From the IMG/VR virus record IMGVR_UViG_3300045115_000228: a stretch of DNA of 64,000 nucleotides, one strand, 5' to 3'. Within the stretch, counting starts at the first letter, position 1. The number at the start of each line of letters is the position of its first letter. This document shows, piece after piece, positions 1 to 64,000 of this stretch. Source of the stretch: an uncultured virus (IMG/VR IMGVR_UViG_3300045115_000228) (taxonomy: Duplodnaviria; Heunggongvirae; Uroviricota; Caudoviricetes). Below the pieces are notes generated by a model. The model made no database searches. It was not told the origin of the DNA and saw nothing but the letters and a program-made list of their open reading frames with translations. Made by a program: the position numbers and the translations under genes.

Positions 1-2370
1 CCTCAGGCCGAACGCCTTGAGCTGCTTGCAGACGCAGTCGGCGAGCGGCTTGCCCTTGCAGGGGCCGTTCGTGGCCACGGCGTTGGCGCCGAACCTGCGG
101 GACACGTACTCGGCGCAGTTCGCCTCGGGGAAGGCCGTCTCGGGCTTGCCGTCGGCCGCCGCCGCGCGGCGCATCCTGGCCGTGACCTTCATCAGGGCCA
201 CGTACGCGGCCGCCGCCTTCTTGCACGGCTCGCAGTCGGCCGAGAACACCTTCTTCGGGTTGAGGGTCCACGCGATCTGCATGAACCCGGTCTTGTCGGC
301 GGCGACGAGGATCTCCTTGGTGGTCTTCGTCTCGCAGGACGGGCAGACGTACGCGACCTTGCCGGCCCCCTTCTCAAGCGGCTTGCACTCGGTCATGCCG
401 CAGGCGGGGCAGACGTGCCCGTACTTCTGCTCGCAGGAGGCGATCTTCTCCAGCCCGGCCTTGTCGAGCCTCGTGACCGCCGCCACCGGCATCTCCGGCA
501 GCTTCGGCTCCGTCACGCCCTCGTCGTTGCCGCCCGCCTCGAAGGACATGCCCTCGGGGTTGAGCACCTCGACGTTGACGTGCACCTCGTACTTGGCTCC
601 GCAGCCGTTGCACTCGAACGCGCCCGGGGGCAGGTCCTTCTTGCCGGTGGTCGTGTCCGAGCCCTTGCAGAACGGGCAGATCGATCCGGGCATCATCTGC
701 TCGCCGACGCCCGGGGCCTTCTCCTCGTCCTTGTCGTCCTTCTCGTCCTCGGTGAAGTTCTGCAGGCCCTCGCCCGCGTCCATCGCCGGGGCGCCCTGCG
801 GGAGCGCCGATCCGGGGTCCTGCGCCCCTCCGAGGTTCCCTCCGCCCGGCAGTCCGCCGGCGGCGCCGCCGAACTGGGCGGTCTTGACCTTCCTCTTCGC
901 GGAGGCGGTCGGGAGCGGGGCGTTCGGGGCTGGGGCTGCCGGGGGCGCGCCTGCCGCCCCGGCTGCGCCGGCAGGAGCCGGCGGAATCCCGGCGCCAGCG
1001 TCGCCGCCGACGAGCGCGTCGAGGCCCTCGCCCGTCGCGTCACCCTCCTTCGGGGCGCCCTCCACGTCCTTGCCCTGGTCGGCGAGGTCGAGGGACACGT
1101 CGGCCGCGGTTTCGCCCTCCTCGGTCTGGATCGCGATCTGCACGGAGCCTGCGGCCCCGTCGACCGTGACGTTCGTGATGTTGGCGACCTTGAGGCCCTT
1201 CACCTTGCTCGCGACGACGATGGGCTTGCCGTCCTTGACCCTGTTCTCCTCGATGGTCAGCTCGCCGGATCCGGCGACCTTGTTGACGAACGCGACGATC
1301 TTCGCCCGCGCCGCCTTCTGGTTGCCCTTGAGCTCATCAATGGTCGTGCCGATCTCCTGGACGGTCGCCTCGATGACGTGCGTCGGCCTCCTGGAGGCGA
1401 GGGCGGCCTTCATCCTGTCGCGTTCCTTGGCCCTCGCGTCGGCTCCGCCGGCCAGCGGGACGGGTTCCGCCGCGGGCGGGGCATCGACCTGCTGGACCTT
1501 GGACGGGGCGAGGACGGCCATCCTGATCTGCTGCTTGCGCGACGCCGAGGCGGCGACCGCCTCGACGGGCTCGGCGATGACGTCGTCGATGGCGGTCGAG
1601 AGGGCGACGACGGAGTCGTCCTCCGATCCGACCACGTCGAGGACGTCCATGACGACCTCGGGGCTGATCTCGGCGTCCTGGGCCACCAGGGTGCGCAGAC
1701 CGGCCACCACGTCGGCCCTCATGTCGTCGACGGTGACGGAGGCGAGCGTGATGCCCTTGCCGCCCCAGTAGTGGGCCCTGGCGACGACCGACGCCGCCTT
1801 GCCGACCGCCACGGCGTCCTTGTCGGACGTGATCAGGTCGAGCGTGCTCGTGCGGGACCTGGTGTCATCGACGAGCGAGGCAACGGCCCCGCGGATCATC
1901 TGGGGCGTTGCGGAGCAGCGGACGGCCGACTCGGCGATGGAGCGGATGACGGCGGCGGAGTGCTGCTCGGCGGTCTTCACCTTCTGGCGCCTGAACGCGG
2001 AGCGGGCGTAGAGGTCGCCCTGCTTGCCGTCGAGCTGGACCTCGGTGAGCCTGTCGGGCTCGGTGCCGACCTGCACGGTCGCGACCTGCACGCCGACCGT
2101 GTCGCTGGGCTCGGAGTCCTTGCGCTTGCCGGAGAGCTGCTTCTCGGGGAGCACCGAGGGGGCGTCGTCCTTGCGCTGCCCCTTGAGCTGGTCCTCCGTG
2201 AGCTTCTGCGGCTCGGAGTCCTTGCGCTTCGGGTCGAGCTGGACGTTCAGGGTGTCCTGCGGCTCCGTCCCGGTACGCGGGTGGTTCGCGAGGTTGGCGT
2301 CGAGCTGCTTCTCGGGCAGTACCCCAGGCGCCTCGGTCCTCGCTGCAGTCTGGATGATTGCGTCTGACAT
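1..2370 (-). CDS. Nested in-frame scaffold-like protein (internal start MSDAIIQ) with ExQL repeats, Gly/Pro linker and C-terminal CxxC clusters
   Basis: GGAGGAG SD just upstream of ATG 2370; internal promoter motif at 2417-2442; same frame as protease. Confidence 0.65.
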   Translation of the reverse strand, partial: MSDAIIQTAARTEAPGVLPEKQLDANLANHPRTGTEPQDTLNVQLDPKRKDSEPQKLTEDQLKGQRKDDAPSVLPEKQLSGKRKDSEPSDTVGVQVATVQVGTEPDRLTEVQLDGKQGDLYARSAFRRQKVKTAEQHSAAVIRSIAESAVRCSATPQMIRGAVASLVDDTRSRTSTLDLITSDKDAVAVGKAASVVARAHYWGGKGITLASVTVDDMRADVVAGLRTLVAQDAEISPEVVMDVLDVVGSEDDSVVALSTAIDDVIAEPVEAVAASASRKQQIRMAVLAPSKVQQVDAPPAAEPVPLAGGADARAKERDRMKAALASRRPTHVIEATVQEIGTTIDELKGNQKAARAKIVAFVNKVAGSGELTIEENRVKDGKPIVVASKVKGLKVANITNVTVDGAAGSVQIAIQTEEGETAADVSLDLADQGKDVEGAPKEGDATGEGLDALVGGDAGAGIPPAPAGAAGAAGAPPAAPAPNAPLPTASAKRKVKTAQFGGAAGGLPGGGNLGGAQDPGSALPQGAPAMDAGEGLQNFTEDEKDDKDEEKAPGVGEQMMPGSICPFCKGSDTTTGKKDLPPGAFECNGCGAKYEVHVNVEVLNPEGMSFEAGGNDEGVTEPKLPEMPVAAVTRLDKAGLEKIASCEQKYGHVCPACGMTECKPLEKGAGKVAYVCPSCETKTTKEILVAADKTGFMQIAWTLNPKKVFSADCEPCKKAAAAYVALMKVTARMRRAAAADGKPETAFPEANCAEYVSRRFGANAVATNGPCKGKPLADCVCKQLKAFGLR

Positions 2371-3885
2371 TTGTGCTCCTCCGCTTGCTTGGGTGCCGTC
2401 TCCGTGTGCTATCACATTCTCCGAAGATCTCTCTGTTCCCTTCCTCGGCGTGGCAAGGGCATGCCTTATGCTTTCCCTCTCCAGCGAGGCCATCCCTGGC
2501 GTTCTCCTGTTCATGGCAGCGTCGCCTCCGTTTTCCTGTCCGTCCCCGCCGGCGAGGGCTTCCCTGATCGCGCCGACGAGCTCGGCTATCCTCCTGAGCC
2601 TGTCGTCGCCGGACGCCAGGGGCTTCTTCGGAGCCGTCGGCATCCTCGGGGCCGCGAACATCGGCTGCGACGGCGATCCCGACACCGTGCCGACGCCAGG
2701 GGTCGGCTCGCTCGCCATGGCCGCTCCCAAGCCCCCCGCGAGGGCGTCCGACGCCGCCATCCCGGTCGCCCCGGACGCGCTGGGCACCCCCTCCGCCGGC
2801 CCCGGCATCGGGGCCTGGTCGGCTGCGCCCCCATCGACGCCAGGTATCCCCAAGGCCCCGCCGGTCTCGCCCTGGAGTTGGCCGTAGCCCGCCCCCGTGA
2901 GCTCGTCGGCGAACTCCTGGAGCTCGGACAGAATCTTGACGAGGTCGCTGGCGAACTCGACCTCCACGCGCTTGCGGTTCTTGATGAGGCTCACGGAGAT
3001 CTGCTCAAGGGTCTGCAGGACCTGCTCGATCTGCTGGAGTTCCTGCTGGCTCGCCTGCTTGTAGAGCTCGGTCTCGCGGTACATCGCCAGCGAGTTCTCC
3101 ACGCCGGCGACCTTCGCGAGGAAGCCGCTGCCCGACCCGACGGATCGCGACGCATGGCACGCGGCCTTGGCGAGGTGGTCGTCGTTGTCGTAGACCCCCT
3201 GGATGCGGCAGCTCTTGCAGGCGGGATCGCCGACGCCCGACAGCTCGATGAAGCGCACGCCGAAGTTGCGCTCGTAGACGTGGGCGTTCTTGAAGTTCCT
3301 GACCTCGCCCGTCTTGACGCTCTTGGCCTGCCCGGAGAACGTGCGACCCTTGCGGAACTTGATGTGGGGGCAGTACTCCTCGACCGTCGATGCCGGGTTG
3401 TCGCAGATCGAGCACTCCGAGTACTCCACCACGCACCCCATCGAGACGCCGCGCATGTAGTCCTGCTCGACGCCGCGGCAGAGCTGGGGGTAGGCCTCGC
3501 GGTCGATGAACCCGATGACGTAGATCGCCTTCTCCTTCGGGTCCCACTCGGAGAACACGATCTTGCCCTTGGCCTTCGTGATGTCCTGGTTCTCGTGGTT
3601 CGTGTAGAACGGCACGCCGACGAACGTGCCGGCGGCCTTCGCGAGCTCCTCGGACGAGAAGAAGTCCCCGTTCGAGTTGGTCTCGTCGGCCACGATGGCC
3701 CTGGCGCGGAAGAAAAGGGCGGTGGGGTGCTTCGCTATCTCGGCGTCGACGACCTGCCTGGCGCCAGAGTTGGCGTCGATGGACAGCCTGGCCGCGGCGG
3801 TCTTGCTGAGACCCGCGAACTCGGACGACGGGTCGCCCATCAGGCAGACGTCCGTGAACGAAACGGCCCTCTTCTTGATCGCCAT
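1..3885 (-). CDS. Prohead maturation protease fused to scaffold-like region (runs off left edge, >1295 aa; absent from ORF track)
   Basis: Manual translation from ATG 3885: MAIKKRAV...NSNGDFFS..EL...FVGVPFYTNH...GKIV...RGVSMGCVVEYSECSICDN...YERNFGVRFIELSGVGDPA, which are phage prohead protease motifs; no in-frame stop in the stretches read, and absence from the ORF track is consistent with the frame running off the edge; adjacent to portal. Confidence 0.85.
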   Translation of the reverse strand, partial: MAIKKRAVSFTDVCLMGDPSSEFAGLSKTAAARLSIDANSGARQVVDAEIAKHPTALFFRARAIVADETNSNGDFFSSEELAKAAGTFVGVPFYTNHENQDITKAKGKIVFSEWDPKEKAIYVIGFIDREAYPQLCRGVEQDYMRGVSMGCVVEYSECSICDNPASTVEEYCPHIKFRKGRTFSGQAKSVKTGEVRNFKNAHVYERNFGVRFIELSGVGDPACKSCRIQGVYDNDDHLAKAACHASRSVGSGSGFLAKVAGVENSLAMYRETELYKQASQQELQQIEQVLQTLEQISVSLIKNRKRVEVEFASDLVKILSELQEFADELTGAGYGQLQGETGGALGIPGVDGGAADQAPMPGPAEGVPSASGATGMAASDALAGGLGAAMASEPTPGVGTVSGSPSQPMFAAPRMPTAPKKPLASGDDRLRRIAELVGAIREALAGGDGQENGGDAAMNRRTPGMASLERESIRHALATPRKGTERSSENVIAHGDGTQASGGAQMSDAIIQTAARTEAPGVLPEKQLDANLANHPRTGTEPQDTLNVQLDPKRKDSEPQKLTEDQLKGQRKDDAPSVLPEKQLSGKRKDSEPSDTVGVQVATVQVGTEPDRLTEVQLDGKQGDLYARSAFRRQKVKTAEQHSAAVIRSIAESAVRCSATPQMIRGAVASLVDDTRSRTSTLDLITSDKDAVAVGKAASVVARAHYWGGKGITLASVTVDDMRADVVAGLRTLVAQDAEISPEVVMDVLDVVGSEDDSVVALSTAIDDVIAEPVEAVAASASRKQQIRMAVLAPSKVQQVDAPPAAEPVPLAGGADARAKERDRMKAALASRRPTHVIEATVQEIGTTIDELKGNQKAARAKIVAFVNKVAGSGELTIEENRVKDGKPIVVASKVKGLKVANITNVTVDGAAGSVQIAIQTEEGETAADVSLDLADQGKDVEGAPKEGDATGEGLDALVGGDAGAGIPPAPAGAAGAAGAPPAAPAPNAPLPTASAKRKVKTAQFGGAAGGLPGGGNLGGAQDPGSALPQGAPAMDAGEGLQNFTEDEKDDKDEEKAPGVGEQMMPGSICPFCKGSDTTTGKKDLPPGAFECNGCGAKYEVHVNVEVLNPEGMSFEAGGNDEGVTEPKLPEMPVAAVTRLDKAGLEKIASCEQKYGHVCPACGMTECKPLEKGAGKVAYVCPSCETKTTKEILVAADKTGFMQIAWTLNPKKVFSADCEPCKKAAAAYVALMKVTARMRRAAAADGKPETAFPEANCAEYVSRRFGANAVATNGPCKGKPLADCVCKQLKAFGLR
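2417..2442 (-). promoter_or_regulatory. Internal phage promoter AAGG-N18-AGAA for nested scaffold gene
   Basis: AAGG GAACAGAGAGATCTTCGG AGAA on minus strand, about 47 nt upstream of ATG 2370. Confidence 0.6.
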
Positions 3886-3903
3886 GTGCTTCTCCGCTCC
3901 GCT

Positions 3904-5745
3904 TCAGGCGGTGGGTATATGCTTCCTCAGGATCCTGTGGATTCCCTCGGCCTCGGCGTGCTTCCCGGCGGCGTCCAGCTCCTCCGCCATCTTGATCATC
4001 CGCGACAGGTGTCCTCCGAGCGCGCCGAACGGGTCGACGTCCCCCAACGGCGCGGGGTGCTCGACGATCGCGGCTGGGCTGGGGGCTTCCGGGGCCGCGG
4101 CGGGTTCGGGCGCCGGGGCTGCGGCCTTGTCCCCTCCCTCGTCGAGCATCTTCTCGACGCGCTGCTTGCGCTGCTTGACGACCGGCTTGCCGCCGGCGGC
4201 GCGGTCGGTCTCCTCCTTCTTGCGGCGGGCGATGGCGAGGTTCCTCCTCGTCGTGCGCGGCACGTCGCCGACTGGGGCCCCGGGCATCGCCGTCGTGTTG
4301 AGGTGGTCGACGGCCTCCTGGATCGAGTCGAAGCCGTACTGCTCGATCCTGTCGAGCTTCGACCCGCCCGTCACGTTCTGCCTCAGGATCGACCTCGGAA
4401 CCTGCTGCCCGTACATCCTCTTCGCCAAGGAGATGCTCGGCGGCTCGGGCTGCTGCATCTTGAAGGCCTCGCCGTTCGCCTGGCTGACGGCGTAAGCCTC
4501 GTCGCAGCGCCTCTTCCACTCGGCGAGCTGCTCCCTGTAGCGCCTCTTCAGGTTCGCGGTCATACCGGCCCCTGGCTGCACGCCGTAGCGGTCGAGTATC
4601 TCGGTCTTCCACGCCGGCGAGCCGTACAGCTTGGCGCGCCCGGACTCGGCGAGGGAAATCTCGCCCGAGAAAGGCTTGTCGCCGATGCTCGGCACGTTCA
4701 GGTCGTCCTCCGTCAGGGAGATCCCGAACTTCTCGGCGTACTCCTGGATGAGCTCGCCGACCTTCTTGTCGATGTCCTCCTGGGAGGCGACGTTGAGCTT
4801 GAGCGTGAAGACGCCGAACTTGTCCTTGGCCTGCTCGAAGTAGTCGCCGCAGTACGGGCCGACGGCGACGATGTACGTGCCGCGGTCGCCCCTGTGGACG
4901 AGCCACACCTTGTAGAAGGCGTCGGCGGGGTCGGACGGCCTGGCGAACTCCTCGCCGTACATCTCCTCGATCTCCTTCTGTCGCTTCCCCTTCTCGCCCA
5001 AGGCCGAGTCCCTCGCCATCCTCAGGTGCGGCTCGGATGCGGCGGCGGCGTTGAAAGACTGGTCCTGCCCCGACATGATGTCGTCGATGTCCCACCACTG
5101 GAAGCCGACCTCCCTACGGAGCCACGTCGGCATGGCGACCTTGGTGAAGAACGGGTAAGAGTCGGATTGCTCATAGAAGTATCCAGCAGGCATAGTTGTC
5201 CCTCCCTGCCCCTTGATGCTCTCGTACCAGTCGAAGAGGTAGTCCTCGTCGCCGATGTCGTCGTCCTCGGTCTCCTTCTTCCATTTCGCCACCCGGCTTC
5301 CCAATCCCTTGAGGTCCTTGGAGTCGTAGTACCTCACGTCGTCGGGCACGGGGACGCCCCACGTCCGGTTGGCGTACTCGATCGCCTCCTTGAGGTCGTG
5401 GAAGTAGAGGCCGCCGGCTGCGTAGTCGGCCGGCAGCTTGCGCATGCCGGCGAAGAACTCGGCCTTCGGGGAGTGCACCTTCGCCGGGCCGACGACCACG
5501 AAGTAGTCGTCGTTCGTGTCGGTGTCGTGCCCCTCGAACCTGAAGTAGCTGCCTGGACCCAGCGTCTCGTGGAACTGCTTCTTCAGGAAGAGCGTGCGCC
5601 TGGTGTAGGCTTCCTTCCAGACCACGGGCCGGTCGGCCAGCTTGGTCCTCGCCTCGACGACGATCCCGGCCTGGGACGCCCCGATCAACGCCCCGTCCCC
5701 AGAGAGGGATTGAGCCGTGCGGCTGTTTTCGGTCACATGCTCCAT
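3904..5745 (-). CDS. Hypothetical head-module protein (613 aa), N-terminal RTAQ
   Basis: Good codon bias, lies between portal and protease, has its own promoter. Confidence 0.8.
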   Translation of the reverse strand: MEHVTENSRTAQSLSGDGALIGASQAGIVVEARTKLADRPVVWKEAYTRRTLFLKKQFHETLGPGSYFRFEGHDTDTNDDYFVVVGPAKVHSPKAEFFAGMRKLPADYAAGGLYFHDLKEAIEYANRTWGVPVPDDVRYYDSKDLKGLGSRVAKWKKETEDDDIGDEDYLFDWYESIKGQGGTTMPAGYFYEQSDSYPFFTKVAMPTWLRREVGFQWWDIDDIMSGQDQSFNAAAASEPHLRMARDSALGEKGKRQKEIEEMYGEEFARPSDPADAFYKVWLVHRGDRGTYIVAVGPYCGDYFEQAKDKFGVFTLKLNVASQEDIDKKVGELIQEYAEKFGISLTEDDLNVPSIGDKPFSGEISLAESGRAKLYGSPAWKTEILDRYGVQPGAGMTANLKRRYREQLAEWKRRCDEAYAVSQANGEAFKMQQPEPPSISLAKRMYGQQVPRSILRQNVTGGSKLDRIEQYGFDSIQEAVDHLNTTAMPGAPVGDVPRTTRRNLAIARRKKEETDRAAGGKPVVKQRKQRVEKMLDEGGDKAAAPAPEPAAAPEAPSPAAIVEHPAPLGDVDPFGALGGHLSRMIKMAEELDAAGKHAEAEGIHRILRKHIPTA

Positions 5746-5754
5746 GCACCGTTC

Positions 5755-5780
5755 TTCGACGGCGGGGAGTGGATTCCCTT
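5755..5780 (-). promoter_or_regulatory. Phage promoter AAGG-N18-CGAA (leaderless geometry)
   Basis: AAGG GAATCCACTCCCCGCCGT CGAA GAA CGGTGC ATG. Confidence 0.7.
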
Positions 5781-5803
5781 CGTCGGGGCGGGAGTGGGTC
5801 CGC

Positions 5804-8800
5804 CTAGCGGGCGTTCTCCTTCATCCAGTTCTCCTTCTGGACCTGGCGCTTGATGATCGCCTCGATGACCTGGCGGGTCTTGTTCTCGACCTCGCGGTCC
5901 GTGAAGCGGAGGATCGTCCATCCCTGCTGGGCGAGCCTGCCGTCGCGCCTCTTGTCGGACGCGATCTGCTCGTCGGTCGAGTGGAACAGGGCCCCGTCGA
6001 CCTCGATGCCCAGCTTGATGTCGGGCATGGCGAAGTCCAGCGTGTACTCCTCGCCCATCGCCTGGACGGGGAGTTGGGCTACGAGGTTGTGCCTGATCTC
6101 GCCCCTGCGCACGCTGGCGGCGAGCTCCTTGAGCAGCTCGCGCTCCGGGCCGGTGAACTGGATGCGCCCCTTGTCGTCGCGCAGGTATCCCGACTCCTCG
6201 TCGCTGTGCTGCTTCCTGAACAGGCGCTCCTTGTAGCGCGTGATCTTCTCGCGGCTCCTCTTCTTGAGCACCTTGCCGCCGAACTCGCGGATGTTGGCGA
6301 CGCTGGACGACGCCGCGGCCCCCATCCCGCCTCCGGGCGCGCCGCCGGCCCCTCCGCCCCCGGCATCGCCGCCAGGCGCCCCTCCGAGATCGCCGCCGGG
6401 GCCGCCGCCGAGGTCAAGCCCGCCGCCCTCGCCCCCCATCCCTCCGATGTCGGGAAGGCCTCCCCCTCCGCCGCCGCCCCCTCCGCCCCCGAAGCCTCCG
6501 CCGAGCCCGCCGCCCTGCTGTTGCCCGCCTGGCAGGGCTCCGCGGGCGCGCTCGTAGCGCAGCAGCTCGACCTCCTGGTCGTAGTCGATGTCGAACGCCT
6601 TGAGCATCGTCTGCATGCTTATGGCGCCCTTCTCGTGGAGCTGGAGCATGAACGTGCGGTACTGCTGCTGGTCCCGCAGGTGCATGATGCTCCACTTGAT
6701 CCGCGGGTAGACGTACTCGAACTCGCCCCACTCGTTCTTCTCGATGAAGCCCATCATCTTGGCGACCTGGAGGTAGATCTTCTGCTCGACCCACTCGGCG
6801 AGCTCGTTCCTCCAGGAGTCCAGCTTGTCGATCATGACCTCGACGCCGATGGCGGCGGAGTTGTAGGTCGGGCCCTCCCCGTTCAGCAGGACCTTGTTCA
6901 CGCCGAGGCCGTCGAGGATCTCCTGCGAGATGATCTCGAACTCGTTCGTGAGCTGCATGATCTTGCCGGAGTTGCCATGGATTCCGACCTTGCCGTTGCG
7001 GCGCGTCACCAGCGTGCCGTTCGGAACCGTGAAACAGTAGACCCTTCCAGAGTACGAGACTCTTCCGATGTTCCGCTCCTTGACCGTCCTGTATCCGCCG
7101 CCGCGCTTGACGATCCCCGCCGACCACATCACCCTGTGGACGTCGTTGTGGTTCGGGTTGTCGCTAACCTCCATCCAGTCCTTCGGGTCGTAGCCGAGTT
7201 TCAGGACGAGCTCCTGGACTCCTCCGGCAAGGGATGCGGAGACGGACGAGTACACGAACCTCGGCGCGCCGTCGCTTCCGAACCTGACGCTGCCGTCACC
7301 GTCCATCAGGGCGCCCAACAGGATCGCCAGTTCGCGCGTTGGCAGATCCAATACCCATCGCGGAATCCGCTTCGAGAGCGAATTCTCGCCGAATTCGCCG
7401 CCAAGTTGCCTAGCGAACGCCGAGTCGTTGATGATGAACTGGACGTTCTTGGCGTCGCGCCTGTCGTCGACGCTCTCCTGAACCTTGTCGGACACCTTGC
7501 GGACGATGTCCTTGATCCTCCCGAAGCACGGGCTGTTCTCGGACTGCGACACATGCGCCGCCCAAATGCGTCCATTTTCGATCTTCAAGCCGCCTTCCGA
7601 GAGGTAGTAGCCGAGGAACGCCAAGAACTCGTCAAGGGTCAGGCCAGAAAGCTTCGGAATCTTCTTGTACGGCAACTCCGCCGGGATGCACCCCCTCCAC
7701 CCGACGGTCGCCATGAACCGAGTGTTCTCGACGACCTGGTCGGCACGAATCTTCTCCCATTGGCCGTGTCTGTACTCGCCGCCGTCGTTGTCCCATTCGC
7801 GCCGCGCCGCAACCATCGAGTGTTTCGGCGTGACGAGGACGTCGAGGTGGCGGCCGGAAACGCTGACCATCTCGCCGTCGTAGTCCATGGACGTGAACGC
7901 CGAAGGCTTCTGGAACTCAAGGTCTCCGGTCTGAAGGTTCACTGTGCCGACGATCAAGTCCCCGTCGTAGGCTCCATCGGGCTCGTTGATGGAGCCGAAC
8001 CTGACCCAGCCCTTGTTCGTCAGAACCTCGGTGTCCGCGGAATGACAAGCTCCAAACCAGTCCAGCTCGAAGGCGTGGTGCGTGACGAGGGTCAGGTTGG
8101 GGTCGTTGGCGACCTGGGCCAGCTTCGTGTTGATGTCGGCGAGGTCCCCGGCGGACGCCGGGCGCTCGTCCGACCCGACCTTGGCGACCTTGATGGGCAG
8201 GATCAGCCTCTCGGCGATGATCCATTGGGCCGTCATCAGCTTGGTCTTGTAGGCGAGGATGGGGAAGAGGCGCCTGACCATCCCGATGCCGTACTTGTTG
8301 TACCCGTTGTCGCAATACTTGACGTGGCTGACGTTGCGGTTGTCGAGCGGTATGGGGCGGCCCGCCATGATCATCTTGACGATCTCGGGCGAGAAGCGGT
8401 CGTGCCCCGGGCCGCGCTTCATGATGAGCGTGCGGAGCTCGTCGTTCGGCAGGAAGGCGATGAGGCTCTCGGGGCTGATGGGGTCGGAGTAGACCTCGGC
8501 GCACTCCGGGTTCAGGATGACGAGGCGCTTGAACGACCCGCCGTCGTGGTCGCAGGACTGGCCCTTGCCGTCGACGCCCCTGCCGTGGCACTTCTCGCAA
8601 TCGATCTCAAGGAAGGGGAAGCAGTCGCCGAGCAGGTGCACCTCGTGGGACATGACGCGCAGCCACTTGAGCAGATGGAGCTTCTCGGCGAGCTTGTCGA
8701 AGTACCTCTTGACGTAGCGGTTCGTGCACTCGTTCGTGAAGCCGTTGATGGGGAACTTCGAGTTGTGGCATGCCACCTTGCCCACTGTGTAGGAGTGCTC

Positions 8801-10219
8801 GCCTTCGATCTCAAGGTCGTAGACGACGCCGACATAGTCGAACCGGTCGACGGACTGCACCTTGCGCAGGATCACGCCGCCGCGCTGCAGGAACTGGCAG
8901 TTGTGTCCCTCCCCGACATCTTCCGACCAGACGGACGACACCTTCGCGTTGTCCCCGAAGCGCACGCATTCCGCCCTCGGGATGCGCAGGTTGTAGACCG
9001 TTTGCCTGCGGATGTTCCTGCGGCACGGCTTTGGTCTCGCCCAGGACAGCGAATGAGGGACGCGCAGCACGTCAAGGAAATGCGACAACTGGAACATCAT
9101 GTCGCGGCATACGCCCACTCCCTGGAACCCCATCTTGCGGCTGAAGCATCCGTCGCCTGCCAGGAAGCCGTCGACCAAGGCCAGCAGGGTGGTGGCGTCG
9201 TAGGACGAGACAAGCGGCGAGAAACGCTTTGTGCCGTTCGAGGCCATGCCCGGGCACATGCCGCACAGGAAGTCGGCGATCGTCTTGCCGTACACGGCAA
9301 TCCTGGTGATGCCGCCGGACTCGCGTGGCCAAACGGACGTGCTGCATTCCCCGAACCTGGACGACACGATCTCGGAGACCTTTCTGACGAGCCAATCCTC
9401 GGCGATGTTGACGTCGAAATAGACGCCCTTGAAGTCGCGCACGGGAGGCTTCCTGTCCGACTCCCAGTCGTAGGGTATGGGACAGCCCTCGGCCGCATAC
9501 AGACCGAGGAGCCATGCCTCTTGGGAGTCCATGGCGTTAGTGCCAGCAGGCGGGCATGGTGTCACGAGCCAGTCGCCCAGCGATATGCTCCCGGCCTGCG
9601 CGTAGGACGGCGGGCGGTCCATGTCCTTGGCGACGAGAATCTCGTGGCCAAGCGTGCATTCGAGCGGCATGGTCGTGAGCCCGCCGACCTTGATCCTGAC
9701 CATCTTCTCCGAGGCCAGACGCTCGAACTTCCTAGCGACCATCCTGACGGATCCGTCTCCGGATATTACGGCTTCCCCTGGTTGCACGGAGGCTATCGTC
9801 TTGACCGTCCCATGCCTAGTCTGGACCTGGGCTGTCGGCGGGAAGCAGTAGAACTCGACGGCCGTGGCGACCTTCGGCTCGTTCTCGTAGTAGTACCTCG
9901 CCCACTGGTACTGTTCCTTGCGCTTGACGGGGATCTGCCAGTTGATGGGCGTGTGGATCGGGCTGAAGAACTGAGGCTGCGTGTAGACGATGCCCCCGGA
10001 CGCCATCTTGGCCATCCCAGGGCCGGCGGACAGGAACGACGAGGCGAATGCGTTGGCGTTCTGCCTTCCCCTGACGACGGTGGCGGCCTTCTGGCCCTCC
10101 GCGAACGCCCTGGCCTGTATCCCGGCTATGTCGGGGGCCATGTCGCGCGGGTCGATCGGCAGCCCTGCGAGGGCGGCCCTGAGGTTCCGGTCGAGGTTCC
10201 CTGTGATTATGCCTGACAT
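5804..10219 (-). CDS. Portal protein with two inteins and C-terminal DUF559/Vsr-like endonuclease domain
   Basis: Extein reads as a portal (YYENEPKVATAVEFY|SKFP...YGIGMVRRLFPILAYK...IILDGLGVNKVLLNGEG..YNSA..S/I...ISMQTML); about 750 aa after splicing; located in head module. Confidence 0.8.
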   Translation of the reverse strand: MSGIITGNLDRNLRAALAGLPIDPRDMAPDIAGIQARAFAEGQKAATVVRGRQNANAFASSFLSAGPGMAKMASGGIVYTQPQFFSPIHTPINWQIPVKRKEQYQWARYYYENEPKVATAVEFYCFPPTAQVQTRHGTVKTIASVQPGEAVISGDGSVRMVARKFERLASEKMVRIKVGGLTTMPLECTLGHEILVAKDMDRPPSYAQAGSISLGDWLVTPCPPAGTNAMDSQEAWLLGLYAAEGCPIPYDWESDRKPPVRDFKGVYFDVNIAEDWLVRKVSEIVSSRFGECSTSVWPRESGGITRIAVYGKTIADFLCGMCPGMASNGTKRFSPLVSSYDATTLLALVDGFLAGDGCFSRKMGFQGVGVCRDMMFQLSHFLDVLRVPHSLSWARPKPCRRNIRRQTVYNLRIPRAECVRFGDNAKVSSVWSEDVGEGHNCQFLQRGGVILRKVQSVDRFDYVGVVYDLEIEGEHSYTVGKVACHNSKFPINGFTNECTNRYVKRYFDKLAEKLHLLKWLRVMSHEVHLLGDCFPFLEIDCEKCHGRGVDGKGQSCDHDGGSFKRLVILNPECAEVYSDPISPESLIAFLPNDELRTLIMKRGPGHDRFSPEIVKMIMAGRPIPLDNRNVSHVKYCDNGYNKYGIGMVRRLFPILAYKTKLMTAQWIIAERLILPIKVAKVGSDERPASAGDLADINTKLAQVANDPNLTLVTHHAFELDWFGACHSADTEVLTNKGWVRFGSINEPDGAYDGDLIVGTVNLQTGDLEFQKPSAFTSMDYDGEMVSVSGRHLDVLVTPKHSMVAARREWDNDGGEYRHGQWEKIRADQVVENTRFMATVGWRGCIPAELPYKKIPKLSGLTLDEFLAFLGYYLSEGGLKIENGRIWAAHVSQSENSPCFGRIKDIVRKVSDKVQESVDDRRDAKNVQFIINDSAFARQLGGEFGENSLSKRIPRWVLDLPTRELAILLGALMDGDGSVRFGSDGAPRFVYSSVSASLAGGVQELVLKLGYDPKDWMEVSDNPNHNDVHRVMWSAGIVKRGGGYRTVKERNIGRVSYSGRVYCFTVPNGTLVTRRNGKVGIHGNSGKIMQLTNEFEIISQEILDGLGVNKVLLNGEGPTYNSAAIGVEVMIDKLDSWRNELAEWVEQKIYLQVAKMMGFIEKNEWGEFEYVYPRIKWSIMHLRDQQQYRTFMLQLHEKGAISMQTMLKAFDIDYDQEVELLRYERARGALPGGQQQGGGLGGGFGGGGGGGGGGGLPDIGGMGGEGGGLDLGGGPGGDLGGAPGGDAGGGGAGGAPGGGMGAAASSSVANIREFGGKVLKKRSREKITRYKERLFRKQHSDEESGYLRDDKGRIQFTGPERELLKELAASVRRGEIRHNLVAQLPVQAMGEEYTLDFAMPDIKLGIEVDGALFHSTDEQIASDKRRDGRLAQQGWTILRFTDREVENKTRQVIEAIIKRQVQKENWMKENAR
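6971..8047 (-). mobile_element. Intein 2 (359 aa) with LAGLIDADG homing endonuclease
   Basis: A|CHSADTEVLT ... VTPKHSM, FLGYYLSEG and LLGALMDGDG, VYCFTVPNGTLVTRRNGK..IHGN|S. Confidence 0.92.
8762..9847 (-). mobile_element. Intein 1 (362 aa) with LAGLIDADG homing endonuclease
   Basis: Y|CFPPTAQV ... block B CTLGHEIL, LLGLYAAEG and LVDGFLAGDG, VYDLEIEGEHSY..ACHN|S. Confidence 0.92.
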
Positions 10220-10280
10220 TCAGCCTCCATGGGTGGTGATCGGGCCTTGGCCCTCACCCACTCATTATACAGCCTTGCTG

Positions 10281-12131
10281 TCAGGCTCCGTCGTTGAGGC
10301 CCAGTTCCGCCGCGTCCTGCTGCGTCTCGGCGTCCGACCGGGCCTTCGGCCCGGGCTTCTCGCCGTCAGGCTCCGTGGCGTAGGCGTCGGACACGTGCGC
10401 TGCCAGCTTCTGCAGGGCCATCGACTGCACGACGACGGCGGCGGCCACTGGCATCCCCGTGGCCTCGGAAATCCTGGCGGCCGCGTCCGCGTCGTCCAGC
10501 CCTTCGTTCCTCATGTCGACGGCCATCGAGAAGACCTTGGCGACGTCGCCATCCCCGCTCGTCGCGTCGGCGATCCTCCTTGGAGACAGCCTGACGAAGT
10601 TGTCCCTCCCGGCGGCGAGGATGACCCTGCGGGCGACCTCGTCCTCGCTCTCCTTGACGGGATGCTCCTTCTTGACGTCGAGCACGCAACGCTCGTACTT
10701 GTCGGGGTCGTCCCTGCCGACGGACTTCGTGCAGACGGCCCACGGGTTGACCGGCTTGCCCTTCTTCTTGGCCTCGACCGTCTTGCCTTCGGCCGCCGCG
10801 GTCTTCTCCGCCGGGGCCTTCTCCCACGTCACGGGCTTGCCCTCGGCGAAGTCCTGCAGTTCGCTGCGCACCTGGTAGAAGGCGATGTTCGACCAGGCAT
10901 CCCCGATGGCGGTGAGCGTCCCCTGATCGTCCCTCTGGCAGTCGTTCGTGATGATGAGGGCAGAGGTGAGGGCCCCGACCTCCTCGGGCCGCACGAGCTC
11001 CCAGCCGTTCGCCAGGTGGTCCGCGATCATGGACAGGAAGGCGTCGTCAGAGAGGTTGCCAGACTCGACGTTGGCCTTCGCCTCCTCGATCCCATTCTTG
11101 GTCGGGGTCATGACGAGGTTCCCGTCGCCATCGATGGAGAAGTCGACGTACGCCCCCGGCTGCCTGGTCGCGGCGGCTACCTTCTTGGTGTCCTGCGGCG
11201 TGGCGACGTGCCTGAACACGCCGGAGACATGGTCCCACGACCTTCCGTTGAACGTGATCGCCTGCCCGCACAGCGTGCAGACGCCCTTGGCGCCTGGGAG
11301 GTTGTCCTGTGCGACCTTGGACAGGGAGGACTCGCCGGAAACCATGGCGTCGATCCACCCGCCGCCTGAAGAGGCCTTCTTGCCGAGGACGTGGTCGGAG
11401 GTCGAGCCCTTCTCGCGGGCCTCCTGCATCCTGCGCTCGACCGACCACTGGTGCGGCCTCGGGACGCGGGTGCGCTCGCCCGGCTTGAGCATCATCGGGT
11501 TCCCGCCGTCCCTCGGGACGTCGGGGTTGGCCGGCGTGCCGGCGTCGGGGAACTTGTAGAACCGCTCGTTGATGTAGCCGCCGAAGAGCTCGCCTGTCTT
11601 CCTGTCCTGCTGGTCGGAGCTGAACTTGTCGGCGACGTGGCGCCTCCACAGCATCTCGGCGCAGTAGACCCTCATCGGGTCGTCGTCGAGCGTGAAGCTG
11701 TTCGAGCAGTAGTGGCGGCAGTTGTAGGTCGAGACGATCTCCTTGCCCATGCGCTTCGGACAGAGCCTGAGCGGCATGTCGAAGTTGACGACCTGGCGCT
11801 GCACGTAGGCCTGCTTGACCATCGCGGCGTGCTCGTCGGCCGTGATGACCTTGCCGCGGAGGAGTTCGTCGGCGGCCCTGACCTGCTCCACCCCGTCCTC
11901 GACCTTGGCGACCTCGGCTTCCGTCACTCCCGCCACCCTGAGGATGTCGTACAGCACGTCGGCGGCGTTGGCGTCGGACGCCTCGGCGATCCGCTTGGTC
12001 GTCTCGACCACGTCGGCCTGCCTGCCGTCGCCGACCCTCGGGAGGCTGACGATGATGGTCGCGGCCTTGCCGGCGCCCATCTTGGTCACCCAGGCGGCCA
12101 GGTCCGTCGGGCTCGTGAAGAATCTTGCCAT
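10281..12131 (-). CDS. Hypothetical virion-associated protein (616 aa) with small Cys motifs
   Basis: Good codon bias, SD AAGGAG; contains KVAQ and NPWAVCTKSVGRDDPDKYERCV. Confidence 0.8.
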   Translation of the reverse strand: MARFFTSPTDLAAWVTKMGAGKAATIIVSLPRVGDGRQADVVETTKRIAEASDANAADVLYDILRVAGVTEAEVAKVEDGVEQVRAADELLRGKVITADEHAAMVKQAYVQRQVVNFDMPLRLCPKRMGKEIVSTYNCRHYCSNSFTLDDDPMRVYCAEMLWRRHVADKFSSDQQDRKTGELFGGYINERFYKFPDAGTPANPDVPRDGGNPMMLKPGERTRVPRPHQWSVERRMQEAREKGSTSDHVLGKKASSGGGWIDAMVSGESSLSKVAQDNLPGAKGVCTLCGQAITFNGRSWDHVSGVFRHVATPQDTKKVAAATRQPGAYVDFSIDGDGNLVMTPTKNGIEEAKANVESGNLSDDAFLSMIADHLANGWELVRPEEVGALTSALIITNDCQRDDQGTLTAIGDAWSNIAFYQVRSELQDFAEGKPVTWEKAPAEKTAAAEGKTVEAKKKGKPVNPWAVCTKSVGRDDPDKYERCVLDVKKEHPVKESEDEVARRVILAAGRDNFVRLSPRRIADATSGDGDVAKVFSMAVDMRNEGLDDADAAARISEATGMPVAAAVVVQSMALQKLAAHVSDAYATEPDGEKPGPKARSDAETQQDAAELGLNDGA

Positions 12132-12220
12132 GGTTCGACTCCTTGTTCCGACCCTACGCGCGCCCCGCGTCCTTGAGCAGCCTCTGCTCCGCCTGCGTCC
12201 TGTCGAGCGTGGGGCCCACG

Positions 12221-13255
12221 TCAGTTCCTCGCCGGGATGCCTGCCGCCGACAGTTGGCGCTCCAGGGCGTCAGCGAACTCGTCCGTCAGCGACGGGCGCG
12301 TCGAGCCCTTGACCTTCTGCCAGTCGTCCTTGGCCGCCACCCTCTGGATGCCGGTCTTGCGGGCGGCGTTGGCGGCGTGTAGCTTCTCGCCGTCCGTCAG
12401 GTCGGGGACGTCCGCGGCGTCGGCGAACGGCCTGTTGATCTGCGACAGCTCGCTGACGACCTGCTTGAGGTCGAGCCCCGACTGCCGCGGCTTCTCGGGC
12501 AGCGATCCCGTCATGAACACCTTGCCTCTCGGCAGGGCCCCGGCCCCCATGTCCTTCGCCGCCTGCACGGCCTCCTTCTGCCACGCCGTCTTGGCGGCCT
12601 TGCGCTCGGCCATGTGCCGGGCGTTCTCCGCCTTCAGCCTCTCGCCCGTGTCCTGCTCGCCGGCCAGCTTGCCGATGGCGTCCGGATCGGCGACGCTGTT
12701 CTCCCCCCTGCGGACGCGGAGCGACGGGCTGGCGGAGTACTCGTACTCGCCGCGGATGGGCGTGATCCCTCCCGCCATGGCGGACGGCTGCGAGGCGAGC
12801 CTGCGGCCGGGAGCGACGACCTCCCAGTTCTCCTTCTTCGCGGGAGCGTCGGAAAGGTCGGACAGGTGGAACGGGTCGCCGACGGCGATCGCGAGATCGG
12901 CCGAGACAACGGGCTTGGCTGCGGACACCGCCTCGGCGAGGCGCCTCGTGTCCGGATCGTCGGCCACGGGCGGCGGGTCCGGCTGGCGGCTGTTGGGCAA
13001 CATCTTGCCCCGCATGCCGCACACGACGGCGTACTCGCGAAGTTGGGCGACGTGCTCGGGGTTCCACTCCGGGTTGAAGGCGTAGTTCTCGCCCGTGGCG
13101 GCGCACCTCTCGATGCGCTCCATCTCCCCGACGAGGGCCGCGTCGTCGAGGGACGCGGGCAGGGGGTTCCCAGCGGACGCCACCAGCTCACGCTCGACGC
13201 TCTCGAAGGCGGGCGTGATGCTTTCCTGGTCCGAGACCTTGAATATCGTGCTCAT
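12221..13255 (-). CDS. Hypothetical protein (344 aa)
   Basis: Good codon bias, SD GAGGT, upstream promoter motif. Confidence 0.8.
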   Translation of the reverse strand: MSTIFKVSDQESITPAFESVERELVASAGNPLPASLDDAALVGEMERIERCAATGENYAFNPEWNPEHVAQLREYAVVCGMRGKMLPNSRQPDPPPVADDPDTRRLAEAVSAAKPVVSADLAIAVGDPFHLSDLSDAPAKKENWEVVAPGRRLASQPSAMAGGITPIRGEYEYSASPSLRVRRGENSVADPDAIGKLAGEQDTGERLKAENARHMAERKAAKTAWQKEAVQAAKDMGAGALPRGKVFMTGSLPEKPRQSGLDLKQVVSELSQINRPFADAADVPDLTDGEKLHAANAARKTGIQRVAAKDDWQKVKGSTRPSLTDEFADALERQLSAAGIPARN

Positions 13256-13299
13256 GTTACCTCATTCCTTGGGCTTCCCGCACCGTCCCCGCCTCCTTA

Positions 13300-13325
13300 T
13301 TCGCAGGATCATGCCTTCATTCCTT
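13300..13325 (-). promoter_or_regulatory. Phage promoter AAGG-N18-CGAA
   Basis: AAGG AATGAAGGCATGATCCTG CGAA TAAG. Confidence 0.7.
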
Positions 13326-16300
13326 TGACTGCGCCTGGATCTTGCGAAGGGGAGGGATCGGGTAGACGCCGAACACGCCGTCCTCGTACACGTCGCCGTC
13401 CCTGAACTCCCCGGCCGCGATTCGGTCGCACGCCTGCTTGAACGTCTCGCTCGCCTGCGGCTGTGCGGGCTGCGCGACGGCCTGCTGGGCGGCCTGCTGG
13501 GCGACCTTGCGCGCGAAGCCGGACTTGACGAGCTGCTCGTAGTAGTAGTCGTTCGAGGCCACGGTCGTCTCGGACGCCGGCGGCATCATGTCGTCCTGCC
13601 CCTGCCCGCCGAACAGGTCGAACTCCGCCTGCGGGCTGGCGGCCCCGCCGCCCTCTTCCGCGCGGCCGTTGATCTGGGCTTCGAGCGTCCCGGTGCCGTA
13701 GACCCAGCCGCTGCCCTCGGACATCCGCGCCCTGTGGGCGGGGTTGTTCGGGTCGAGCCTCTCGCCGCGGTCCTCCGCATGGGTCATCTGGGCGGCGCGG
13801 CAGAAGTTGTCCGCGGTGAAGGGGAAGCCCGACATCGTCGGGGGATCCCAGCCGACGACGTTGTCGTCCCGGTCCCTCTTGGAGTACCCGGAGTACTTCT
13901 TCTTGTACTTCTCCCTGTCCTCGCTCCACAGGCGCGTCCTGGCGCGCGACTCCACCCACTGGTGGTGCATCGCGAACATCTTGTAGATGAAGTTGACGAG
14001 CGTCCGGATCGGCATGCGCGTCGGCACGAGGGCCTGCGCCATCCTCGGGAAGTCCGGGCGCAGGCTGTCCCAGAACCTCATGGTCTCGTCCCACAGGTCG
14101 TGGCTCTGCGGCGTCGTGGCCTCGGGGTCGTACATCAGCCCGAGCGGCTGCTCGCTCTTGATGATGTTCATGGCGGAGTCGAGGAAGTCCATGTAGGTGT
14201 CCTGGTCGTACGCCAGGTGGACGTGGTGCAGGTCGCCGCGGTTGACGAGGGCGCCGCGGACCCTCTCGGGGTTGTTGGTCGTCGCGATGATGAAGATGTT
14301 GCGCTCCTTGAGCGTTATCTGCTCCTCCTCGAAGAACTCAAGGAACTGGCCGATCTGCCCCGCGCTGGCCGTCGATCTGCCCTCCTCCTCGCGCCCGGCG
14401 ATCTGGGTGTCGATCTCGTCGATCCTGATGACGACGTCGGACATCCGCTTGATCGCGTCCAGCATCGCCTTGTTGAAGGCCTCGGACTGGCCGACGAGGC
14501 CGCCCCTGGTCTGCCCGACGTCGCACTTCACGAGGTCGAAGCCGAGCATCTTGGCCAGCACCTCCGCGAACACGGACTTGCCGCACCCGGGGTCGCCCCA
14601 CAGGATGATGAAGTGCTTCACGTCGTTCTGCAGGAGGTTGCGCATCACGATGTCGATGTCGTGGATCTCCTTGTTGATCCTGTGGACCTCCGTGGCGCCC
14701 TCGCTCCCGGGGGCGGCCCCGGACATGACGATCTGGTGCTTCCTGGCCATCAGGTCCCTCTGCTCGGACGACTTGCTGCGCGCCAGGTTGACGAGGTTCC
14801 TGAGCTCCTCGACCTTCTTGCCCCAGTCCGTGCGCCTGCTGTAGATGTAGTCCTCCATCGACTTCTTCGGCTCCTTGCGCGCGAGGGCCCTGAAGAGGTT
14901 GAACGTCTTGCCGGCGGTGTCGGTGAAGGTGCTGGTCTCGCGGACCTCGTCGTTCCTCTTGTGCCTCGCCTCGCGCGACAGCATGGTGCCGTCGATGCCG
15001 CCGGTCTTCTTGTCGACGATCCCGCTGAAAACGCCGTAGAGGAAGTCGTAGGCGGCCTGCTGCGTCTTGCCCTCGACCATCTGGGCGAGGCGGCGGATGT
15101 CGGACACGTCGACGTTGACGACCGCCAGCGACAGGTTCGCGAACTCGGGGGGTATCTCCAGCTCCTTCGGCACGGGGGCCCCTGGGGGCAGCCTCGCGCG
15201 CCTGGCGTTGCGGGCCTTGACGTCCTCCATGCGCTTGCGGACGGCCTCGCGGCACTTCTCGATGAAGAGGCTGACGATCGCCATCCCCTCCTCCTCGTCG
15301 ACCAGCATGCTGGTCTGGACCTTCGGCACCCATACGGCCCCGTCGAAGCCGAAGGACATCGGCCGCCTGCTGACGAAGACGATCGCCTTCTTGTTGCGCC
15401 TCGACCTGGGGGCGAAGTTGTCGAGGATGACGTCGTCGGCGAGGAAGCGCAGCGGGCCGGACTCGTCGTGGCCCGGGTCGACGAGGCCGCTCTTGTCGAC
15501 GTTGTTGACGATGAGCACGCGGTTCTGACCCGTGATCTTGGTGCAGAGCGACGAGATGGCCCTGTCGAACGCCTCCGGGGCCACCGCCCTGATCTGCTCC
15601 AGCGGCTTCTCGATGATGTCGAGGACGATCTTGCAGGCCTGCTGCACGTCGGGGGACGACGACTTCTGGATCGCCTTCACGGCGCTGACCATGTCGAGCC
15701 TGTGCTTCTCGTACACGCGCTTCACCATCGCCTCGTTCGGCGGCGGGGCGTTGCGCGCCGCGCCGGTCTCCGCGACGTGGTACTCGATGGTCTTCTTGGG
15801 ATCCGACAGAGCGGCAAGCCTGCCGAACAGCTTCTTGACGTCCGTCACGTCGAGGAAGCCTGTGCCGTCGTACGTCGTGCCGCCGAACGGCATGGGGATC
15901 GCCGGGAGCTCCGACCTGCGCAGGGCGATGTACCTCTGGCACATGTCGTAGTACGCCTTGAGGTCGTCATACCGCTTCGCCTGGGAAATCTTGTCGGGGT
16001 CGTTCGGGTCCTTCTCAAGGTCGTGGCGGTTCTCGATCTCCCGCATCCGGCGGAGGGCCTCCTCGGCTCCCGCCTGGAGTTGCTCGATGTGGTTGAGGAT
16101 GTTCTCGTACAGCCTGACGTTGGGGTCTCCTCCACCTCCTCCCTGCGGGGCCGCCGGCGCCTGGCCGCCTGGCCTCAACGATACTGCCTCCGTCCCGGGC
16201 ACCCCCTGGGGAGGGAACATGGCTCTGGCCTTGGTGGGCTCAAGCACCGCCATCGGGGTCGCCGGCTTCGGGCGGCTGCCCTCCTGCGGGGCCGCGTCCA

Positions 16301-16841
16301 TCTCGGTGGTGATGCGGCGGTAGTGGTCGAGGGTCTGCCTGTCGATGCCCGTCGGGTTCCCGAGGATCATCTGGAGGAGCATGTTGCGGCAGCCCTCGAT
16401 GTTGCCCCAGTTGGAGGCGCTGATCTCGTACCCGTCGAAGCCCTTGTATGCGACGCCAGATCCCGGCGGGAAGGCGGCCCGCAGGATGGCCTCCCAGTTG
16501 TCCTTGTCCCTGCCGATGACGAAGTTCACAACGCCGCACGTCGATACGTTGACGGCGGTCTGCAGCTCGCGGACGATGTCCTGGGTCTTCTTGAGCTTGA
16601 GGGTCCTGGCCTGGAGCGGGAAGTTGAACTTGTCGAGGAGGTCCTCCTGGTTCAGGACAGGGCGGGAGATGCGGCGCACGTTGCCATGGACCTCCGGATC
16701 GTAGGCCTGTCCGGTCGCCGGGTCAAGGTACTCCCCGTTCTCGTTCTTCGGAAGCGGTCTGCCATCCTTGGTGACGGGCACGTTGTAGTTCTTGAACGCC
16801 CCGGCCCTCTTCTCGATGGACGCCTGCTTGTCGATTGCCAT
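13317..16841 (-). CDS. Large AAA+ ATPase, Ycf46-like
   Basis: Walker A GDPGCGKS, pore loop GLVGQSE, Walker B IRIDEID, sensor ATTN; upstream degenerate AAA-like segment (RVLIVNNVD). Confidence 0.85.
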   Translation of the reverse strand: MAIDKQASIEKRAGAFKNYNVPVTKDGRPLPKNENGEYLDPATGQAYDPEVHGNVRRISRPVLNQEDLLDKFNFPLQARTLKLKKTQDIVRELQTAVNVSTCGVVNFVIGRDKDNWEAILRAAFPPGSGVAYKGFDGYEISASNWGNIEGCRNMLLQMILGNPTGIDRQTLDHYRRITTEMDAAPQEGSRPKPATPMAVLEPTKARAMFPPQGVPGTEAVSLRPGGQAPAAPQGGGGGDPNVRLYENILNHIEQLQAGAEEALRRMREIENRHDLEKDPNDPDKISQAKRYDDLKAYYDMCQRYIALRRSELPAIPMPFGGTTYDGTGFLDVTDVKKLFGRLAALSDPKKTIEYHVAETGAARNAPPPNEAMVKRVYEKHRLDMVSAVKAIQKSSSPDVQQACKIVLDIIEKPLEQIRAVAPEAFDRAISSLCTKITGQNRVLIVNNVDKSGLVDPGHDESGPLRFLADDVILDNFAPRSRRNKKAIVFVSRRPMSFGFDGAVWVPKVQTSMLVDEEEGMAIVSLFIEKCREAVRKRMEDVKARNARRARLPPGAPVPKELEIPPEFANLSLAVVNVDVSDIRRLAQMVEGKTQQAAYDFLYGVFSGIVDKKTGGIDGTMLSREARHKRNDEVRETSTFTDTAGKTFNLFRALARKEPKKSMEDYIYSRRTDWGKKVEELRNLVNLARSKSSEQRDLMARKHQIVMSGAAPGSEGATEVHRINKEIHDIDIVMRNLLQNDVKHFIILWGDPGCGKSVFAEVLAKMLGFDLVKCDVGQTRGGLVGQSEAFNKAMLDAIKRMSDVVIRIDEIDTQIAGREEEGRSTASAGQIGQFLEFFEEEQITLKERNIFIIATTNNPERVRGALVNRGDLHHVHLAYDQDTYMDFLDSAMNIIKSEQPLGLMYDPEATTPQSHDLWDETMRFWDSLRPDFPRMAQALVPTRMPIRTLVNFIYKMFAMHHQWVESRARTRLWSEDREKYKKKYSGYSKRDRDDNVVGWDPPTMSGFPFTADNFCRAAQMTHAEDRGERLDPNNPAHRARMSEGSGWVYGTGTLEAQINGRAEEGGGAASPQAEFDLFGGQGQDDMMPPASETTVASNDYYYEQLVKSGFARKVAQQAAQQAVAQPAQPQASETFKQACDRIAAGEFRDGDVYEDGVFGVYPIPPLRKIQAQSKE

Positions 16842-16886
16842 GGCTTCGCTCCTCGTTTCTGGTGCCGTTGCTCCGTAGCCAACTTA

Positions 16887-16912
16887 TTCGGCGTCGCGTC
16901 CCCCATTCCCTT
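16887..16912 (-). promoter_or_regulatory. Phage promoter AAGG-N18-CGAA
   Basis: AAGG GAATGGGGGACGCGACGC CGAA TAAG. Confidence 0.7.
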
Positions 16913-16930
16913 TTCGCCCACTGAAGCGGC

Positions 16931-16956
16931 ACGGCCCCGCCTCGCGGCGGGGCCGT
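16931..16956 (-). terminator. Stem-loop, putative terminator
   Basis: Perfect 11-bp inverted repeat ACGGCCCCGCC/GGCGGGGCCGT with GCGA tetraloop on minus strand, just after stop at 16983; U-tract weak. Confidence 0.6.
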
Positions 16957-16982
16957 TCCTGTCCGGACTCAGGGGCCCGACA

Positions 16983-17747
16983 TCAGGCCCTGTACTTCTT
17001 CAGCATCGCGTCGACGTACTCCCCGGGGAACCCGAGCATGTCCTTCCAGTAGTGGCGCAGCTCGCTGGTCTCCTCGGCGGTCAGCTCGGCGAGGCGCTTC
17101 ATGCCGGTCGCGGCCGCGAAGGCGGGCTTGTCGTCCTTCTTGTCGTCCTTCTTGTCGCCCTCCTTCTCGACCTTGCCGTCCTTCTCCCCCTCGACGCCAG
17201 GGACCTTCGGCTTGTCCTCGGCGCACTCCTCTTCCTTCTTCTCCTTGGCGGGGGACTCGGACTTCTCGTGCTCTTCCTTCGCCTCATCAGCCGGGGTCTC
17301 GGACTTCTCGTGCTCCTTGTCGGGGCTGATGTCCTCGGGCTTGTCGGACACCGGGGCGACGTCCGCCGGCTTCCCGACGTTCTCGATCGCCTCGGTCACC
17401 GCGGCCTTGGCGTCGGAGACCGCGGCGTCGGCGACGGCGCGCGCCGCATCCTCGACCTTCTTCACGGCCTGCTCGACGGCTCCGCCTCCGGCCGGGGCCG
17501 CAGCGGGCGGGACGGCCGGGGGAGCGTCGACCGGCGGGACGTCGGCCGGCGGGACGTCGGCCGGAGGGACGACCTCCGCGCTCATGTCCTGGAGTTCCGC
17601 GATGCCGTCCTGCATTCCGGGCAGATCCTTGATCGCCTGGAGCTGCGGGTCGTCAGCGAACATGTCCTGTGCCTTCTTCTCGACGGGCTGCTCCGGGTCG
17701 CGGACCCAGTCCATCTTCTTGCCACCAGCCGGGATGATCGGTGCCAT
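16983..17747 (-). CDS. Acidic low-complexity protein, scaffold/core-like (start MAPIIP)
   Basis: SD AAGGAG; KKAQ motif; DVPPA repeats; Glu/Lys-rich. Confidence 0.75.
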   Translation of the reverse strand: MAPIIPAGGKKMDWVRDPEQPVEKKAQDMFADDPQLQAIKDLPGMQDGIAELQDMSAEVVPPADVPPADVPPVDAPPAVPPAAAPAGGGAVEQAVKKVEDAARAVADAAVSDAKAAVTEAIENVGKPADVAPVSDKPEDISPDKEHEKSETPADEAKEEHEKSESPAKEKKEEECAEDKPKVPGVEGEKDGKVEKEGDKKDDKKDDKPAFAAATGMKRLAELTAEETSELRHYWKDMLGFPGEYVDAMLKKYRA

Positions 17748-17823
17748 GGTTCTTCTCCTTCGCTTTTTGAGTTCCATATCCGGCGTGGCATGACCAGGCC
17801 GGTCCAACTCGGACGCATCACTA

Positions 17824-17849
17824 TTCCTCGGTCCGCCCCCGAATCCCTT
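17824..17849 (-). promoter_or_regulatory. Phage promoter AAGG-N18-GGAA
   Basis: AAGG GATTCGGGGGCGGACCGA GGAA TAG. Confidence 0.55.
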
Positions 17850-17855
17850 CCCCGC

Positions 17856-18473
17856 TCACAACTTCGACCAGTCGCCCTCGTTGTCGCTCACGGCGATGTA
17901 GTGGTAGCCATTGCCTCGCCATTTCTCGATGGCCGCGTTGGCCTCTTCCGCGCTTAGCCTCGTCGCGCCAGCGAGGTCGCTCCCGCGCGGCTGGGTGCCG
18001 GTGCCGATCTCGCCGCCGTAGTACACCCACTGGTCGGCGGACATGTTGTAGTAGCGAAGCACGAGATGCTTGTCGTCGGGAGGGGGACCCGCCGGGAGGC
18101 TGGTCGCCTGGGCGGTCACCGTCGCCCCATGGCTTCCGGCAATCCTCTTCCCAAGGACGGACACGACGGCGGCGCCGATCGCCATCCCCGACGCCGACAG
18201 TTTCACGACCTCGTCGTGGTAGTCGACGGCCGCCTCCTTCGGGACCTTCCCCTCGCCGTGCGCGTACTGCTCAAGCCATCCCAGGGTGCGATCCCCCTTC
18301 TGGAACTCGTCGAAGCACTCCTGCCACGCCTCCTGGGCGGTCTTGCCCTTCTCCCGCTTGCACTTCGAGCAGTTCATCCACGCCCTCTGCTGGGCGAGGA
18401 AGTAGCCGCGGCCTCCCTCGTAGGCGAGGTTGGCCGTCTTCTCAAGATGCTGCTTCAGGTTGAAGGCGCTCAT
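17856..18473 (-). CDS. Hypothetical protein (start MSAFNLKQHLEKTA)
   Basis: SD AGGAGG, ATGA overlap with upstream gene. Confidence 0.75.
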   Translation of the reverse strand: MSAFNLKQHLEKTANLAYEGGRGYFLAQQRAWMNCSKCKREKGKTAQEAWQECFDEFQKGDRTLGWLEQYAHGEGKVPKEAAVDYHDEVVKLSASGMAIGAAVVSVLGKRIAGSHGATVTAQATSLPAGPPPDDKHLVLRYYNMSADQWVYYGGEIGTGTQPRGSDLAGATRLSAEEANAAIEKWRGNGYHYIAVSDNEGDWSKL

Positions 18474-19249
18474 GTCTGTCCTCCTTGTTCGGCGGCCTGC
18501 GGCAGTTTCCCTTTCGCCGACATGTCTTCCACGACCCTGTTCGGCGTGCCCCTCGCCAGCTCCTCGACGCGGGCCGCGTTGGGGATGGGGTTGCCCTGCG
18601 AGTCCTTGATCCCCGTGATGTTGTCGACGATGAGGCTGCTGTACCTGCCGCGCTGGTCGTCCCACACCGTCACGAGGCCGTTCACGTCGCCCTCCGCCGT
18701 CTCGCCGAACTCGAACGGCGGGGAGATGGCCTTCGGGGGAAGCGGCAGGCCCTCCTTGGTCACGTACTCGACCACGACCCCGAGGCCGACGGCGTCGGCC
18801 GCCCCAAGGATGTCCTTGAACGACTGCTCGATTACGACGTCGGGGGCGGGACGCGGCTTCGAGTCGTCGCCAGGCTTCCCGCCCTCCTGGGCTGGGACTC
18901 CAGGCTTCGGCGCGTCCACCCCCGGGGGCACGGCCACCGTCGCCCCGATCCTGACGTTGTGCTCGTCGAACCAGCCCTCGTTCACCTCCAGGGCGTACCT
19001 GCAGTCGGAAGGCGACCGCACCGACCTCGTGCTCAACGGCGCCATGCTGGCGACGTGGCGCACGACCCCGTTCGAGTCGATGAAGGCTATCTGCAGGGGG
19101 ATGCGGGTGTTCTTCATCCAGAAGGACAGGGGCTGGTCGGAGCCGAAGTCGAAGAGCATGCCGGCGTTCCTCGGCAGGTGCCTCCTGCCCATAAGGCCCG
19201 TCGTCATGTCCCTGTGGCTCGTGACCACCTCCGCCCTCACCGTAGGCAT
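18470..19249 (-). CDS. DUF192-domain protein
   Basis: GLMGRRHL..NAGMLFDF....LSFWMKNTRIPLQIAFID...YALEVNEGWF. Confidence 0.85.
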   Translation of the reverse strand: MPTVRAEVVTSHRDMTTGLMGRRHLPRNAGMLFDFGSDQPLSFWMKNTRIPLQIAFIDSNGVVRHVASMAPLSTRSVRSPSDCRYALEVNEGWFDEHNVRIGATVAVPPGVDAPKPGVPAQEGGKPGDDSKPRPAPDVVIEQSFKDILGAADAVGLGVVVEYVTKEGLPLPPKAISPPFEFGETAEGDVNGLVTVWDDQRGRYSSLIVDNITGIKDSQGNPIPNAARVEELARGTPNRVVEDMSAKGKLPQAAEQGGQT

Positions 19250-19253
19250 CGCC

Positions 19254-19598
19254 TCATCCCTCCGAGAAGTCCCATTGGCACCCGAACGAGTCCAGCACGT
19301 CTCCGACCGCCTCGACCGATCCCGAGTCCAGGTCGACGGTCAGCAGCCTGCCCCTCACGGACGAGGCGGCGCCGCACGCGTTCCTTACTGCGGAGACGAC
19401 GTCGCCCTCCCTGTCGCCGGCCACGATGCGCGAAGGCATCGTCGCCGTGATCGTCCCCGCGGACGCCCGTGCCTCCGGCTCCTCGCGGATCGGCAAGATC
19501 CTCAGCTCGCCATCCGGGGACCGGCGGACGCGGAAGAGGAACTTCGGCCTTCTCCTCCTCTTCCTCTGCGCGGTCGTCATCGACAATGGGCTTGGCAT
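19254..19598 (-). CDS. Hypothetical protein
   Basis: Fills operon gap; start uncertain (19598 ATG or 19610 TTG). Confidence 0.55.
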   Translation of the reverse strand: MPSPLSMTTAQRKRRRRPKFLFRVRRSPDGELRILPIREEPEARASAGTITATMPSRIVAGDREGDVVSAVRNACGAASSVRGRLLTVDLDSGSVEAVGDVLDSFGCQWDFSEG

Positions 19599-19606
19599 CG
19601 TCGTCC

Positions 19607-20698
19607 TCAAGGGGCCAAGAAGTCGTCGTCGCGCGAGAGATCGTTGAGCATGGAATCGATGAACTGATCCGGCGTCATTCTATCCGGTTCCGCCGGCTTC
19701 GGCTCCGCCGGCTTCGGCTCCGCCGGCTTCGGCTCCGCGGGCTTGGCCCGCGCGGGGCTGACTTTCGGGGCGGTGGCAGGCCGCGCCGCGGGAGGGGTAC
19801 GCGGCACGGCGGTCTGCGTCGATGGCCTTGCCTCGGGACGCCCGGTCACCCTGGCTGGCTGCGACGTTCGGCCGGCTGCCGGATCGGAGCCGAGCAGGTC
19901 AGGGTGGGGGGCGTCCACGGCGGACCTGTATCCGCTGCGGGTCTTGCTGCTGACCACGTCCGCGAACACCGCCTCCGCCTGCGAGCGGCTGTCGAACATG
20001 CCCTTGGTCTGCATGGCGAGGGGCCTGCCGGCCTCGTTGCGGCCGTTCCATGCGATCACGACCCACTTGCCGTTGACCTCGAACAGCCTCACGATGTAGT
20101 GCTTGTTCGCCGTCCCCTCGCGCTTCACGAGCCTCTCGCTTCTGGCGTACGGCGTGTCGCGCCCCGGCATGAACTCGCTGGAGATGGGCCTGTTGGACTG
20201 CGCCACGACGGGGATGGTCCCGGCCGTCTTCTGGAACGCGAGCGTGCTGTGGCTCGCGGCCCTCGCCCTGTTCTCGGCGAGGATCACGGAGTAGGGCTTG
20301 CTGACCGACCTGCCGGCGTAGGCGTTCTGCTCCGCGAGCACGAGCGTCTTGATGACCCTCACGGCCTTGGGCGTGAACCTGACGACCTTCGCGTCGCCGC
20401 TCACGAGGCTCGCCGCCTTCAGGCGCAACAGCTTGTCGCTCGGGAAGTCCCCGGGAACGGCGTACTTCTTGTCCTCGACGGACTCGGCCTCCGACACGAT
20501 CGTCCCGCGGTTGAACAGGTCGAGCAGGAGCGAGGCGTCATCGTCGGTCGCCTCCGCGCTGACGCTGATCGCCGCCGACTTCCCATGCCCGCCGAGAGCC
20601 CCGGCGAGGGCATCGACGTCGACGAGGAACATGTCGAGGCTGTCGCTGTCCTTCCGCTCCGAGATCGGCAAGCCGACGGTCCTAATCGGCACTGGCAT
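19607..20698 (-). CDS. WGR-domain protein with PAEPK repeats
   Basis: NKHYIVRL..NGKWVVIAWNGR...F.SRSQAEAVFADVVSSKTRSGY; four 15-bp PAEPK repeats at about 19685-19745. Confidence 0.75.
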   Translation of the reverse strand: MPVPIRTVGLPISERKDSDSLDMFLVDVDALAGALGGHGKSAAISVSAEATDDDASLLLDLFNRGTIVSEAESVEDKKYAVPGDFPSDKLLRLKAASLVSGDAKVVRFTPKAVRVIKTLVLAEQNAYAGRSVSKPYSVILAENRARAASHSTLAFQKTAGTIPVVAQSNRPISSEFMPGRDTPYARSERLVKREGTANKHYIVRLFEVNGKWVVIAWNGRNEAGRPLAMQTKGMFDSRSQAEAVFADVVSSKTRSGYRSAVDAPHPDLLGSDPAAGRTSQPARVTGRPEARPSTQTAVPRTPPAARPATAPKVSPARAKPAEPKPAEPKPAEPKPAEPDRMTPDQFIDSMLNDLSRDDDFLAP

Positions 20699-23600
20699 TT
20701 GGCACCTCCATGGAAGACTTCTCTGGCGCCTCGGCCCCCATCAGCCTCGCCAAGGCTTCCCCCATCCCGTATTCTTCCGCGGCGGAGACCGATTTGCCTT
20801 TGCCCGCCGCCCTGATGGTCGCCCAGACGGACCTCGCGTCCACGTCCGTCGCCTCCGCCGCGGCGGCCGCCTCGGCGAACGACGAGTCGATGGAGAAGCC
20901 GAACTCCGACGCCAGGAACACCGCGTCGACGATGGACAGCGGGTTGAAGGACACCGCCTCCGCCGGGTCGCCGGCGGCCCTGACGACGGCCGCCTCGACG
21001 TCCGGCGTCGCCTCGCCCGTCGGGTCCATGATCTCCTCGGACGTCGCGTCCATCGCCAACATGAGCGGCGTGAGCAGCCTCGACGCCAGCTCCTCCTCCA
21101 GCGTGGCCTCGCAGGCGAACCTGAACGTGACGCCCCTCCAGCGGGCCACCATCATCCCGTGGGCGTCGCGGCCGACGCACTCCGCCCCCGCCCTCTCGCA
21201 GGCTATCTCGGCGACCTTGACGCAGAGGTCTGGGTCGTCGGAGCAGAAGTCGACGGTCCTGACCCTGTCCCACGGCTTGCCGACCTTGACCGCGAGAGGA
21301 AGGTCGCCGACGACGAGAGTCCTGCCGCCCGCCTGCCTCGCGGCGTCGCCCACGGCGTGCACCATCCTTGAGATCGCGTCCGCCCTCACGGTCGGGATCC
21401 CCGTGATGTAGTCGAAGACCTCGCGAGCCCCGTCGGAGTCGTCGTCGCCCGTCAGGTAGCCCTCGGCCACGCGCACCCTGTCCTCGGGTATGGTGTGGCT
21501 GACGACCCACGTCGCGACGAGGCCGTCGGGCCTCCGGAAGACGTCGAGCCTGACGTCGCCGTCGTTCTCGAAGAACTTCCTGGTCATCGGCACGCACGCC
21601 TGCGGCATCACGATCCTCGTCCCGCGTATGGACCCGCCCGTCACGCCGCGCATCGCCGCGTCCAGCAGCGCCTCGAACGAGCGCATCCCGATCCCCTCGT
21701 CCGAGGCCGCCCGCTGCCACGGCGACGTCCGGAGGCTCGGGCGCTCGTTCATGTGGTCCTCCCACGTGTCCACGCCGAAGCGCGGCTCGACGATCCACGT
21801 GTAGATCTCGTCCTCCTTGGACATCGGGTTGCCGTACTCCGGGTTGTACCGGGGCTGCTTCCGTATGAACTTCGAGCTGAACCAGGTGGTCTCCTCGTCG
21901 TTCTCGTCGAAGGGCTGGACCCTGTCGGACATCGGCAGGTCGAGGTTGCTCATCCAGCCGACCGCCTCGATGCCCGGCTCGTACGACCACGCCTTCTTGA
22001 CCGGCAGCATGAGCGGCTTCTCCCTTGCGCCGTCGATGAGCGACTCCGTCGTCCTGTAGCCCGGCAGCGGGTCGCGCCCCTGGTCGAGCAGCTCCTCCAT
22101 GCTCGCCCCGGCGTCGACCGAGCTCGTCCACCTGTCCTTGTTGCGCGCCCGGAGTTGCCCCTCGAAGGAGAGCCTCGACGCCGGCCTCGGGAGGGGCCTG
22201 ACGCTGTCGAGCATCGCCTCGATGGCGCCGGCGCCGTACGCCCAGTAGGACGTCGACCACGGAGACGGATGCAGGCCCTTGAGGAGGGACTGGCTGACCG
22301 GGAACTGGGCCCCGAACTGGGCCTGCTTAGGCATCGCCGCCCTCACGAGAAGATCCCCGTCCCTTGCGTACCCCTCTCCGGAGAAGTCGAAGCCGTACGC
22401 CTCGCAAGCCACGGCGGAGACGGGCCTGCCGGCGTCGACGGCGTCGAAGATGGCCAGCTTGTGCTTGCTCGCGGTCATCCCTTCGACGGCGAACTCGTCC
22501 GGCGTCATCTCGGCGATCAGCTTGGGGGCGAGCCCGTCCGCCGCCGCCCTCTCCAGCCAGTTGAAGGCCGCCGCCGACCTGCGCCTGTTGGGGTCGATTA
22601 TGAGGGGGGAGTACTCCTGCTCCCTGCCCTCGCTCTGGTAGCGCTGCTGGCGCCTCTGGTTCACGACGGGCATGACCCATTGCATGAACCTCGCCTCGGT
22701 GCCCTCGGACGGCCCTTCCGTCTGCTCCCCGGCGGCGTGGACGGCCTCGTGGACCATCGTCGCCCCCAGGTGCATCACGCCGAGGGCGTGCTGGTCCTGG
22801 GGGTCGGTGATCGGGGGGTTGGACTCGGAGGCGTCGGCCCTCGCGGCGGAGATAACCTTGTTCATGTCGATGCCGAACGTCGTCGCCCCACGCTGGTCGA
22901 TCTTCTGCCGGTAGGCCTTGACCTCGGAGTCGATCTGCTCCTTGGTCTTGTCCTTGTGGGTGACGTAGAACCCGCCGCCCGGGACGTCCTGTATCTGGTA
23001 GCCGTCCATCCGCAGGAGGCTCCTCAGCTTGGAGTCCTTGATCTTCTCGTCGAGGGCGGACATGTAGATGCCGTAGGCGTCGCCGCCCGTGTAGTTGTAG
23101 ATGAAGGCCACGTTGTTCAGCAGCCTTCCGTCGAACTGGTTGATGAGGGAGATCGCCTCGTCGACGCCGGAGAAGATGCCGCGTATCTGGGAGGCGTCCA
23201 CGCCGGGCGTGCCGACGTACTGGTCGAGCTGCGCCGGGTCCGGGATCTGGCCGCTGAACCCGGGGATGGCCTGGGCCGTCCTCGTCGTCGCGCCGATCGG
23301 CTCGAAGATGGACGAGAAGTCGTCCCCGCCGCCGAAGACGTCCGGGCTGACGTCGATGTTCGACGAGTACTCCTCCGCGGTCTCGTTGAGGGCCCTGTTC
23401 AGCCTCCTGGAGTCCTCAAGCGGCATGCCGAGGTCGAAGTCCCAGTTCTGCTGGTTGGCCCACTCCGGGACGACCTGCTCCTCCGTGAAGCCTATGCCGC
23501 GGAGCTCGCGGATCGTCCTGTTCCAGTCCGCCATCGCCTCCTTGACGTCGAGCAGGGACTGCTTGCGGCGCAGCCTGTTCTCGTGCCCCGCGAGCCCGGT

Positions 23601-24164
23601 CGCGACGGGCACCGCGAGGGCGCAGACCTGGTACCTGTCGGGGCTGCGCGTGAACCTCGCCTTCCTCAGGATGACGACGGCGATCATCCCGTCCTTGGGG
23701 CTGTAGAGGGTCTTGCGGGCGAGGATGTTCTCCGACACCTGCTCGTTCGCCTTCCACCCGCCGCGGCCGACCTGGGGCGTCATCGGCGTCCTGCGGAAGT
23801 CAAGGGCCTCCATCCCGTACCTCTGCCGCATGGCGTCGGCTATGAGGCTGTCGTTGACCTCGTCCTGGCGGCCGACGACGACGGAATCGATGACCTTGTG
23901 CCCGGGCCTCGGGCGATAGGGATCGTAGGCCTTGTCGAACCTGGAGTTGACCGTCAGGATGATCGAGACCGTGTCCTTCTCCTCGTCGATGGACACGGAG
24001 GCGTAGTACGACGGGATGCCGCTCACGGTCCCGCCCCTGACGGCGTAGCCCGCCCACGTGAAGAGGCGCATCACCCCAACGCCGGGGCGCTTGACCATCA
24101 CCTGCTGCCATGCGAGGCTGTCCTTGGCCAGCAGGAAACTATCGAAGCTGAAGGGATCGGGCAT
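20682..24164 (-). CDS. Multidomain protein: WGR-like N-terminus, HExxH zincin-like domain, degenerate CCA/poly(A) nucleotidyltransferase domain
   Basis: ATMVHEAVHAAG....E at 22737-22751; C-terminal LVVGD...TVDF...EELASRLLT...DPTG..PDVEAAVVRAAGDP...FNPLSIVDAVFLASEFGFSID resembles class II nucleotidyltransferases. Confidence 0.7.
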   Translation of the reverse strand: MPDPFSFDSFLLAKDSLAWQQVMVKRPGVGVMRLFTWAGYAVRGGTVSGIPSYYASVSIDEEKDTVSIILTVNSRFDKAYDPYRPRPGHKVIDSVVVGRQDEVNDSLIADAMRQRYGMEALDFRRTPMTPQVGRGGWKANEQVSENILARKTLYSPKDGMIAVVILRKARFTRSPDRYQVCALAVPVATGLAGHENRLRRKQSLLDVKEAMADWNRTIRELRGIGFTEEQVVPEWANQQNWDFDLGMPLEDSRRLNRALNETAEEYSSNIDVSPDVFGGGDDFSSIFEPIGATTRTAQAIPGFSGQIPDPAQLDQYVGTPGVDASQIRGIFSGVDEAISLINQFDGRLLNNVAFIYNYTGGDAYGIYMSALDEKIKDSKLRSLLRMDGYQIQDVPGGGFYVTHKDKTKEQIDSEVKAYRQKIDQRGATTFGIDMNKVISAARADASESNPPITDPQDQHALGVMHLGATMVHEAVHAAGEQTEGPSEGTEARFMQWVMPVVNQRRQQRYQSEGREQEYSPLIIDPNRRRSAAAFNWLERAAADGLAPKLIAEMTPDEFAVEGMTASKHKLAIFDAVDAGRPVSAVACEAYGFDFSGEGYARDGDLLVRAAMPKQAQFGAQFPVSQSLLKGLHPSPWSTSYWAYGAGAIEAMLDSVRPLPRPASRLSFEGQLRARNKDRWTSSVDAGASMEELLDQGRDPLPGYRTTESLIDGAREKPLMLPVKKAWSYEPGIEAVGWMSNLDLPMSDRVQPFDENDEETTWFSSKFIRKQPRYNPEYGNPMSKEDEIYTWIVEPRFGVDTWEDHMNERPSLRTSPWQRAASDEGIGMRSFEALLDAAMRGVTGGSIRGTRIVMPQACVPMTRKFFENDGDVRLDVFRRPDGLVATWVVSHTIPEDRVRVAEGYLTGDDDSDGAREVFDYITGIPTVRADAISRMVHAVGDAARQAGGRTLVVGDLPLAVKVGKPWDRVRTVDFCSDDPDLCVKVAEIACERAGAECVGRDAHGMMVARWRGVTFRFACEATLEEELASRLLTPLMLAMDATSEEIMDPTGEATPDVEAAVVRAAGDPAEAVSFNPLSIVDAVFLASEFGFSIDSSFAEAAAAAEATDVDARSVWATIRAAGKGKSVSAAEEYGMGEALARLMGAEAPEKSSMEVPNASAD

Positions 24165-24194
24165 ATGCGCTTGGCCTCCGCGTTTGGCTTCTAC

Positions 24195-24220
24195 TTCGCC
24201 CGGACGGGCGTCAAACCCTT
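24195..24220 (-). promoter_or_regulatory. Phage promoter AAGG-N18-CGAA
   Basis: AAGG GTTTGACGCCCGTCCGGG CGAA GTAG. Confidence 0.7.
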
Positions 24221-24285
24221 CCGGAGCTGAAGCGCAGCGGGCGGCCACAGCGCCGCCATGGCCGCCCCCGGGACGCGGGACGACG

Positions 24286-24549
24286 TCAGACCGTGCTCTG
24301 GATCTGCTGCCGCGTATCCCGGCGCTCGTGCTCGAAGTCCCTCGGGCGCTTCGGGCCCGTGTCCCGGTCGTCGTAGTGCATCCGCTCGGACGCCTGTCCC
24401 TTCAGGAGCTTGTCGCTGGCGCCGTGGCATCCGCCTTCCATCCCCTGGTCGGGGTCCCACTGGATGCTCTTCTTGACGCCGCCCTTGCCGTCGCTCGTCA
24501 CGATGATCGTGAAGTTGTACCGCTTCTCTTCCTGACCCAGCCTTCTCAT
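24286..24549 (-). CDS. DUF2997-like small protein (87 aa)
   Basis: FTIIVTSDGKG....GMEGGCHGASDKL ... Gln-rich end; SD AGGAGG; directly follows DUF1257-like gene. Confidence 0.6.
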   Translation of the reverse strand: MRRLGQEEKRYNFTIIVTSDGKGGVKKSIQWDPDQGMEGGCHGASDKLLKGQASERMHYDDRDTGPKRPRDFEHERRDTRQQIQSTV

Positions 24550-24569
24550 GTGTCCTCCTGTCTGGCCGT

Positions 24570-25115
24570 TCAGGCCGGCACCTCGACGCCCATTCTCCTC
24601 AGGTCGGCCGCCGTCACCGAGCCCCTGACCATCCACGCCCTCGGGTCGCCGGCCTTGCCGGTCGCGGCCTGGAACTCGACGCTCGGGGCCTCCGCGGCGA
24701 TCTGCTGCTGGAGCTCCTTCATGGCGTAGCCGTTCTCGACCTGCGAGAAGAATTCCCGCATGTCGGCGGCGAACTTCCCGTCCGGCTGCTGGCGGACGGC
24801 GTCGCGCTCGCTCATGCCGCTCATCCTCAGCCTCTCGCGGGCGTCGCGGTCCATGAAGGAGGAGTCGCTCTCGGAGCACCCGAGGAACACGAACTTGCCG
24901 CCCCTGTTGATGAGGCCGACGTCGCCGAACCCCCGCAGGTGCTCGGGGAGCTGATTCTGGCGGATGCAGATGTCGACCTGCCTGTTGTGCGACGACCACC
25001 TCTGCTTCGCCACGACGTCGAACTCCGCCCTGATGCCGAGGTCGCCCAGGCACCGCGCGACGAGGGCACGGTCGACGATGTCGATGCTCGATACTATCGC
25101 CTTGTAATCGCTCAT
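24570..25115 (-). CDS. DUF1257/Ycf35-like protein
   Basis: MSDYKAI...DRALVARCLGDLG...VDICIRQ....DVGLINRGGKFVF...FFSQVENGYA; SD GGAGG. Confidence 0.65.
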   Translation of the reverse strand: MSDYKAIVSSIDIVDRALVARCLGDLGIRAEFDVVAKQRWSSHNRQVDICIRQNQLPEHLRGFGDVGLINRGGKFVFLGCSESDSSFMDRDARERLRMSGMSERDAVRQQPDGKFAADMREFFSQVENGYAMKELQQQIAAEAPSVEFQAATGKAGDPRAWMVRGSVTAADLRRMGVEVPA

Positions 25116-25146
25116 GTCCTTCCTCCACTTTCCCGTACGACTGGAC

Positions 25147-26187
25147 CTATTCCTTCGGCATCGCGAATCCGATCTCCTGCAACGCCTCAAGCACGTTCTC
25201 GGCCTCGATGGCGGCGTTCAGGCCGTACGTCGACTTGTCGCCGACGATGATCTCGATCATCCCGATGACCGTGCCGTCCCGCAGGGACACCATCGGCCCG
25301 CCCGAGTTCCCGGGGAGTATCTTCGCGTCCGTGAACACGTGCCTCGGGGCGCCCTCGTGCAGGAACACGATCCTGTCGAGCCCGCCTATGATGCCCTCCG
25401 ACACCTCGTTCTCGAAGCCCTTCGGGCTGCCCACGACCAGCACGGGTTCGCCCTGCTCGTGCGACCCCGAAGGAGACAGCCTCAGCACGCGGCTCCTCAT
25501 GCCGCACTCCAGCAGGGCGACGTCCTTGCTCGTCGACACGCCAACGAGGCGTGCGGGGGCGGACTCCCCTCCCCTTGACAGCTCGATCTCCACGCCAGAG
25601 GCGAACCCGGACGCGTCGACGTCCGAGCCTATCTCGTACGGCATCACGACGTGGGCGCACGTGACGTACTTGCCTTCGGCCACGCAGAACGCCGCCCCGA
25701 CCCCTCCGCCGCTTGGCCCGTCGGACTTGACGCCGACGCACCCATCGATCACGTCCGACACGACGCTCGTGTCCGCGGCGAGGCGTCGGAACAGGCGGCG
25801 GAACGGCTTGCCGAGCAGGCGCAGTTGGAACAGGGCCGTCTGCTTGTCGGGGAACTCGTAGCGGGTGCCGTCCTCCATCTCCGCCACCAGCCTCTGGTTG
25901 CGGCGCCTGCCCCGCGCCCTCTCCATGTCGAGGACGCGCATCGCCTCGTCGGTCTTGTACTGGTCGCCGGTCTCGCGGAACGACCCCTGCTGGTCCGGCT
26001 CCGCCGCCCAGGATCCCCTGCCGTGGATGTCGTTGAACCCCTCGCGGTTCCCCTCGATGAGGTCCTGGATCAGCGGCGTGTTGCCGAACAGCGGAACGCC
26101 CCTAGACTTGTCGGTGAGGGGCGACAGACCGCCGTCGAACGGCGTCGTCGTCCTCGTGTAGGCTGTCCTTTGCGGAATGGCAGGCAT
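25147..26187 (-). CDS. Trypsin-like serine protease with N-terminal extension
   Basis: Catalytic triad VTCAHVV / KDVALL / PGNSGGP. Confidence 0.9.
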   Translation of the reverse strand: MPAIPQRTAYTRTTTPFDGGLSPLTDKSRGVPLFGNTPLIQDLIEGNREGFNDIHGRGSWAAEPDQQGSFRETGDQYKTDEAMRVLDMERARGRRRNQRLVAEMEDGTRYEFPDKQTALFQLRLLGKPFRRLFRRLAADTSVVSDVIDGCVGVKSDGPSGGGVGAAFCVAEGKYVTCAHVVMPYEIGSDVDASGFASGVEIELSRGGESAPARLVGVSTSKDVALLECGMRSRVLRLSPSGSHEQGEPVLVVGSPKGFENEVSEGIIGGLDRIVFLHEGAPRHVFTDAKILPGNSGGPMVSLRDGTVIGMIEIIVGDKSTYGLNAAIEAENVLEALQEIGFAMPKE

Positions 26188-26203
26188 ATGCACCGTCCTC
26201 TAT

Positions 26204-26229
26204 TTCACGGCGCGGTACCTCCATTCCTT
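26204..26229 (-). promoter_or_regulatory. Phage promoter AAGG-N18-TGAA
   Basis: AAGG AATGGAGGTACCGCGCCG TGAA ATAG. Confidence 0.6.
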
Positions 26230-26236
26230 GACGGCG

Positions 26237-26797
26237 TCAGAGGGTGGTGAAGTCTTTCTTCCCATCCTCGGGCTGGTCGGCGTCAGGCTGGTCGGACTGG
26301 CCGTCCTTGCCGCCTTGGCCATCGCTGCCCTGCCACGATTCGTCGCCGGCGTACTTCGGACCGTCGACGTTGTTCATCCCCGGGCGCATGTGCCTGACCT
26401 CCGGCCCGTCGCGTCCGACGACCACCACCTTCTCTTCCCTCGGCTTGTCCGCGGGAACCAGCTCCTCGGAGCCGTCCTCGCGGCGGCGCACGACGAACTG
26501 GTCCTCCGGGTCGACGCGCCTGAAGTCGGTCCCTGGGCGCGGTCTTGGCTTGGCCTGCCTGCCCTGCTGCGGCTGGGCGGTTCCCGCCTGTTGCGCGGCT
26601 GGCTGGGGCTTGGGCTGCGGCTTCTCCTCGCCCAGCGGGGACACGGAGATGACCCCGTAGCTCTCAAGCTCGGCAAGGTCGGAGTCCCCGACGACACTGG
26701 CGTCGCGAGTGACGGATCCGCCGCCTGGGATCGTGATCTTCAGGCTGTTGATGACGCAGGCGCCCGGCTTCAGGTTGGTGATTCTTACCTTCGGCAT
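26237..26797 (-). CDS. Hypothetical protein (start MPKVRIT)
   Basis: SD AGGAGG; TATAAT at about 26823-26828 upstream. Confidence 0.75.
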   Translation of the reverse strand: MPKVRITNLKPGACVINSLKITIPGGGSVTRDASVVGDSDLAELESYGVISVSPLGEEKPQPKPQPAAQQAGTAQPQQGRQAKPRPRPGTDFRRVDPEDQFVVRRREDGSEELVPADKPREEKVVVVGRDGPEVRHMRPGMNNVDGPKYAGDESWQGSDGQGGKDGQSDQPDADQPEDGKKDFTTL

Positions 26798-26864
26798 GAC
26801 ACACCTCCTTTGAGATGCCCCATTATACAAGCGGGCACCTTCGGAAGGCATGCCGTTTGGGCCG

Positions 26865-28796
26865 TCATGCGGCCTGTGGCACCGTCGGCCCCTTGTCGGC
26901 TGCCGGGGAGGCGGGCGCGGGGGCGCCGGCAGGCGCGTCCACGGTGGCCACGGCTCCCGCAGCCTGTGGCGCCGTCTCCGAGGAGGTCGCCGGAGGAGCC
27001 TTCCTGCGCTCCTTCTTGCGGAAGGCGGCCACGGGCAGCGTCAACGTCACCTGGCCTTCCTCCATCGATACCGCCATGCTCTTGGACAGCTCGATCGGCT
27101 CCCTGCCGACCCTGAACGAGAACAGGCTCGGGTACTTGGAGAACATGTAGCCGGAGGCCTCGTCGATGACGCTCTGCTCGTTGTCGAAGTCGTCGGGGTC
27201 GAAGGACAGCACCACCTGGCGCATCTTCGCGGTCCCGACCTCGACGTCGTCGACCGACGCCTCGACGAACGACTCGGGCAGGTCGAGCTTGCCGCCTTCC
27301 TTCTCCTCCGGGAGGAGGACCTCCGGTTCGGCCACTGGCTCCGGCCTCTCGTCGATGGACGCCAGCTCCGACTCGCTCGGCTCCCTGACGTCGCGCGTCA
27401 TACGGTCGACGAGGACGCGATCCTCAATGTCGCGCCTGTTGACCCGGCGCTTCGGCCTCGACATCCTGTCGATGTCCGGGGTCATCCTGACGAAAGGGTC
27501 CGTCTCGTCCCACCCCGGGGTCTCGCGCTCGATGAAGCCGATGTTGAACGGCTCTTCGAACTGCGCCGTCCTGTGGGACGACGCCGTGCGTGTCATCTGC
27601 CCTGCGGCGGGCTCGCTGAACCTGCGCTGCCACCAGCCCCTCTTTCCGAAGTGCTTCTCAAGCGCCGCCTTGAGGCCCGCGTTGTTGCCGGCCTTCGCCT
27701 CCCTGATCCCCTCGTATATCGTGGGGAACCTCGACCTGGGGTCGTCGTACCTCCACAGTTCGTGCGGCCCGATGTCGTACTGCTTGAGCATGTTCATCGC
27801 CTCGGCGTTCAGGCCGTGCCCGTACTCGTTCGGGCCAGGGACCCTTGCGGCCGTCCTGATGCCGTCCTTGCCCTTGACGTCCGGCAGCAGCATCTTCTTG
27901 TCGGTCTCGGACGCCGGCTCGTACTTCTCGCCCTCGGCGACCTTCTTGGCCTTGAGGCGCTGCTCCTCCAACTTGTGGATGTCCCCCTTGGATGCGTCGG
28001 GGTTGCGGTGCTTGACGAGTCCGCCCTTGCTGTCGTCGAGGCGGGCCTCGACGAGCCTGTCGGCCTCCCCGGTGCGCGCCTTCTCAAGGAGCGCTTGGGT
28101 CGTCGCATGCTTGGCGTCCTTGCGCCCCTCTCCTTCGAGCTGGGCGTCGGTCAGTTCCTTCGGCTCCTTCTTGCCGCGCTCGCCGAGCTGCCCCTCCGTG
28201 ACCTGGTTCGCGGGATCCTTCTTGGCGGTCTTCAGGTACGCCTTGAGGTTGAACGATCCCTCGGCCGTGAGGTCGCCCGGGAAGTTGTTGTGCCCGCGGT
28301 ACGACCCCCTTTCGGAAGCAAGGCACTCGGGGCAGGGGTACTCGTGGCCGGGTGGCAGGCCGCAGTCGGCCTCCTCGCACGGCGTGACGGCTCCGCAGCG
28401 GCACCTCCCGTCGTGGCCCACCGGGACGCTGACGTCGCTCGGCTCCTCCTGGCCCATCATGGCCTGCGCCGTCCTGACGCCGTCGAGCCGCTTCTCCACG
28501 GGGGCGGTCGACCCTCCGTACTGGTTGCCGGCGAGCTGCTTCTCCGTCGTGGACGCCGGGGCCTTGCCCTTGGACGCGATCTGGGCCTCCGTCAGTTCCG
28601 CCGGGGCCTTGCCGGTGCGCGCCGCGTCGAGCTGCTTCTCGGAGACGGCGGTCGGCTCCTTGCCGCGCGACCCTTCGAGCTGGGCCTCCGGCAGCCTGTC
28701 CGGGCCGTCGCCCTTGTTGGCGAGCTGGCCCTCCGTCGTCACGTCGAGGCCGCGCGCCGCCCTCTTCGCCAGGAATTCCCTGAGGTTGAAGCTCAT
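26865..28796 (-). CDS. Repeat-containing virion/scaffold-like protein (643 aa)
   Basis: About 10 copies of xExQL at 16-17 aa spacing, two FNL motifs, two RTAQ motifs; SD AAGGAG. Confidence 0.8.
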   Translation of the reverse strand: MSFNLREFLAKRAARGLDVTTEGQLANKGDGPDRLPEAQLEGSRGKEPTAVSEKQLDAARTGKAPAELTEAQIASKGKAPASTTEKQLAGNQYGGSTAPVEKRLDGVRTAQAMMGQEEPSDVSVPVGHDGRCRCGAVTPCEEADCGLPPGHEYPCPECLASERGSYRGHNNFPGDLTAEGSFNLKAYLKTAKKDPANQVTEGQLGERGKKEPKELTDAQLEGEGRKDAKHATTQALLEKARTGEADRLVEARLDDSKGGLVKHRNPDASKGDIHKLEEQRLKAKKVAEGEKYEPASETDKKMLLPDVKGKDGIRTAARVPGPNEYGHGLNAEAMNMLKQYDIGPHELWRYDDPRSRFPTIYEGIREAKAGNNAGLKAALEKHFGKRGWWQRRFSEPAAGQMTRTASSHRTAQFEEPFNIGFIERETPGWDETDPFVRMTPDIDRMSRPKRRVNRRDIEDRVLVDRMTRDVREPSESELASIDERPEPVAEPEVLLPEEKEGGKLDLPESFVEASVDDVEVGTAKMRQVVLSFDPDDFDNEQSVIDEASGYMFSKYPSLFSFRVGREPIELSKSMAVSMEEGQVTLTLPVAAFRKKERRKAPPATSSETAPQAAGAVATVDAPAGAPAPASPAADKGPTVPQAA

Positions 28797-28839
28797 TTGC
28801 GTCTCCTTGCTGTCGGTCCCATGGGTTTGCCCCTCCTGA

Positions 28840-28865
28840 TTCGGCGGCCGCCGCCCGAAACCCTT
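28840..28865 (-). promoter_or_regulatory. Phage promoter AAGG-N18-CGAA
   Basis: AAGG GTTTCGGGCGGCGGCCGC CGAA TCAG. Confidence 0.7.
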
Positions 28866-28868
28866 GTC

Positions 28869-30617
28869 CTACCGCGATCCGGTGTAGACCACGCTCGACT
28901 CCGGGAGCTGGTGGGAGTGCTGTCCGCACGCCAGGAAGGCCGCCCCGGCGAGGCAGTCCACCAGGTCGTCCGTGGGGCACTCCCCTCGCTTGTCGGCCCC
29001 TATGCTCTGCCCTCGGGGGGTCGGCTTGAACTTGAGGTGCAGCATCTCCCTCATGAGCAGGGCGTCGTCGTAGATCCAGAGCTGCCCGTCGGGGTGCGAC
29101 ATCAGGTCCTTGAGGTTCTGGAATATCTTGTTCTTGTAGCCGCGGTTGAACGCCGTCTGGAGGCAGCGGTATCCGGCCCTCTGTATCTTGCCGAGCATGT
29201 GCACGGACTGGAACTGGTCGAAGGTCACGAACGAGGGGCGGAAGCGCCGGCATATCTGCAGGACCTCGTCCTCGATCCTCGTCAGGTCGAGGCCCTTCTT
29301 GGGGTCGGGATCCCAGGTCTTCGAGTAGACGAGCACGATCCTGACCTGCCGCATGCCCGTGCGGTCCCGGTAGGGGATCCTCTTGACGCCGACGATGGCG
29401 TACCTCGCTCCGCTGAGCGCGGGGTCTATGTGGAAGAAGTATTGGCTCCTCCCGTCGGCCCTCTGCTCCTCGTGGATGTCCGTGCGGACGGAGTTGTGGA
29501 CGAGGTGCTCGGGGAAGTACAGGCCGTACATGCCGCCCTCTGGCCACTCCGCCCCGTACTCGACCTCGAACCTGCCGGGGTCGAACTGGCGCGCCGCCAC
29601 CAGCTCCGGGTCGGTGTCGTACTTGCGGGTCGGGTTGAACTCCCACGTCGGCATCCTGAACGAGATCGTGCCGGCCTTGCCCTCCATGCTCTCGCTCCAC
29701 AGCTTGTAGAACACCCCCGTCTTCGGGCCCGGGGACGAGATGAGCACGGACAGGCCGGCGCCCTTGGACGTCAGGTCGCCCATCGACGCCTTGAGCGTGG
29801 TGTAGAAGTACGTCCCGCTGACCTTGTCGCTCTCGTCGTAGAAGGCGATCTCGTCGAAGAGCAGGCAGATGGTCATGTAGCCGCGGAGGGAGTCTGGGTT
29901 CGAGTGCCCGCACACGATCATGACCGAGCCCTCGACCGGCACGTTGATGGTCGGGTCGTCCTTCTTGCGGAGGTCGATGTCGGTGTAGATCCTGATGGTG
30001 TCGGCGCCCGTCGAAGCGATGCGCCCCCTGAAGAAGGGGGCGTTCCTGATGCGGGCCTTGATGTCGGCGAACAGGCGCCCGGCCTGCGGGCGCGACGTCG
30101 CCACGTTGAGCACGGCTATCTCCTTGTCGTAGGGCACGCCGTAGAAGGCATAGGGGTCGCCGTCGCCGACCTTGAGCAGCTTGTAGATCTCGTAGGCGGA
30201 TATGACGGACGAGAGCATCGTCTTCGAGGCGCGGCGGCCGAGGACGAGGATGATCTCGTGGACGCGCTCAAGCCTCTCCCCGGAGTCGCGGGCCGCGAGC
30301 CAGTCGATGACGTTCTGCTGCTTGCGGTCGTAGAGCCACCTCAACTCCTCCTCCGTCAGCCGCAGGTTCTCGTTGCCGGACGTGCCCATATAGAGGCACT
30401 TGAGCACGACCCTCTGGGACGTCCACAGGTCGAACTTGCTCTCGGGGCCGGGAAGGTAGAGGTACTTCGGGCTGTCGCAGAACGTGATGATGTCGACGAC
30501 CGGCCTGTCCTCCTTGTCGATGAGGTCGTGCTCGCGCTTGATCCTGCTGACGGCGTGGGAGAGGGCGTCGGCCCCCTTCTGGTTCCTCGCGATGGTCGAC
30601 TTGGCGACTGGGCTCAC
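28869..30617 (-). CDS. terL: Terminase large subunit
   Basis: Walker A-like LGRRASKT, Walker B CLLFDEIAFY, ISSP coupling motif, nuclease acidic residues FHIDPA, TFDQFQS, DDLVDCLAG; GTG start with SD GGAGG. Confidence 0.92.
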   Translation of the reverse strand: MSPVAKSTIARNQKGADALSHAVSRIKREHDLIDKEDRPVVDIITFCDSPKYLYLPGPESKFDLWTSQRVVLKCLYMGTSGNENLRLTEEELRWLYDRKQQNVIDWLAARDSGERLERVHEIILVLGRRASKTMLSSVISAYEIYKLLKVGDGDPYAFYGVPYDKEIAVLNVATSRPQAGRLFADIKARIRNAPFFRGRIASTGADTIRIYTDIDLRKKDDPTINVPVEGSVMIVCGHSNPDSLRGYMTICLLFDEIAFYDESDKVSGTYFYTTLKASMGDLTSKGAGLSVLISSPGPKTGVFYKLWSESMEGKAGTISFRMPTWEFNPTRKYDTDPELVAARQFDPGRFEVEYGAEWPEGGMYGLYFPEHLVHNSVRTDIHEEQRADGRSQYFFHIDPALSGARYAIVGVKRIPYRDRTGMRQVRIVLVYSKTWDPDPKKGLDLTRIEDEVLQICRRFRPSFVTFDQFQSVHMLGKIQRAGYRCLQTAFNRGYKNKIFQNLKDLMSHPDGQLWIYDDALLMREMLHLKFKPTPRGQSIGADKRGECPTDDLVDCLAGAAFLACGQHSHQLPESSVVYTGSR

Positions 30618-31462
30618 AGTTCCTCCAGCACGTAGATGTCGTCGCCGCGCATGGCCAAGTCGATGACGCGGCCCGACGAGGCGTAGGGCGTCGAGACGTC
30701 GAGCGACGAGGCCCCGAACGTCCTGACGAGGTTCCCGTCGGACAGCGCGACCCTGCCGCGGTCGGAACGGATGGACGAGGGGGACGACAGCCGGGCCGCC
30801 GGTCCGACGCCGTCCGCGGCGCCCCTGGATCCGGGCGCCCCGACGCCAGCCGCCTCCGACTGGCCGCGGAACGCCCTGACCATCGCGTTGCCGGCGTCCG
30901 ACACGAAGATCAGTCCCGTGCCCTCGTCGAAGCAGACCCCGCATGGGGAGTCGAGCATCGCCGCCTTCGGGCTGCTGGACGACAGGAAGCCCCTCTTCCC
31001 GGAGCCGATCACCCAGGCCAGGGCGCCTTCCGAGATCGCGGCGACGCAGTTCGACCCGGCGAGGGCCACGACGACGGACGACCTGGACGTGCGGCACATG
31101 CCGTACGGCGGAGGGGACGCGGAGCCGAGCAGCCTGGAGGCCGAGGCGAACGTGCCGGCCCCGCACATCCGGCTCCCCGCCCCGTAGGACTGGTCGAACG
31201 ACCAGAGCATCTCGCGGGACAACTGCAGGACGACGATGCCCCACCTGTCGCAGCACGCCCCGACCGGGGACGACACCTCAAGCCTGCGCGCGGCGATCCT
31301 GACAGCCCCGTCGTCCCCGGCGAACCCGAACGTGCCGTCGGGGCAGAAGAAGCCCACGGCCCTCTCCTTCGGCGAGCAGAAGACGCCGCACGCCTCGTCT
31401 GGCAGCCGCGCCGCCATCCTGGAGACGGGCTTCCCGGTGGGAATCCTCGCGATAGACTTCAT
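30614..31462 (-). CDS. NHL-repeat/beta-propeller-like protein
   Basis: LDSPCGVCFDEGTGLIFVSDAGNAMVR, G..GAADG.G.AARLSSPSSI. Confidence 0.65.
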   Translation of the reverse strand: MKSIARIPTGKPVSRMAARLPDEACGVFCSPKERAVGFFCPDGTFGFAGDDGAVRIAARRLEVSSPVGACCDRWGIVVLQLSREMLWSFDQSYGAGSRMCGAGTFASASRLLGSASPPPYGMCRTSRSSVVVALAGSNCVAAISEGALAWVIGSGKRGFLSSSSPKAAMLDSPCGVCFDEGTGLIFVSDAGNAMVRAFRGQSEAAGVGAPGSRGAADGVGPAARLSSPSSIRSDRGRVALSDGNLVRTFGASSLDVSTPYASSGRVIDLAMRGDDIYVLEEL

Positions 31463-31469
31463 CCTGACG

Positions 31470-32672
31470 TCATGCCCCGATGTTGACCCTGCGGACGCTG
31501 TCGGAGGACAGCCATACCGGGCCTAGCCCCCTGCGGAAGTCGACCCTCAACAGCGTCATCGACGGCTTCTCGTTGACGGCGACGACGGACCCCGTCCTCC
31601 CGGCGTACGTCGGCAGGGACCGGTCGACGCACTCCACCTCGTCGTCGACGGAAAGGCCCGCGTCCGGAGGCGACGTCACGGTGGCGGCCTCCCTCCTCAA
31701 CGCCCACGTCCTCCTGCCCATCACGACCCGTCGGTCGATGAGGATGGACGCCGTGGCGTTGTCGTCCATCCCGAACGCCGCCATCCTGTCGCGCCTACGG
31801 CGGTCGGCGCCCGCGACCGCGACCGCCCTCTGCCCCATCGACCTGAAGTGGCCGACGGCGTCCACGATCGGCTCCCAGTACCTCACGAGGAACGACTCGG
31901 GGTGCATCCCTCCGCATTCCGCGAGGCTCCTTCCGCAGGGGTACACGCCCGACAGGAGGAGGTGCCTGTCGAAGGAGAGCCTGACGACGTCGCCCTTGGG
32001 GGTGGAAAGGAACGAGTCGTAGCCACGGCTCGTGGCCGACGCCCCGCGCACGAACACGTCCTCGTGCAGCGGCCTGACGGCGGCCATGGCCGCCTCGGAG
32101 AAGGCCCTCACGGCCGCCTTCGCGAGTCGGCGACCAGGGACGCCCATCGCCTGCCGGCTTGGCAGGGACTTGCCGACGGACGCGGCGGCGGCGTCCAGGC
32201 GCCTCCTCAGCTCGTCGAAGGCCTTCTTCCCGTCCTCGCTGGCGATCTCCGACAGCCTGGCGATCTCGCCCCCGACGCCCTCCATCTCCTTGGATATGGC
32301 CTCCAGTTCGTCGGAGTCCGGGCTGCTCGCGCCGAGCGCCGCCCTCGCCCTCTCCTCGACGATGTCGACCTGCTCCGAGTAGTGGGCCACGACCTCTCCC
32401 TCGGCGATCCCCCGGAGGTCGTCGCGGCTGCTGTCGGTCGTGACGTTCTGCATGCCGGAGACCTTGCGCGCGAGGACTGACGACGGGCGGTCGTCGGCCA
32501 CGCGCGACGCGAAGGCGTGGGCCTCGCCGAACGACGAGAACGTGGGCGGCACGTCGCCGAGCAGGGCGGCGTCCCTCGCGGAGTGGATGGCGAGGTGCAC
32601 GTCGTCGGACGGGTCGTCCCCGACCGCGAAGACGTACCTCCCTGAAGACGTCCTGGAAACGCGGATGAACAT
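31470..32672 (-). CDS. Hypothetical protein (start MFIRVSRT), possible C-terminal SH3-like barrel
   Basis: Open frame with good codon bias downstream of promoter motif. Confidence 0.7.
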   Translation of the reverse strand: MFIRVSRTSSGRYVFAVGDDPSDDVHLAIHSARDAALLGDVPPTFSSFGEAHAFASRVADDRPSSVLARKVSGMQNVTTDSSRDDLRGIAEGEVVAHYSEQVDIVEERARAALGASSPDSDELEAISKEMEGVGGEIARLSEIASEDGKKAFDELRRRLDAAAASVGKSLPSRQAMGVPGRRLAKAAVRAFSEAAMAAVRPLHEDVFVRGASATSRGYDSFLSTPKGDVVRLSFDRHLLLSGVYPCGRSLAECGGMHPESFLVRYWEPIVDAVGHFRSMGQRAVAVAGADRRRRDRMAAFGMDDNATASILIDRRVVMGRRTWALRREAATVTSPPDAGLSVDDEVECVDRSLPTYAGRTGSVVAVNEKPSMTLLRVDFRRGLGPVWLSSDSVRRVNIGA

Positions 32673-32691
32673 TATGCCTCTGTGGGCATAA

Positions 32692-32717
32692 TTCGGCGTC
32701 GGGGGCGGCGATCCCTT
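32692..32717 (-). promoter_or_regulatory. Phage promoter AAGG-N18-CGAA
   Basis: AAGG GATCGCCGCCCCCGACGC CGAA TTAT. Confidence 0.7.
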
Positions 32718-32719
32718 GC

Positions 32720-34084
32720 CTACCCGACGGCCTGGCGGTCGTCGTGCCAGCGCATCTTGGGGGGAGGCGTCGCCAGGAGGTCGCCCTTGAGGAACGCCGG
32801 GAACCTCGACAGCCAGTCGAGGCATGCCGCCATGGCCCTGTCCGCGTCGGCGTCCGTCTCGACGATCCTGATGAGGGACGCCCCCTGCGACGCGAACCTC
32901 GGGGCCCCATCCGGGAGCGTGCCCGGGACCACGTTGGCGAGTCTTTCGAGACACTCGTTGACGTCGTCCATGAGGCGGAACCTCCACGGCTCCCTCCACA
33001 TCAGCGGCGGGGCGTCGATCAGGCGCATGTCGAGCAGCCTCTGCCTCTTGGGCAGGCTCCTGGACACGGGCACGCTGTGGCACGCCACGACGAGCTGGCT
33101 GTTGGGGAAGCACCTCGACAGGCTGTCGATGACGGACAGGTGCCTGCCGACCTCGATGTGCATGAGGACGTTGTCGACGACGATGATGGACGGCTCTATC
33201 CTGGCGTTCAGGATGGTCGAGAAGCACTTGGCGATCTTCTTCTCGCCCGACGAGCACATCTTGTGCCTGATGGTCTCCTTCGGCTTCTGGACGGTGAACC
33301 CGAGCACGTACTCGTCCATGACCCTGCGCATCCGCGTGTCGGCGGTGTCGTGGAACATGTCGACGTCCTCCTCGACGGGGAAGCCCGTGACGGACGAGAA
33401 CAGCTCCTGGAACAGGGGCCAGCGGTCGCGCCTCATCTGGAAGATGGTCAGCTCGTTGTCGAACCTCGCGGCGAAGCAGTACCTCTGGAGCCTCTGCTCG
33501 ATGAACTCGGGGTGCCGCGAGCGGATCTTGTGCCTCGTGAACTCGACGACGTACCGGGCGTTGACCGGCCCCTCAAGGCCGGTCGCGGTGTCCGGCGAAC
33601 CGGATGGACCATCGGGATAGTACGGGTGCTCCTGCGTCGGGTACGTCGCCTCGAAGTGCCCCCTGACGCTGAAGCTGGCGTTCCTGATGCGGTCGTCGCC
33701 CTGCAGGTGCATCCAGTTGCGCACGCGGCGCAGCATCATGTCGCTGAACCTCTGCGGCTCGTACCCGGAGAAGTTCGAGCAGAGCATCGTGATGGCGTCG
33801 AGGATGGTCGTCTTGCCGGTCCCGTTCGGGCCGACCAGGATCGAGAGGGGCATCACCGTGCCGGCGTCCGAGAGGTCGATCACGGCGTCCTCGTACTTGC
33901 CGAAGTTGACGAGCTCCAGCCTCGACAGCCTGATCCTCGGCCACTTGGCGACGTCGAGCTCGTCGCCTATGGGCACGCCGTGGAGCTCGTCGTCGGCCTG
34001 CTCGTTGACGACGCACCCAACGCCGTACTCGTCCTCGTTCCTCACCTCTTCCGGCACGGTCGGTTCGGTCGTGGCCTTGCTCAT
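32720..34084 (-). CDS. ABC/SMC-like (AAA_21/OLD-type) ATPase
   Basis: LELVNFGKY, Walker A GPNGTGKTT, signature CSSGEKK, Walker B IIVVDNV, H-loop VACHS. Confidence 0.8.
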   Translation of the reverse strand: MSKATTEPTVPEEVRNEDEYGVGCVVNEQADDELHGVPIGDELDVAKWPRIRLSRLELVNFGKYEDAVIDLSDAGTVMPLSILVGPNGTGKTTILDAITMLCSNFSGYEPQRFSDMMLRRVRNWMHLQGDDRIRNASFSVRGHFEATYPTQEHPYYPDGPSGSPDTATGLEGPVNARYVVEFTRHKIRSRHPEFIEQRLQRYCFAARFDNELTIFQMRRDRWPLFQELFSSVTGFPVEEDVDMFHDTADTRMRRVMDEYVLGFTVQKPKETIRHKMCSSGEKKIAKCFSTILNARIEPSIIVVDNVLMHIEVGRHLSVIDSLSRCFPNSQLVVACHSVPVSRSLPKRQRLLDMRLIDAPPLMWREPWRFRLMDDVNECLERLANVVPGTLPDGAPRFASQGASLIRIVETDADADRAMAACLDWLSRFPAFLKGDLLATPPPKMRWHDDRQAVG

Positions 34085-34569
34085 CAGTCCTCCGAGCTCT
34101 CTTCGTTGTCCGGCGGGCGGGACGGCGGACCGCTGGCGTCGAAGCCGTCGAGTATCGTGCCGCCGGATTGCGGGTCGCCCTTCGCGGGGCCCTGGCCGAA
34201 CATCTCGGTCATGATCTCCTGGACGAGGGACAGGTGCATCTGGAACGTCATCATGGACATCTTGTGGTCGATGACCATGCCGAAGTCGGTGTGGTTGTAG
34301 GCGCAGACCATCTTCTTCTGGAGGGCGGGGTCGAGGCCGCACAGGATCTCCGAGAACTTGCCGATGTTCTCCCTCACCAGCATCTCGCCGAGGAAGTTCA
34401 CGAGGAAGCGCCTGCTGATCGCGGGGCTGGAGCAGATGTCCTTGTCCAGGCCGCACTCCTTCACGCCGACGTGGAACGCGACGTCCCCGTTCGCCTGCAC
34501 GGCGTCGATCGTGATCCTCTGGGGCTTCGACGCGAGGATCGCGACGGCTATCTCCCTTGCGCTCTTCAT
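34084..34569 (-). CDS. Hypothetical protein (probably leaderless)
   Basis: TATAAT + 7 nt + ATG; coupled to ATPase gene. Confidence 0.7.
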   Translation of the reverse strand: MKSAREIAVAILASKPQRITIDAVQANGDVAFHVGVKECGLDKDICSSPAISRRFLVNFLGEMLVRENIGKFSEILCGLDPALQKKMVCAYNHTDFGMVIDHKMSMMTFQMHLSLVQEIMTEMFGQGPAKGDPQSGGTILDGFDASGPPSRPPDNEESSED

Positions 34570-34588
34570 GCGAGCCATTATACAGCGG

Positions 34589-34614
34589 AAGGGTAGCCGA
34601 CGCCGGCGGGCGAA
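34589..34614 (+). promoter_or_regulatory. Phage promoter AAGG-N18-CGAA, divergent from a TATAAT promoter
   Basis: AAGG GTAGCCGACGCCGGCGGG CGAA TGAT. Confidence 0.7.
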
Positions 34615-34624
34615 TGATATGCCC

Positions 34625-36508
34625 ATGGAACGAGAGAAGAACGTCGTGACCGCCGCCCGCCGCCCCCTCGTGCCGGCCTCCGGGAGGTACGGAGGCGACT
34701 TCGACGCGGCCGATGGCCTGCACAGGCTGCTGTCCGACCCAAGGAGGACGCGCCAGGACGTCCTCGGGGCGCTGGAGGCCGCGTCGATGACCGCTGGGAT
34801 CGGGGATCGGGCGTCCCCGCTCGTCTACAGGGCCATGGCCGAACTTGGAGCGCCGTCCGCCGACGAGATGGCGACGCTCGCGTCCGTCATGAGGTCTGTC
34901 CCCCCGCCTCCCCCCGAGGCGGCCAGACAGGCAATCTTCTCCGACCACTCGGGGAGAACGGCGGCCATCGCGATGATGTCCGGGGCCGTGACGGACGACT
35001 ACACGGCCGGACTCGTCGCCAGGACGTTCAGGCTGGTCCCAAGGCCGGTCGGGATGGACGCCCAGGCCAGGAAGGCGTTCGTCGATAGGATCGTCGAGGC
35101 GTCGCGCGCCGGAGTGGATTGGGTCGACGGCCACCTGGCAAGGCAGGTCGCCGCCATCGTCATGAGCGAGGGGTGGTCTTCTAGCCTCGCCGTCGACGTC
35201 GTCAGCCACGTGCGCATCCTTCCGCCGTTCCTCGCTGGAGTCGTCGCCGACAAGGCCCCGCTAGACCTGGCGCGGATCGCCTTCAACAACGAGCTCGAAC
35301 ACTCCAAGAGCGCCGAAAGGCTCGTCGGCGTCCTAGGGGAGGCGTCGCTGGACACCGTCATCCAGGCCGGCGTCTCGCGATTCATGGGCAGCTCCGAGAT
35401 CCCCTCGTCGGAGAAGATCGCCCTGTACGAGGCCATACTCGCCGGCAGGCTGGGGGACGAGGAGAAGAGCGCCGCCGCCAGGGTGATCGCCTCGCGCCAC
35501 CTCGCGCAGTCGTCCGACGAGGAGGAGTTCGCCGCCGTCCTGTCCCGCCTCGTCGATGGCACTGACACTACGTCCGTCGAGGAGCTCACGCGCAACCTCG
35601 CCATGGCGATCAACGAGCACGACGTCATCGCCGACGCCCTCAGGAGGCACGGCCTCACGGGCAGGGCCAACGACGACTTCTTCGGGTTCGTCCGAGCCAT
35701 GGAGGACGAGATCGGGGAGGACGTCCAGTCCGTTGACCTGGCAGGCAACGACGGAGAATTCCTGTTGTCTTGCGTCGCCCCCGATGGTAGACTGCTGCTC
35801 ATGAAGACCGGCGGGGCCTTCGAGAAGCGCCTGGCGATCGTGACGGCCGCCGTCCTGATCGCGGTGGGCCTGCCCGTGTCCATCGCCCTGTTCAGCACGG
35901 GGACGACCGCCGAAGACATCGCCCGCAACCCGGACGCCGTCAGGCGCGGCAGGCAGATAGCGGCGAGCCCGCACCCCGATGCCAAGAGGATCGTCAGCAA
36001 TGCCGTCGATAAGGCCTACGGGATCGCCCGCGAGAAGCAGCGCAATCCGCCCCCCCGCCCCAAGGCAACCCCGGCGCAGTCCAGGGAGGCCTGCGAGATA
36101 ACGAGGCAGATCGTCGATGCCGTCGTCGCCATGGAGCGCGTGAGGGGCAAGCCGTTCAGCAGCAAGGGCGCCGGCGGCGACATGCAACTGATGCCGGAGA
36201 CATGGGAGTCCATCAACCGGAAGCACTTCCAGGGAAGGTACCCATTCGCCAAGTACGTCAGGCATCCATGGATCAACCGGCGCTTCGGCACCATCTACCT
36301 GCGCGAGATAAAGGACTACCTCGACGGCCACAGGGGGGAGTGGAAGACGGACCAGTTGCCGCTCGTGTTCGCCTGCTACTTCGGCGGCATTGGCAACGTG
36401 AGGCGCGCCAACTTCGACCCCAGCAAGCTCAAGGTCCACTACCCACTCACGTACGACTACATGGTGAGGGGCTCCAACCTGGTCGGCTACGACACGGGCT
36501 CCATGTGA
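34625..36508 (+). CDS. Protein with hydrophobic segment and C-terminal lytic transglycosylase (SLT-like) domain
   Basis: VAMER (catalytic E) ... SSKGAGGDMQLMPETW ... GTIYL ... ACYFGGIGNV; hydrophobic LAIVTAAVLIAVGLPVSIALF. Confidence 0.8.
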   Translation: MEREKNVVTAARRPLVPASGRYGGDFDAADGLHRLLSDPRRTRQDVLGALEAASMTAGIGDRASPLVYRAMAELGAPSADEMATLASVMRSVPPPPPEAARQAIFSDHSGRTAAIAMMSGAVTDDYTAGLVARTFRLVPRPVGMDAQARKAFVDRIVEASRAGVDWVDGHLARQVAAIVMSEGWSSSLAVDVVSHVRILPPFLAGVVADKAPLDLARIAFNNELEHSKSAERLVGVLGEASLDTVIQAGVSRFMGSSEIPSSEKIALYEAILAGRLGDEEKSAAARVIASRHLAQSSDEEEFAAVLSRLVDGTDTTSVEELTRNLAMAINEHDVIADALRRHGLTGRANDDFFGFVRAMEDEIGEDVQSVDLAGNDGEFLLSCVAPDGRLLLMKTGGAFEKRLAIVTAAVLIAVGLPVSIALFSTGTTAEDIARNPDAVRRGRQIAASPHPDAKRIVSNAVDKAYGIAREKQRNPPPRPKATPAQSREACEITRQIVDAVVAMERVRGKPFSSKGAGGDMQLMPETWESINRKHFQGRYPFAKYVRHPWINRRFGTIYLREIKDYLDGHRGEWKTDQLPLVFACYFGGIGNVRRANFDPSKLKVHYPLTYDYMVRGSNLVGYDTGSM

Positions 36509-36513
36509 GAATT

Positions 36514-36540
36514 GGAAGGGGCGCCAATGGCGCCCCTTCC
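36514..36540. terminator. Inverted repeat between convergent genes, putative bidirectional terminator
   Basis: GGAAGGGGCGCC-aat-GGCGCCCCTTCC, perfect 12-bp stem. Confidence 0.65.
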
Positions 36541-36561
36541 GGAACCGTCCCCTGGCCGTCC

Positions 36562-38034
36562 TCACTTCGACGAGCGTGTCTTCGCGTAGCCGGTGCTCGG
36601 CGGATTCGTGACATCCGGAGGCTCGGCGGTCGTCGTTCCGACCGACACGGAGCCGGCGGCGGGACTGCCGCTGAAGTCCGCGACCAAGGCCGACATGACG
36701 CAGTTCATCGCGCCGTCGGCGTCCAGGGAGTCGCCGGCGGAGTTCCCGAGCGACGTCAGGCCGCGCGAGGCGGACGCCGCGTAGGCGTACGTGCCGATGC
36801 TCTTCGACAGGCTGCCCCCGGCGCAGTAGTCCACGTCGAGCTGGTCGGCGAACTTGTCCATCCCGTCGGCGAAGGCGGCGGTCTTGGCCGTCTTCATGCG
36901 GCGGAGGGATGCCGTCGAGCTCCCGATGAAGCTCTTGGCGCCCTGCCAGTTCCCGGCGTCGGCCATCTTCTTCGCCTCCGCCATCACGTTGGCGGCCTCC
37001 AGGATGGCCACCTGCTCCGCGATCTCCTTGTCCAGCTCCGCCGTCGCGTCGGCCGCCGACTTGACGAGCTCGACCTTGACCTTCGCCTCCTCGGAGACGG
37101 ACTGCGCGTCCGCCATCGTGCGGTACGACACCCTCACGTCGGCGAGCGTCACGGGGCGCGGCAGGGCCTGCGGGCGCTTCTCGAACTCCAGCCTGACGAT
37201 CACGTCGCGGCGCTCGCCGGCGTACACGTCGCCGACCTTCACCTCGGTGACCAGCTCTCCGTCCGCGTCCTGCCGCGTGGACACGTCCATGTCGTTCAGG
37301 ACGTTGGTCACGCTGGCGCCCTTGTGGGACTTGATCGACAGCACGATGTCCTGGGCGAAGCACGTGAGCAGCCCGCCGAGCTCGGCGGCGAAGACCTTCG
37401 CCACGCTGTCGACGCCCTCGATGAAGTAGGGGTTGCCCTTCGCCTGCCTGGCGATCGCGGTCAGCAGCTCCTCGTTGAAGCCGTTGCCGTAGCCGAACGT
37501 CGACGTCGTCACTCCCTTGCGGACGCCGGCGAGGATGGGCTCGAAGTCGGACATCGCCGTCGCGCCGACGTTCGCCTGCCCGTCCGTGAGCAGCATGACG
37601 CGCTCGACCGAGTTGGCCGCGCCCTCGTACTGCGCGAACAGCCTGCCGGCGGCGACGAGCGCCGACCCGATGTCGGTCGACCCGCGCGAGTAGACCTTCG
37701 CCACGGCCTGCCTCATGACCTCCTTGTTGGCCGAGGTCATCCTGCGGAACTCGCAGGTCTCGATCCGCTCGTCGAAGAAGACCAGGGCGAGGCTGTCCTC
37801 GTCGGTCATGTGGTCGATCATCTTCCAGACCGACCGCCTCACGTTGTCGATCTTCGACCCTCCCATGCTGCCGCTGCGGTCGATCACGGCGCACACGCAG
37901 ACGGGGTTCCTCTTCGAGTCCTTCGAGACGTCCGGGGCCCTCAGCGTGGCCATCATGTGGACCACGCCGTTCTTGTCGTACGCCACCTTCTCCAGGTCAA
38001 GCCTCACGCCCACGCTCATAGGGTTCGCAGTCAT
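36562..38034 (-). CDS. von Willebrand factor A domain protein
   Basis: MIDAS DRSGSM, GSTDIGSAL, LLTDGQAN, FGYG..FNEELL; SD upstream of MTANP. Confidence 0.9.
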   Translation of the reverse strand: MTANPMSVGVRLDLEKVAYDKNGVVHMMATLRAPDVSKDSKRNPVCVCAVIDRSGSMGGSKIDNVRRSVWKMIDHMTDEDSLALVFFDERIETCEFRRMTSANKEVMRQAVAKVYSRGSTDIGSALVAAGRLFAQYEGAANSVERVMLLTDGQANVGATAMSDFEPILAGVRKGVTTSTFGYGNGFNEELLTAIARQAKGNPYFIEGVDSVAKVFAAELGGLLTCFAQDIVLSIKSHKGASVTNVLNDMDVSTRQDADGELVTEVKVGDVYAGERRDVIVRLEFEKRPQALPRPVTLADVRVSYRTMADAQSVSEEAKVKVELVKSAADATAELDKEIAEQVAILEAANVMAEAKKMADAGNWQGAKSFIGSSTASLRRMKTAKTAAFADGMDKFADQLDVDYCAGGSLSKSIGTYAYAASASRGLTSLGNSAGDSLDADGAMNCVMSALVADFSGSPAAGSVSVGTTTAEPPDVTNPPSTGYAKTRSSK

Positions 38035-38097
38035 CGTGTCCTTCCTTTCCTGTTCCTTACATTGTCCCATGTCCTTCGCCTCGTGTCAACGCCATTG

Positions 38098-38529
38098 TCA
38101 CACGCACGACTTCACCTTGTTCACGCCCAGCCCTTGGTTGAAACACTCGTTCCGCTCTTCCCTGCATTGGGGATTCCACGGCGTGGTCTTCCACGGCGCA
38201 TGGTGGTGGTGGCATGGGCAATGGCACTCGTCCCATGTCCACTCCTGCTCCCACGTGTAGCCGAGGCCGCCACAGGAGCCGCAGGTCCCGTAGCAACCAT
38301 GGCAGCAGGACGGGCAGCAGCAGCTAGACAGGTTCGTGCATGAGGACGTCGTCGAGCAGCGGTAGGTCACGCTGTCGAGCGTCCAGATTGGCCACCAGCC
38401 AGAGTGGTCGTGGACGCGGCCGGTTCCGCCGCACGTCCAGCAGGTGCGCTTGACGGAGCGGTAGTGGCCGTGGCGATGCGGATGATGACAGTCGTGGCAG
38501 AACGCGGTATGGCACTTCAGGTCGTTCAC
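38098..38529 (-). CDS. Cys/His/Trp-rich protein (143 aa) with CxxCGGxG zinc-finger motifs
   Basis: GTG start with SD AGGAGG; CWTCGGTG and CGSCGGLG; SSCCCPSCCHGC; His runs. Confidence 0.6.
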   Translation of the reverse strand: MNDLKCHTAFCHDCHHPHRHGHYRSVKRTCWTCGGTGRVHDHSGWWPIWTLDSVTYRCSTTSSCTNLSSCCCPSCCHGCYGTCGSCGGLGYTWEQEWTWDECHCPCHHHHAPWKTTPWNPQCREERNECFNQGLGVNKVKSCV

Positions 38530-38714
38530 AGAACGCCTCCTTTCCTGGTTTGGCACAATCCAACCACAAAGGAAGCTGTTACTGGCGATCTGCGAACAGC
38601 CAACCGCAGGGCGTCGCGCCCTCAAGGAAGACCCTTGGTAGTCCCTAAGAACCCCAATCACAGGCTTCTGACGATACAGTATGCCGGAAACAGCCATGCG
38701 CGCAAGAGAAATCT

Positions 38715-39266
38715 TCACTTCGAGTCGGGATGGTCGCCGGAGTCGACGCTGAAGCTCGGTATGCCCAGCCTGCGGCACACGGCCTCGACCGTCCTCGACC
38801 CGGCGCACGGGTCGTACACGACGCCGCTCTCCTCGCCGGAGTAGTGGTTTCGCACGAGACGCTCTATGAGGGACTCCGGCTTCTTCCACTCGTGGTCCTG
38901 CACGAGCAGGCCGTCCGTGAAGATGCCGGTGCGGTTGCTCCAGTGCAACGGCTGTCCGAACGTCACCCAGAACCTGGCCCCATAGCAGGCGATCGCCTCC
39001 ACGAACCTGCTGTACCTGGCGACCGTGTTCTTCGTGCTGACGGGCTTGACCCAATGGAGGACCTGATCTGGCCTGTGGGGCAGGCCCCACACGTCCTCCG
39101 GCATCATGAAGATGAGCGAGGGGATTCTCCTCCCGACGGCGAGGCGAACGAGGTCGTGCGAGTCCGTGGATCCGTACACGGGGTCGGCGATCATCAGGCA
39201 CGTCCCTGGGGGCGGGAGATTGTCCTGCCACCTGCCCATGACGAAGACGTGCCTCTCGTCGCTCAT
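38715..39266 (-). CDS. Small N6A/N4C DNA methyltransferase-like protein
   Basis: ADPVY (motif IV-like) precedes KKP..LIERLV and VYDPCAGS (motif I), the beta-class order. Confidence 0.65.
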   Translation of the reverse strand: MSDERHVFVMGRWQDNLPPPGTCLMIADPVYGSTDSHDLVRLAVGRRIPSLIFMMPEDVWGLPHRPDQVLHWVKPVSTKNTVARYSRFVEAIACYGARFWVTFGQPLHWSNRTGIFTDGLLVQDHEWKKPESLIERLVRNHYSGEESGVVYDPCAGSRTVEAVCRRLGIPSFSVDSGDHPDSK

Positions 39267-40366
39267 GACGCCACCTGCCTGGCGCACAGCCTGCCTGCGG
39301 AAGACGCCACCTCGCGGAGCTCGTACCTGTCGCACACGGCGACGAACTCCCCCTGCAGGTCGCGCCCGAGGTCGACGGGCACGGCGGGAAGCCTGATGTG
39401 CCTGTGCATCGTCTTGAGCCTCTTGGCGAGGGGCACCCTGTCCTGGTAGACGAGCGCGGTCGCGGCGTTCCTCGGCAACTTGGCCTTGCCCTCCTCGTAC
39501 GCCATGGCGACGCCGGTGAACGGCATCCACTCCTTGACGTGTGGCCACTTCGGCTGGTCGCCGCCGGACTTGAGGGAGCGCAGGGCGTCGAACGCGTCAC
39601 CCTTCAGGTCCGGGAAGCGCTCGCGCAGTGGGCCGTACGACGACACCACCGACGAGATGACGGCCTCGCATGACCCGTGCCTGGCGACCTCCTTCAGGGC
39701 CGTCGTCTGCCCCCACCACGGCAGGCCGAAGATGTTGTCGCTCGCGTCCCCCATCAGCGCGCCGACGTCTACCCACTGTGCGGGGGACACGCCGTGGGCC
39801 CCCCTGAACCAATCCTCCGTGAGGACGCTGCCGTCCGACGTGAGTATCGTCACCCCTGGGGCCAGGAGCTGGTAGTAGTCCTTGTCGTTCGTCAGCACCA
39901 TGACGTCGTGGCCGTCAAGGACGGTGGCGAACGAGGCGATGATGTCGTCGGCCTCCTCGTCGGGCTTGGCGACCTGCGGCACGTTCGTCTTCGACAGGGC
40001 CTCCATGATGACGGGGCGCTGCACGTGGAAGTCGATGACCTGCTGCGGGCGCCCCTCGACGGGGCGGTTCCCCTTGTACTCCTGCGGGACGACGCCCTTG
40101 GCCACCGCCTCGCGCGAGTCCGTTATGCGCGACCTGCTCCTGCCGTCCCACGCCACGACCACGTACCTGTCTGGGTGGTCGCGCATCGCGGCGTTGAGCG
40201 TCCTGAAGAACCCGTGTATGGCGCCAGTGGGGAAGTCGCTCTGGGGGCCGATCGTCGAGTCCGGCTCTATGTCCTTGGAGTAGTCCGTGAAGTCGGCGCG
40301 CAGCGACTTGTTGGCGAAGGCGGCCCTGACGCCGACGTTGTTTCCGTCTATGAGCAGGAACTTCAC
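39263..40366 (-). CDS. 5'-3' exonuclease / flap endonuclease (PolI N-terminal or T4 RNase H-like)
   Basis: LLIDGNN, VAWDG, YKGNR, EADDIIAS, TNDKDYYQL, ALMGDASDNIFG. Confidence 0.92.
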   Translation of the reverse strand: MKFLLIDGNNVGVRAAFANKSLRADFTDYSKDIEPDSTIGPQSDFPTGAIHGFFRTLNAAMRDHPDRYVVVAWDGRSRSRITDSREAVAKGVVPQEYKGNRPVEGRPQQVIDFHVQRPVIMEALSKTNVPQVAKPDEEADDIIASFATVLDGHDVMVLTNDKDYYQLLAPGVTILTSDGSVLTEDWFRGAHGVSPAQWVDVGALMGDASDNIFGLPWWGQTTALKEVARHGSCEAVISSVVSSYGPLRERFPDLKGDAFDALRSLKSGGDQPKWPHVKEWMPFTGVAMAYEEGKAKLPRNAATALVYQDRVPLAKRLKTMHRHIRLPAVPVDLGRDLQGEFVAVCDRYELREVASSAGRLCARQVAS

Positions 40367-40404
40367 GCGTGCATTGTACAGCGCCGTCGCGTATAATGGT
40401 CGGC

Positions 40405-40881
40405 ATGCAGCAACATTGGCTCACGCTGGTGGTCGGCCTGCCGCGCTCCGGGAAGAGCACGTGGGTCGAGAGGCACAAGGGCGACGCCGTCGTCGTGTCC
40501 TCGGACTGGATCCGCGAGCACGTCCTCGGCGAGTCGTACTCCTACGCCGAGTCCGCGAACGCCGTCGTGTTGGCGATGATGGACTGCGCCCTGCGGATAG
40601 TGCTGGGGCAGGGCAAGGACGCCGTCCTGGACGGGACGAACCTGACCAGGTTCACGCGCCAGTTCTACGCCCAGATCGCCAGGGAGCACGGGGCGAAGGT
40701 CAGGATCATATGGGCCAACACGTCGCTCGGCGAATGCCTCGAACGCAACGCCTCGGCGCAGGGACGCAAGCTGCCGGCCGCCAAGCTGGCGAGCATGGCC
40801 GAGAAGATGCAAGTCCCGACGCACGACGAGTGCGACGAGCTGGAATACATGTTCCCCGAATTCGAGGAGATCAAGCCATGA
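40405..40881 (+). CDS. P-loop kinase, AAA_33/polynucleotide kinase-like
   Basis: VGLPRSGKST, SSDWIR, VLDGTNL, CLERN; TATAAT + 7 nt + ATG. Confidence 0.85.
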   Translation: MQQHWLTLVVGLPRSGKSTWVERHKGDAVVVSSDWIREHVLGESYSYAESANAVVLAMMDCALRIVLGQGKDAVLDGTNLTRFTRQFYAQIAREHGAKVRIIWANTSLGECLERNASAQGRKLPAAKLASMAEKMQVPTHDECDELEYMFPEFEEIKP

Positions 40882-41786
40882 GGATCGCCGTCACGGGGGA
40901 CAACCACCTCGACTTCCTGCACCAGGCCGAGGCGAACGTCCGCTCCTTCCTTGAGGGGATGGCCTCAAGGTCGCCACGTCTCGTGCTCAACCTCGGGGAC
41001 ATGACCAACGGGAGGCTCCACGACCGCTACCGCGGCCTCGACGAACTGATGGGCGACCAGTGGGTCTTCTACGTCCTAGGGAACCACGACCTGTGGAGCC
41101 ACGACGAGAGCGGGAGGCGCCGCCCCGACGAGGCGTTCCGCGACACGATCAGGAGGATGAGGAGGCACGCCGCCAGGCCGCTTGAGGCCTCGTTCTCGGA
41201 CAGGGACACCTTCTGGCGCAGCGAGAAGGACGACCTTGCCCTCGTCGGGGCGATGGGGTTCCCCGACTTCGAGCACCCAAGGTTCGTCATGCCGAAGGAA
41301 TACTACGAGCGCAGGCACTGCACGAACGACGCGAACTACATGGACCTGTCGCAGGGGTGGCTGCGCCACACGGACAGGATCAAGAAGGCGTTCGCCGCCA
41401 GGATGGGGCGCGCCCTGTCGTTCGGGCACCGCCACCTAGTCGTCGCCACGCACTACCCCATCTTCGAGGGTCAGTACAGGCTCGACGGCAGCGACATCTC
41501 GGCGTACTTCTTCTGCCACGGCATGGGCCAGCACGTCCTGGAGGTCGCCAGGGAGCACCCGGGCGTCACGTTCTGGTGCTTCGCCGCCCACGCCCACGAG
41601 TATTGCAAGGGCGAGCTGCACGTCGAGGCCAGCAACGTGGCCTCGTACGGCCTGGACGCCGACTACGGGAGGCTGACGTTCGCCCTGGTGGACACCGACG
41701 GAGGCTTCGACCAGAGGATCGAGACGGCATGGTTCCCGGGGAGGCCGCATGTCCCCGTGATCGAGACGGTGGTGAGGGAGACATAG
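40878..41786 (+). CDS. Calcineurin-like metallophosphoesterase
   Basis: GDNH, LGDM, GNHD, THYP, AHAH; ATGA overlap. Confidence 0.88.
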   Translation: MRIAVTGDNHLDFLHQAEANVRSFLEGMASRSPRLVLNLGDMTNGRLHDRYRGLDELMGDQWVFYVLGNHDLWSHDESGRRRPDEAFRDTIRRMRRHAARPLEASFSDRDTFWRSEKDDLALVGAMGFPDFEHPRFVMPKEYYERRHCTNDANYMDLSQGWLRHTDRIKKAFAARMGRALSFGHRHLVVATHYPIFEGQYRLDGSDISAYFFCHGMGQHVLEVAREHPGVTFWCFAAHAHEYCKGELHVEASNVASYGLDADYGRLTFALVDTDGGFDQRIETAWFPGRPHVPVIETVVRET

Positions 41787-41795
41787 GAGGATGGC

Positions 41796-41996
41796 ATGAG
41801 GAAGACGAGGGCGCACGCGATATGGGACGACGCGATGTTCCTGCTGGGCCACGAGAGGCTCGGCGAGCACTACAGGACGGGGTTCAGCGGGCCACGGAGC
41901 CTGTACCAGACGATGAAGAGGATGTGGGTCAGGGATCGCCGCGGATACCTCGGCGCGATGGCCGCCGCGAGGGCGCCCGCCAAGGACGCCGCGTAG
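41796..41996 (+). CDS. Hypothetical small protein
   Basis: SD AGGAGG, operon position. Confidence 0.55.
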   Translation: MRKTRAHAIWDDAMFLLGHERLGEHYRTGFSGPRSLYQTMKRMWVRDRRGYLGAMAAARAPAKDAA

Positions 41997-41997
41997 C

Positions 41998-43929
41998 TCA
42001 CCCGGTCTTCGTCCACTCTATGGAGAACGCCAGGATGTCGTCGTCCCCGCTGGGGATCTCGATGTTCTGGTACATCGATGTGTCGCGCAGTGCCCTCTCC
42101 GCCTCCGCCTCCGCCGCGGCGTCGGCGGCGGCCTGCTGCCTGGCCCGCTCCTCCTCCTCGCGGCGCAGCCTCTCCTCGCGCTCCCGCAGGATCCTCCTGT
42201 CGGCCTCGGTGCGATCCGCCTCACCCCTGGCGAGCGCGGCCTCCTCAAGCCTCTTGCGCTCGGCGGCCTGCGCCTGCTCGCGCCTGGCGCGCTGCTCCTC
42301 AAGCTGCCTCTCGCGCTCGGCCTCGACCCTGTCGTAGTAGGCCCTGTTCTGAGGCTTGTTGCGGCGCCCCTGCGCCTCCTCGTAGGCGCGCTGCGCGAAC
42401 TGGTTCGGCTCGAAGTCGCGCTCGTACGGCTCGATGGCGGCGTGGTAGGCGGCCTCCGCCCTGGAGTATGCCGCCTGGTCGAACACGCCTCCCTGGTTGA
42501 ACTCGTCGTCGTCCTCGCTCGGGCGCCGCGGGATGTCGTCGTTGTTGGCGACGATGTCGTCCTCCGCCTGGAACCACGCGTCGCTGGCCCACTCCTCGAA
42601 CGACTGGCGGCCCTCCTCGAAGAGGTGGAGCTCGCCCCTCTGCTCGGCGTAGTCGGCCCAGGCGTCTATCCCGCTGTTGGCGGTGCTGGAGTAGTAGTGC
42701 GACCCCTGGTTGGCCTGGTCGTACGTCCATTCCAGGGCGGCCTTGTAGCCGTCGGCGTCGTCGACGACGAACGTCCGCCTCGAAGTCCTCGTCGAGCGGC
42801 GCCCCGTGTTCGGATCCCTTTCCGTGGTCTCCTCGTGCCAGTCCACGGACAGGGACGGCACGAACCCGTTCGGGTCTTGGGCATGCTCCTCAAGGTCGCG
42901 GATGCTCTCCACCTCGTATGAGTCGCCGATCCACCAGAGCGGCTCGCCCCTCTGCCTGAGCTTGAGGGCGAGCTCCTTGACCTTCGGCATCCCTTGGGTC
43001 GTGCCGTCGCAGTCGTGGACCTCCGTGCCGCGCCCGTCGCTCCTGGCCTCCCCGATCTCGATGGCGGCCTGCGGGACCCCCTGGGGGTCGCGGATGGAGA
43101 TCAGCCGGTCGCTGTTCCTCATCCCCATCCCGGTGATCTCCTGGACGACCTCCCACTCGTAGTCGAAGTCGCGGCCGCCGGGCTGCCTGCCGATCTCCCT
43201 GGGGTCTGGCTTGGCCCTGGACTGCGGGTCGACCCACACGGCCCTCCACTTGCCCGACAGGGCGACGGAGCGCTCGCCCCTCGTGGACAGCCTCTTGGAC
43301 GCCTCCAGCTTCTTGGCGTAGTCCGCCCATTCCCTCGCCATGACCTTCGCCGTCCCGATGTCGTTCACCGTGGACAGCGGCGTCTTGGTCGCCCGCGACC
43401 ACCTGACCAGCTCGGCGAACTCGGACCTGTAGTGCGGGTGGTCGGAGGAGAACTGCTCCTGGTTGGGGGCCTTCGCCACGATCCACCGGAACTCGTCCTC
43501 GGACAGACCGCCCTGGATTTCCCTCTCGAAGTCCATCATGCCTTGCTTGACCCGGTTGGGCTTGTCGCGCAGCCACGAGATGGCCCAAGGCTTCTCGCCG
43601 AACACGGCGGCCAACGCCTTGCCGACGAAGTGGTTGTCGGACTCCGTGGCGGCGGCTTCGAGGGAATGGCGCAGCAGGCTCTTCCCCGTCTCCCTGGCCC
43701 ACGCCAGGATCTTGTCGAACCGCGCCGCTACCCTGTCCCACCGGACGGCCGATATGTCGTGGCCGGTCGTGAATCCGAAGTCATCGTCCGTCCACTCCAG
43801 GATCCACTCGGCCTCCCCGTGGGACATCCCGTGCTTGGAGTCCAGCGCCGAGACCATCCCCCTGACCTGCTCCGGGATCGGCTTCCCCTTGAACGAGTCG
43901 GGCACCTTGCCTTGCGCGACGATCCTCAT
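41998..43929 (-). CDS. Hypothetical protein (643 aa), N-terminal MRIVAQ, possible PcfJ-like segment, coiled coil and acidic tail
   Basis: ISIRDPQGVPQAAIEI; ends DDDILAFSIEWTKTG. Confidence 0.8.
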   Translation of the reverse strand: MRIVAQGKVPDSFKGKPIPEQVRGMVSALDSKHGMSHGEAEWILEWTDDDFGFTTGHDISAVRWDRVAARFDKILAWARETGKSLLRHSLEAAATESDNHFVGKALAAVFGEKPWAISWLRDKPNRVKQGMMDFEREIQGGLSEDEFRWIVAKAPNQEQFSSDHPHYRSEFAELVRWSRATKTPLSTVNDIGTAKVMAREWADYAKKLEASKRLSTRGERSVALSGKWRAVWVDPQSRAKPDPREIGRQPGGRDFDYEWEVVQEITGMGMRNSDRLISIRDPQGVPQAAIEIGEARSDGRGTEVHDCDGTTQGMPKVKELALKLRQRGEPLWWIGDSYEVESIRDLEEHAQDPNGFVPSLSVDWHEETTERDPNTGRRSTRTSRRTFVVDDADGYKAALEWTYDQANQGSHYYSSTANSGIDAWADYAEQRGELHLFEEGRQSFEEWASDAWFQAEDDIVANNDDIPRRPSEDDDEFNQGGVFDQAAYSRAEAAYHAAIEPYERDFEPNQFAQRAYEEAQGRRNKPQNRAYYDRVEAERERQLEEQRARREQAQAAERKRLEEAALARGEADRTEADRRILREREERLRREEEERARQQAAADAAAEAEAERALRDTSMYQNIEIPSGDDDILAFSIEWTKTG

Positions 43930-43938
43930 GCCCCCTTC

Positions 43939-43994
43939 TTCTCCGCCGGGGGCGGCGATTACTGCCGGAAGGACATCGCCCGCCCGGCGTCGAA
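43939..43994. promoter_or_regulatory. Back-to-back phage promoters for two divergent leaderless genes
   Basis: Plus: AAGG-N18-CGAAGTA + 6 nt + ATG 44004; minus variant: CAGT-N18-AGAAGAA + 6 nt + ATG 43929. Confidence 0.65.
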
Positions 43995-44003
43995 GTAGAT
44001 GGC

Positions 44004-45119
44004 ATGGGACGCATTCGGCACAGGATGGCGCAGTCCTCGGGGCTGCGCCCGGTCGGCTCCGAGGCCATCGAGGGCGTCAGGTTCACGCTGACGAACGCGG
44101 CGGCCGGCACGGGGACGCTCAGGGTCAAGTTCAGGAAGGGCCAGCGGAGCAAGCCATCGGCCCTCAGCGACACGTACGACTACTACGGCGTCCCTGAGGA
44201 CGCGTACATGGAGCTCGTCCAGACCAAGACCCCGATGACCTACATCAACAGGGAGATCAAGCCGAGGTTCTCCTACAAGCGGTTCACGGAGGAGGAGCTC
44301 GCCGCCGAGGCCGCCCCCGCCCCGCCGCGCGCCACCGCGACGGAACCCCAGATCGACGAGGGGGCGTTCAACGCCATCCTGCAGCACGACGACGACATAC
44401 TGGCGTCGTCGGAGGGTCGCGTCAGGGTCGCGCAGGCCCTCGGCCCCCTGCACGGAGACTCGCCGTCCGAGGCCATGCTCAAGGCCGTCAAGAGCGGGAC
44501 ACCGTTCCGCTTCCACGGGCTCACGTTCTCGATGAGGGAGGGGGCGTCGAACACCGGAAGCAACGTGTGGGTGCCTTCCATCGTCAGGCGCTATCCCGGG
44601 GAGGACGCCCCCGACGCGCACGTGAGCAACACCTATTCCACGGAGGGCAGGGCCACCCGCATGCTGTCCGACAAACTGCTGGCGTACTGCAGGATGCAGA
44701 ACTTCGGTGGAGCCCCCGAGGCCCTCAACCAGATCGGCGACCACAACATCGTCAGGATCGGCCGGCACGACTACTTCCTCCAGCAGCAGGTGATGCTGGA
44801 CCTCGGCGACAGGGCATGGATGGTCGCTAGGGTGCCGGCGCGGGGGGAGCGCGACCTCAACATGCAGGAGCAGGTCGGGCTTGGCAGGGAGCAAAGGCTG
44901 GCGGGGATCGCCTTCACGGACAGGCCGCAGGCGGAGGCCTACCTGTGCTCCATGCAGATGCTCGACGACTTCGCGTATGCCGGCAAGAAGATCGAGCGGG
45001 AGAGGGCGAAGGAAGAGGAGGCCAGGATGGAGGGCGGCCTCAAGGAGTACCTCGCCGACCCTGGGCACGACTTCGACATATCCTTCTCAGGCGCCGGCGA
45101 CGACTCGCCCTTCGCCTAG
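44004..45119 (+). CDS. KTSC-domain protein, N-terminal RMAQ
   Basis: GTLRVKFR...YDYYGVPEDAYMELV......YINREIK.RFSY. Confidence 0.75.
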   Translation: MGRIRHRMAQSSGLRPVGSEAIEGVRFTLTNAAAGTGTLRVKFRKGQRSKPSALSDTYDYYGVPEDAYMELVQTKTPMTYINREIKPRFSYKRFTEEELAAEAAPAPPRATATEPQIDEGAFNAILQHDDDILASSEGRVRVAQALGPLHGDSPSEAMLKAVKSGTPFRFHGLTFSMREGASNTGSNVWVPSIVRRYPGEDAPDAHVSNTYSTEGRATRMLSDKLLAYCRMQNFGGAPEALNQIGDHNIVRIGRHDYFLQQQVMLDLGDRAWMVARVPARGERDLNMQEQVGLGREQRLAGIAFTDRPQAEAYLCSMQMLDDFAYAGKKIERERAKEEEARMEGGLKEYLADPGHDFDISFSGAGDDSPFA

Positions 45120-45799
45120 CGCAGGGGGCATGGCCTCGGGCAGCCGTACAGCCCGCGCGACACGGCGGCGGCGAACGCCGGCCTCGACATGATCCCCGAC
45201 AGCTCGGATCCGTACATCTCGTCGAGGCTGCCCCAGCGCGACAGCAGGGCCGCGTTGCCGAGGTAGCCGATGTTCCTGCGGGCGTCCGTCGATGACACGT
45301 GCGGGACGGGCGGTCGGGGCGACAGGTAGACGTGGCTCCTTCGCCAGTAGAACATCTCCAGTTCCCTCGCCGTCCTGACCTCGGTGGCGCGCTCGACGAC
45401 GACGAACCTGTACGACAGCAGCAGATCCTCCCACCTGTGCCACCGGCATATCTGGTTCGCCTCGTCGAGGCCGATGACGGGGAGGAAGTCGCAGCCATGG
45501 GAGCCGGCCTTGAGGAACTCCAGGAGGTCGATCGTCTTGTCGGACCGGAGGCGATCGGCGGTCGTGACCACCCGCGACACCCCGCGCAGCCGGGCGAACG
45601 CCGCCCTGCACATGGCCACCCTGTCGTCGAACGGGGACATCACCTTGCCGAAGGGGTGCCCGTCGCACGGGACGATCCACACCTCGTCCGCCGCGCCCGA
45701 CCCGGACACCGCCTCCACGATCGCCTCGTGGGCCAGCGTCGGGGGATCGAACGCCCCGCCGAACACGGCGATCCTCTTGGCCGCCGAAGGTTCCTTCAT
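45116..45799 (-). CDS. nadD: Nicotinate/nicotinamide-nucleotide adenylyltransferase
   Basis: AVFGGAFDPPTLAH, HPFGK, IGLDEA..I.RW, HVSSTDAR. Confidence 0.88.
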   Translation of the reverse strand: MKEPSAAKRIAVFGGAFDPPTLAHEAIVEAVSGSGAADEVWIVPCDGHPFGKVMSPFDDRVAMCRAAFARLRGVSRVVTTADRLRSDKTIDLLEFLKAGSHGCDFLPVIGLDEANQICRWHRWEDLLLSYRFVVVERATEVRTARELEMFYWRRSHVYLSPRPPVPHVSSTDARRNIGYLGNAALLSRWGSLDEMYGSELSGIMSRPAFAAAVSRGLYGCPRPCPLR

Positions 45800-46059
45800 G
45801 CGATCCATCGTATCATCAGGCGTGAGCCAAGTCAACCCCCATCGCGACCGCCGGCTCCGGAGAGGCAGGCGGGGCTTCCTGTCGTGGGCCATCGAGCACG
45901 TCAGGCCGTCGATCTCGTTCGACCACGGCCCCGACGACGAATACTGGGCCGCTCACGGAGGCAGGCCGGGGTTCGGCGCGGGGGACGCCGGCAAGTGGGC
46001 GGAATACCTCAAGGACAACGCCACGTTCTGGATCAAGCTGCGGTTCGACTTCTGACAGG

Positions 46060-46085
46060 AAGGGAAAGGGCGGCCAGCAGGCGAA
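46060..46085 (+). promoter_or_regulatory. Phage promoter AAGG-N18-CGAA
   Basis: AAGG GAAAGGGCGGCCAGCAGG CGAA CAAT. Confidence 0.7.
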
Positions 46086-46122
46086 CAATGGTGCGGCAGG
46101 CGCTCTCGAACGCGGAGGCACC

Positions 46123-46533
46123 ATGGGATTCTTTCAGGCATTGTTCCGGAGGATGTTCGGAGCCCCGACGGCGGCCCCGAGGTCCGTCTACGTCGACGGG
46201 GTCCCCGGGGCCCCTGTCGTGCTCGACCTGACGAACGGCTCCTCGACCCTGACCATCGACACGTCGGCGGCGGACACATACCGCGTCACGTTGACCCAGG
46301 GGGTGACTGTCGTCTGCGAGAACGGGGTCGACGGGAAGGGCACGGTCATCCTGTTGACCCAGGGGTCGGGCGGAAGCAAGACGATAACGCTCGACTCGGA
46401 CATGCTTGTGCCTTCGAGCGCGACGGAGCCGCTCGCCTGGTCGACCGCCGCTGGGAAGACGGACATCCTGGCCGTCAGGTACGACTCGGCGATGGGGAAA
46501 TGGCTGGTCGTGAGCGTGGTCCCGGGATACTAG
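46123..46533 (+). CDS. Small beta-rich virion/tail-associated protein
   Basis: LTQGSGGSKTITL...WSTAAGKTDIL pattern typical of phage structural proteins; SD GGAGG. Confidence 0.65.
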   Translation: MGFFQALFRRMFGAPTAAPRSVYVDGVPGAPVVLDLTNGSSTLTIDTSAADTYRVTLTQGVTVVCENGVDGKGTVILLTQGSGGSKTITLDSDMLVPSSATEPLAWSTAAGKTDILAVRYDSAMGKWLVVSVVPGY

Positions 46534-46556
46534 GAGACGCAAAAAGGAGACGGACA

Positions 46557-47000
46557 ATGCAAGTGACGGTTGACAAGACGGTGAGCTACGACGTCAAGAC
46601 GATCGAGGTCGTCAACGTGACCATGCGCAGGCAACAGGATGCCCTGGTCGTCCTTGCGCACTACCGCTGGAAGGACTCCGGCGGGAAGGTCATTCGGCAG
46701 TCCATGGCCCAGATCAATCAGGCCGACCTGGCGGCGATGGCCACGGTCGCCGGCCAGGACGGGGCCGCGTTGGTGGCGGCGCTCGCGGCGCTGCTTCCCA
46801 CGACAGGGAAGCATCCGGTCGTCCGCGTGACATGGGATAGGGCTGGCGAGATGGTCGTGCAGCAAGGCTCGGTCTTGGCCGAGAGCAACCCGCCCGGGTA
46901 CAGCACGGTCGTCGTGACCGACGGGGCGTTGGCGGCCGTGGGCTTGAGCAAGGCCGTCATCACAGCCCTCGTCGAGTCGTTCGCCAGCCAGATGACATAG
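46557..47000 (+). CDS. Hypothetical protein
   Basis: SD AAGGAG, operon position. Confidence 0.7.
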   Translation: MQVTVDKTVSYDVKTIEVVNVTMRRQQDALVVLAHYRWKDSGGKVIRQSMAQINQADLAAMATVAGQDGAALVAALAALLPTTGKHPVVRVTWDRAGEMVVQQGSVLAESNPPGYSTVVVTDGALAAVGLSKAVITALVESFASQMT

Positions 47001-47076
47001 GGCGCCAATGGCCGCGGGATGCGCCAAGGAACCGTTCGGAGGTGGGCATGACAACCATGCCACATAGGAGGAAGCC

Positions 47077-48705
47077 ATGGCTTTGACATATACACTAGAC
47101 GGGGATAACAAGGCTACGATCACCGGAGCCAGCCCTCCTGCTACTGGAGCGTTGACCATCCCCGCTACGATTGACGGTTACGACGTTATCGCTGTCGGGG
47201 ATAGTGCTTTTGCATCTAACACGGACATCACCAGCCTGACGCTCGGCAGCAACCTTGTAACCATTGGTGGTAGTGCTTTCTATAATTGTACTAGCTTCAC
47301 AGGTAATCTAACCATCCCCAATTCTGTAACAAGTATTGGTGGTTATGCTTTCTATTGTTGTTCTGGCTTCACAGGTAATCTAACCGTAGGTACTTCTGTA
47401 ACAAGCATTGGTGATAATGCTTTCGATGGTTGTTCTAGCTTCACAGGTAATCTAACCATCGGTAATTCTGTAACAAGTATTGGTGGTTTTGCTTTCCAAT
47501 ATTGTACTGGCTTCACTGGAAACCTAACCATACCTAACTCTGTAACAAGTATTGGTGATTTTGCTTTCTTTAGTTGTGCTGGCTTCACAGGTAATCTAAC
47601 CATACCTAATTCTGTAACAAGTATTGGTATGGGTGCTTTTGTGGGTTGTTCTGGCTTCACAGGTAATCTAACCATACCTAATTCTGTAACAAGTATTGGT
47701 AATTGGATTTTCTCTTATTGTACTGGCTTCACCGGTAATCTAACCATACCTAACTCTGTAACAAGTATTGGTGATAGTGCTTTCTCTTATTGTTCTGGCT
47801 TCACTGGCAACCTAACCATACCTAATTCTGTAACGAGTATTGGTGATTATGCTTTCCAAAGTTGTTCTGGCTTCACTGGTAATCTAACCATCGGTAATTC
47901 TGTAACAAGTATTGGTGATTATGCTTTCGAGGCGTGCAGGGGCTTCAATGGCAACCTGACCATAGGTAATTCTGTAACAAGTATTGGTGATTTTGCTTTC
48001 TTTAGTTGTTCTGGCCTCTCAGGTAATCTAACCATACCTAATTCTGTAACAAGTATTGGTGATAATGCTTTTGTGGGTTGTTCTGGCTTCGATGGAAACC
48101 TAACCATACCTAATTCTGTAACAAGTATTGATGTGGCTGCTTTCTATTATTGTACTGGTTTCACTGGAAACCTAACCATAGGTAATTCTGTAACAAGTAT
48201 TGGTGATTATGCTTTCGGTAGTTGTTCTGGCTTAACAGGAAACCTAACCATACCTAATTCTGTAACAAGTATTGGTATGGGTGCTTTCCAAGATTGTTCT
48301 GGCTTCACCGGTAATCTAACCATACCTAATGCTGTAACAAGTATTGGTGATGGTGCTTTCGGTAGTTGTTATGGCTTAACAGGAAACCTAACCATAGGTA
48401 ATTCTGTAACAAGTATCGATGGTTATGCTTTCTATGGTTGTAATGGCTTCACAGGAGTCTGGTTCGGTGGAAATGCTCCTACTTTCGGTACAAATGTTTT
48501 TGCTTCCGTAACAGCCGTAGGGTACTATCTCGTCGGCAAGACGGGATGGGGTGGTGGTACGCCTCTCGGTACATCCGTTGAGGTGCCTTACTACGACATC
48601 GATCCGTCCGACGTCGCGAACGGGGAGGCGTACGGCTTTGGGGAGACGAGCGTGGGGACCCGCAAGAGCGGGATCAATGGCTCCGGCATATTGGGCATGA
48701 TCTGA
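47077..48705 (+). CDS. BspA/TpLRR-type leucine-rich repeat protein, candidate adhesin or receptor-binding protein
   Basis: LTIPNSVTSIGxxAFxxC repeats; cap WFGGNAP; SD AGGAGG. Confidence 0.92.
   Translation: MALTYTLDGDNKATITGASPPATGALTIPATIDGYDVIAVGDSAFASNTDITSLTLGSNLVTIGGSAFYNCTSFTGNLTIPNSVTSIGGYAFYCCSGFTGNLTVGTSVTSIGDNAFDGCSSFTGNLTIGNSVTSIGGFAFQYCTGFTGNLTIPNSVTSIGDFAFFSCAGFTGNLTIPNSVTSIGMGAFVGCSGFTGNLTIPNSVTSIGNWIFSYCTGFTGNLTIPNSVTSIGDSAFSYCSGFTGNLTIPNSVTSIGDYAFQSCSGFTGNLTIGNSVTSIGDYAFEACRGFNGNLTIGNSVTSIGDFAFFSCSGLSGNLTIPNSVTSIGDNAFVGCSGFDGNLTIPNSVTSIDVAAFYYCTGFTGNLTIGNSVTSIGDYAFGSCSGLTGNLTIPNSVTSIGMGAFQDCSGFTGNLTIPNAVTSIGDGAFGSCYGLTGNLTIGNSVTSIDGYAFYGCNGFTGVWFGGNAPTFGTNVFASVTAVGYYLVGKTGWGGGTPLGTSVEVPYYDIDPSDVANGEAYGFGETSVGTRKSGINGSGILGMI
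47302..48453 (+). repeat. 16 tandem 72-bp coding repeats (24 aa), AT-rich
   Basis: Consensus GGTAATCTAACCATACCTAATTCTGTAACAAGTATTGGTnnnnnnGCTTTCnnnnnnTGTnCTGGCTTCACn; a representative unit is 26/72 GC. Confidence 0.95.
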
Positions 48706-48718
48706 CCTCGACATCCCA

Positions 48719-48744
48719 AAGGGAACCGAAAGGGGAGACGAGAA
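48719..48744 (+). promoter_or_regulatory. Phage promoter variant AAGG-N18-AGAA
   Basis: AAGG GAACCGAAAGGGGAGACG AGAA. Confidence 0.5.
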
Positions 48745-48844
48745 GATTGATGGAGGCGACGAGCCAAGAGACGTGTCCCCTCTGGGGACGGGACGAGGAC
48801 GTCGGAACGGACCGGGCGCCGGCAGAGACAACGGAGGGACCGAC

Positions 48845-49093
48845 ATGAGGAAGGGCAAGATCGACAAGGTGAAGGTGGTGATGGGCAGGCTGATCAGGGT
48901 CGAGAACACGAGGAAGGCGAAGCTCTCGAACGCCAACGACGTGTACCTCGCCGTCCAGGTCGAGGACGCCGACGGCGGCCGGGAGAGGTGCCTGCTCTTC
49001 ACGAAGAAGCAGATCGAGGCGGCGGAGAAGAGGGCCGCCAGGAACCCCGAGGACCTGACGAGGAAGGGGTTCGTGGTCGACCTGCTTGACTGA
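48845..49093 (+). CDS. Hypothetical protein
   Basis: SD GGAGG, good codon bias. Confidence 0.7.
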   Translation: MRKGKIDKVKVVMGRLIRVENTRKAKLSNANDVYLAVQVEDADGGRERCLLFTKKQIEAAEKRAARNPEDLTRKGFVVDLLD

Positions 49094-49160
49094 GCCAAGA
49101 TGAACGACAAGGACAACCCGTTCTCGGTTCCGCCCATCGGCGGGACGATGGAGGAAGACG

Positions 49161-49463
49161 GTGAACCTCCCCCTGACAATAGGGGCTTCGGTGGCGTCCT
49201 TCGCGGTCGCCTTCGTGGCGTGGTACGTGGCTGGGCGCAGGACGCTCTACGTGCAGCGTCTGGAGCGGGGGCCGGCGTGCCGGCTTGTCTGGTGGGAGGA
49301 GTTGTTCCCTTTCGTCGGGTTCGGTGGCTTCCTGCTGGTGCCGACGCCGCTTGAGAAGTGCGCCGTCGCGGTGAGCGCGGCGTGCGGCGGGTACGCCGGG
49401 CTGTGGGTGGCCATGACGATCGAGATGAGGCGCAAGAGGGACAAGGCGGAGACGGGGAAATGA
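49161..49463 (+). CDS. Small membrane protein (about 3 hydrophobic segments)
   Basis: Hydrophobic stretches, basic C-terminus, SD GGAGG. Confidence 0.55.
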   Translation: MNLPLTIGASVASFAVAFVAWYVAGRRTLYVQRLERGPACRLVWWEELFPFVGFGGFLLVPTPLEKCAVAVSAACGGYAGLWVAMTIEMRRKRDKAETGK

Positions 49464-50038
49464 GGATAATGCCTTCGTCCGGGAACGACATCGGCTTCTC
49501 CAGCGACGGATGGGCCTCCGTGAGGAGGTCGGTCAGGGCGCAGGCGGAGGACGGAGGGAAGACGTTCCAAGAGCAGGCCCTGGACGCGCTGTGCGCGGCT
49601 CCGCTCAAGGACACCCGCTTCGGCGAGGTCGAATGGGACGACACGTCCGAGATGGTGGCGTCGCCGGGAAGCCCGTGGGGCGGCAGGGAGGTCGACACGG
49701 GCAGGGCGTACTGGGTCGGGATGGACGGCACGCTGGAGGCGAGCGTCCCTCGCCCGGCCGGGGAGACGGACGAGGGCATCAGGCAGGAAGCCGCCATGCT
49801 CGCGAAGGAGATGGAGCTCGAATGGATCGTCGGCGCGGACGAGGTCAAGCAGGAACTGGGCGCGCAGATAGGGTCCTACGGCCCCGTGGAATTCGAATAC
49901 GGCTTCTCCCTCAAGTCCATCGTGGTGGGCCCTGACAAGGTGGAAATGGTCGTCGGCGTCCACGTCGAGGCCCGTTCCCACGAGTCGCCCTCCGACATGC
50001 GGGCGAGGCAGGACGACTACCGGGCGGATCGCGACTGA
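49460..50038 (+). CDS. Hypothetical acidic protein (start MRIMP)
   Basis: ATGA overlap; VRAQ near N-terminus. Confidence 0.65.
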   Translation: MRIMPSSGNDIGFSSDGWASVRRSVRAQAEDGGKTFQEQALDALCAAPLKDTRFGEVEWDDTSEMVASPGSPWGGREVDTGRAYWVGMDGTLEASVPRPAGETDEGIRQEAAMLAKEMELEWIVGADEVKQELGAQIGSYGPVEFEYGFSLKSIVVGPDKVEMVVGVHVEARSHESPSDMRARQDDYRADRD

Positions 50039-50049
50039 CGGGAGGCGGG

Positions 50050-50349
50050 ATGAGGATCACCAGGATCACAAGGTCGGCCCAGGCCACGGAGATCGGCCAG
50101 AAGGAGAAGCAGGCGATCAACGCCGCCATCATGTTCCTGAAGGGCAAGATCCCGGAGATCGTCCCCATGCTCACGAACCCCGGCACGCGGACGTTCCTCA
50201 CGAGGTTCCTCGACGTCGTGGCCTCCGATCCCAGCGTGCTGGGCGGGTTCAAGAACGCGATGCAGGCCATCAACGCGGCGATGATGAGCGACGCGTCGGG
50301 CACGACGACCGCCATCGGCACGGCGGGGACGTCCGGCGCAAGGACATAG
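50050..50349 (+). CDS. Hypothetical protein, N-terminal MRITRITRSAQ
   Basis: SD GGAGG, good codon bias. Confidence 0.75.
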   Translation: MRITRITRSAQATEIGQKEKQAINAAIMFLKGKIPEIVPMLTNPGTRTFLTRFLDVVASDPSVLGGFKNAMQAINAAMMSDASGTTTAIGTAGTSGART

Positions 50350-50371
50350 CTGGCCGCCATGCCGAGGTCAC

Positions 50372-53038
50372 ATGATCCGCACCGTAGAGGCTCAGGAAGA
50401 AACTTCGAAGGAGGGGCTCAGGCGCGACATGGCGTCGCGGCTTGAGAGGACCTCGCGCTTCTACATCGGCCCCATCTACTTCCGCGTCGCCGTCCCCATG
50501 GCCGGCGGCAAGTGGCAGGCGTACAGGTGCGACACCTCGAACGACGCCGTCCTGACGGCGTCCCTGGGGTACGCGACCAGGAACAACGCCATCCGCTGGG
50601 CCGCCGACAGCGTGCCCGCCGGATTCTACGACGGGAGCGACGTCGACGAGGAGCTGTCCGCGCAGTTCGGCCAGCACTACCGCGTGACGGTGAACGGCTG
50701 GGACTTCGTCCCGACCCAGTCCGACGAGACCGGCACCTTCCTCATATCAACCCACCCATCGACGGCCGAGGCGATGGAGGCCCACAGGATCGGGCGCCTC
50801 CCATCCCTGTCGACGAGGGTGTTCCCCAGGGACGCATCGATCCTGCGCAGGTGGGCCTTCAGCCGGTTCTCCGACCTCGCGACCTTCGTCACCAGCAAGG
50901 CCTTCAGGGCGATCGCATCGACGCCCGCGACGCAGGACGTCGACATGGCCTGGGAGGGCAACGAGGGGGCGTTCGTGCCGACCATCGTCGGCATCGTCAG
51001 GGAACTGGCGGACAGGCTGAGGATGCCCGCCGGGAAGGTCTTCACGGGGAGGACGCTCGACAGCGAGATCCCCAACCCGAACGCCACCCGGCGGCCGGCG
51101 TTCGACCTGGACCCGCACCAGCACCTCATCGACGGCAACCGGCACGACGACGTCTACCTGTCGTTCCGCGAGGGGCTTCCGCCCAGCGAGGAGCAGGAGG
51201 ACTCGTTCTTCGAGGCCCTCGACGCCATCGTCCGCAGGCACTTCCCGGACAGGACGGTCGACGTCATCGACGACCCGGACGGCACGCCCGGATGGATCAC
51301 GTTCGCCGTCAGGAGGACCGACACCCTGCCCGGCAGGCCACAGCCCGCAAGGCAGAGGCGTCCCGTCGCCCAGCCGGAGCATGGCGACGCCGTCGACGCG
51401 CCGAGGGCGGACATGCCGAGGGCGGACATGTCGTATGTCGACAGCGACTCCGAGAGGGCGTTCAGCGGGCTGATGGGCGAGGACGAGCCCATCTTCGCGA
51501 TCCGGGTCGTCGGGCTCGGCAAGAAGGCGCAGGCGGAGGACTGGACGAACACCTACAGGGATGCGACCGGCATCCTGGCGGGCGGGACGGGCAGGGCGGA
51601 GTACTGCATCGAGCGCAACCGGTACGGCGTCAGGCGGAACCCAGACACGAACCTGTGGACGGCCTACACCGCCGAGAGCGGCAGACCTGGCGCCATCAGG
51701 AGCGGGGAGATGGAGCTCGCGGCGGCCATCGACATGGCGGCGGGGGCGGCGCACGGCTACGCGAAGTCCCACGGCTACCACGCCGTCCCGGACGGCACCA
51801 CCCTCACCCTCATGAACGAGATACGGCGCGACGGCCACCTGCGCACCGACGGCTACGAGGTGTCGGCGCGGGGACCCGTCGGGTCGGAGCAGAGCGGCTA
51901 CGGCACGTACGTCCTGGAGCGCGTCCCCATCTCGCACGGCCCGGCGCGCGGCGCCCTCTCGATGTCGGTCGGCGACATCGACATGATGGCGAACATGCGG
52001 TTCTCAAGGGAGCGCGACGCGGAGTTCTTCCTGGCGTCGAGCTTCGAGATGTCGGAGTGGAGCCGGGGACGGAGTCCGCCCTCCCTGGGCGAGATGCAGG
52101 TTTCCGCCGCGGCGGACGCGTTGAGGGGCGCCGGCCTGCCCGGCAATTCCGTGTTCGTGTCGCGCGCCGGCTGGATGGCGATGAGCCAAGGCGAGCGCTC
52201 AAGGGCCTGCGGCGGCGAGCAGGACAGGAAGGCCTTCCTCGACAACCTCCAGTCCTCGTCCCCGTCCGTGGTCGCGGTCCTGTTCGACAGGGCATCGATC
52301 CGCGACCTGCCGCAGGGCCTGGACCAGGTCGTCGAGGACGTCAGGAGACGGATGGGGTACGGCGCGCAGGTCATCCCCGACCTGGCCCTGATGCTCGTGG
52401 ACGCCTCGACGGGATCCGGCGCCCGGCCGGAGAGCCTCCCGGGATGGCACCACCGGCCTCCGCCGCCCATCACGCCGGAGGAGCAGCAGGAGAAGCCGGC
52501 GAGGATACCTGGCGACAGCGAGCTCTACGGCGACGTGGACCTGCCGCAGGACGGCGAGGACTTCTTCGGGATCACGTTCGCGTCGGCCGGCGCGGGGCGC
52601 GCGGGGCGGCCCCGCCGCAAGCCGACGGTCGTGTCCTTCGACTGGGACGACACGGTGATGATCGCCGACAGGCGCGACGGGGTCGTGGACTACGACGAGC
52701 ACGGCGACCCCAAGGGCGGGACCCTCAACGAGGACGCGGCGGAGCTGATGAGGCTGCACGCCGGGATGGGGGACAAGATCGTGATCGTCACGTGCCGCTA
52801 CCCTGACGGGCTCGCGACGGTGTGGGACGCCGTCCGGGAGCACGGGCTCCCCGTCAGCGAGGCCTACGCCACGTCGCACGCGAGCAAGGCCCCGACCCTG
52901 CGCAGCGTCGGCGCCACGATCCACTACGACGACAGCGACTTCAGGTCGGACGAGATACGGCGCGAGCTGGGCGCGGCCGTGAGCGTGCGCCACGCGGACA
53001 GGATCGCGGACTACGTGGCCTCCTGGGGGAAGACATGA
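50372..53038 (+). CDS. Multidomain protein: duplicated unknown module plus C-terminal HAD-like phosphatase
   Basis: HAD motifs VSFDWDDT, IVTCR, K, HYDD; internal KKAQ boundary. Confidence 0.8.
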   Translation: MIRTVEAQEETSKEGLRRDMASRLERTSRFYIGPIYFRVAVPMAGGKWQAYRCDTSNDAVLTASLGYATRNNAIRWAADSVPAGFYDGSDVDEELSAQFGQHYRVTVNGWDFVPTQSDETGTFLISTHPSTAEAMEAHRIGRLPSLSTRVFPRDASILRRWAFSRFSDLATFVTSKAFRAIASTPATQDVDMAWEGNEGAFVPTIVGIVRELADRLRMPAGKVFTGRTLDSEIPNPNATRRPAFDLDPHQHLIDGNRHDDVYLSFREGLPPSEEQEDSFFEALDAIVRRHFPDRTVDVIDDPDGTPGWITFAVRRTDTLPGRPQPARQRRPVAQPEHGDAVDAPRADMPRADMSYVDSDSERAFSGLMGEDEPIFAIRVVGLGKKAQAEDWTNTYRDATGILAGGTGRAEYCIERNRYGVRRNPDTNLWTAYTAESGRPGAIRSGEMELAAAIDMAAGAAHGYAKSHGYHAVPDGTTLTLMNEIRRDGHLRTDGYEVSARGPVGSEQSGYGTYVLERVPISHGPARGALSMSVGDIDMMANMRFSRERDAEFFLASSFEMSEWSRGRSPPSLGEMQVSAAADALRGAGLPGNSVFVSRAGWMAMSQGERSRACGGEQDRKAFLDNLQSSSPSVVAVLFDRASIRDLPQGLDQVVEDVRRRMGYGAQVIPDLALMLVDASTGSGARPESLPGWHHRPPPPITPEEQQEKPARIPGDSELYGDVDLPQDGEDFFGITFASAGAGRAGRPRRKPTVVSFDWDDTVMIADRRDGVVDYDEHGDPKGGTLNEDAAELMRLHAGMGDKIVIVTCRYPDGLATVWDAVREHGLPVSEAYATSHASKAPTLRSVGATIHYDDSDFRSDEIRRELGAAVSVRHADRIADYVASWGKT

Positions 53039-53706
53039 ACTGGATCGAGGCGGCGATGGCCCACGGGGAGTTCGGCCACGGCGGCGGGCGGCCCCACAGG
53101 AAGGCGTCCGGCGACCTGCGCGCCGTCCTAGCGCAGTTCTCCGAGATGATCAAGGCGTCCGGGCAGAAGACCCCTGCGGGCTTCGCGTACGCGACGGCGT
53201 ACGACTACTTCCTTGAGAACGGCAGGGAGTTCGAGTCGGCGCCGCTGGCCCCGGCCGAGCTTGGCGCGCTGAAGGCGGCGATAGCCAACCACAGGGCCAT
53301 GTACAAGAAGAAGCTGTGCTACTACAACGCCCAGCTCATCGCCCAGGGGAACCGGGCGTGCAGGTACGTCGAGGGGTACATGATGTCGCAGGGGATACCG
53401 ATCCCGATCGAGCACGCCTGGAACTCCATCAACGGCAAGGTGGTGGACTTCACGATGGCCCACGCGAACGGCGGCAAGCCCATCCTCGGGGAGATACCGG
53501 CGGGCTGGGAGTACTTCGGGGCGGAGCTGCCGACCTCGATGATCAGGATGATGTGGAGCAGGCACGGAGTGTCCACGCCGCTGGTGACGAACCACCAGGA
53601 CGGGTTCCCGCTGCTCAGGAATGGGCCTCCCAAGAAGAAGCCGGCGGACGCGCCGGCGGACGGCGTCGGGAAGGACGACGTGGACGGATCGTCAGGCGAA
53701 GGTTGA
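53035..53706 (+). CDS. Papain/transglutaminase-like protein (Cys-His-Asp)
   Basis: LCYYNA...YVEGY...IEHAWN...VVDFT; ATGA overlap. Confidence 0.65.
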   Translation: MNWIEAAMAHGEFGHGGGRPHRKASGDLRAVLAQFSEMIKASGQKTPAGFAYATAYDYFLENGREFESAPLAPAELGALKAAIANHRAMYKKKLCYYNAQLIAQGNRACRYVEGYMMSQGIPIPIEHAWNSINGKVVDFTMAHANGGKPILGEIPAGWEYFGAELPTSMIRMMWSRHGVSTPLVTNHQDGFPLLRNGPPKKKPADAPADGVGKDDVDGSSGEG

Positions 53707-54072
53707 CAGCATCCGCCTGGTCTGCTCGATGTGCCCCATCGTCTCCTCGATGCGGTCGCGGAGCCTGCCCAGCTCCACGGCGTCGCCGATCACCGACGAC
53801 GCGACCTCGTCGTCCCCGCCGGCGTCGGCGAACGCCAGGATTGGCAGGCGGGATCCGAGGACGAAGCGCGAGCATCCCTTCGAGAACACCCCGTCGTCGA
53901 CCAGCGCCATGTCGTGCTCCGACGGGTCGACGGCTTCGTCGCCGGAGGGGTCAACGATCCTGAACGAAGGGCAGACGTCGAGATGGGCCTCCAGCCTGTC
54001 CCTCAAGCGTTCTATGGCCCTGACGTTGCGCCCAGCGGAGTTCCCGATGACTAGCACCCTGATCTGGCACAC
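53692..54072 (-). CDS. Hypothetical protein, possibly degenerate receiver-like alpha/beta domain
   Basis: IRVLVIG...DMALVDD...PILAFA; upstream promoter motif. Confidence 0.5.
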   Translation of the reverse strand: MCQIRVLVIGNSAGRNVRAIERLRDRLEAHLDVCPSFRIVDPSGDEAVDPSEHDMALVDDGVFSKGCSRFVLGSRLPILAFADAGGDDEVASSVIGDAVELGRLRDRIEETMGHIEQTRRMLSTFA

Positions 54073-54119
54073 GATGCGTTCCTCCAGTGGCGAAGCCGAA
54101 CCCTACGCTGCCCTTCTAT

Positions 54120-54184
54120 TTCGCCGCTCGCGCCCCCCTTCCCTTCCGGCGGTCGATGCAGGCGAAACGCGGGCGCCCGCGGAA
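54120..54184. promoter_or_regulatory. Back-to-back phage promoters
   Basis: Minus AAGG-N18-CGAA at 54120-54145; plus CAGG-N18-GGAATGA + 6 nt + ATG 54194. Confidence 0.6.
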
Positions 54185-54193
54185 TGATGTGGC

Positions 54194-54526
54194 ATGAGGA
54201 TCGTGCGCATAGCCCAGCCCGTCAGGACGTACCCGAGGTACGTCGCCGAGAGGCGCGAGGGACGCCTGAAGGGACAGTACCCCGACGAGGCGTTCAGGCA
54301 CGTGCCATCGCTGCGGAGACAGTGGGACAGGGGCGGCTTCGGCACGGGGAGCAGGCTCGTGGAGGTGGAGTCGGACTCCCCGCGAGGCCTCATCGACGAG
54401 CTGAGGCGCAGGGGGCACAGCCCCGCGCACGACGGGTTCGAGTTCTACGAGATACGCGGCCCGGGAGCGCCGCGAGCCAGGATCCCCATCCAGAGGCTGT
54501 TCGCCATGGCCAGCGGCCAGGCGTAG
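54194..54526 (+). CDS. Hypothetical protein, N-terminal MRIVRIAQ
   Basis: Leaderless geometry, good codon bias. Confidence 0.7.
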   Translation: MRIVRIAQPVRTYPRYVAERREGRLKGQYPDEAFRHVPSLRRQWDRGGFGTGSRLVEVESDSPRGLIDELRRRGHSPAHDGFEFYEIRGPGAPRARIPIQRLFAMASGQA

Positions 54527-54629
54527 CCAGACAAGGGCAATCTTCGCCCATGCCGGGGACGGCGGACGGCCTCCCGGGCCTTTCCGTCCCGCCCTCCGCG
54601 GCGTATAATGCCGCAAACAGGAGAGCAAC

Positions 54630-55562
54630 ATGCGGAACATCCCGGTCCTGCACGCGAGCGGCAAGACCCTCGCCATGGCCTTCGAGAACGCCCTCGTCGC
54701 CCTCGACGCCGGAGGGGCGAGGCTCAAGACCCAGTACGACAAGCCGGGCGACCCCGAGAGCATCGACGCGACCATGTGCATCACGGTCGACGACCCCCTC
54801 GCCGACCCCATGATCCACAAGGCCTTCCCGGGAGGGATGGCTGACCTCCGCGAGTACGTGATGGAGCTGGAGGGCGTCAAGGACTCGTGGACCAAGGTCG
54901 TGTCCGACCCCGACGACACGCGCTGGGAGTACACTTACCACGGCAGGCTCGCCAGGTACGGGGCGTACAAGGACAGGGTCGGCGACGGCGCCGGCGAGCA
55001 CAACATCTACGGCTGCGTCAACGCCCACGTCGACCAGTTCGCGGCGGTGGTCTCCAAGCTCGCCAGGCAGCCATTCACGCGCCAGGCCCAGATGATCACG
55101 TGGGTCCCGTCCCTCGACCTCGAATGCTACGATCCCCCCTGCCTGCAGCGCATCTGGCTCAGGGCCGCCGAGGAGGACGGCGTCCTGTGGCTCAACTTCA
55201 ACGTCAGCTTCCGCAGCAACGACGCCTGGGGCGCGTGGATGATGAACGCCTTCGGGATCACGATGATGGTCGACGACCTCGTCGCCAAGCCCCTCGCCGC
55301 CGCCGCGGGCAAGGAGGTCAGGCTGGGGAGGCTCAACTGGCACGCCGACTCCTGGCACGTCTACGGCAAGGACATCGCCCAGTTCCGGGCGAGGCTCATC
55401 GACCGCATCCCGACGACGACGTTCGAGGACAGGACCATCATGTTCTGGGACCCGGAGGTGCAGGAGATGTACCGCGAGTGCGAGCCTGGGCTCGTCGAGA
55501 AGATCAGGATCCAGACGGGCAAGATGGCGGAGCGGGATGGGCGGGGATCCCCTGCCGCTTGA
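54630..55562 (+). CDS. thyA: Thymidylate synthase family protein (archaeal-like type)
   Basis: YTYHGRL, TRQAQ, PPCLQ (catalytic Cys), FRSND..GAWMMN, SWHVY; TATAAT at 54604. Confidence 0.85.
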   Translation: MRNIPVLHASGKTLAMAFENALVALDAGGARLKTQYDKPGDPESIDATMCITVDDPLADPMIHKAFPGGMADLREYVMELEGVKDSWTKVVSDPDDTRWEYTYHGRLARYGAYKDRVGDGAGEHNIYGCVNAHVDQFAAVVSKLARQPFTRQAQMITWVPSLDLECYDPPCLQRIWLRAAEEDGVLWLNFNVSFRSNDAWGAWMMNAFGITMMVDDLVAKPLAAAAGKEVRLGRLNWHADSWHVYGKDIAQFRARLIDRIPTTTFEDRTIMFWDPEVQEMYRECEPGLVEKIRIQTGKMAERDGRGSPAA

Positions 55563-56105
55563 CGACCAGCCAGCAGTCCCTCACGACCGCCGTGGGCGGC
55601 AGGCCGAGCGACGCCATGAACTCGTCCACGGCGCGCTTGACGCCGAACCGCGTGCCGGTCCTCCTGACGAAGCCGTCCATGTAGTCGTGCCCCGAGAAGA
55701 GCCCCCTGGCCTGACCTTGGGCCACCACGCCCTGACGTCGTCCCTCACGGCCTCGTAGCTGTGGTTGGCGTCGATGAACACCCAGTCGACGGACTCGCCG
55801 GCGAACCCGGCGGCGGCCTCCAGGGACGTCTTGCGCAGGACGTGCACGTTCGGGCGCCCCGCGAACATCCTGACGACCCTGTCGTGGTTGGCGTCCTGCT
55901 GGGCCTGCGGCACGTTGGCGGAGTCCTCGTACCCTTCGTCGAAGTGCATCCACGGGTCGACCAGCCAGACGTCGCCGTCGATGGCCCGGGCGATGCGGCG
56001 CGAGAACCATCCGCGCTGGACGCCGACCTCCACCGCCGACCGGCAGCCGATGCCCCTGGCGAAGCCCGGGATGCCCCTTATGCTGTTGATCTGGCCGAAG
56101 TCCAC
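55504..56105 (-). pseudogene. Class I SAM methyltransferase (Methyltransf_24-like) with a frameshift in a G5 run
   Basis: VEVGVQRG, LVDPW, VFIDANHSYEAV..D...W.PKVRPGG in one frame; conserved continuation LFSGHDY...GVKRAVDEF in another frame at about 55702-55706. Confidence 0.75.
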
Positions 56106-56173
56106 GACTCCTATTTGACGAACGGTGCCCGTTTCCCCTGCCGCGTGTATAATGCCGGCAACCGGGGGATGGC

Positions 56174-57595
56174 ATGAACGCACCAGACAAGTTCCTTGCG
56201 CTCGACATAGAGACGTCCGAGCAGGCCCAGGACGACAAGATCGTGCCCGTCACGGTCGCAAGCACGGTGACGTCGGACGGTGAGAGGATCGCCTGGTTCT
56301 CGGACGTCGGCGATCCGGCCCTGCACAGCATGAAGGCAAGCGGGCCGGACGAGCAGTGGGACATGGCGGGCCGCAGGCCCGCGCCGAAGATGTCCCGCGA
56401 CACGGCCATCGCGATGCTGGCGCACGTCGAGGAGAGGCAGCGGCAGGGCTACGCCGTCGTCTCGTGGAACGGCGCCGGGTTCGACCTCAAGATGCTCGGG
56501 GCCCTGGCCGGGGACAACGAGCTGGCCGGGAGGATCGTCCTGGCGATGTACGACCCGATGTACCAGGTGCTGTCCCAGAAGGGGTTCCCCATCGGCCTGG
56601 CGGCGGCCCAGAAGGGCCTCGGCGTCTCCCAGGCGAAGACTATGGACGGCAAGGACGCACCCGAGGCGTGGATCAAGGGGGAGCACCAGAAGGTCGCCCG
56701 CTACGTCGTCGGGGACTCGGAGATCACGATCGCGATCGTCATCGCCATCCTGAGGGCAGGCGGCATCAACTGGACGACGAAGACGGGCAAGGCGAGCAGC
56801 GTGTCGTTCAGGAAGCTCAAGACCGTGGCGGAGTGCCTGCTCGACCCGCCCGTCGACCAGAGCTGGCAGACCAACCCCATCGACAAGCGCAGGATCCTGT
56901 CCTGGATCCCCCAGCGCGTGATGGACGGCGGAAGGAAGGCGGCGGAGGACTCCGCCGACAAGGAGCGGGGCGACGTCGGCAGGGGGCTGCGCCCCGTGCT
57001 CCTGGTGATCTCCGGCCCGTCGGGGGCGGGCAAGACGGTGGTTCGCGAGGAGGTGATGAGGACCGTACCCACCCTCAAGGCCTCGATGACCGTCACGACG
57101 AGGCAGCCGCGCAAGGGCGAGGTCGATGGGGTGGACTACCGGTTCGTGACGGCGGAGCAGTTCGACGGGATGGCCGCCGCAGGGGAGTTCCTGGAGTGGG
57201 CCGAGATCCACGGGGCGAAGTACGGGTCGTCGAAGGCCGACGTCTCGTCCAAGCTCGCCAAGGGCATCGACGTCGCGCTCATCGTGGACGTGCAGGGGGC
57301 CGACAGCATCCGCAGGTTCGTCGCCGGACTCCCGAAGGCGACGTCCGCCAAGTTCGCCTTCGCCGACGTGTTCGTGGCGCCGCCGTCGCTCGACGAGCTG
57401 AAGAGGAGGCTGGAGGACAGGGGCAAGGACGACGCCGAGACCATCGACAGGAGGCTGGAGAACGCCAAGGCGGAGATGGCGAGGGCAGGGGAGTACAAGT
57501 ACCTCGTCGTCAACGACACGGTGCAGAACGCCTGGGACAGGCTGCGTTCGATCCTCGTCGCCGAGCGTTGCCTGGCGCCGCCCGCCAAGCAATAG
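56174..57595 (+). CDS. gmk: Fusion of DEDD/RNase H-like 3'-5' exonuclease domain and guanylate kinase
   Basis: LDIET, WNGAGFDL, YVVGD; then ISGPSGAGKT, TTRQPRKGEVDGVDYRF, FLEWAEIHG.KYG; TATAAT at 56148. Confidence 0.88.
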   Translation: MNAPDKFLALDIETSEQAQDDKIVPVTVASTVTSDGERIAWFSDVGDPALHSMKASGPDEQWDMAGRRPAPKMSRDTAIAMLAHVEERQRQGYAVVSWNGAGFDLKMLGALAGDNELAGRIVLAMYDPMYQVLSQKGFPIGLAAAQKGLGVSQAKTMDGKDAPEAWIKGEHQKVARYVVGDSEITIAIVIAILRAGGINWTTKTGKASSVSFRKLKTVAECLLDPPVDQSWQTNPIDKRRILSWIPQRVMDGGRKAAEDSADKERGDVGRGLRPVLLVISGPSGAGKTVVREEVMRTVPTLKASMTVTTRQPRKGEVDGVDYRFVTAEQFDGMAAAGEFLEWAEIHGAKYGSSKADVSSKLAKGIDVALIVDVQGADSIRRFVAGLPKATSAKFAFADVFVAPPSLDELKRRLEDRGKDDAETIDRRLENAKAEMARAGEYKYLVVNDTVQNAWDRLRSILVAERCLAPPAKQ

Positions 57596-57634
57596 CCGTC
57601 TTGGTTCTTGCCGCTCTGGATCGCCCCATCCCCG

Positions 57635-57985
57635 CTATTCGTAGATCACCGTCACGTTCGTCGTCGTGCTCGTGACGATCGTCAGGCCTATGTGGAACGG
57701 GCAGTCGAAGTCAAGGAACGACGGGATCGGCTTGCTCTGGGTTCCCGGGGAGGGGATGGTCACCGTGGCGATGATCGTCCCCGTGGCCGCCGTGTTGTCG
57801 TAGATCGTGACGACCCCCGCCGTGTTGGGGTCGTTGAGCATTATGCGGTGCAGCCTGCCGGAGCCATACTTGAGCACGTTCGTCGCCGCCGCCGGCGGCC
57901 TCGGCACGAACGACAGGGTGTGGCTGCTTTCGAACCCCCTCGGCAGCAACGCCGTGAGCGTCCAGATCCCCGTGCTGACCAACAC
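57635..57985 (-). CDS. Small beta-rich structural-protein-like ORF, possibly a 5'-truncated remnant
   Basis: GRLHRIMLN...VTIYDNTAATGTIIATV...LDFDCPFHIGLTIVT; no convincing start or SD. Confidence 0.5.
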   Translation of the reverse strand: MLVSTGIWTLTALLPRGFESSHTLSFVPRPPAAATNVLKYGSGRLHRIMLNDPNTAGVVTIYDNTAATGTIIATVTIPSPGTQSKPIPSFLDFDCPFHIGLTIVTSTTTNVTVIYE

Positions 57986-58014
57986 CTACGGCGTCAAGGT
58001 GTATCGCTGACCGC

Positions 58015-58040
58015 AAGGGTTGGCGGCCCCGTCCGACGAA
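58015..58040 (+). promoter_or_regulatory. Phage promoter AAGG-N18-CGAA
   Basis: AAGG GTTGGCGGCCCCGTCCGA CGAA CAAT. Confidence 0.7.
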
Positions 58041-58102
58041 CAATGGAGCCGTGCGGGCAATCCACGGATCCCGCCAAAAGTCTCCACCGGACGGGAAGTC
58101 AC

Positions 58103-61100
58103 ATGGCTGGAACAAGGCTCGAAATATCCGACGCCGCCGTCGCCGGCTACCTTGAGGCGCACGGCATGCGGGAGGCGCCAGAGTCCCTGCGCAAGGCGGC
58201 CGAGGCCGCCGTCCGCAGGATAGCCTCGTCGGGGGCGGCCGGATGGGACGCGCCCGTCGAAGGCGGCGTGGTGGTCTCCTGCTCCCCGGCATGGCTGCGC
58301 AAGGACTCCAAGAGGAAGCTGGGCTGGGCCTACGTCAGGCTGCCCGAGGCCGTGCGCGACGCGATGAAGCGCGTGCGCGACAAGATAGACTTCGACGACC
58401 TCGGGGAGGACGGCAAGGAGGGGCACCCCCACGTCACGGCGAAGTACGGGCTCACCATCGACAACCCGTCCGACGTCAAGGACGCGACGAGGGGGAACAG
58501 GGGCGGGCGCGTCAGGATGGGCAAGACGTCCATCTTCGAGAAGGAGGACGGCGACGTCCTGAAGGTCTCCGTGACCGGGCACGCCCTGCATTCCCTCTGG
58601 AAGTCCCTGTCCGAGCTTCCCAACGAGGACGAGTTCGACGAGTACCGCCCGCACGCCACGCTCGCGTACCTGAAGAAGGGGGCCGGCAGGAAGTACCGCG
58701 CGCTCGACGACCTCGACGGCATGGAGTTCACGTTCGACTCCTTCGTGTTCGAGGACGCCCACGACGTCAAGACCGAGATCGCGCTCGACGGCAAGGGGGC
58801 CGAGGCGTCGGGGCCGAGGATCGTCAGGACGGCGCAGTTCGACGAAGAGGACGGGGCGTTCGAGATAGGGACCCACGAGATTGAGCCACATCCCCGCGCG
58901 GCGGAACGCTTCCGCGTCGAGACCTTCGACAGGCTCGACGACACGTGGGTCAGGATCGATGGCGCCGTCGGGTCGGACGCCGAGGCGGCCAGCAAGGAGT
59001 TCGACACCGTCGAGGAAGCCGAGGCCGCGATGCGGGCCCTCGCCGACGGCGTCGGGCTGCCGGTCCAGTTGTTCCGCGTGGTCGGCACGACGACCGGTCC
59101 GCTGTCTCCCGGCGACCCGGAGAGGTTCTCCGTCCAGACGCTTTCCGGGACGGGATGGGTCAACAGCAACATCTCCGCCCCGACATTCATCTACTTCTCT
59201 TCGGAGGAGGAGGCCCGCGGCGCGATACGCGCCTTCGTGGACGGAGGGATGGGCAGGGCACAGGGCAAGTCGATGAGCGACTTCCGCGTCGTCAGCGACC
59301 GGAGGGGGCCGCTGGACAACCCGCCCGGCCAGGCGACCCCGCAGGAAGCGACGGAGGGATTCAGGGTCGAATACGAGACCAACCAAGGCTGGATGGATTA
59401 CCGCGAGCTGGGCACCCACAGGAGCGAGCTAGGAGCCAGGATCGCCTTGGCAAGGGACAGGTCCGGACAGGACAGCGGAGACTTCCGCATCGTCAGCACC
59501 ACGAGGGGTCCGCTCCCAGACGACGTCCCGCAGGACGCCGTGGCGAGGTTCGCCGCCACGGACGGCGGGCGCACGGCCATGACGTCGGCGGAGACCGACT
59601 ATCTCAACGGGACGGCGCTCGCGACCGTCGTGACGCGGTTCTCGTCCGCAATGCACGAGTGGTTCCTGTCCCTTGAGGACGACCGCGCGCGCGGCGAGGA
59701 ACTGTGGGAGGGACTCGTCGATGACATCCCGCGGCCGGTCATGGACCACCTCAACGCCGTGAGGCCGCCCCGGGGGAGCAATCCCGCCGTATTCTTCCGC
59801 GTGCAGGAGCCGACGCGCGGCGCCATACCGGCCGGCACGCCCGAGGGCGAGCTGTGGCAGGACGTCGATGGCCTTCCGCCCTACCCTACCGTCGACCAGG
59901 CCATCGAGAACGCCGCCCGCTACTTCGACGACGGGGAGACCTACCGCATCGTCGACCAGCGCGGGGAGGTCGTGCTGAACGACGCGGCGCGGCGCGAGTT
60001 CTTCGTCCCGGAGGTACTGGGCGACGACGGATGGAGGCCCATCGTCCAAGGGGCGCACTTCTCCGACTCCTCGACGGCATGGATAGCCGCCGGATCGTAC
60101 GCCAGCGAGAGGGGACTGCCGAGGAGACACGTGAGGGTCGTGAACCGGGACGGCCAGCGGCAGCCATACCCGGCGGAATGGGGAGTCCAGGCCGACCCCT
60201 TGGACATCCCAGTTCGCCCGACGGCGGAGAACGTGGAATGGATGGAGCGAGGGCGGAGGTACGCCTGGGCGTACGTCGAGCGCGGCACGATAGCCGACCC
60301 GTCCTTCACGCACGGCGTGTTCCTCGGGGCCGACTCCAGCGCGCGCGCGAGGCTGCTGCACTTCGAGAACGAGCACGGCGAGTCGAGGTGGATCCCGGCG
60401 TCCCACATCAGGCGGATATGGGCCGACAGGACGAGGTTCAGGGTCCAGGTGCTGAACGGCGGAGGCGACTGGGAAGACCATGCCGTGCAGCCGTGGTTCG
60501 AGCGGAGGTATCCGACGGCGGGGGCGGCGCAAAGGGCGATCTCGCGCTATGTCGAGGCCTACCGCAACAGCCACCGGGCCGATCCGGGCGTCACGATGCG
60601 CGTCATCGACGAGGAGGGGCACGAGTCGCCATCCCCGTTCGGAAGGTTCGTGGTCGAGGTGTTCCAGGGCCTGGGGGCGGGATGGGCGACCGTGCCGTGG
60701 CTGACCGGCAGAGGCGGCGAGCTGGGGTTCTCGACGCGCCAGGCAGGCGAGCAGGCCCTGTCCGACCGCCTGGCGGCCAACCCCGAGACGTCGGACGAGC
60801 CAGGGAACTACCGCGTCGTGGACAGGAGCCTGATCCGGAGGACGGCGTCCGCGGGAGGGGTGGGGAAGAGGGCCCAGTTCGACGACGACGGATCCTTCGA
60901 GATCGCCTTCCACGAGCTCGGCCCCGATCGGAAGCCTGGCCAAAGGACGTGGGTCTTCGCCGTCGGCCCCAACGGGCGCAACGTCTACTTCAACGACAAG
61001 GACGAGTGGGACAGGACACGCAACCCGCCCGAGAAGTCCGGCAACGACGACGAACTCATCGACAGGGTCAAGTGGCTGACGGGGACGGCCGACGACGGGG

Positions 61101-64000
61101 CGATGGGCGTGTTCGAGCTCGACCCCGGCCAGATCGAGAAGGTCAGGGCCGACCCCTCGTTCGTCGAGGACGGCGACTTCAAGGCGTGGTGCATGAACGC
61201 GTTCCCCCACTTCAGGAACGTGGAGGAGTTGACCCTGCTCAGGAAGAGCGGCGACGCGTGGGACTCCATCGGCAGGTTCAGCACGATGGACTCCCTGTGC
61301 AGGATCGTGGAAGACCAGGTGGCGCGCGGAGGGGACTTCTTCGACTACGGCGCCAGCAGCTCCGTGACCGGCGGCGTCCAGTTGTTCATGATCCAGAAGC
61401 AGGTCAACGGGAGATGGGGCCACCCGAGGGCTGGCCGCAGGGTCGTCTTCGACGACTACGACGCCGCGACCGCCGCCCTGGGCAGCCCGGGGGAGTTCCC
61501 TTCCGACAGCGGGGACTACAGGATCGTCGGCAACTGCTCCGACAACCCCGACAACCTCCGCGGGCGCTTCGTCGTCCAGCGCAGGACGAGCCGTGGCTGG
61601 CATGCGCCGTACTGGGACGGGGCCGTGTCGTTCGACGACCCCAGGATCGCATGGCGCGACGTCCAGTCCTACCTGTTCGACCACCCCTCCGCCAGCCCAG
61701 GCGACTTCAGGATGATCGACGCCCAAGGGGGCACGGCGTCGCCGGCCGTCCTGCCGATCCCGCCGCCGGACAGGTACAACCTGATGAGGCAGGACGAGGA
61801 CGGCGAATGGATGACATTCGGCCACTACGGGGCGGCCGACGACGCCCGCAGGCGTCTGGCCGAGCTGCGCGCCGGCGACCCGACCAACCGGTACAGGGTC
61901 GAGCCGGTCTTCCCGGAGCCAAGACCCGAACCGAGGACAGAGCGCCAATCTTGGGCGGTCGCGAGGTTTGTCGACGACGGGCCTCGGTGGCAGATCGTGT
62001 CGGTGTTCGGCACCAGCGAGGCCGCCAACCGCGAGGTCGCAAGGCTGCGGCTGGCGGAACCCGAGACCAGATTCGGGGTGATCCACAACGTCGTCGAGGC
62101 TTCGGCGTCTGGCATGGCGAGGACGGCCCAGTTCGACGACGATGAGGAGGAGTTCCAGATCTCCATGCACGAGCTGGAGCCGCCTCCTCCAAGGCCGCCG
62201 ATCCAGAAGACCCCGGTCAGGCAGGTCTTCATGATCGAGGAGAGGGCAAGCGACACCGGCGAATGGTCGCCCATCAGCCTGTCAGGGGAAACCGCTCCGA
62301 AGTGGTTCTCGTCCGTCGAGGACGCCGACGCGTTCCTGAGCGGGTACATCAACAGGCTGCTCGACGAGGACGGGGCCGACCTCGACGCCGCCGACAGGAA
62401 CAACTACAGGATCGTCGAAGCCTACGTGGACGAGGAGACTGGCAGGCCCGTCGATATGGCTCCCCAGAGGGAGCCGATCGGCGAGGCGACGCAGGCCGGC
62501 GGCGCCCAAGGCGGCGCCCGGCACATGTACATGATCCAGCACGAGTTCGACTACGGATGGGACTACTTCGGGGACAAGAGCGACGACGGGAGGGAGGAGC
62601 CATCCGAGTTCCACGCCACCGAGGAAGCCGCCAGGGAAGACCTCGAAGAATTCCTTCAGGAGTCCGCCGCCAACGACATGGAATACTCCCGCGACGAGTT
62701 CAGGATCGTCCCGTGCCGCTTCGCCATCGAGGCCCAGGAGGACAGGCCGGGCAGGCCGGCGGAATGGGGCGACGGGGGATGGGAGGACGAGAACGGCGTC
62801 AGGATGACGTTCCCGACGCCCATGGAGGCCCGCGCCGAGATCGCGAACTTCACGGCCGGCAGCCAGAGGAACCGCAACCCCGCCGCGTTCAGGGTCGTCC
62901 CGATCCCGCTCGAACGCATCCCGGGGTTCGCACAAGCAAGGCAGGACATCCGTCCCCCGCTGCTCTTCGCCTCCGTGACCGTCGACGAGCCGATGGCGGC
63001 GAGCATCCCCCAGTTGAGGGGCCGGGAGGGGGCATACGTCGTGTTCGTCGTCAGGCGCCCGTACTGGGACGAGCACCACGCCCTTGAGCCGAACGAGGAC
63101 GAAGAGTGCGTCGACGCCGTCATGGACGGGGCCATCGACGCCTTCCCGTTCGACGAGCCCAACGTGTTCGTCACGAGGCTGAACGACGTGCAACGCCTCC
63201 GCGACGACCCCAGGTTCGAGGAGAGCCAGGAGCTCGACACGTTCGTCGAGGCGTACGACCTGCGCTTCGCCGACGACCGAAGCCGGCTGCGCCAGGACAG
63301 GAACGGGCGCTGCTTCATCGACGACACCCCCATCGTCGTCAACGACAGGTACGCTTGGACGGTCCACCCGAGGTTCGCCGGAGAGGCGAACAGGATCGGG
63401 GTGGCCGGCGGGGGCATCATCGGATCGGGGATCCTGCGGGAGATCGACGTCGAGAGACAGGCCCTCACCTTCAACATATCCGACAACGCCATCGTCGACC
63501 GCCGACTGAACGCATGGTGGATACAGGGCATCCGCCTGCTCAGGTCCCCCACGCGCGGCCTTGGCAGGGTGCGCAGGGCGCAGTTCGAGGACGACGGATC
63601 CTTCGAGATCGCGGTCCACGAGATGGATCCGACCCCGCCGCCGCGGCGGGAACAGCCGGCCAAGGCGGATTCGCAGGCCACGCCAGGGACCGATCCCGAC
63701 GCCCCATACCGCATCGAGCGGCTGGGAGAGGCGGGCGGTCAGGCCGTCGTCGAGACGGTGTTCGAGGAGACCCCGCTCGGCCCCGGGGGAAGGACGAACA
63801 GCTTCGACCACCTCGCCGACGCCAAGGCAGCCCTGTGGTCCGTCCTCTCGTGCCCCAACCAAGACCCGTCCGGCTACCGCATCGTCAACGGCCGCGGGGA
63901 GGCGCTGCCAGACGCGGAATGGTGGGCCGAGGTCGCAGGCAGGATGGGGTACGTCGTGCAGTACCGCAAGCCCACGGGGGAGTGGGACAGGATCGATCCG
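58103..64000 (+). CDS. Giant modular protein (>1960 aa, runs off right edge; absent from ORF track): N-terminal 2H phosphoesterase plus repeated modules
   Basis: Manual translation of frame +2 from ATG 58103; HPHVTAKYG and RPHATLAY; four in-frame [RK]xAQF[DE]...FxIxxHE boundaries. Confidence 0.88.
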   Translation, partial: MAGTRLEISDAAVAGYLEAHGMREAPESLRKAAEAAVRRIASSGAAGWDAPVEGGVVVSCSPAWLRKDSKRKLGWAYVRLPEAVRDAMKRVRDKIDFDDLGEDGKEGHPHVTAKYGLTIDNPSDVKDATRGNRGGRVRMGKTSIFEKEDGDVLKVSVTGHALHSLWKSLSELPNEDEFDEYRPHATLAYLKKGAGRKYRALDDLDGMEFTFDSFVFEDAHDVKTEIALDGKGAEASGPRIVRTAQFDEEDGAFEIGTHEIEPHPRAAERFRVETFDRLDDTWVRIDGAVGSDAEAASKEFDTVEEAEAAMRALADGVGLPVQLFRVVGTTTGPLSPGDPERFSVQTLSGTGWVNSNISAPTFIYFSSEEEARGAIRAFVDGGMGRAQGKSMSDFRVVSDRRGPLDNPPGQATPQEATEGFRVEYETNQGWMDYRELGTHRSELGARIALARDRSGQDSGDFRIVSTTRGPLPDDVPQDAVARFAATDGGRTAMTSAETDYLNGTALATVVTRFSSAMHEWFLSLEDDRARGEELWEGLVDDIPRPVMDHLNAVRPPRGSNPAVFFRVQEPTRGAIPAGTPEGELWQDVDGLPPYPTVDQAIENAARYFDDGETYRIVDQRGEVVLNDAARREFFVPEVLGDDGWRPIVQGAHFSDSSTAWIAAGSYASERGLPRRHVRVVNRDGQRQPYPAEWGVQADPLDIPVRPTAENVEWMERGRRYAWAYVERGTIADPSFTHGVFLGADSSARARLLHFENEHGESRWIPASHIRRIWADRTRFRVQVLNGGGDWEDHAVQPWFERRYPTAGAAQRAISRYVEAYRNSHRADPGVTMRVIDEEGHESPSPFGRFVVEVFQGLGAGWATVPWLTGRGGELGFSTRQAGEQALSDRLAANPETSDEPGNYRVVDRSLIRRTASAGGVGKRAQFDDDGSFEIAFHELGPDRKPGQRTWVFAVGPNGRNVYFNDKDEWDRTRNPPEKSGNDDELIDRVKWLTGTADDGAMGVFELDPGQIEKVRADPSFVEDGDFKAWCMNAFPHFRNVEELTLLRKSGDAWDSIGRFSTMDSLCRIVEDQVARGGDFFDYGASSSVTGGVQLFMIQKQVNGRWGHPRAGRRVVFDDYDAATAALGSPGEFPSDSGDYRIVGNCSDNPDNLRGRFVVQRRTSRGWHAPYWDGAVSFDDPRIAWRDVQSYLFDHPSASPGDFRMIDAQGGTASPAVLPIPPPDRYNLMRQDEDGEWMTFGHYGAADDARRRLAELRAGDPTNRYRVEPVFPEPRPEPRTERQSWAVARFVDDGPRWQIVSVFGTSEAANREVARLRLAEPETRFGVIHNVVEASASGMARTAQFDDDEEEFQISMHELEPPPPRPPIQKTPVRQVFMIEERASDTGEWSPISLSGETAPKWFSSVEDADAFLSGYINRLLDEDGADLDAADRNNYRIVEAYVDEETGRPVDMAPQREPIGEATQAGGAQGGARHMYMIQHEFDYGWDYFGDKSDDGREEPSEFHATEEAAREDLEEFLQESAANDMEYSRDEFRIVPCRFAIEAQEDRPGRPAEWGDGGWEDENGVRMTFPTPMEARAEIANFTAGSQRNRNPAAFRVVPIPLERIPGFAQARQDIRPPLLFASVTVDEPMAASIPQLRGREGAYVVFVVRRPYWDEHHALEPNEDEECVDAVMDGAIDAFPFDEPNVFVTRLNDVQRLRDDPRFEESQELDTFVEAYDLRFADDRSRLRQDRNGRCFIDDTPIVVNDRYAWTVHPRFAGEANRIGVAGGGIIGSGILREIDVERQALTFNISDNAIVDRRLNAWWIQGIRLLRSPTRGLGRVRRAQFEDDGSFEIAVHEMDPTPPPRREQPAKADSQATPGTDPDAPYRIERLGEAGGQAVVETVFEETPLGPGGRTNSFDHLADAKAALWSVLSCPNQDPSGYRIVNGRGEALPDAEWWAEVAGRMGYVVQYRKPTGEWDRIDP

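Follow-up and report, generated by a model that had tools for sequence, protein, structure and literature searches.

In bacteriophage T4, propeptides direct proteins to the core of the prohead (PMC10052503). The head protease of giant phages (SPN3US gp245, phiKZ, 201phi2-1) processes many head and ejection proteins at a short motif that recurs among them and ends in Glu; it can cut a single protein several times and removes N-terminal propeptides that are between 20 and 254 residues long (PMC10052503). Neither a retained second tag nor a polyprotein of seven modules is described for giant-phage head processing in the consulted part of that account (PMC10052503). [quoted passage not shown]

Here we analyse a window of 64,000 nt from an uncultured high-GC huge phage (IMGVR_UViG_3300045115_000228), in which several proteins carry a tag, set within flexible linkers, where 2-6 Asp/Glu residues precede a strand-like, amphipathic segment of the form F-x-[IV]-x-hydrophobic. 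Like the capsid targeting sequence (CTS) of T4 (IPI-III and Alt), which is removed by gp21, the tag is a short peptide of unrelated proteins beside a putative head-protease site. Unlike the CTS, which is N-terminal, precedes the site and is cut off, it lies at P1', at C-termini or in linkers, and would therefore stay on the mature protein. The MRIV..AQ leader of the window phage is a better analogue of the CTS, and the putative [RK]-x-A-Q site has Gln at P1, unlike the Glu of T4 gp21-type and giant-phage sites. With encapsulin CLPs the tag shares a short conserved terminal peptide on unrelated proteins behind a flexible linker, a likeness that extends to the internal copies only if the AQ sites are cut. 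The CLP consensus is Gly/Ser/Leu-rich, unlike the acidic run and F-x-I of the tag, and the tag differs further in that it occurs together with proteolytic joints and a polyprotein, in a virus that packages DNA, and in that its binding to a shell is putative.

Acidic aromatic tails offer another comparison: the C-terminus of E. coli SSB and those of T7 gp2.5 and gp4 place an acidic run and an aromatic residue on different proteins that meet one partner, and such tails require the aromatic residue as the free C-terminus. The DDDILAF of the window protein P0003 resembles them, but the aromatic residue of the tag is not C-terminal in the window (P0003 ends in FSIEWTKTG and P0004 in FDISFSGAGDDSPFA, and the other copies are internal). 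Nor do the tag and the HtrA-like protease of the window match the recognition of PDZ-type HtrA ligands, which pairs a PDZ domain with a free hydrophobic C-terminus. A search of open-access papers and preprints returned no description of the motif.

The acidic F-x-I motif in the window

All five peptides quoted in a sequence-only reading of the window were recovered in place (Table 1). The F-x-I-x-(F/W) rule proposed there held in its core and proved too narrow as worded: in the copies, F-x-[IV]-x-(F/W/V/M/T) comes after an acidic run, with F, W, V, M or T at the fifth position (the quoted FAIRV already lies outside F/W) and V at the third position of one copy. Under a definition set post hoc, after the sighting, and with 500 whole-protein shuffles of 36 ORF translations (19,950 aa) that ignore strand periodicity and local acidity, F.I.[FW] was expected 1.47 times and observed 6 times. 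With an acidic stretch upstream, 0.39 were expected and 5 observed, and at least 5 were reached in 0/500 shuffles; for the acidic form at most 25 aa from the C-terminus the values were 0.02 and 2, again matched in 0/500.

Other parts of that reading fared as follows. Placement at boundaries was borne out, as the copies lie in Pro/Gly/Asp/Glu-rich linkers, two at C-termini and one 20 aa ahead of the HAD motif FDWDDT, and so was the occurrence in unrelated proteins, seen in giant-ORF modules that lack mutual similarity. Equal frequency in non-cargo proteins had been named as evidence against the idea; in the window, all copies of acidic F.I.[FWVMT] fall in proteins with [RK]-x-A-Q sites or leaders, and the pattern is absent from TerL, portal, AAA ATPase, thymidylate synthase and the remaining proteins. 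The labels DUF1257/DUF2997, given to suggested partners, found no confirmation, with no such Pfam match at E <= 0.01, and a literature search on these families yielded nothing useful. The status of the tagged proteins as cargo is itself assigned from the [RK]-x-A-Q pattern alone.

Loss in orthologues had likewise been named as counter-evidence, and the tag is kept in three families, P0003, P0004 and P0005. P0003 runs from its leader through a charged coiled linker to the tag, and 8 of 11 aligned full-length family members (33-52% identity; 11 of 24 matches, those left out being fragments or distant) end in an acidic run plus F-x-I-x-x, while in the remaining three the acidic run leads into a terminal [IL]-[FLV]-A-S. 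The F-D-[IV]-x-F of P0004 is invariant in 3/3 proteins (60% and 45% identity) behind a variable linker, and both tag sites of P0005 are kept in 2/2 proteins (a single orthologue, 46% identity). As judged from these alignments, the tag is preserved inside otherwise variable tails of the three families, and the sequence evidence indicates that the acidic F-x-I tag is a real, selected short linear motif. Five distant relatives contained no homologues of P0003 and P0004, and a metagenome scan returned short contigs only. AlphaFold modelling of P0004 from a 3-row alignment gave a mean pLDDT of 47, too poor to judge whether the tail folds back.

P0002 consists of a conserved N-terminal part with TEKQLD-type repeats, an [RK]-x-A-Q site and an acidic C-terminal part. 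In all 13 orthologues, from low-GC relatives, the site is followed within about 10 residues by a looser acidic-aromatic patch, at a spacing of 2 to 10 residues; the strict motif occurs at this site in 0/13.

The most regular arrangement is that of the giant polyprotein-like ORF, whose frame is open from 57608 to 64000 and beyond, with the real start at about 58103. Exact look-up identified its full-length product as P0008 (3657 aa), in which a tag follows 6/6 [RK].AQ sites; four copies lie directly after their sites inside the window, as the sequence-only reading had stated, and two lie beyond its end. The six cassettes, with the consensus (A-S)-x2-4-[RK]-x-A-Q/[FI]-[DE]3-x1-3-F-[EQD]-[IV]-x-x-H-E-x-x-P, delimit seven modules, the first being a 2H phosphoesterase (LigT/Acb1-like). 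Self-BLAST of the 3657 aa gave no off-diagonal match at E <= 0.01, the modules being alike only in the cassette, and the cassette copies diverge at synonymous DNA positions. An orthologue search for the giant ORF found only copies at >=90% identity.

Table 1. Features of the window; a slash marks the putative cleaved bond.
Feature	Position	Strand	Remarks
Prohead-protease domain with long scaffold-like extension	1..3885	-	T4 gp21/phiKZ type, phrog_18299
gp1188	20682..24248		
HtrA/DegP-like serine protease	25147..26193	-	no PDZ domain
P0002	26865..28796	-	643 aa, directly downstream of TerL
P0002 cassette	27522..27572	-	RTAQ/FEEPFNIGFIERE
FEEPFNIGF	27534..27560	-	in P0002
P0003	41998..43929	-	643 aa, matches no known family
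P0003 C-terminal tag	42001..42048	-	GDDDILAFSIEWTKTG, then stop
DDDILAFSIEW	42013..42045	-	in P0003
P0003 leader	43912..43929	-	MRIVAQ
P0004	44004..45119	+	371 aa, KTSC domain
P0004 leader	44004..44033	+	MGRIRHRMAQ
P0004 internal site	44418..44435	+	RVRVAQ
P0004 C-terminal tag	45063..45116	+	GHDFDISFSGAGDDSPFA, then stop
HDFDISF	45066..45086	+	in P0004
P0005	50372..53038	+	888 aa, C-terminal HAD-like domain
P0005 leader	50372..50395	+	MIRTVEAQ
P0005 tag upstream of site	51476..51532	+	GEDEPIFAIRVVGLGKKAQ/
GEDEPIFAIRV	51476..51508	+	in P0005
P0005 stand-alone internal tag	52550..52591	+	DGEDFFGITFASAG, linker ahead of HAD domain
DGEDFFGITF	52550..52579	+	in P0005
Giant polyprotein-like ORF	58103..64000	+	continues past window end
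Cassette 1	58826..58888	+	RTAQ/FDEEDGAFEIGTHEIEP
Cassette 2	60866..60925	+	KRAQ/FDDDGSFEIAFHELGP
Cassette 3	62120..62182	+	RTAQ/FDDDEEEFQISMHELEP
Cassette 4	63572..63631	+	RRAQ/FEDDGSFEIAVHEMDP

Putative processing sites and candidate proteases

The tag had been described as a sorting signal separate from the cleavage site, which holds for the 3/11 copies that stand alone and fails for the others, 7 of which begin at P1' of a site while 1 ends 8 residues before one. Leaders of the MRIV..AQ type are conserved in orthologues, and a hand tally of leader against tag in the window (3 with both, 3 with the leader only, 2 with the tag only, 30 with neither) gave a Fisher p of 0.02. The [RK]-x-A-Q pattern recurs at leaders, at the joints between modules and within the protease itself, as head-protease motifs do.

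One candidate enzyme for these sites is the prohead protease, whose extension carries TEKQLD-type repeats and a KTAQ/F site; portal and TerL share a block with this protease and its fused scaffold-like region. The HtrA-like protease is a second candidate, as enzyme or as receptor. Its His-Asp-Ser triad is invariant in 6/6 orthologues, and the protease itself contains a conserved joint, R-[VI]-A-Q. Neither Pfam nor the predicted model revealed a PDZ domain; the model shows disorder over residues 1-100, followed by a small strand-strand-helix-strand unit at residues 100-138.

Relatives of the window phage

In a 476-kb relative (G001), the tag occurs at 9 C-termini against 2.7 expected from a tail shuffle that keeps tail composition. 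This excess is limited to strict F-x-I, since looser motifs gave no significant excess (9 against 5.8 expected for F-x-[IV], 21 against 17 for [FWY]-x-[ILV]). The tagged G001 proteins comprise a Cas3-like HD helicase and a SLOG protein, in which the tag lies at the extreme C-terminus with Phe at -6 to -13, together with a DUF6939 protein and proteins of unknown function, and only 1/9 of the tagged proteins has an MK[IV][IV]K leader. The proposed link between tag and cargo is consequently not general, because in G001 the tag sits on enzymes without a leader, such as the Cas3-like helicase.

Three further phages with the same capsid-protein family showed no tag excess (3 against 3.3 expected in G007, 1 against 1.3 in G012 and 0 against 0.8 in G010). 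The HtrA module and the tag are both present in the window phage and G001 and both absent from G007 and G012, while G010, for which gene calls are doubtful (244 ORFs in 255 kb), has the module without tagged C-termini; with two genomes having both, one the module only and two neither, these five genomes are too few to decide on an association. NWYKxAQ leaders abound in G007, which lacks an HtrA-like gene, and the HtrA-like enzyme is therefore dispensable for AQ leaders. The same block of genes contains a conserved large AAA ATPase, of which the ATPase core alone can be aligned between the window phage and G001 (26% identity); the N-domains are not conserved.

Possible functions of the tag

We tentatively favour, at somewhat short of even chances, the reading that the tag is a short linear docking tag, tied to [RK]-x-A-Q processing, that addresses a common head receptor and stays with the mature pieces. 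Most probably it would serve to load or hold these pieces in the prohead; cleavage at AQ, location in the capsid and a single receptor are what we infer from the sequence patterns. Proteins with [RK]-x-A-Q, whether in MRIV..AQ leaders or at module joints, also bear the tag and would form part of one protein-processing system, in which nearly every predicted mature fragment would retain one tag, either terminally (at the new N-terminus or the C-terminus) or within a linker. Docking could take place by addition of a strand or in a hydrophobic pocket rimmed by basic residues. All fragments would share one receptor in the head under assembly, be it the shell, the scaffold core or a protein of the head module, so that pieces would be loaded and then still be held once the head protease has cut the chain. 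This would be analogous to an encapsulin CLP or the T4 CTS, with the difference that the tag would be retained. A polyprotein loaded as one chain needs one signal, and the six copies in P0008 thus require the added assumption of retention after cutting. That the tag is a full phage counterpart of the encapsulin CLP, a portable address by which enzymes are loaded, freed, kept and delivered with the DNA, we consider doubtful. If it were, an Acb1/LigT-like phosphoesterase, the HAD phosphatase and, in the relative, the Cas3-like helicase would be candidates for loaded enzymes, the sequence would reveal the injected proteome, and foreign proteins could be packaged by borrowing the tag.

A different role, in our view unlikely, would be that of an exosite that binds the prohead or the HtrA-like protease, presents [RK]-x-A-Q bonds, close by or far off, to its active site and has no function after cutting. 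HtrA proteases are steered by short hydrophobic peptides, 8/11 copies lie at most 13 residues from a site, the coupling of site and tag in the giant ORF is 6/6, and other sites have weaker acidic-aromatic P' sides (KKAQ/AEDW, KKAQ/DMFADD, KTAQ/EAWQECFDEF). The HtrA-like protease also retains its catalytic triad and its own AQ joint, and its module is found in the tag-bearing phages (the window phage and G001) and is missing from the tag-less G007 and G012. An exosite would, however, hardly be expected in the three copies of the P0003, P0004 and P0005 families, which, at 60-600 residues from any site, are equally conserved, nor does it sit well with the variable site-to-tag spacing among P0002 orthologues or with the many sites that have no tag (SRTAQ/SLSG, TRTAQ/AIPG, VRVAQ/ALGP). 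The lack of a detectable PDZ domain, the untagged C-termini of G010 despite its HtrA module (with the caveat on gene calls) and the abundance of AQ leaders in G007 without an HtrA-like gene weigh against it too. Tight coupling to the polyprotein AQ joints, which an exosite would account for, is left unexplained if the tag is instead a recognition tail that binds a hub in the infected cell, either as a docking tail for a replication or repair hub, in the manner of T7 gp2.5 and gp4 or bacterial SSB, or as a handle for an AAA+ ATPase, an interaction that might serve unfolding, turnover or assembly. Acidic-aromatic tails common to unrelated proteins are a known route to one hub, the tag of G001 ends leaderless nucleic-acid or nucleotide enzymes (the Cas3-like HD helicase and the SLOG protein), and the large AAA ATPase is conserved in its gene block. 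Yet the tag of the window is never a free C-terminus, being internal or followed by 4-10 residues, none of the tagged proteins of the window belongs to the replisome, and the ATPase N-domains differ between the window phage and G001, with only the core alignable; we regard a hub-binding tail as quite improbable.

The copies might also have no common function, the giant-ORF cassette having spread by internal duplication and the others being ordinary strands or chance look-alikes. The post hoc definition of the motif leaves room for this, as do the general commonness of alternating hydrophobic strands, which whole-protein shuffles ignore, the loss of significance in G001 under looser definitions, the failure of the strict motif to be conserved at the P0002 site, and a P0004 model too poor to exclude fold-back of the tail. 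Such an origin is nevertheless very improbable, given that the tag does not vary among P0004 and P0005 orthologues and is present in 8/11 P0003-family tails despite free flanks, that the modules around the six cassettes have no detectable similarity, that two C-terminal placements stand against 0.02 expected, and that a shuffle of G001 tails within their own composition still leaves 9 against 2.7.

Huge phages encode many proteins without an assigned role, and the choice of capsid contents is known only for T4-like leaders. A conserved tag that is retained beside a Gln-type site would provide a sequence rule by which processed proteins, and perhaps injected ones, could be predicted across an uncultured clade with genomes of up to about 550 kb, and would offer a handle for finding the receptor as well as a possible tool for loading proteins into capsids. 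Should the partner prove to be a protease or an ATPase, the tag would still be a new recognition code for that enzyme.

With respect to the receptor, the capsid protein of the clade is a small HK97-type protein of 287 aa; in the window phage itself, its gene lies beyond the window. The capsid proteins of G007 and G001 are 74% identical, yet G007 has no tag excess, which disfavours the shell as a universal receptor. A complex prediction, for this reason made with proteins of the relative, paired the G001 capsid protein (73-row alignment) with the 34-aa tail of a tagged G001 protein; run without controls, it gave no answer (score 0.00, mark 0.32) and counts neither for nor against such docking. 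The reason for the choice of G001 was the off-window position of the capsid gene. In the window, gp1188 was considered as a capsid protein and ruled out, as it combines an HExxH domain with a nucleotidyltransferase of the CCA-adding/poly(A)-polymerase type.

The tag in the window and in orthologues

The five tag peptides quoted in the sequence-only reading are all present where it had placed them, and the giant ORF has its four copies within the window. Its rule, F-x-I-x-(F/W) behind an acidic run, holds as a motif but had been drawn too narrowly at the last position, which may be F, W, V, M or T. The full-length giant protein, retrieved by exact look-up, has 3657 aa and six tag copies, each directly after an [RK]-x-A-Q (AQ) site (6/6), and the giant-ORF copies have in common a longer cassette, [RK]-x-A-Q/[FI]-[DE]3-x1-3-F-[EQD]-[IV]-x-x-H-E-x-x-P (the slash marks the predicted cut). 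Since the seven modules of this protein show no mutual similarity at E <= 0.01 and the cassettes differ from one another at synonymous sites, the cassette is an island in otherwise dissimilar sequence.

Among 36 ORF translations (19,950 aa) we counted five copies of F.I.[FW] preceded by an acidic stretch, against 0.39 expected; 0/500 shuffles reached this count. Two of these copies fall within 25 aa of a C-terminus, against 0.02 expected. As the shuffles do not preserve strand periodicity and the definition of the motif is post hoc, we gave conservation more weight than enrichment. The sequence-only reading had made its case depend on conservation in orthologues, and the tag was indeed conserved in three families (P0003, P0004 and P0005) and borderline in P0002, the protein encoded downstream of the terminase. 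For the giant ORF we found only copies of at least 90% identity and no orthologues. In the KTSC-domain protein P0004 (two orthologues, 60% and 45% identity) F-D-[IV]-x-F is invariant behind a variable charged linker, as are the leader R-x-A-Q/S and an internal V-[RK]-x-A-Q. The single orthologue of the HAD-like protein P0005 (46% identity) keeps both tags (FAIxxVGLxKxAQ, FGIxFxSA). P0003 gave 24 matches, and in an alignment limited to 11 full-length proteins the C-termini carry an acidic run followed by F-x-I-x-x (8/11) or by [IL]-[FLV]-A-S (3/11), with an MRI[VF]..[AS]Q-type leader in all 11. At the P0002 site x-A-Q is retained in 10 of 13 orthologues and an acidic-aromatic patch (DIDW, DINW, LNF, LDF, DEDF) lies within about 10 residues in 13/13, the strict tag occurring there in 0/13; 6 of 12 complete C-termini read DF[DP]IV[VI].

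Putative processing sites and candidate proteases

In the window, [RK]-x-A-Q is a recurrent motif: five N-terminal leaders have it, and it is also found at module joints and within the protease extension. Of the 11 tag copies, seven begin at P1', one finishes 8 residues upstream of a site and three are free-standing. Were the AQ sites cut, nearly every fragment would be predicted to retain one tag. Tallied by hand, leader and tag occur together in 3 proteins, leader only in 3, tag only in 2 and neither in 30 (p = 0.02). The short A-Q leaders are kept in orthologues, and MK[IV][IV]K... leaders occur in 19 proteins of the relative G001.

The window encodes a prohead-protease domain of T4/phiKZ type that has a long extension fused to it; this protease is 50-58% identical across relatives. 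G007, G012 and three incomplete relatives lack the HtrA-like protease, whose joint is conserved, the window copy reading RLAA. Because G007 has the prohead protease and 11 proteins starting with (M)NWYKxAQ-type leaders yet lacks an HtrA-like gene, we favour the prohead protease as the candidate enzyme for the putative AQ cleavage. A strand-strand-helix-strand unit similar to those of the giant protein precedes the HtrA-like catalytic domain. TEKQLD-type repeats, also present in relatives, may give the scaffold a second linear motif.

Features of the window by position
Feature	Position	Strand	Remark
TEKQLD-type repeats, [LI]-[PT]-E-[KAD]-Q-L-[DE]	1-3885; 26865-28796	both -	prohead-protease extension; N-part of P0002
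Leader MEHVTENSRTAQ	5710-5745	-	ends A-Q
Portal gene	5804-10219	-	interrupted by intein and LAGLIDADG sequences; DUF559/HNH-like endonuclease region at C-terminal end
1188-aa protein	20682-24248	-	invariant HExxH (zincin-like) region fused to CCA-adding/poly(A)-polymerase-type nucleotidyltransferase
HtrA-like protease	25147-26193	-	R-[VI]-A-Q joint between small N-terminal unit and catalytic domain
Leader MRIVAQ	43912-43929	-	P0003
Leader MGRIRHRMAQ	44004-44033	+	P0004
BspA-type leucine-rich-repeat protein	47077-48705	+	LRR_5, E 6e-102
Leader MRITRITRSAQ	50050-50082	+	ends A-Q
Leader MIRTVEAQ	50372-50395	+	P0005
Leader MRIVRIAQ	54194-54217	+	ends A-Q
Giant ORF	58103-64000	+	many small units ending [FY]-R-[IV]-V besides cassettes; first module 2H phosphoesterase, weak match to Acb1 (anti-CBASS)

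Distribution among relatives and readings of the tag

ORFs were called on four relatives (G007 to base 460,000 of 460,978, the others whole), and C-termini with a strict acidic F-x-I were counted against tail shuffles. G001 (476 kb) has 9 against 2.7 expected, a number reached by 1/1000 and 0/300 shuffles, with pseudo-termini giving 1-4; looser definitions gave no significant excess in this genome. G007 (461 kb) has 3 against 3.3, G012 (371 kb, 73% complete) 1 against 1.3 and G010 (255 kb) 0 against 0.8, the last doubtful with 244 ORFs called. These counts show that the tag is limited to a lineage rather than spread through the clade. In G001 it has no tie to leaders, which only 1 of the 9 tagged proteins has. 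In G010 (loci L170-L182), the yield of only 244 ORFs of at least 60 aa under the standard code may point to stop-codon recoding or to host sequence within the record.

Our tentative preference, at somewhat below even chances, is that the tag is a retained docking tag: processed fragments would keep it and stay bound to one common receptor of the assembling head. The T4 targeting sequence (PMC10052503) and encapsulin loading peptides (PMC7355545) would be analogous. The same capsid family occurs in genomes without a tag excess, which makes the shell less convincing as a universal receptor; tag and HtrA module go together in 4/5 genomes, five being too few to decide. That the tag instead recruits the protease would suit its coupling to AQ sites but not the equal conservation of distant copies, and we consider it unlikely. 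Slightly less probable is that the AAA ATPase, or some other hub inside the cell, uses the tag as a handle, which fits the tagged G001 enzymes; among the nine proteins are a Cas3-like helicase, a SLOG protein and a DUF6939 protein, and one is orthologous to window gene 10281-12131. Copies without common function are contradicted by conservation, and we give this little credence. The rest of the probability we reserve for partners other than those named. Targeting peptides and head-protease codes are already known kinds; in the open-access literature searched we found no description of an acidic F-x-I tag that is retained, is fused to a Gln-type joint and recurs six times within a single polyprotein.

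The phage and its gene block

Also encoded in the window (64 kb, 67% G+C) are a portal with an intein, a large terminase, a serine protease that is HtrA/DegP-like, a large AAA ATPase and numerous proteins without known family. We found no close cultured phage and no DNA-level match to the window; the best terminase match is an uncultured 485-kb phage (25% identity), and the IMG/VR contigs with a related terminase are low in GC, reach 476 kb and share the window's gene order. The clade's capsid protein is HK97-type (287 aa), and as its gene lies downstream of the protease gene, that of the window phage is just outside the window. Across 80 loci (L067-L146; contigs up to 548 kb) the capsid protein shows 66-100% identity, against only 25-60% for other shared proteins; judged from this comparison, the shell is under unusually strong constraint. 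The portal has 1471 aa in the window versus 740 aa in G001. The 1188-aa protein, whose orthologues have MKIIKVSQ/MNWYKKAQ-type leaders, was rejected as capsid protein on account of its HExxH region and nucleotidyltransferase fusion. The BspA-type gene sits in the window's lowest-G+C stretch (61%).
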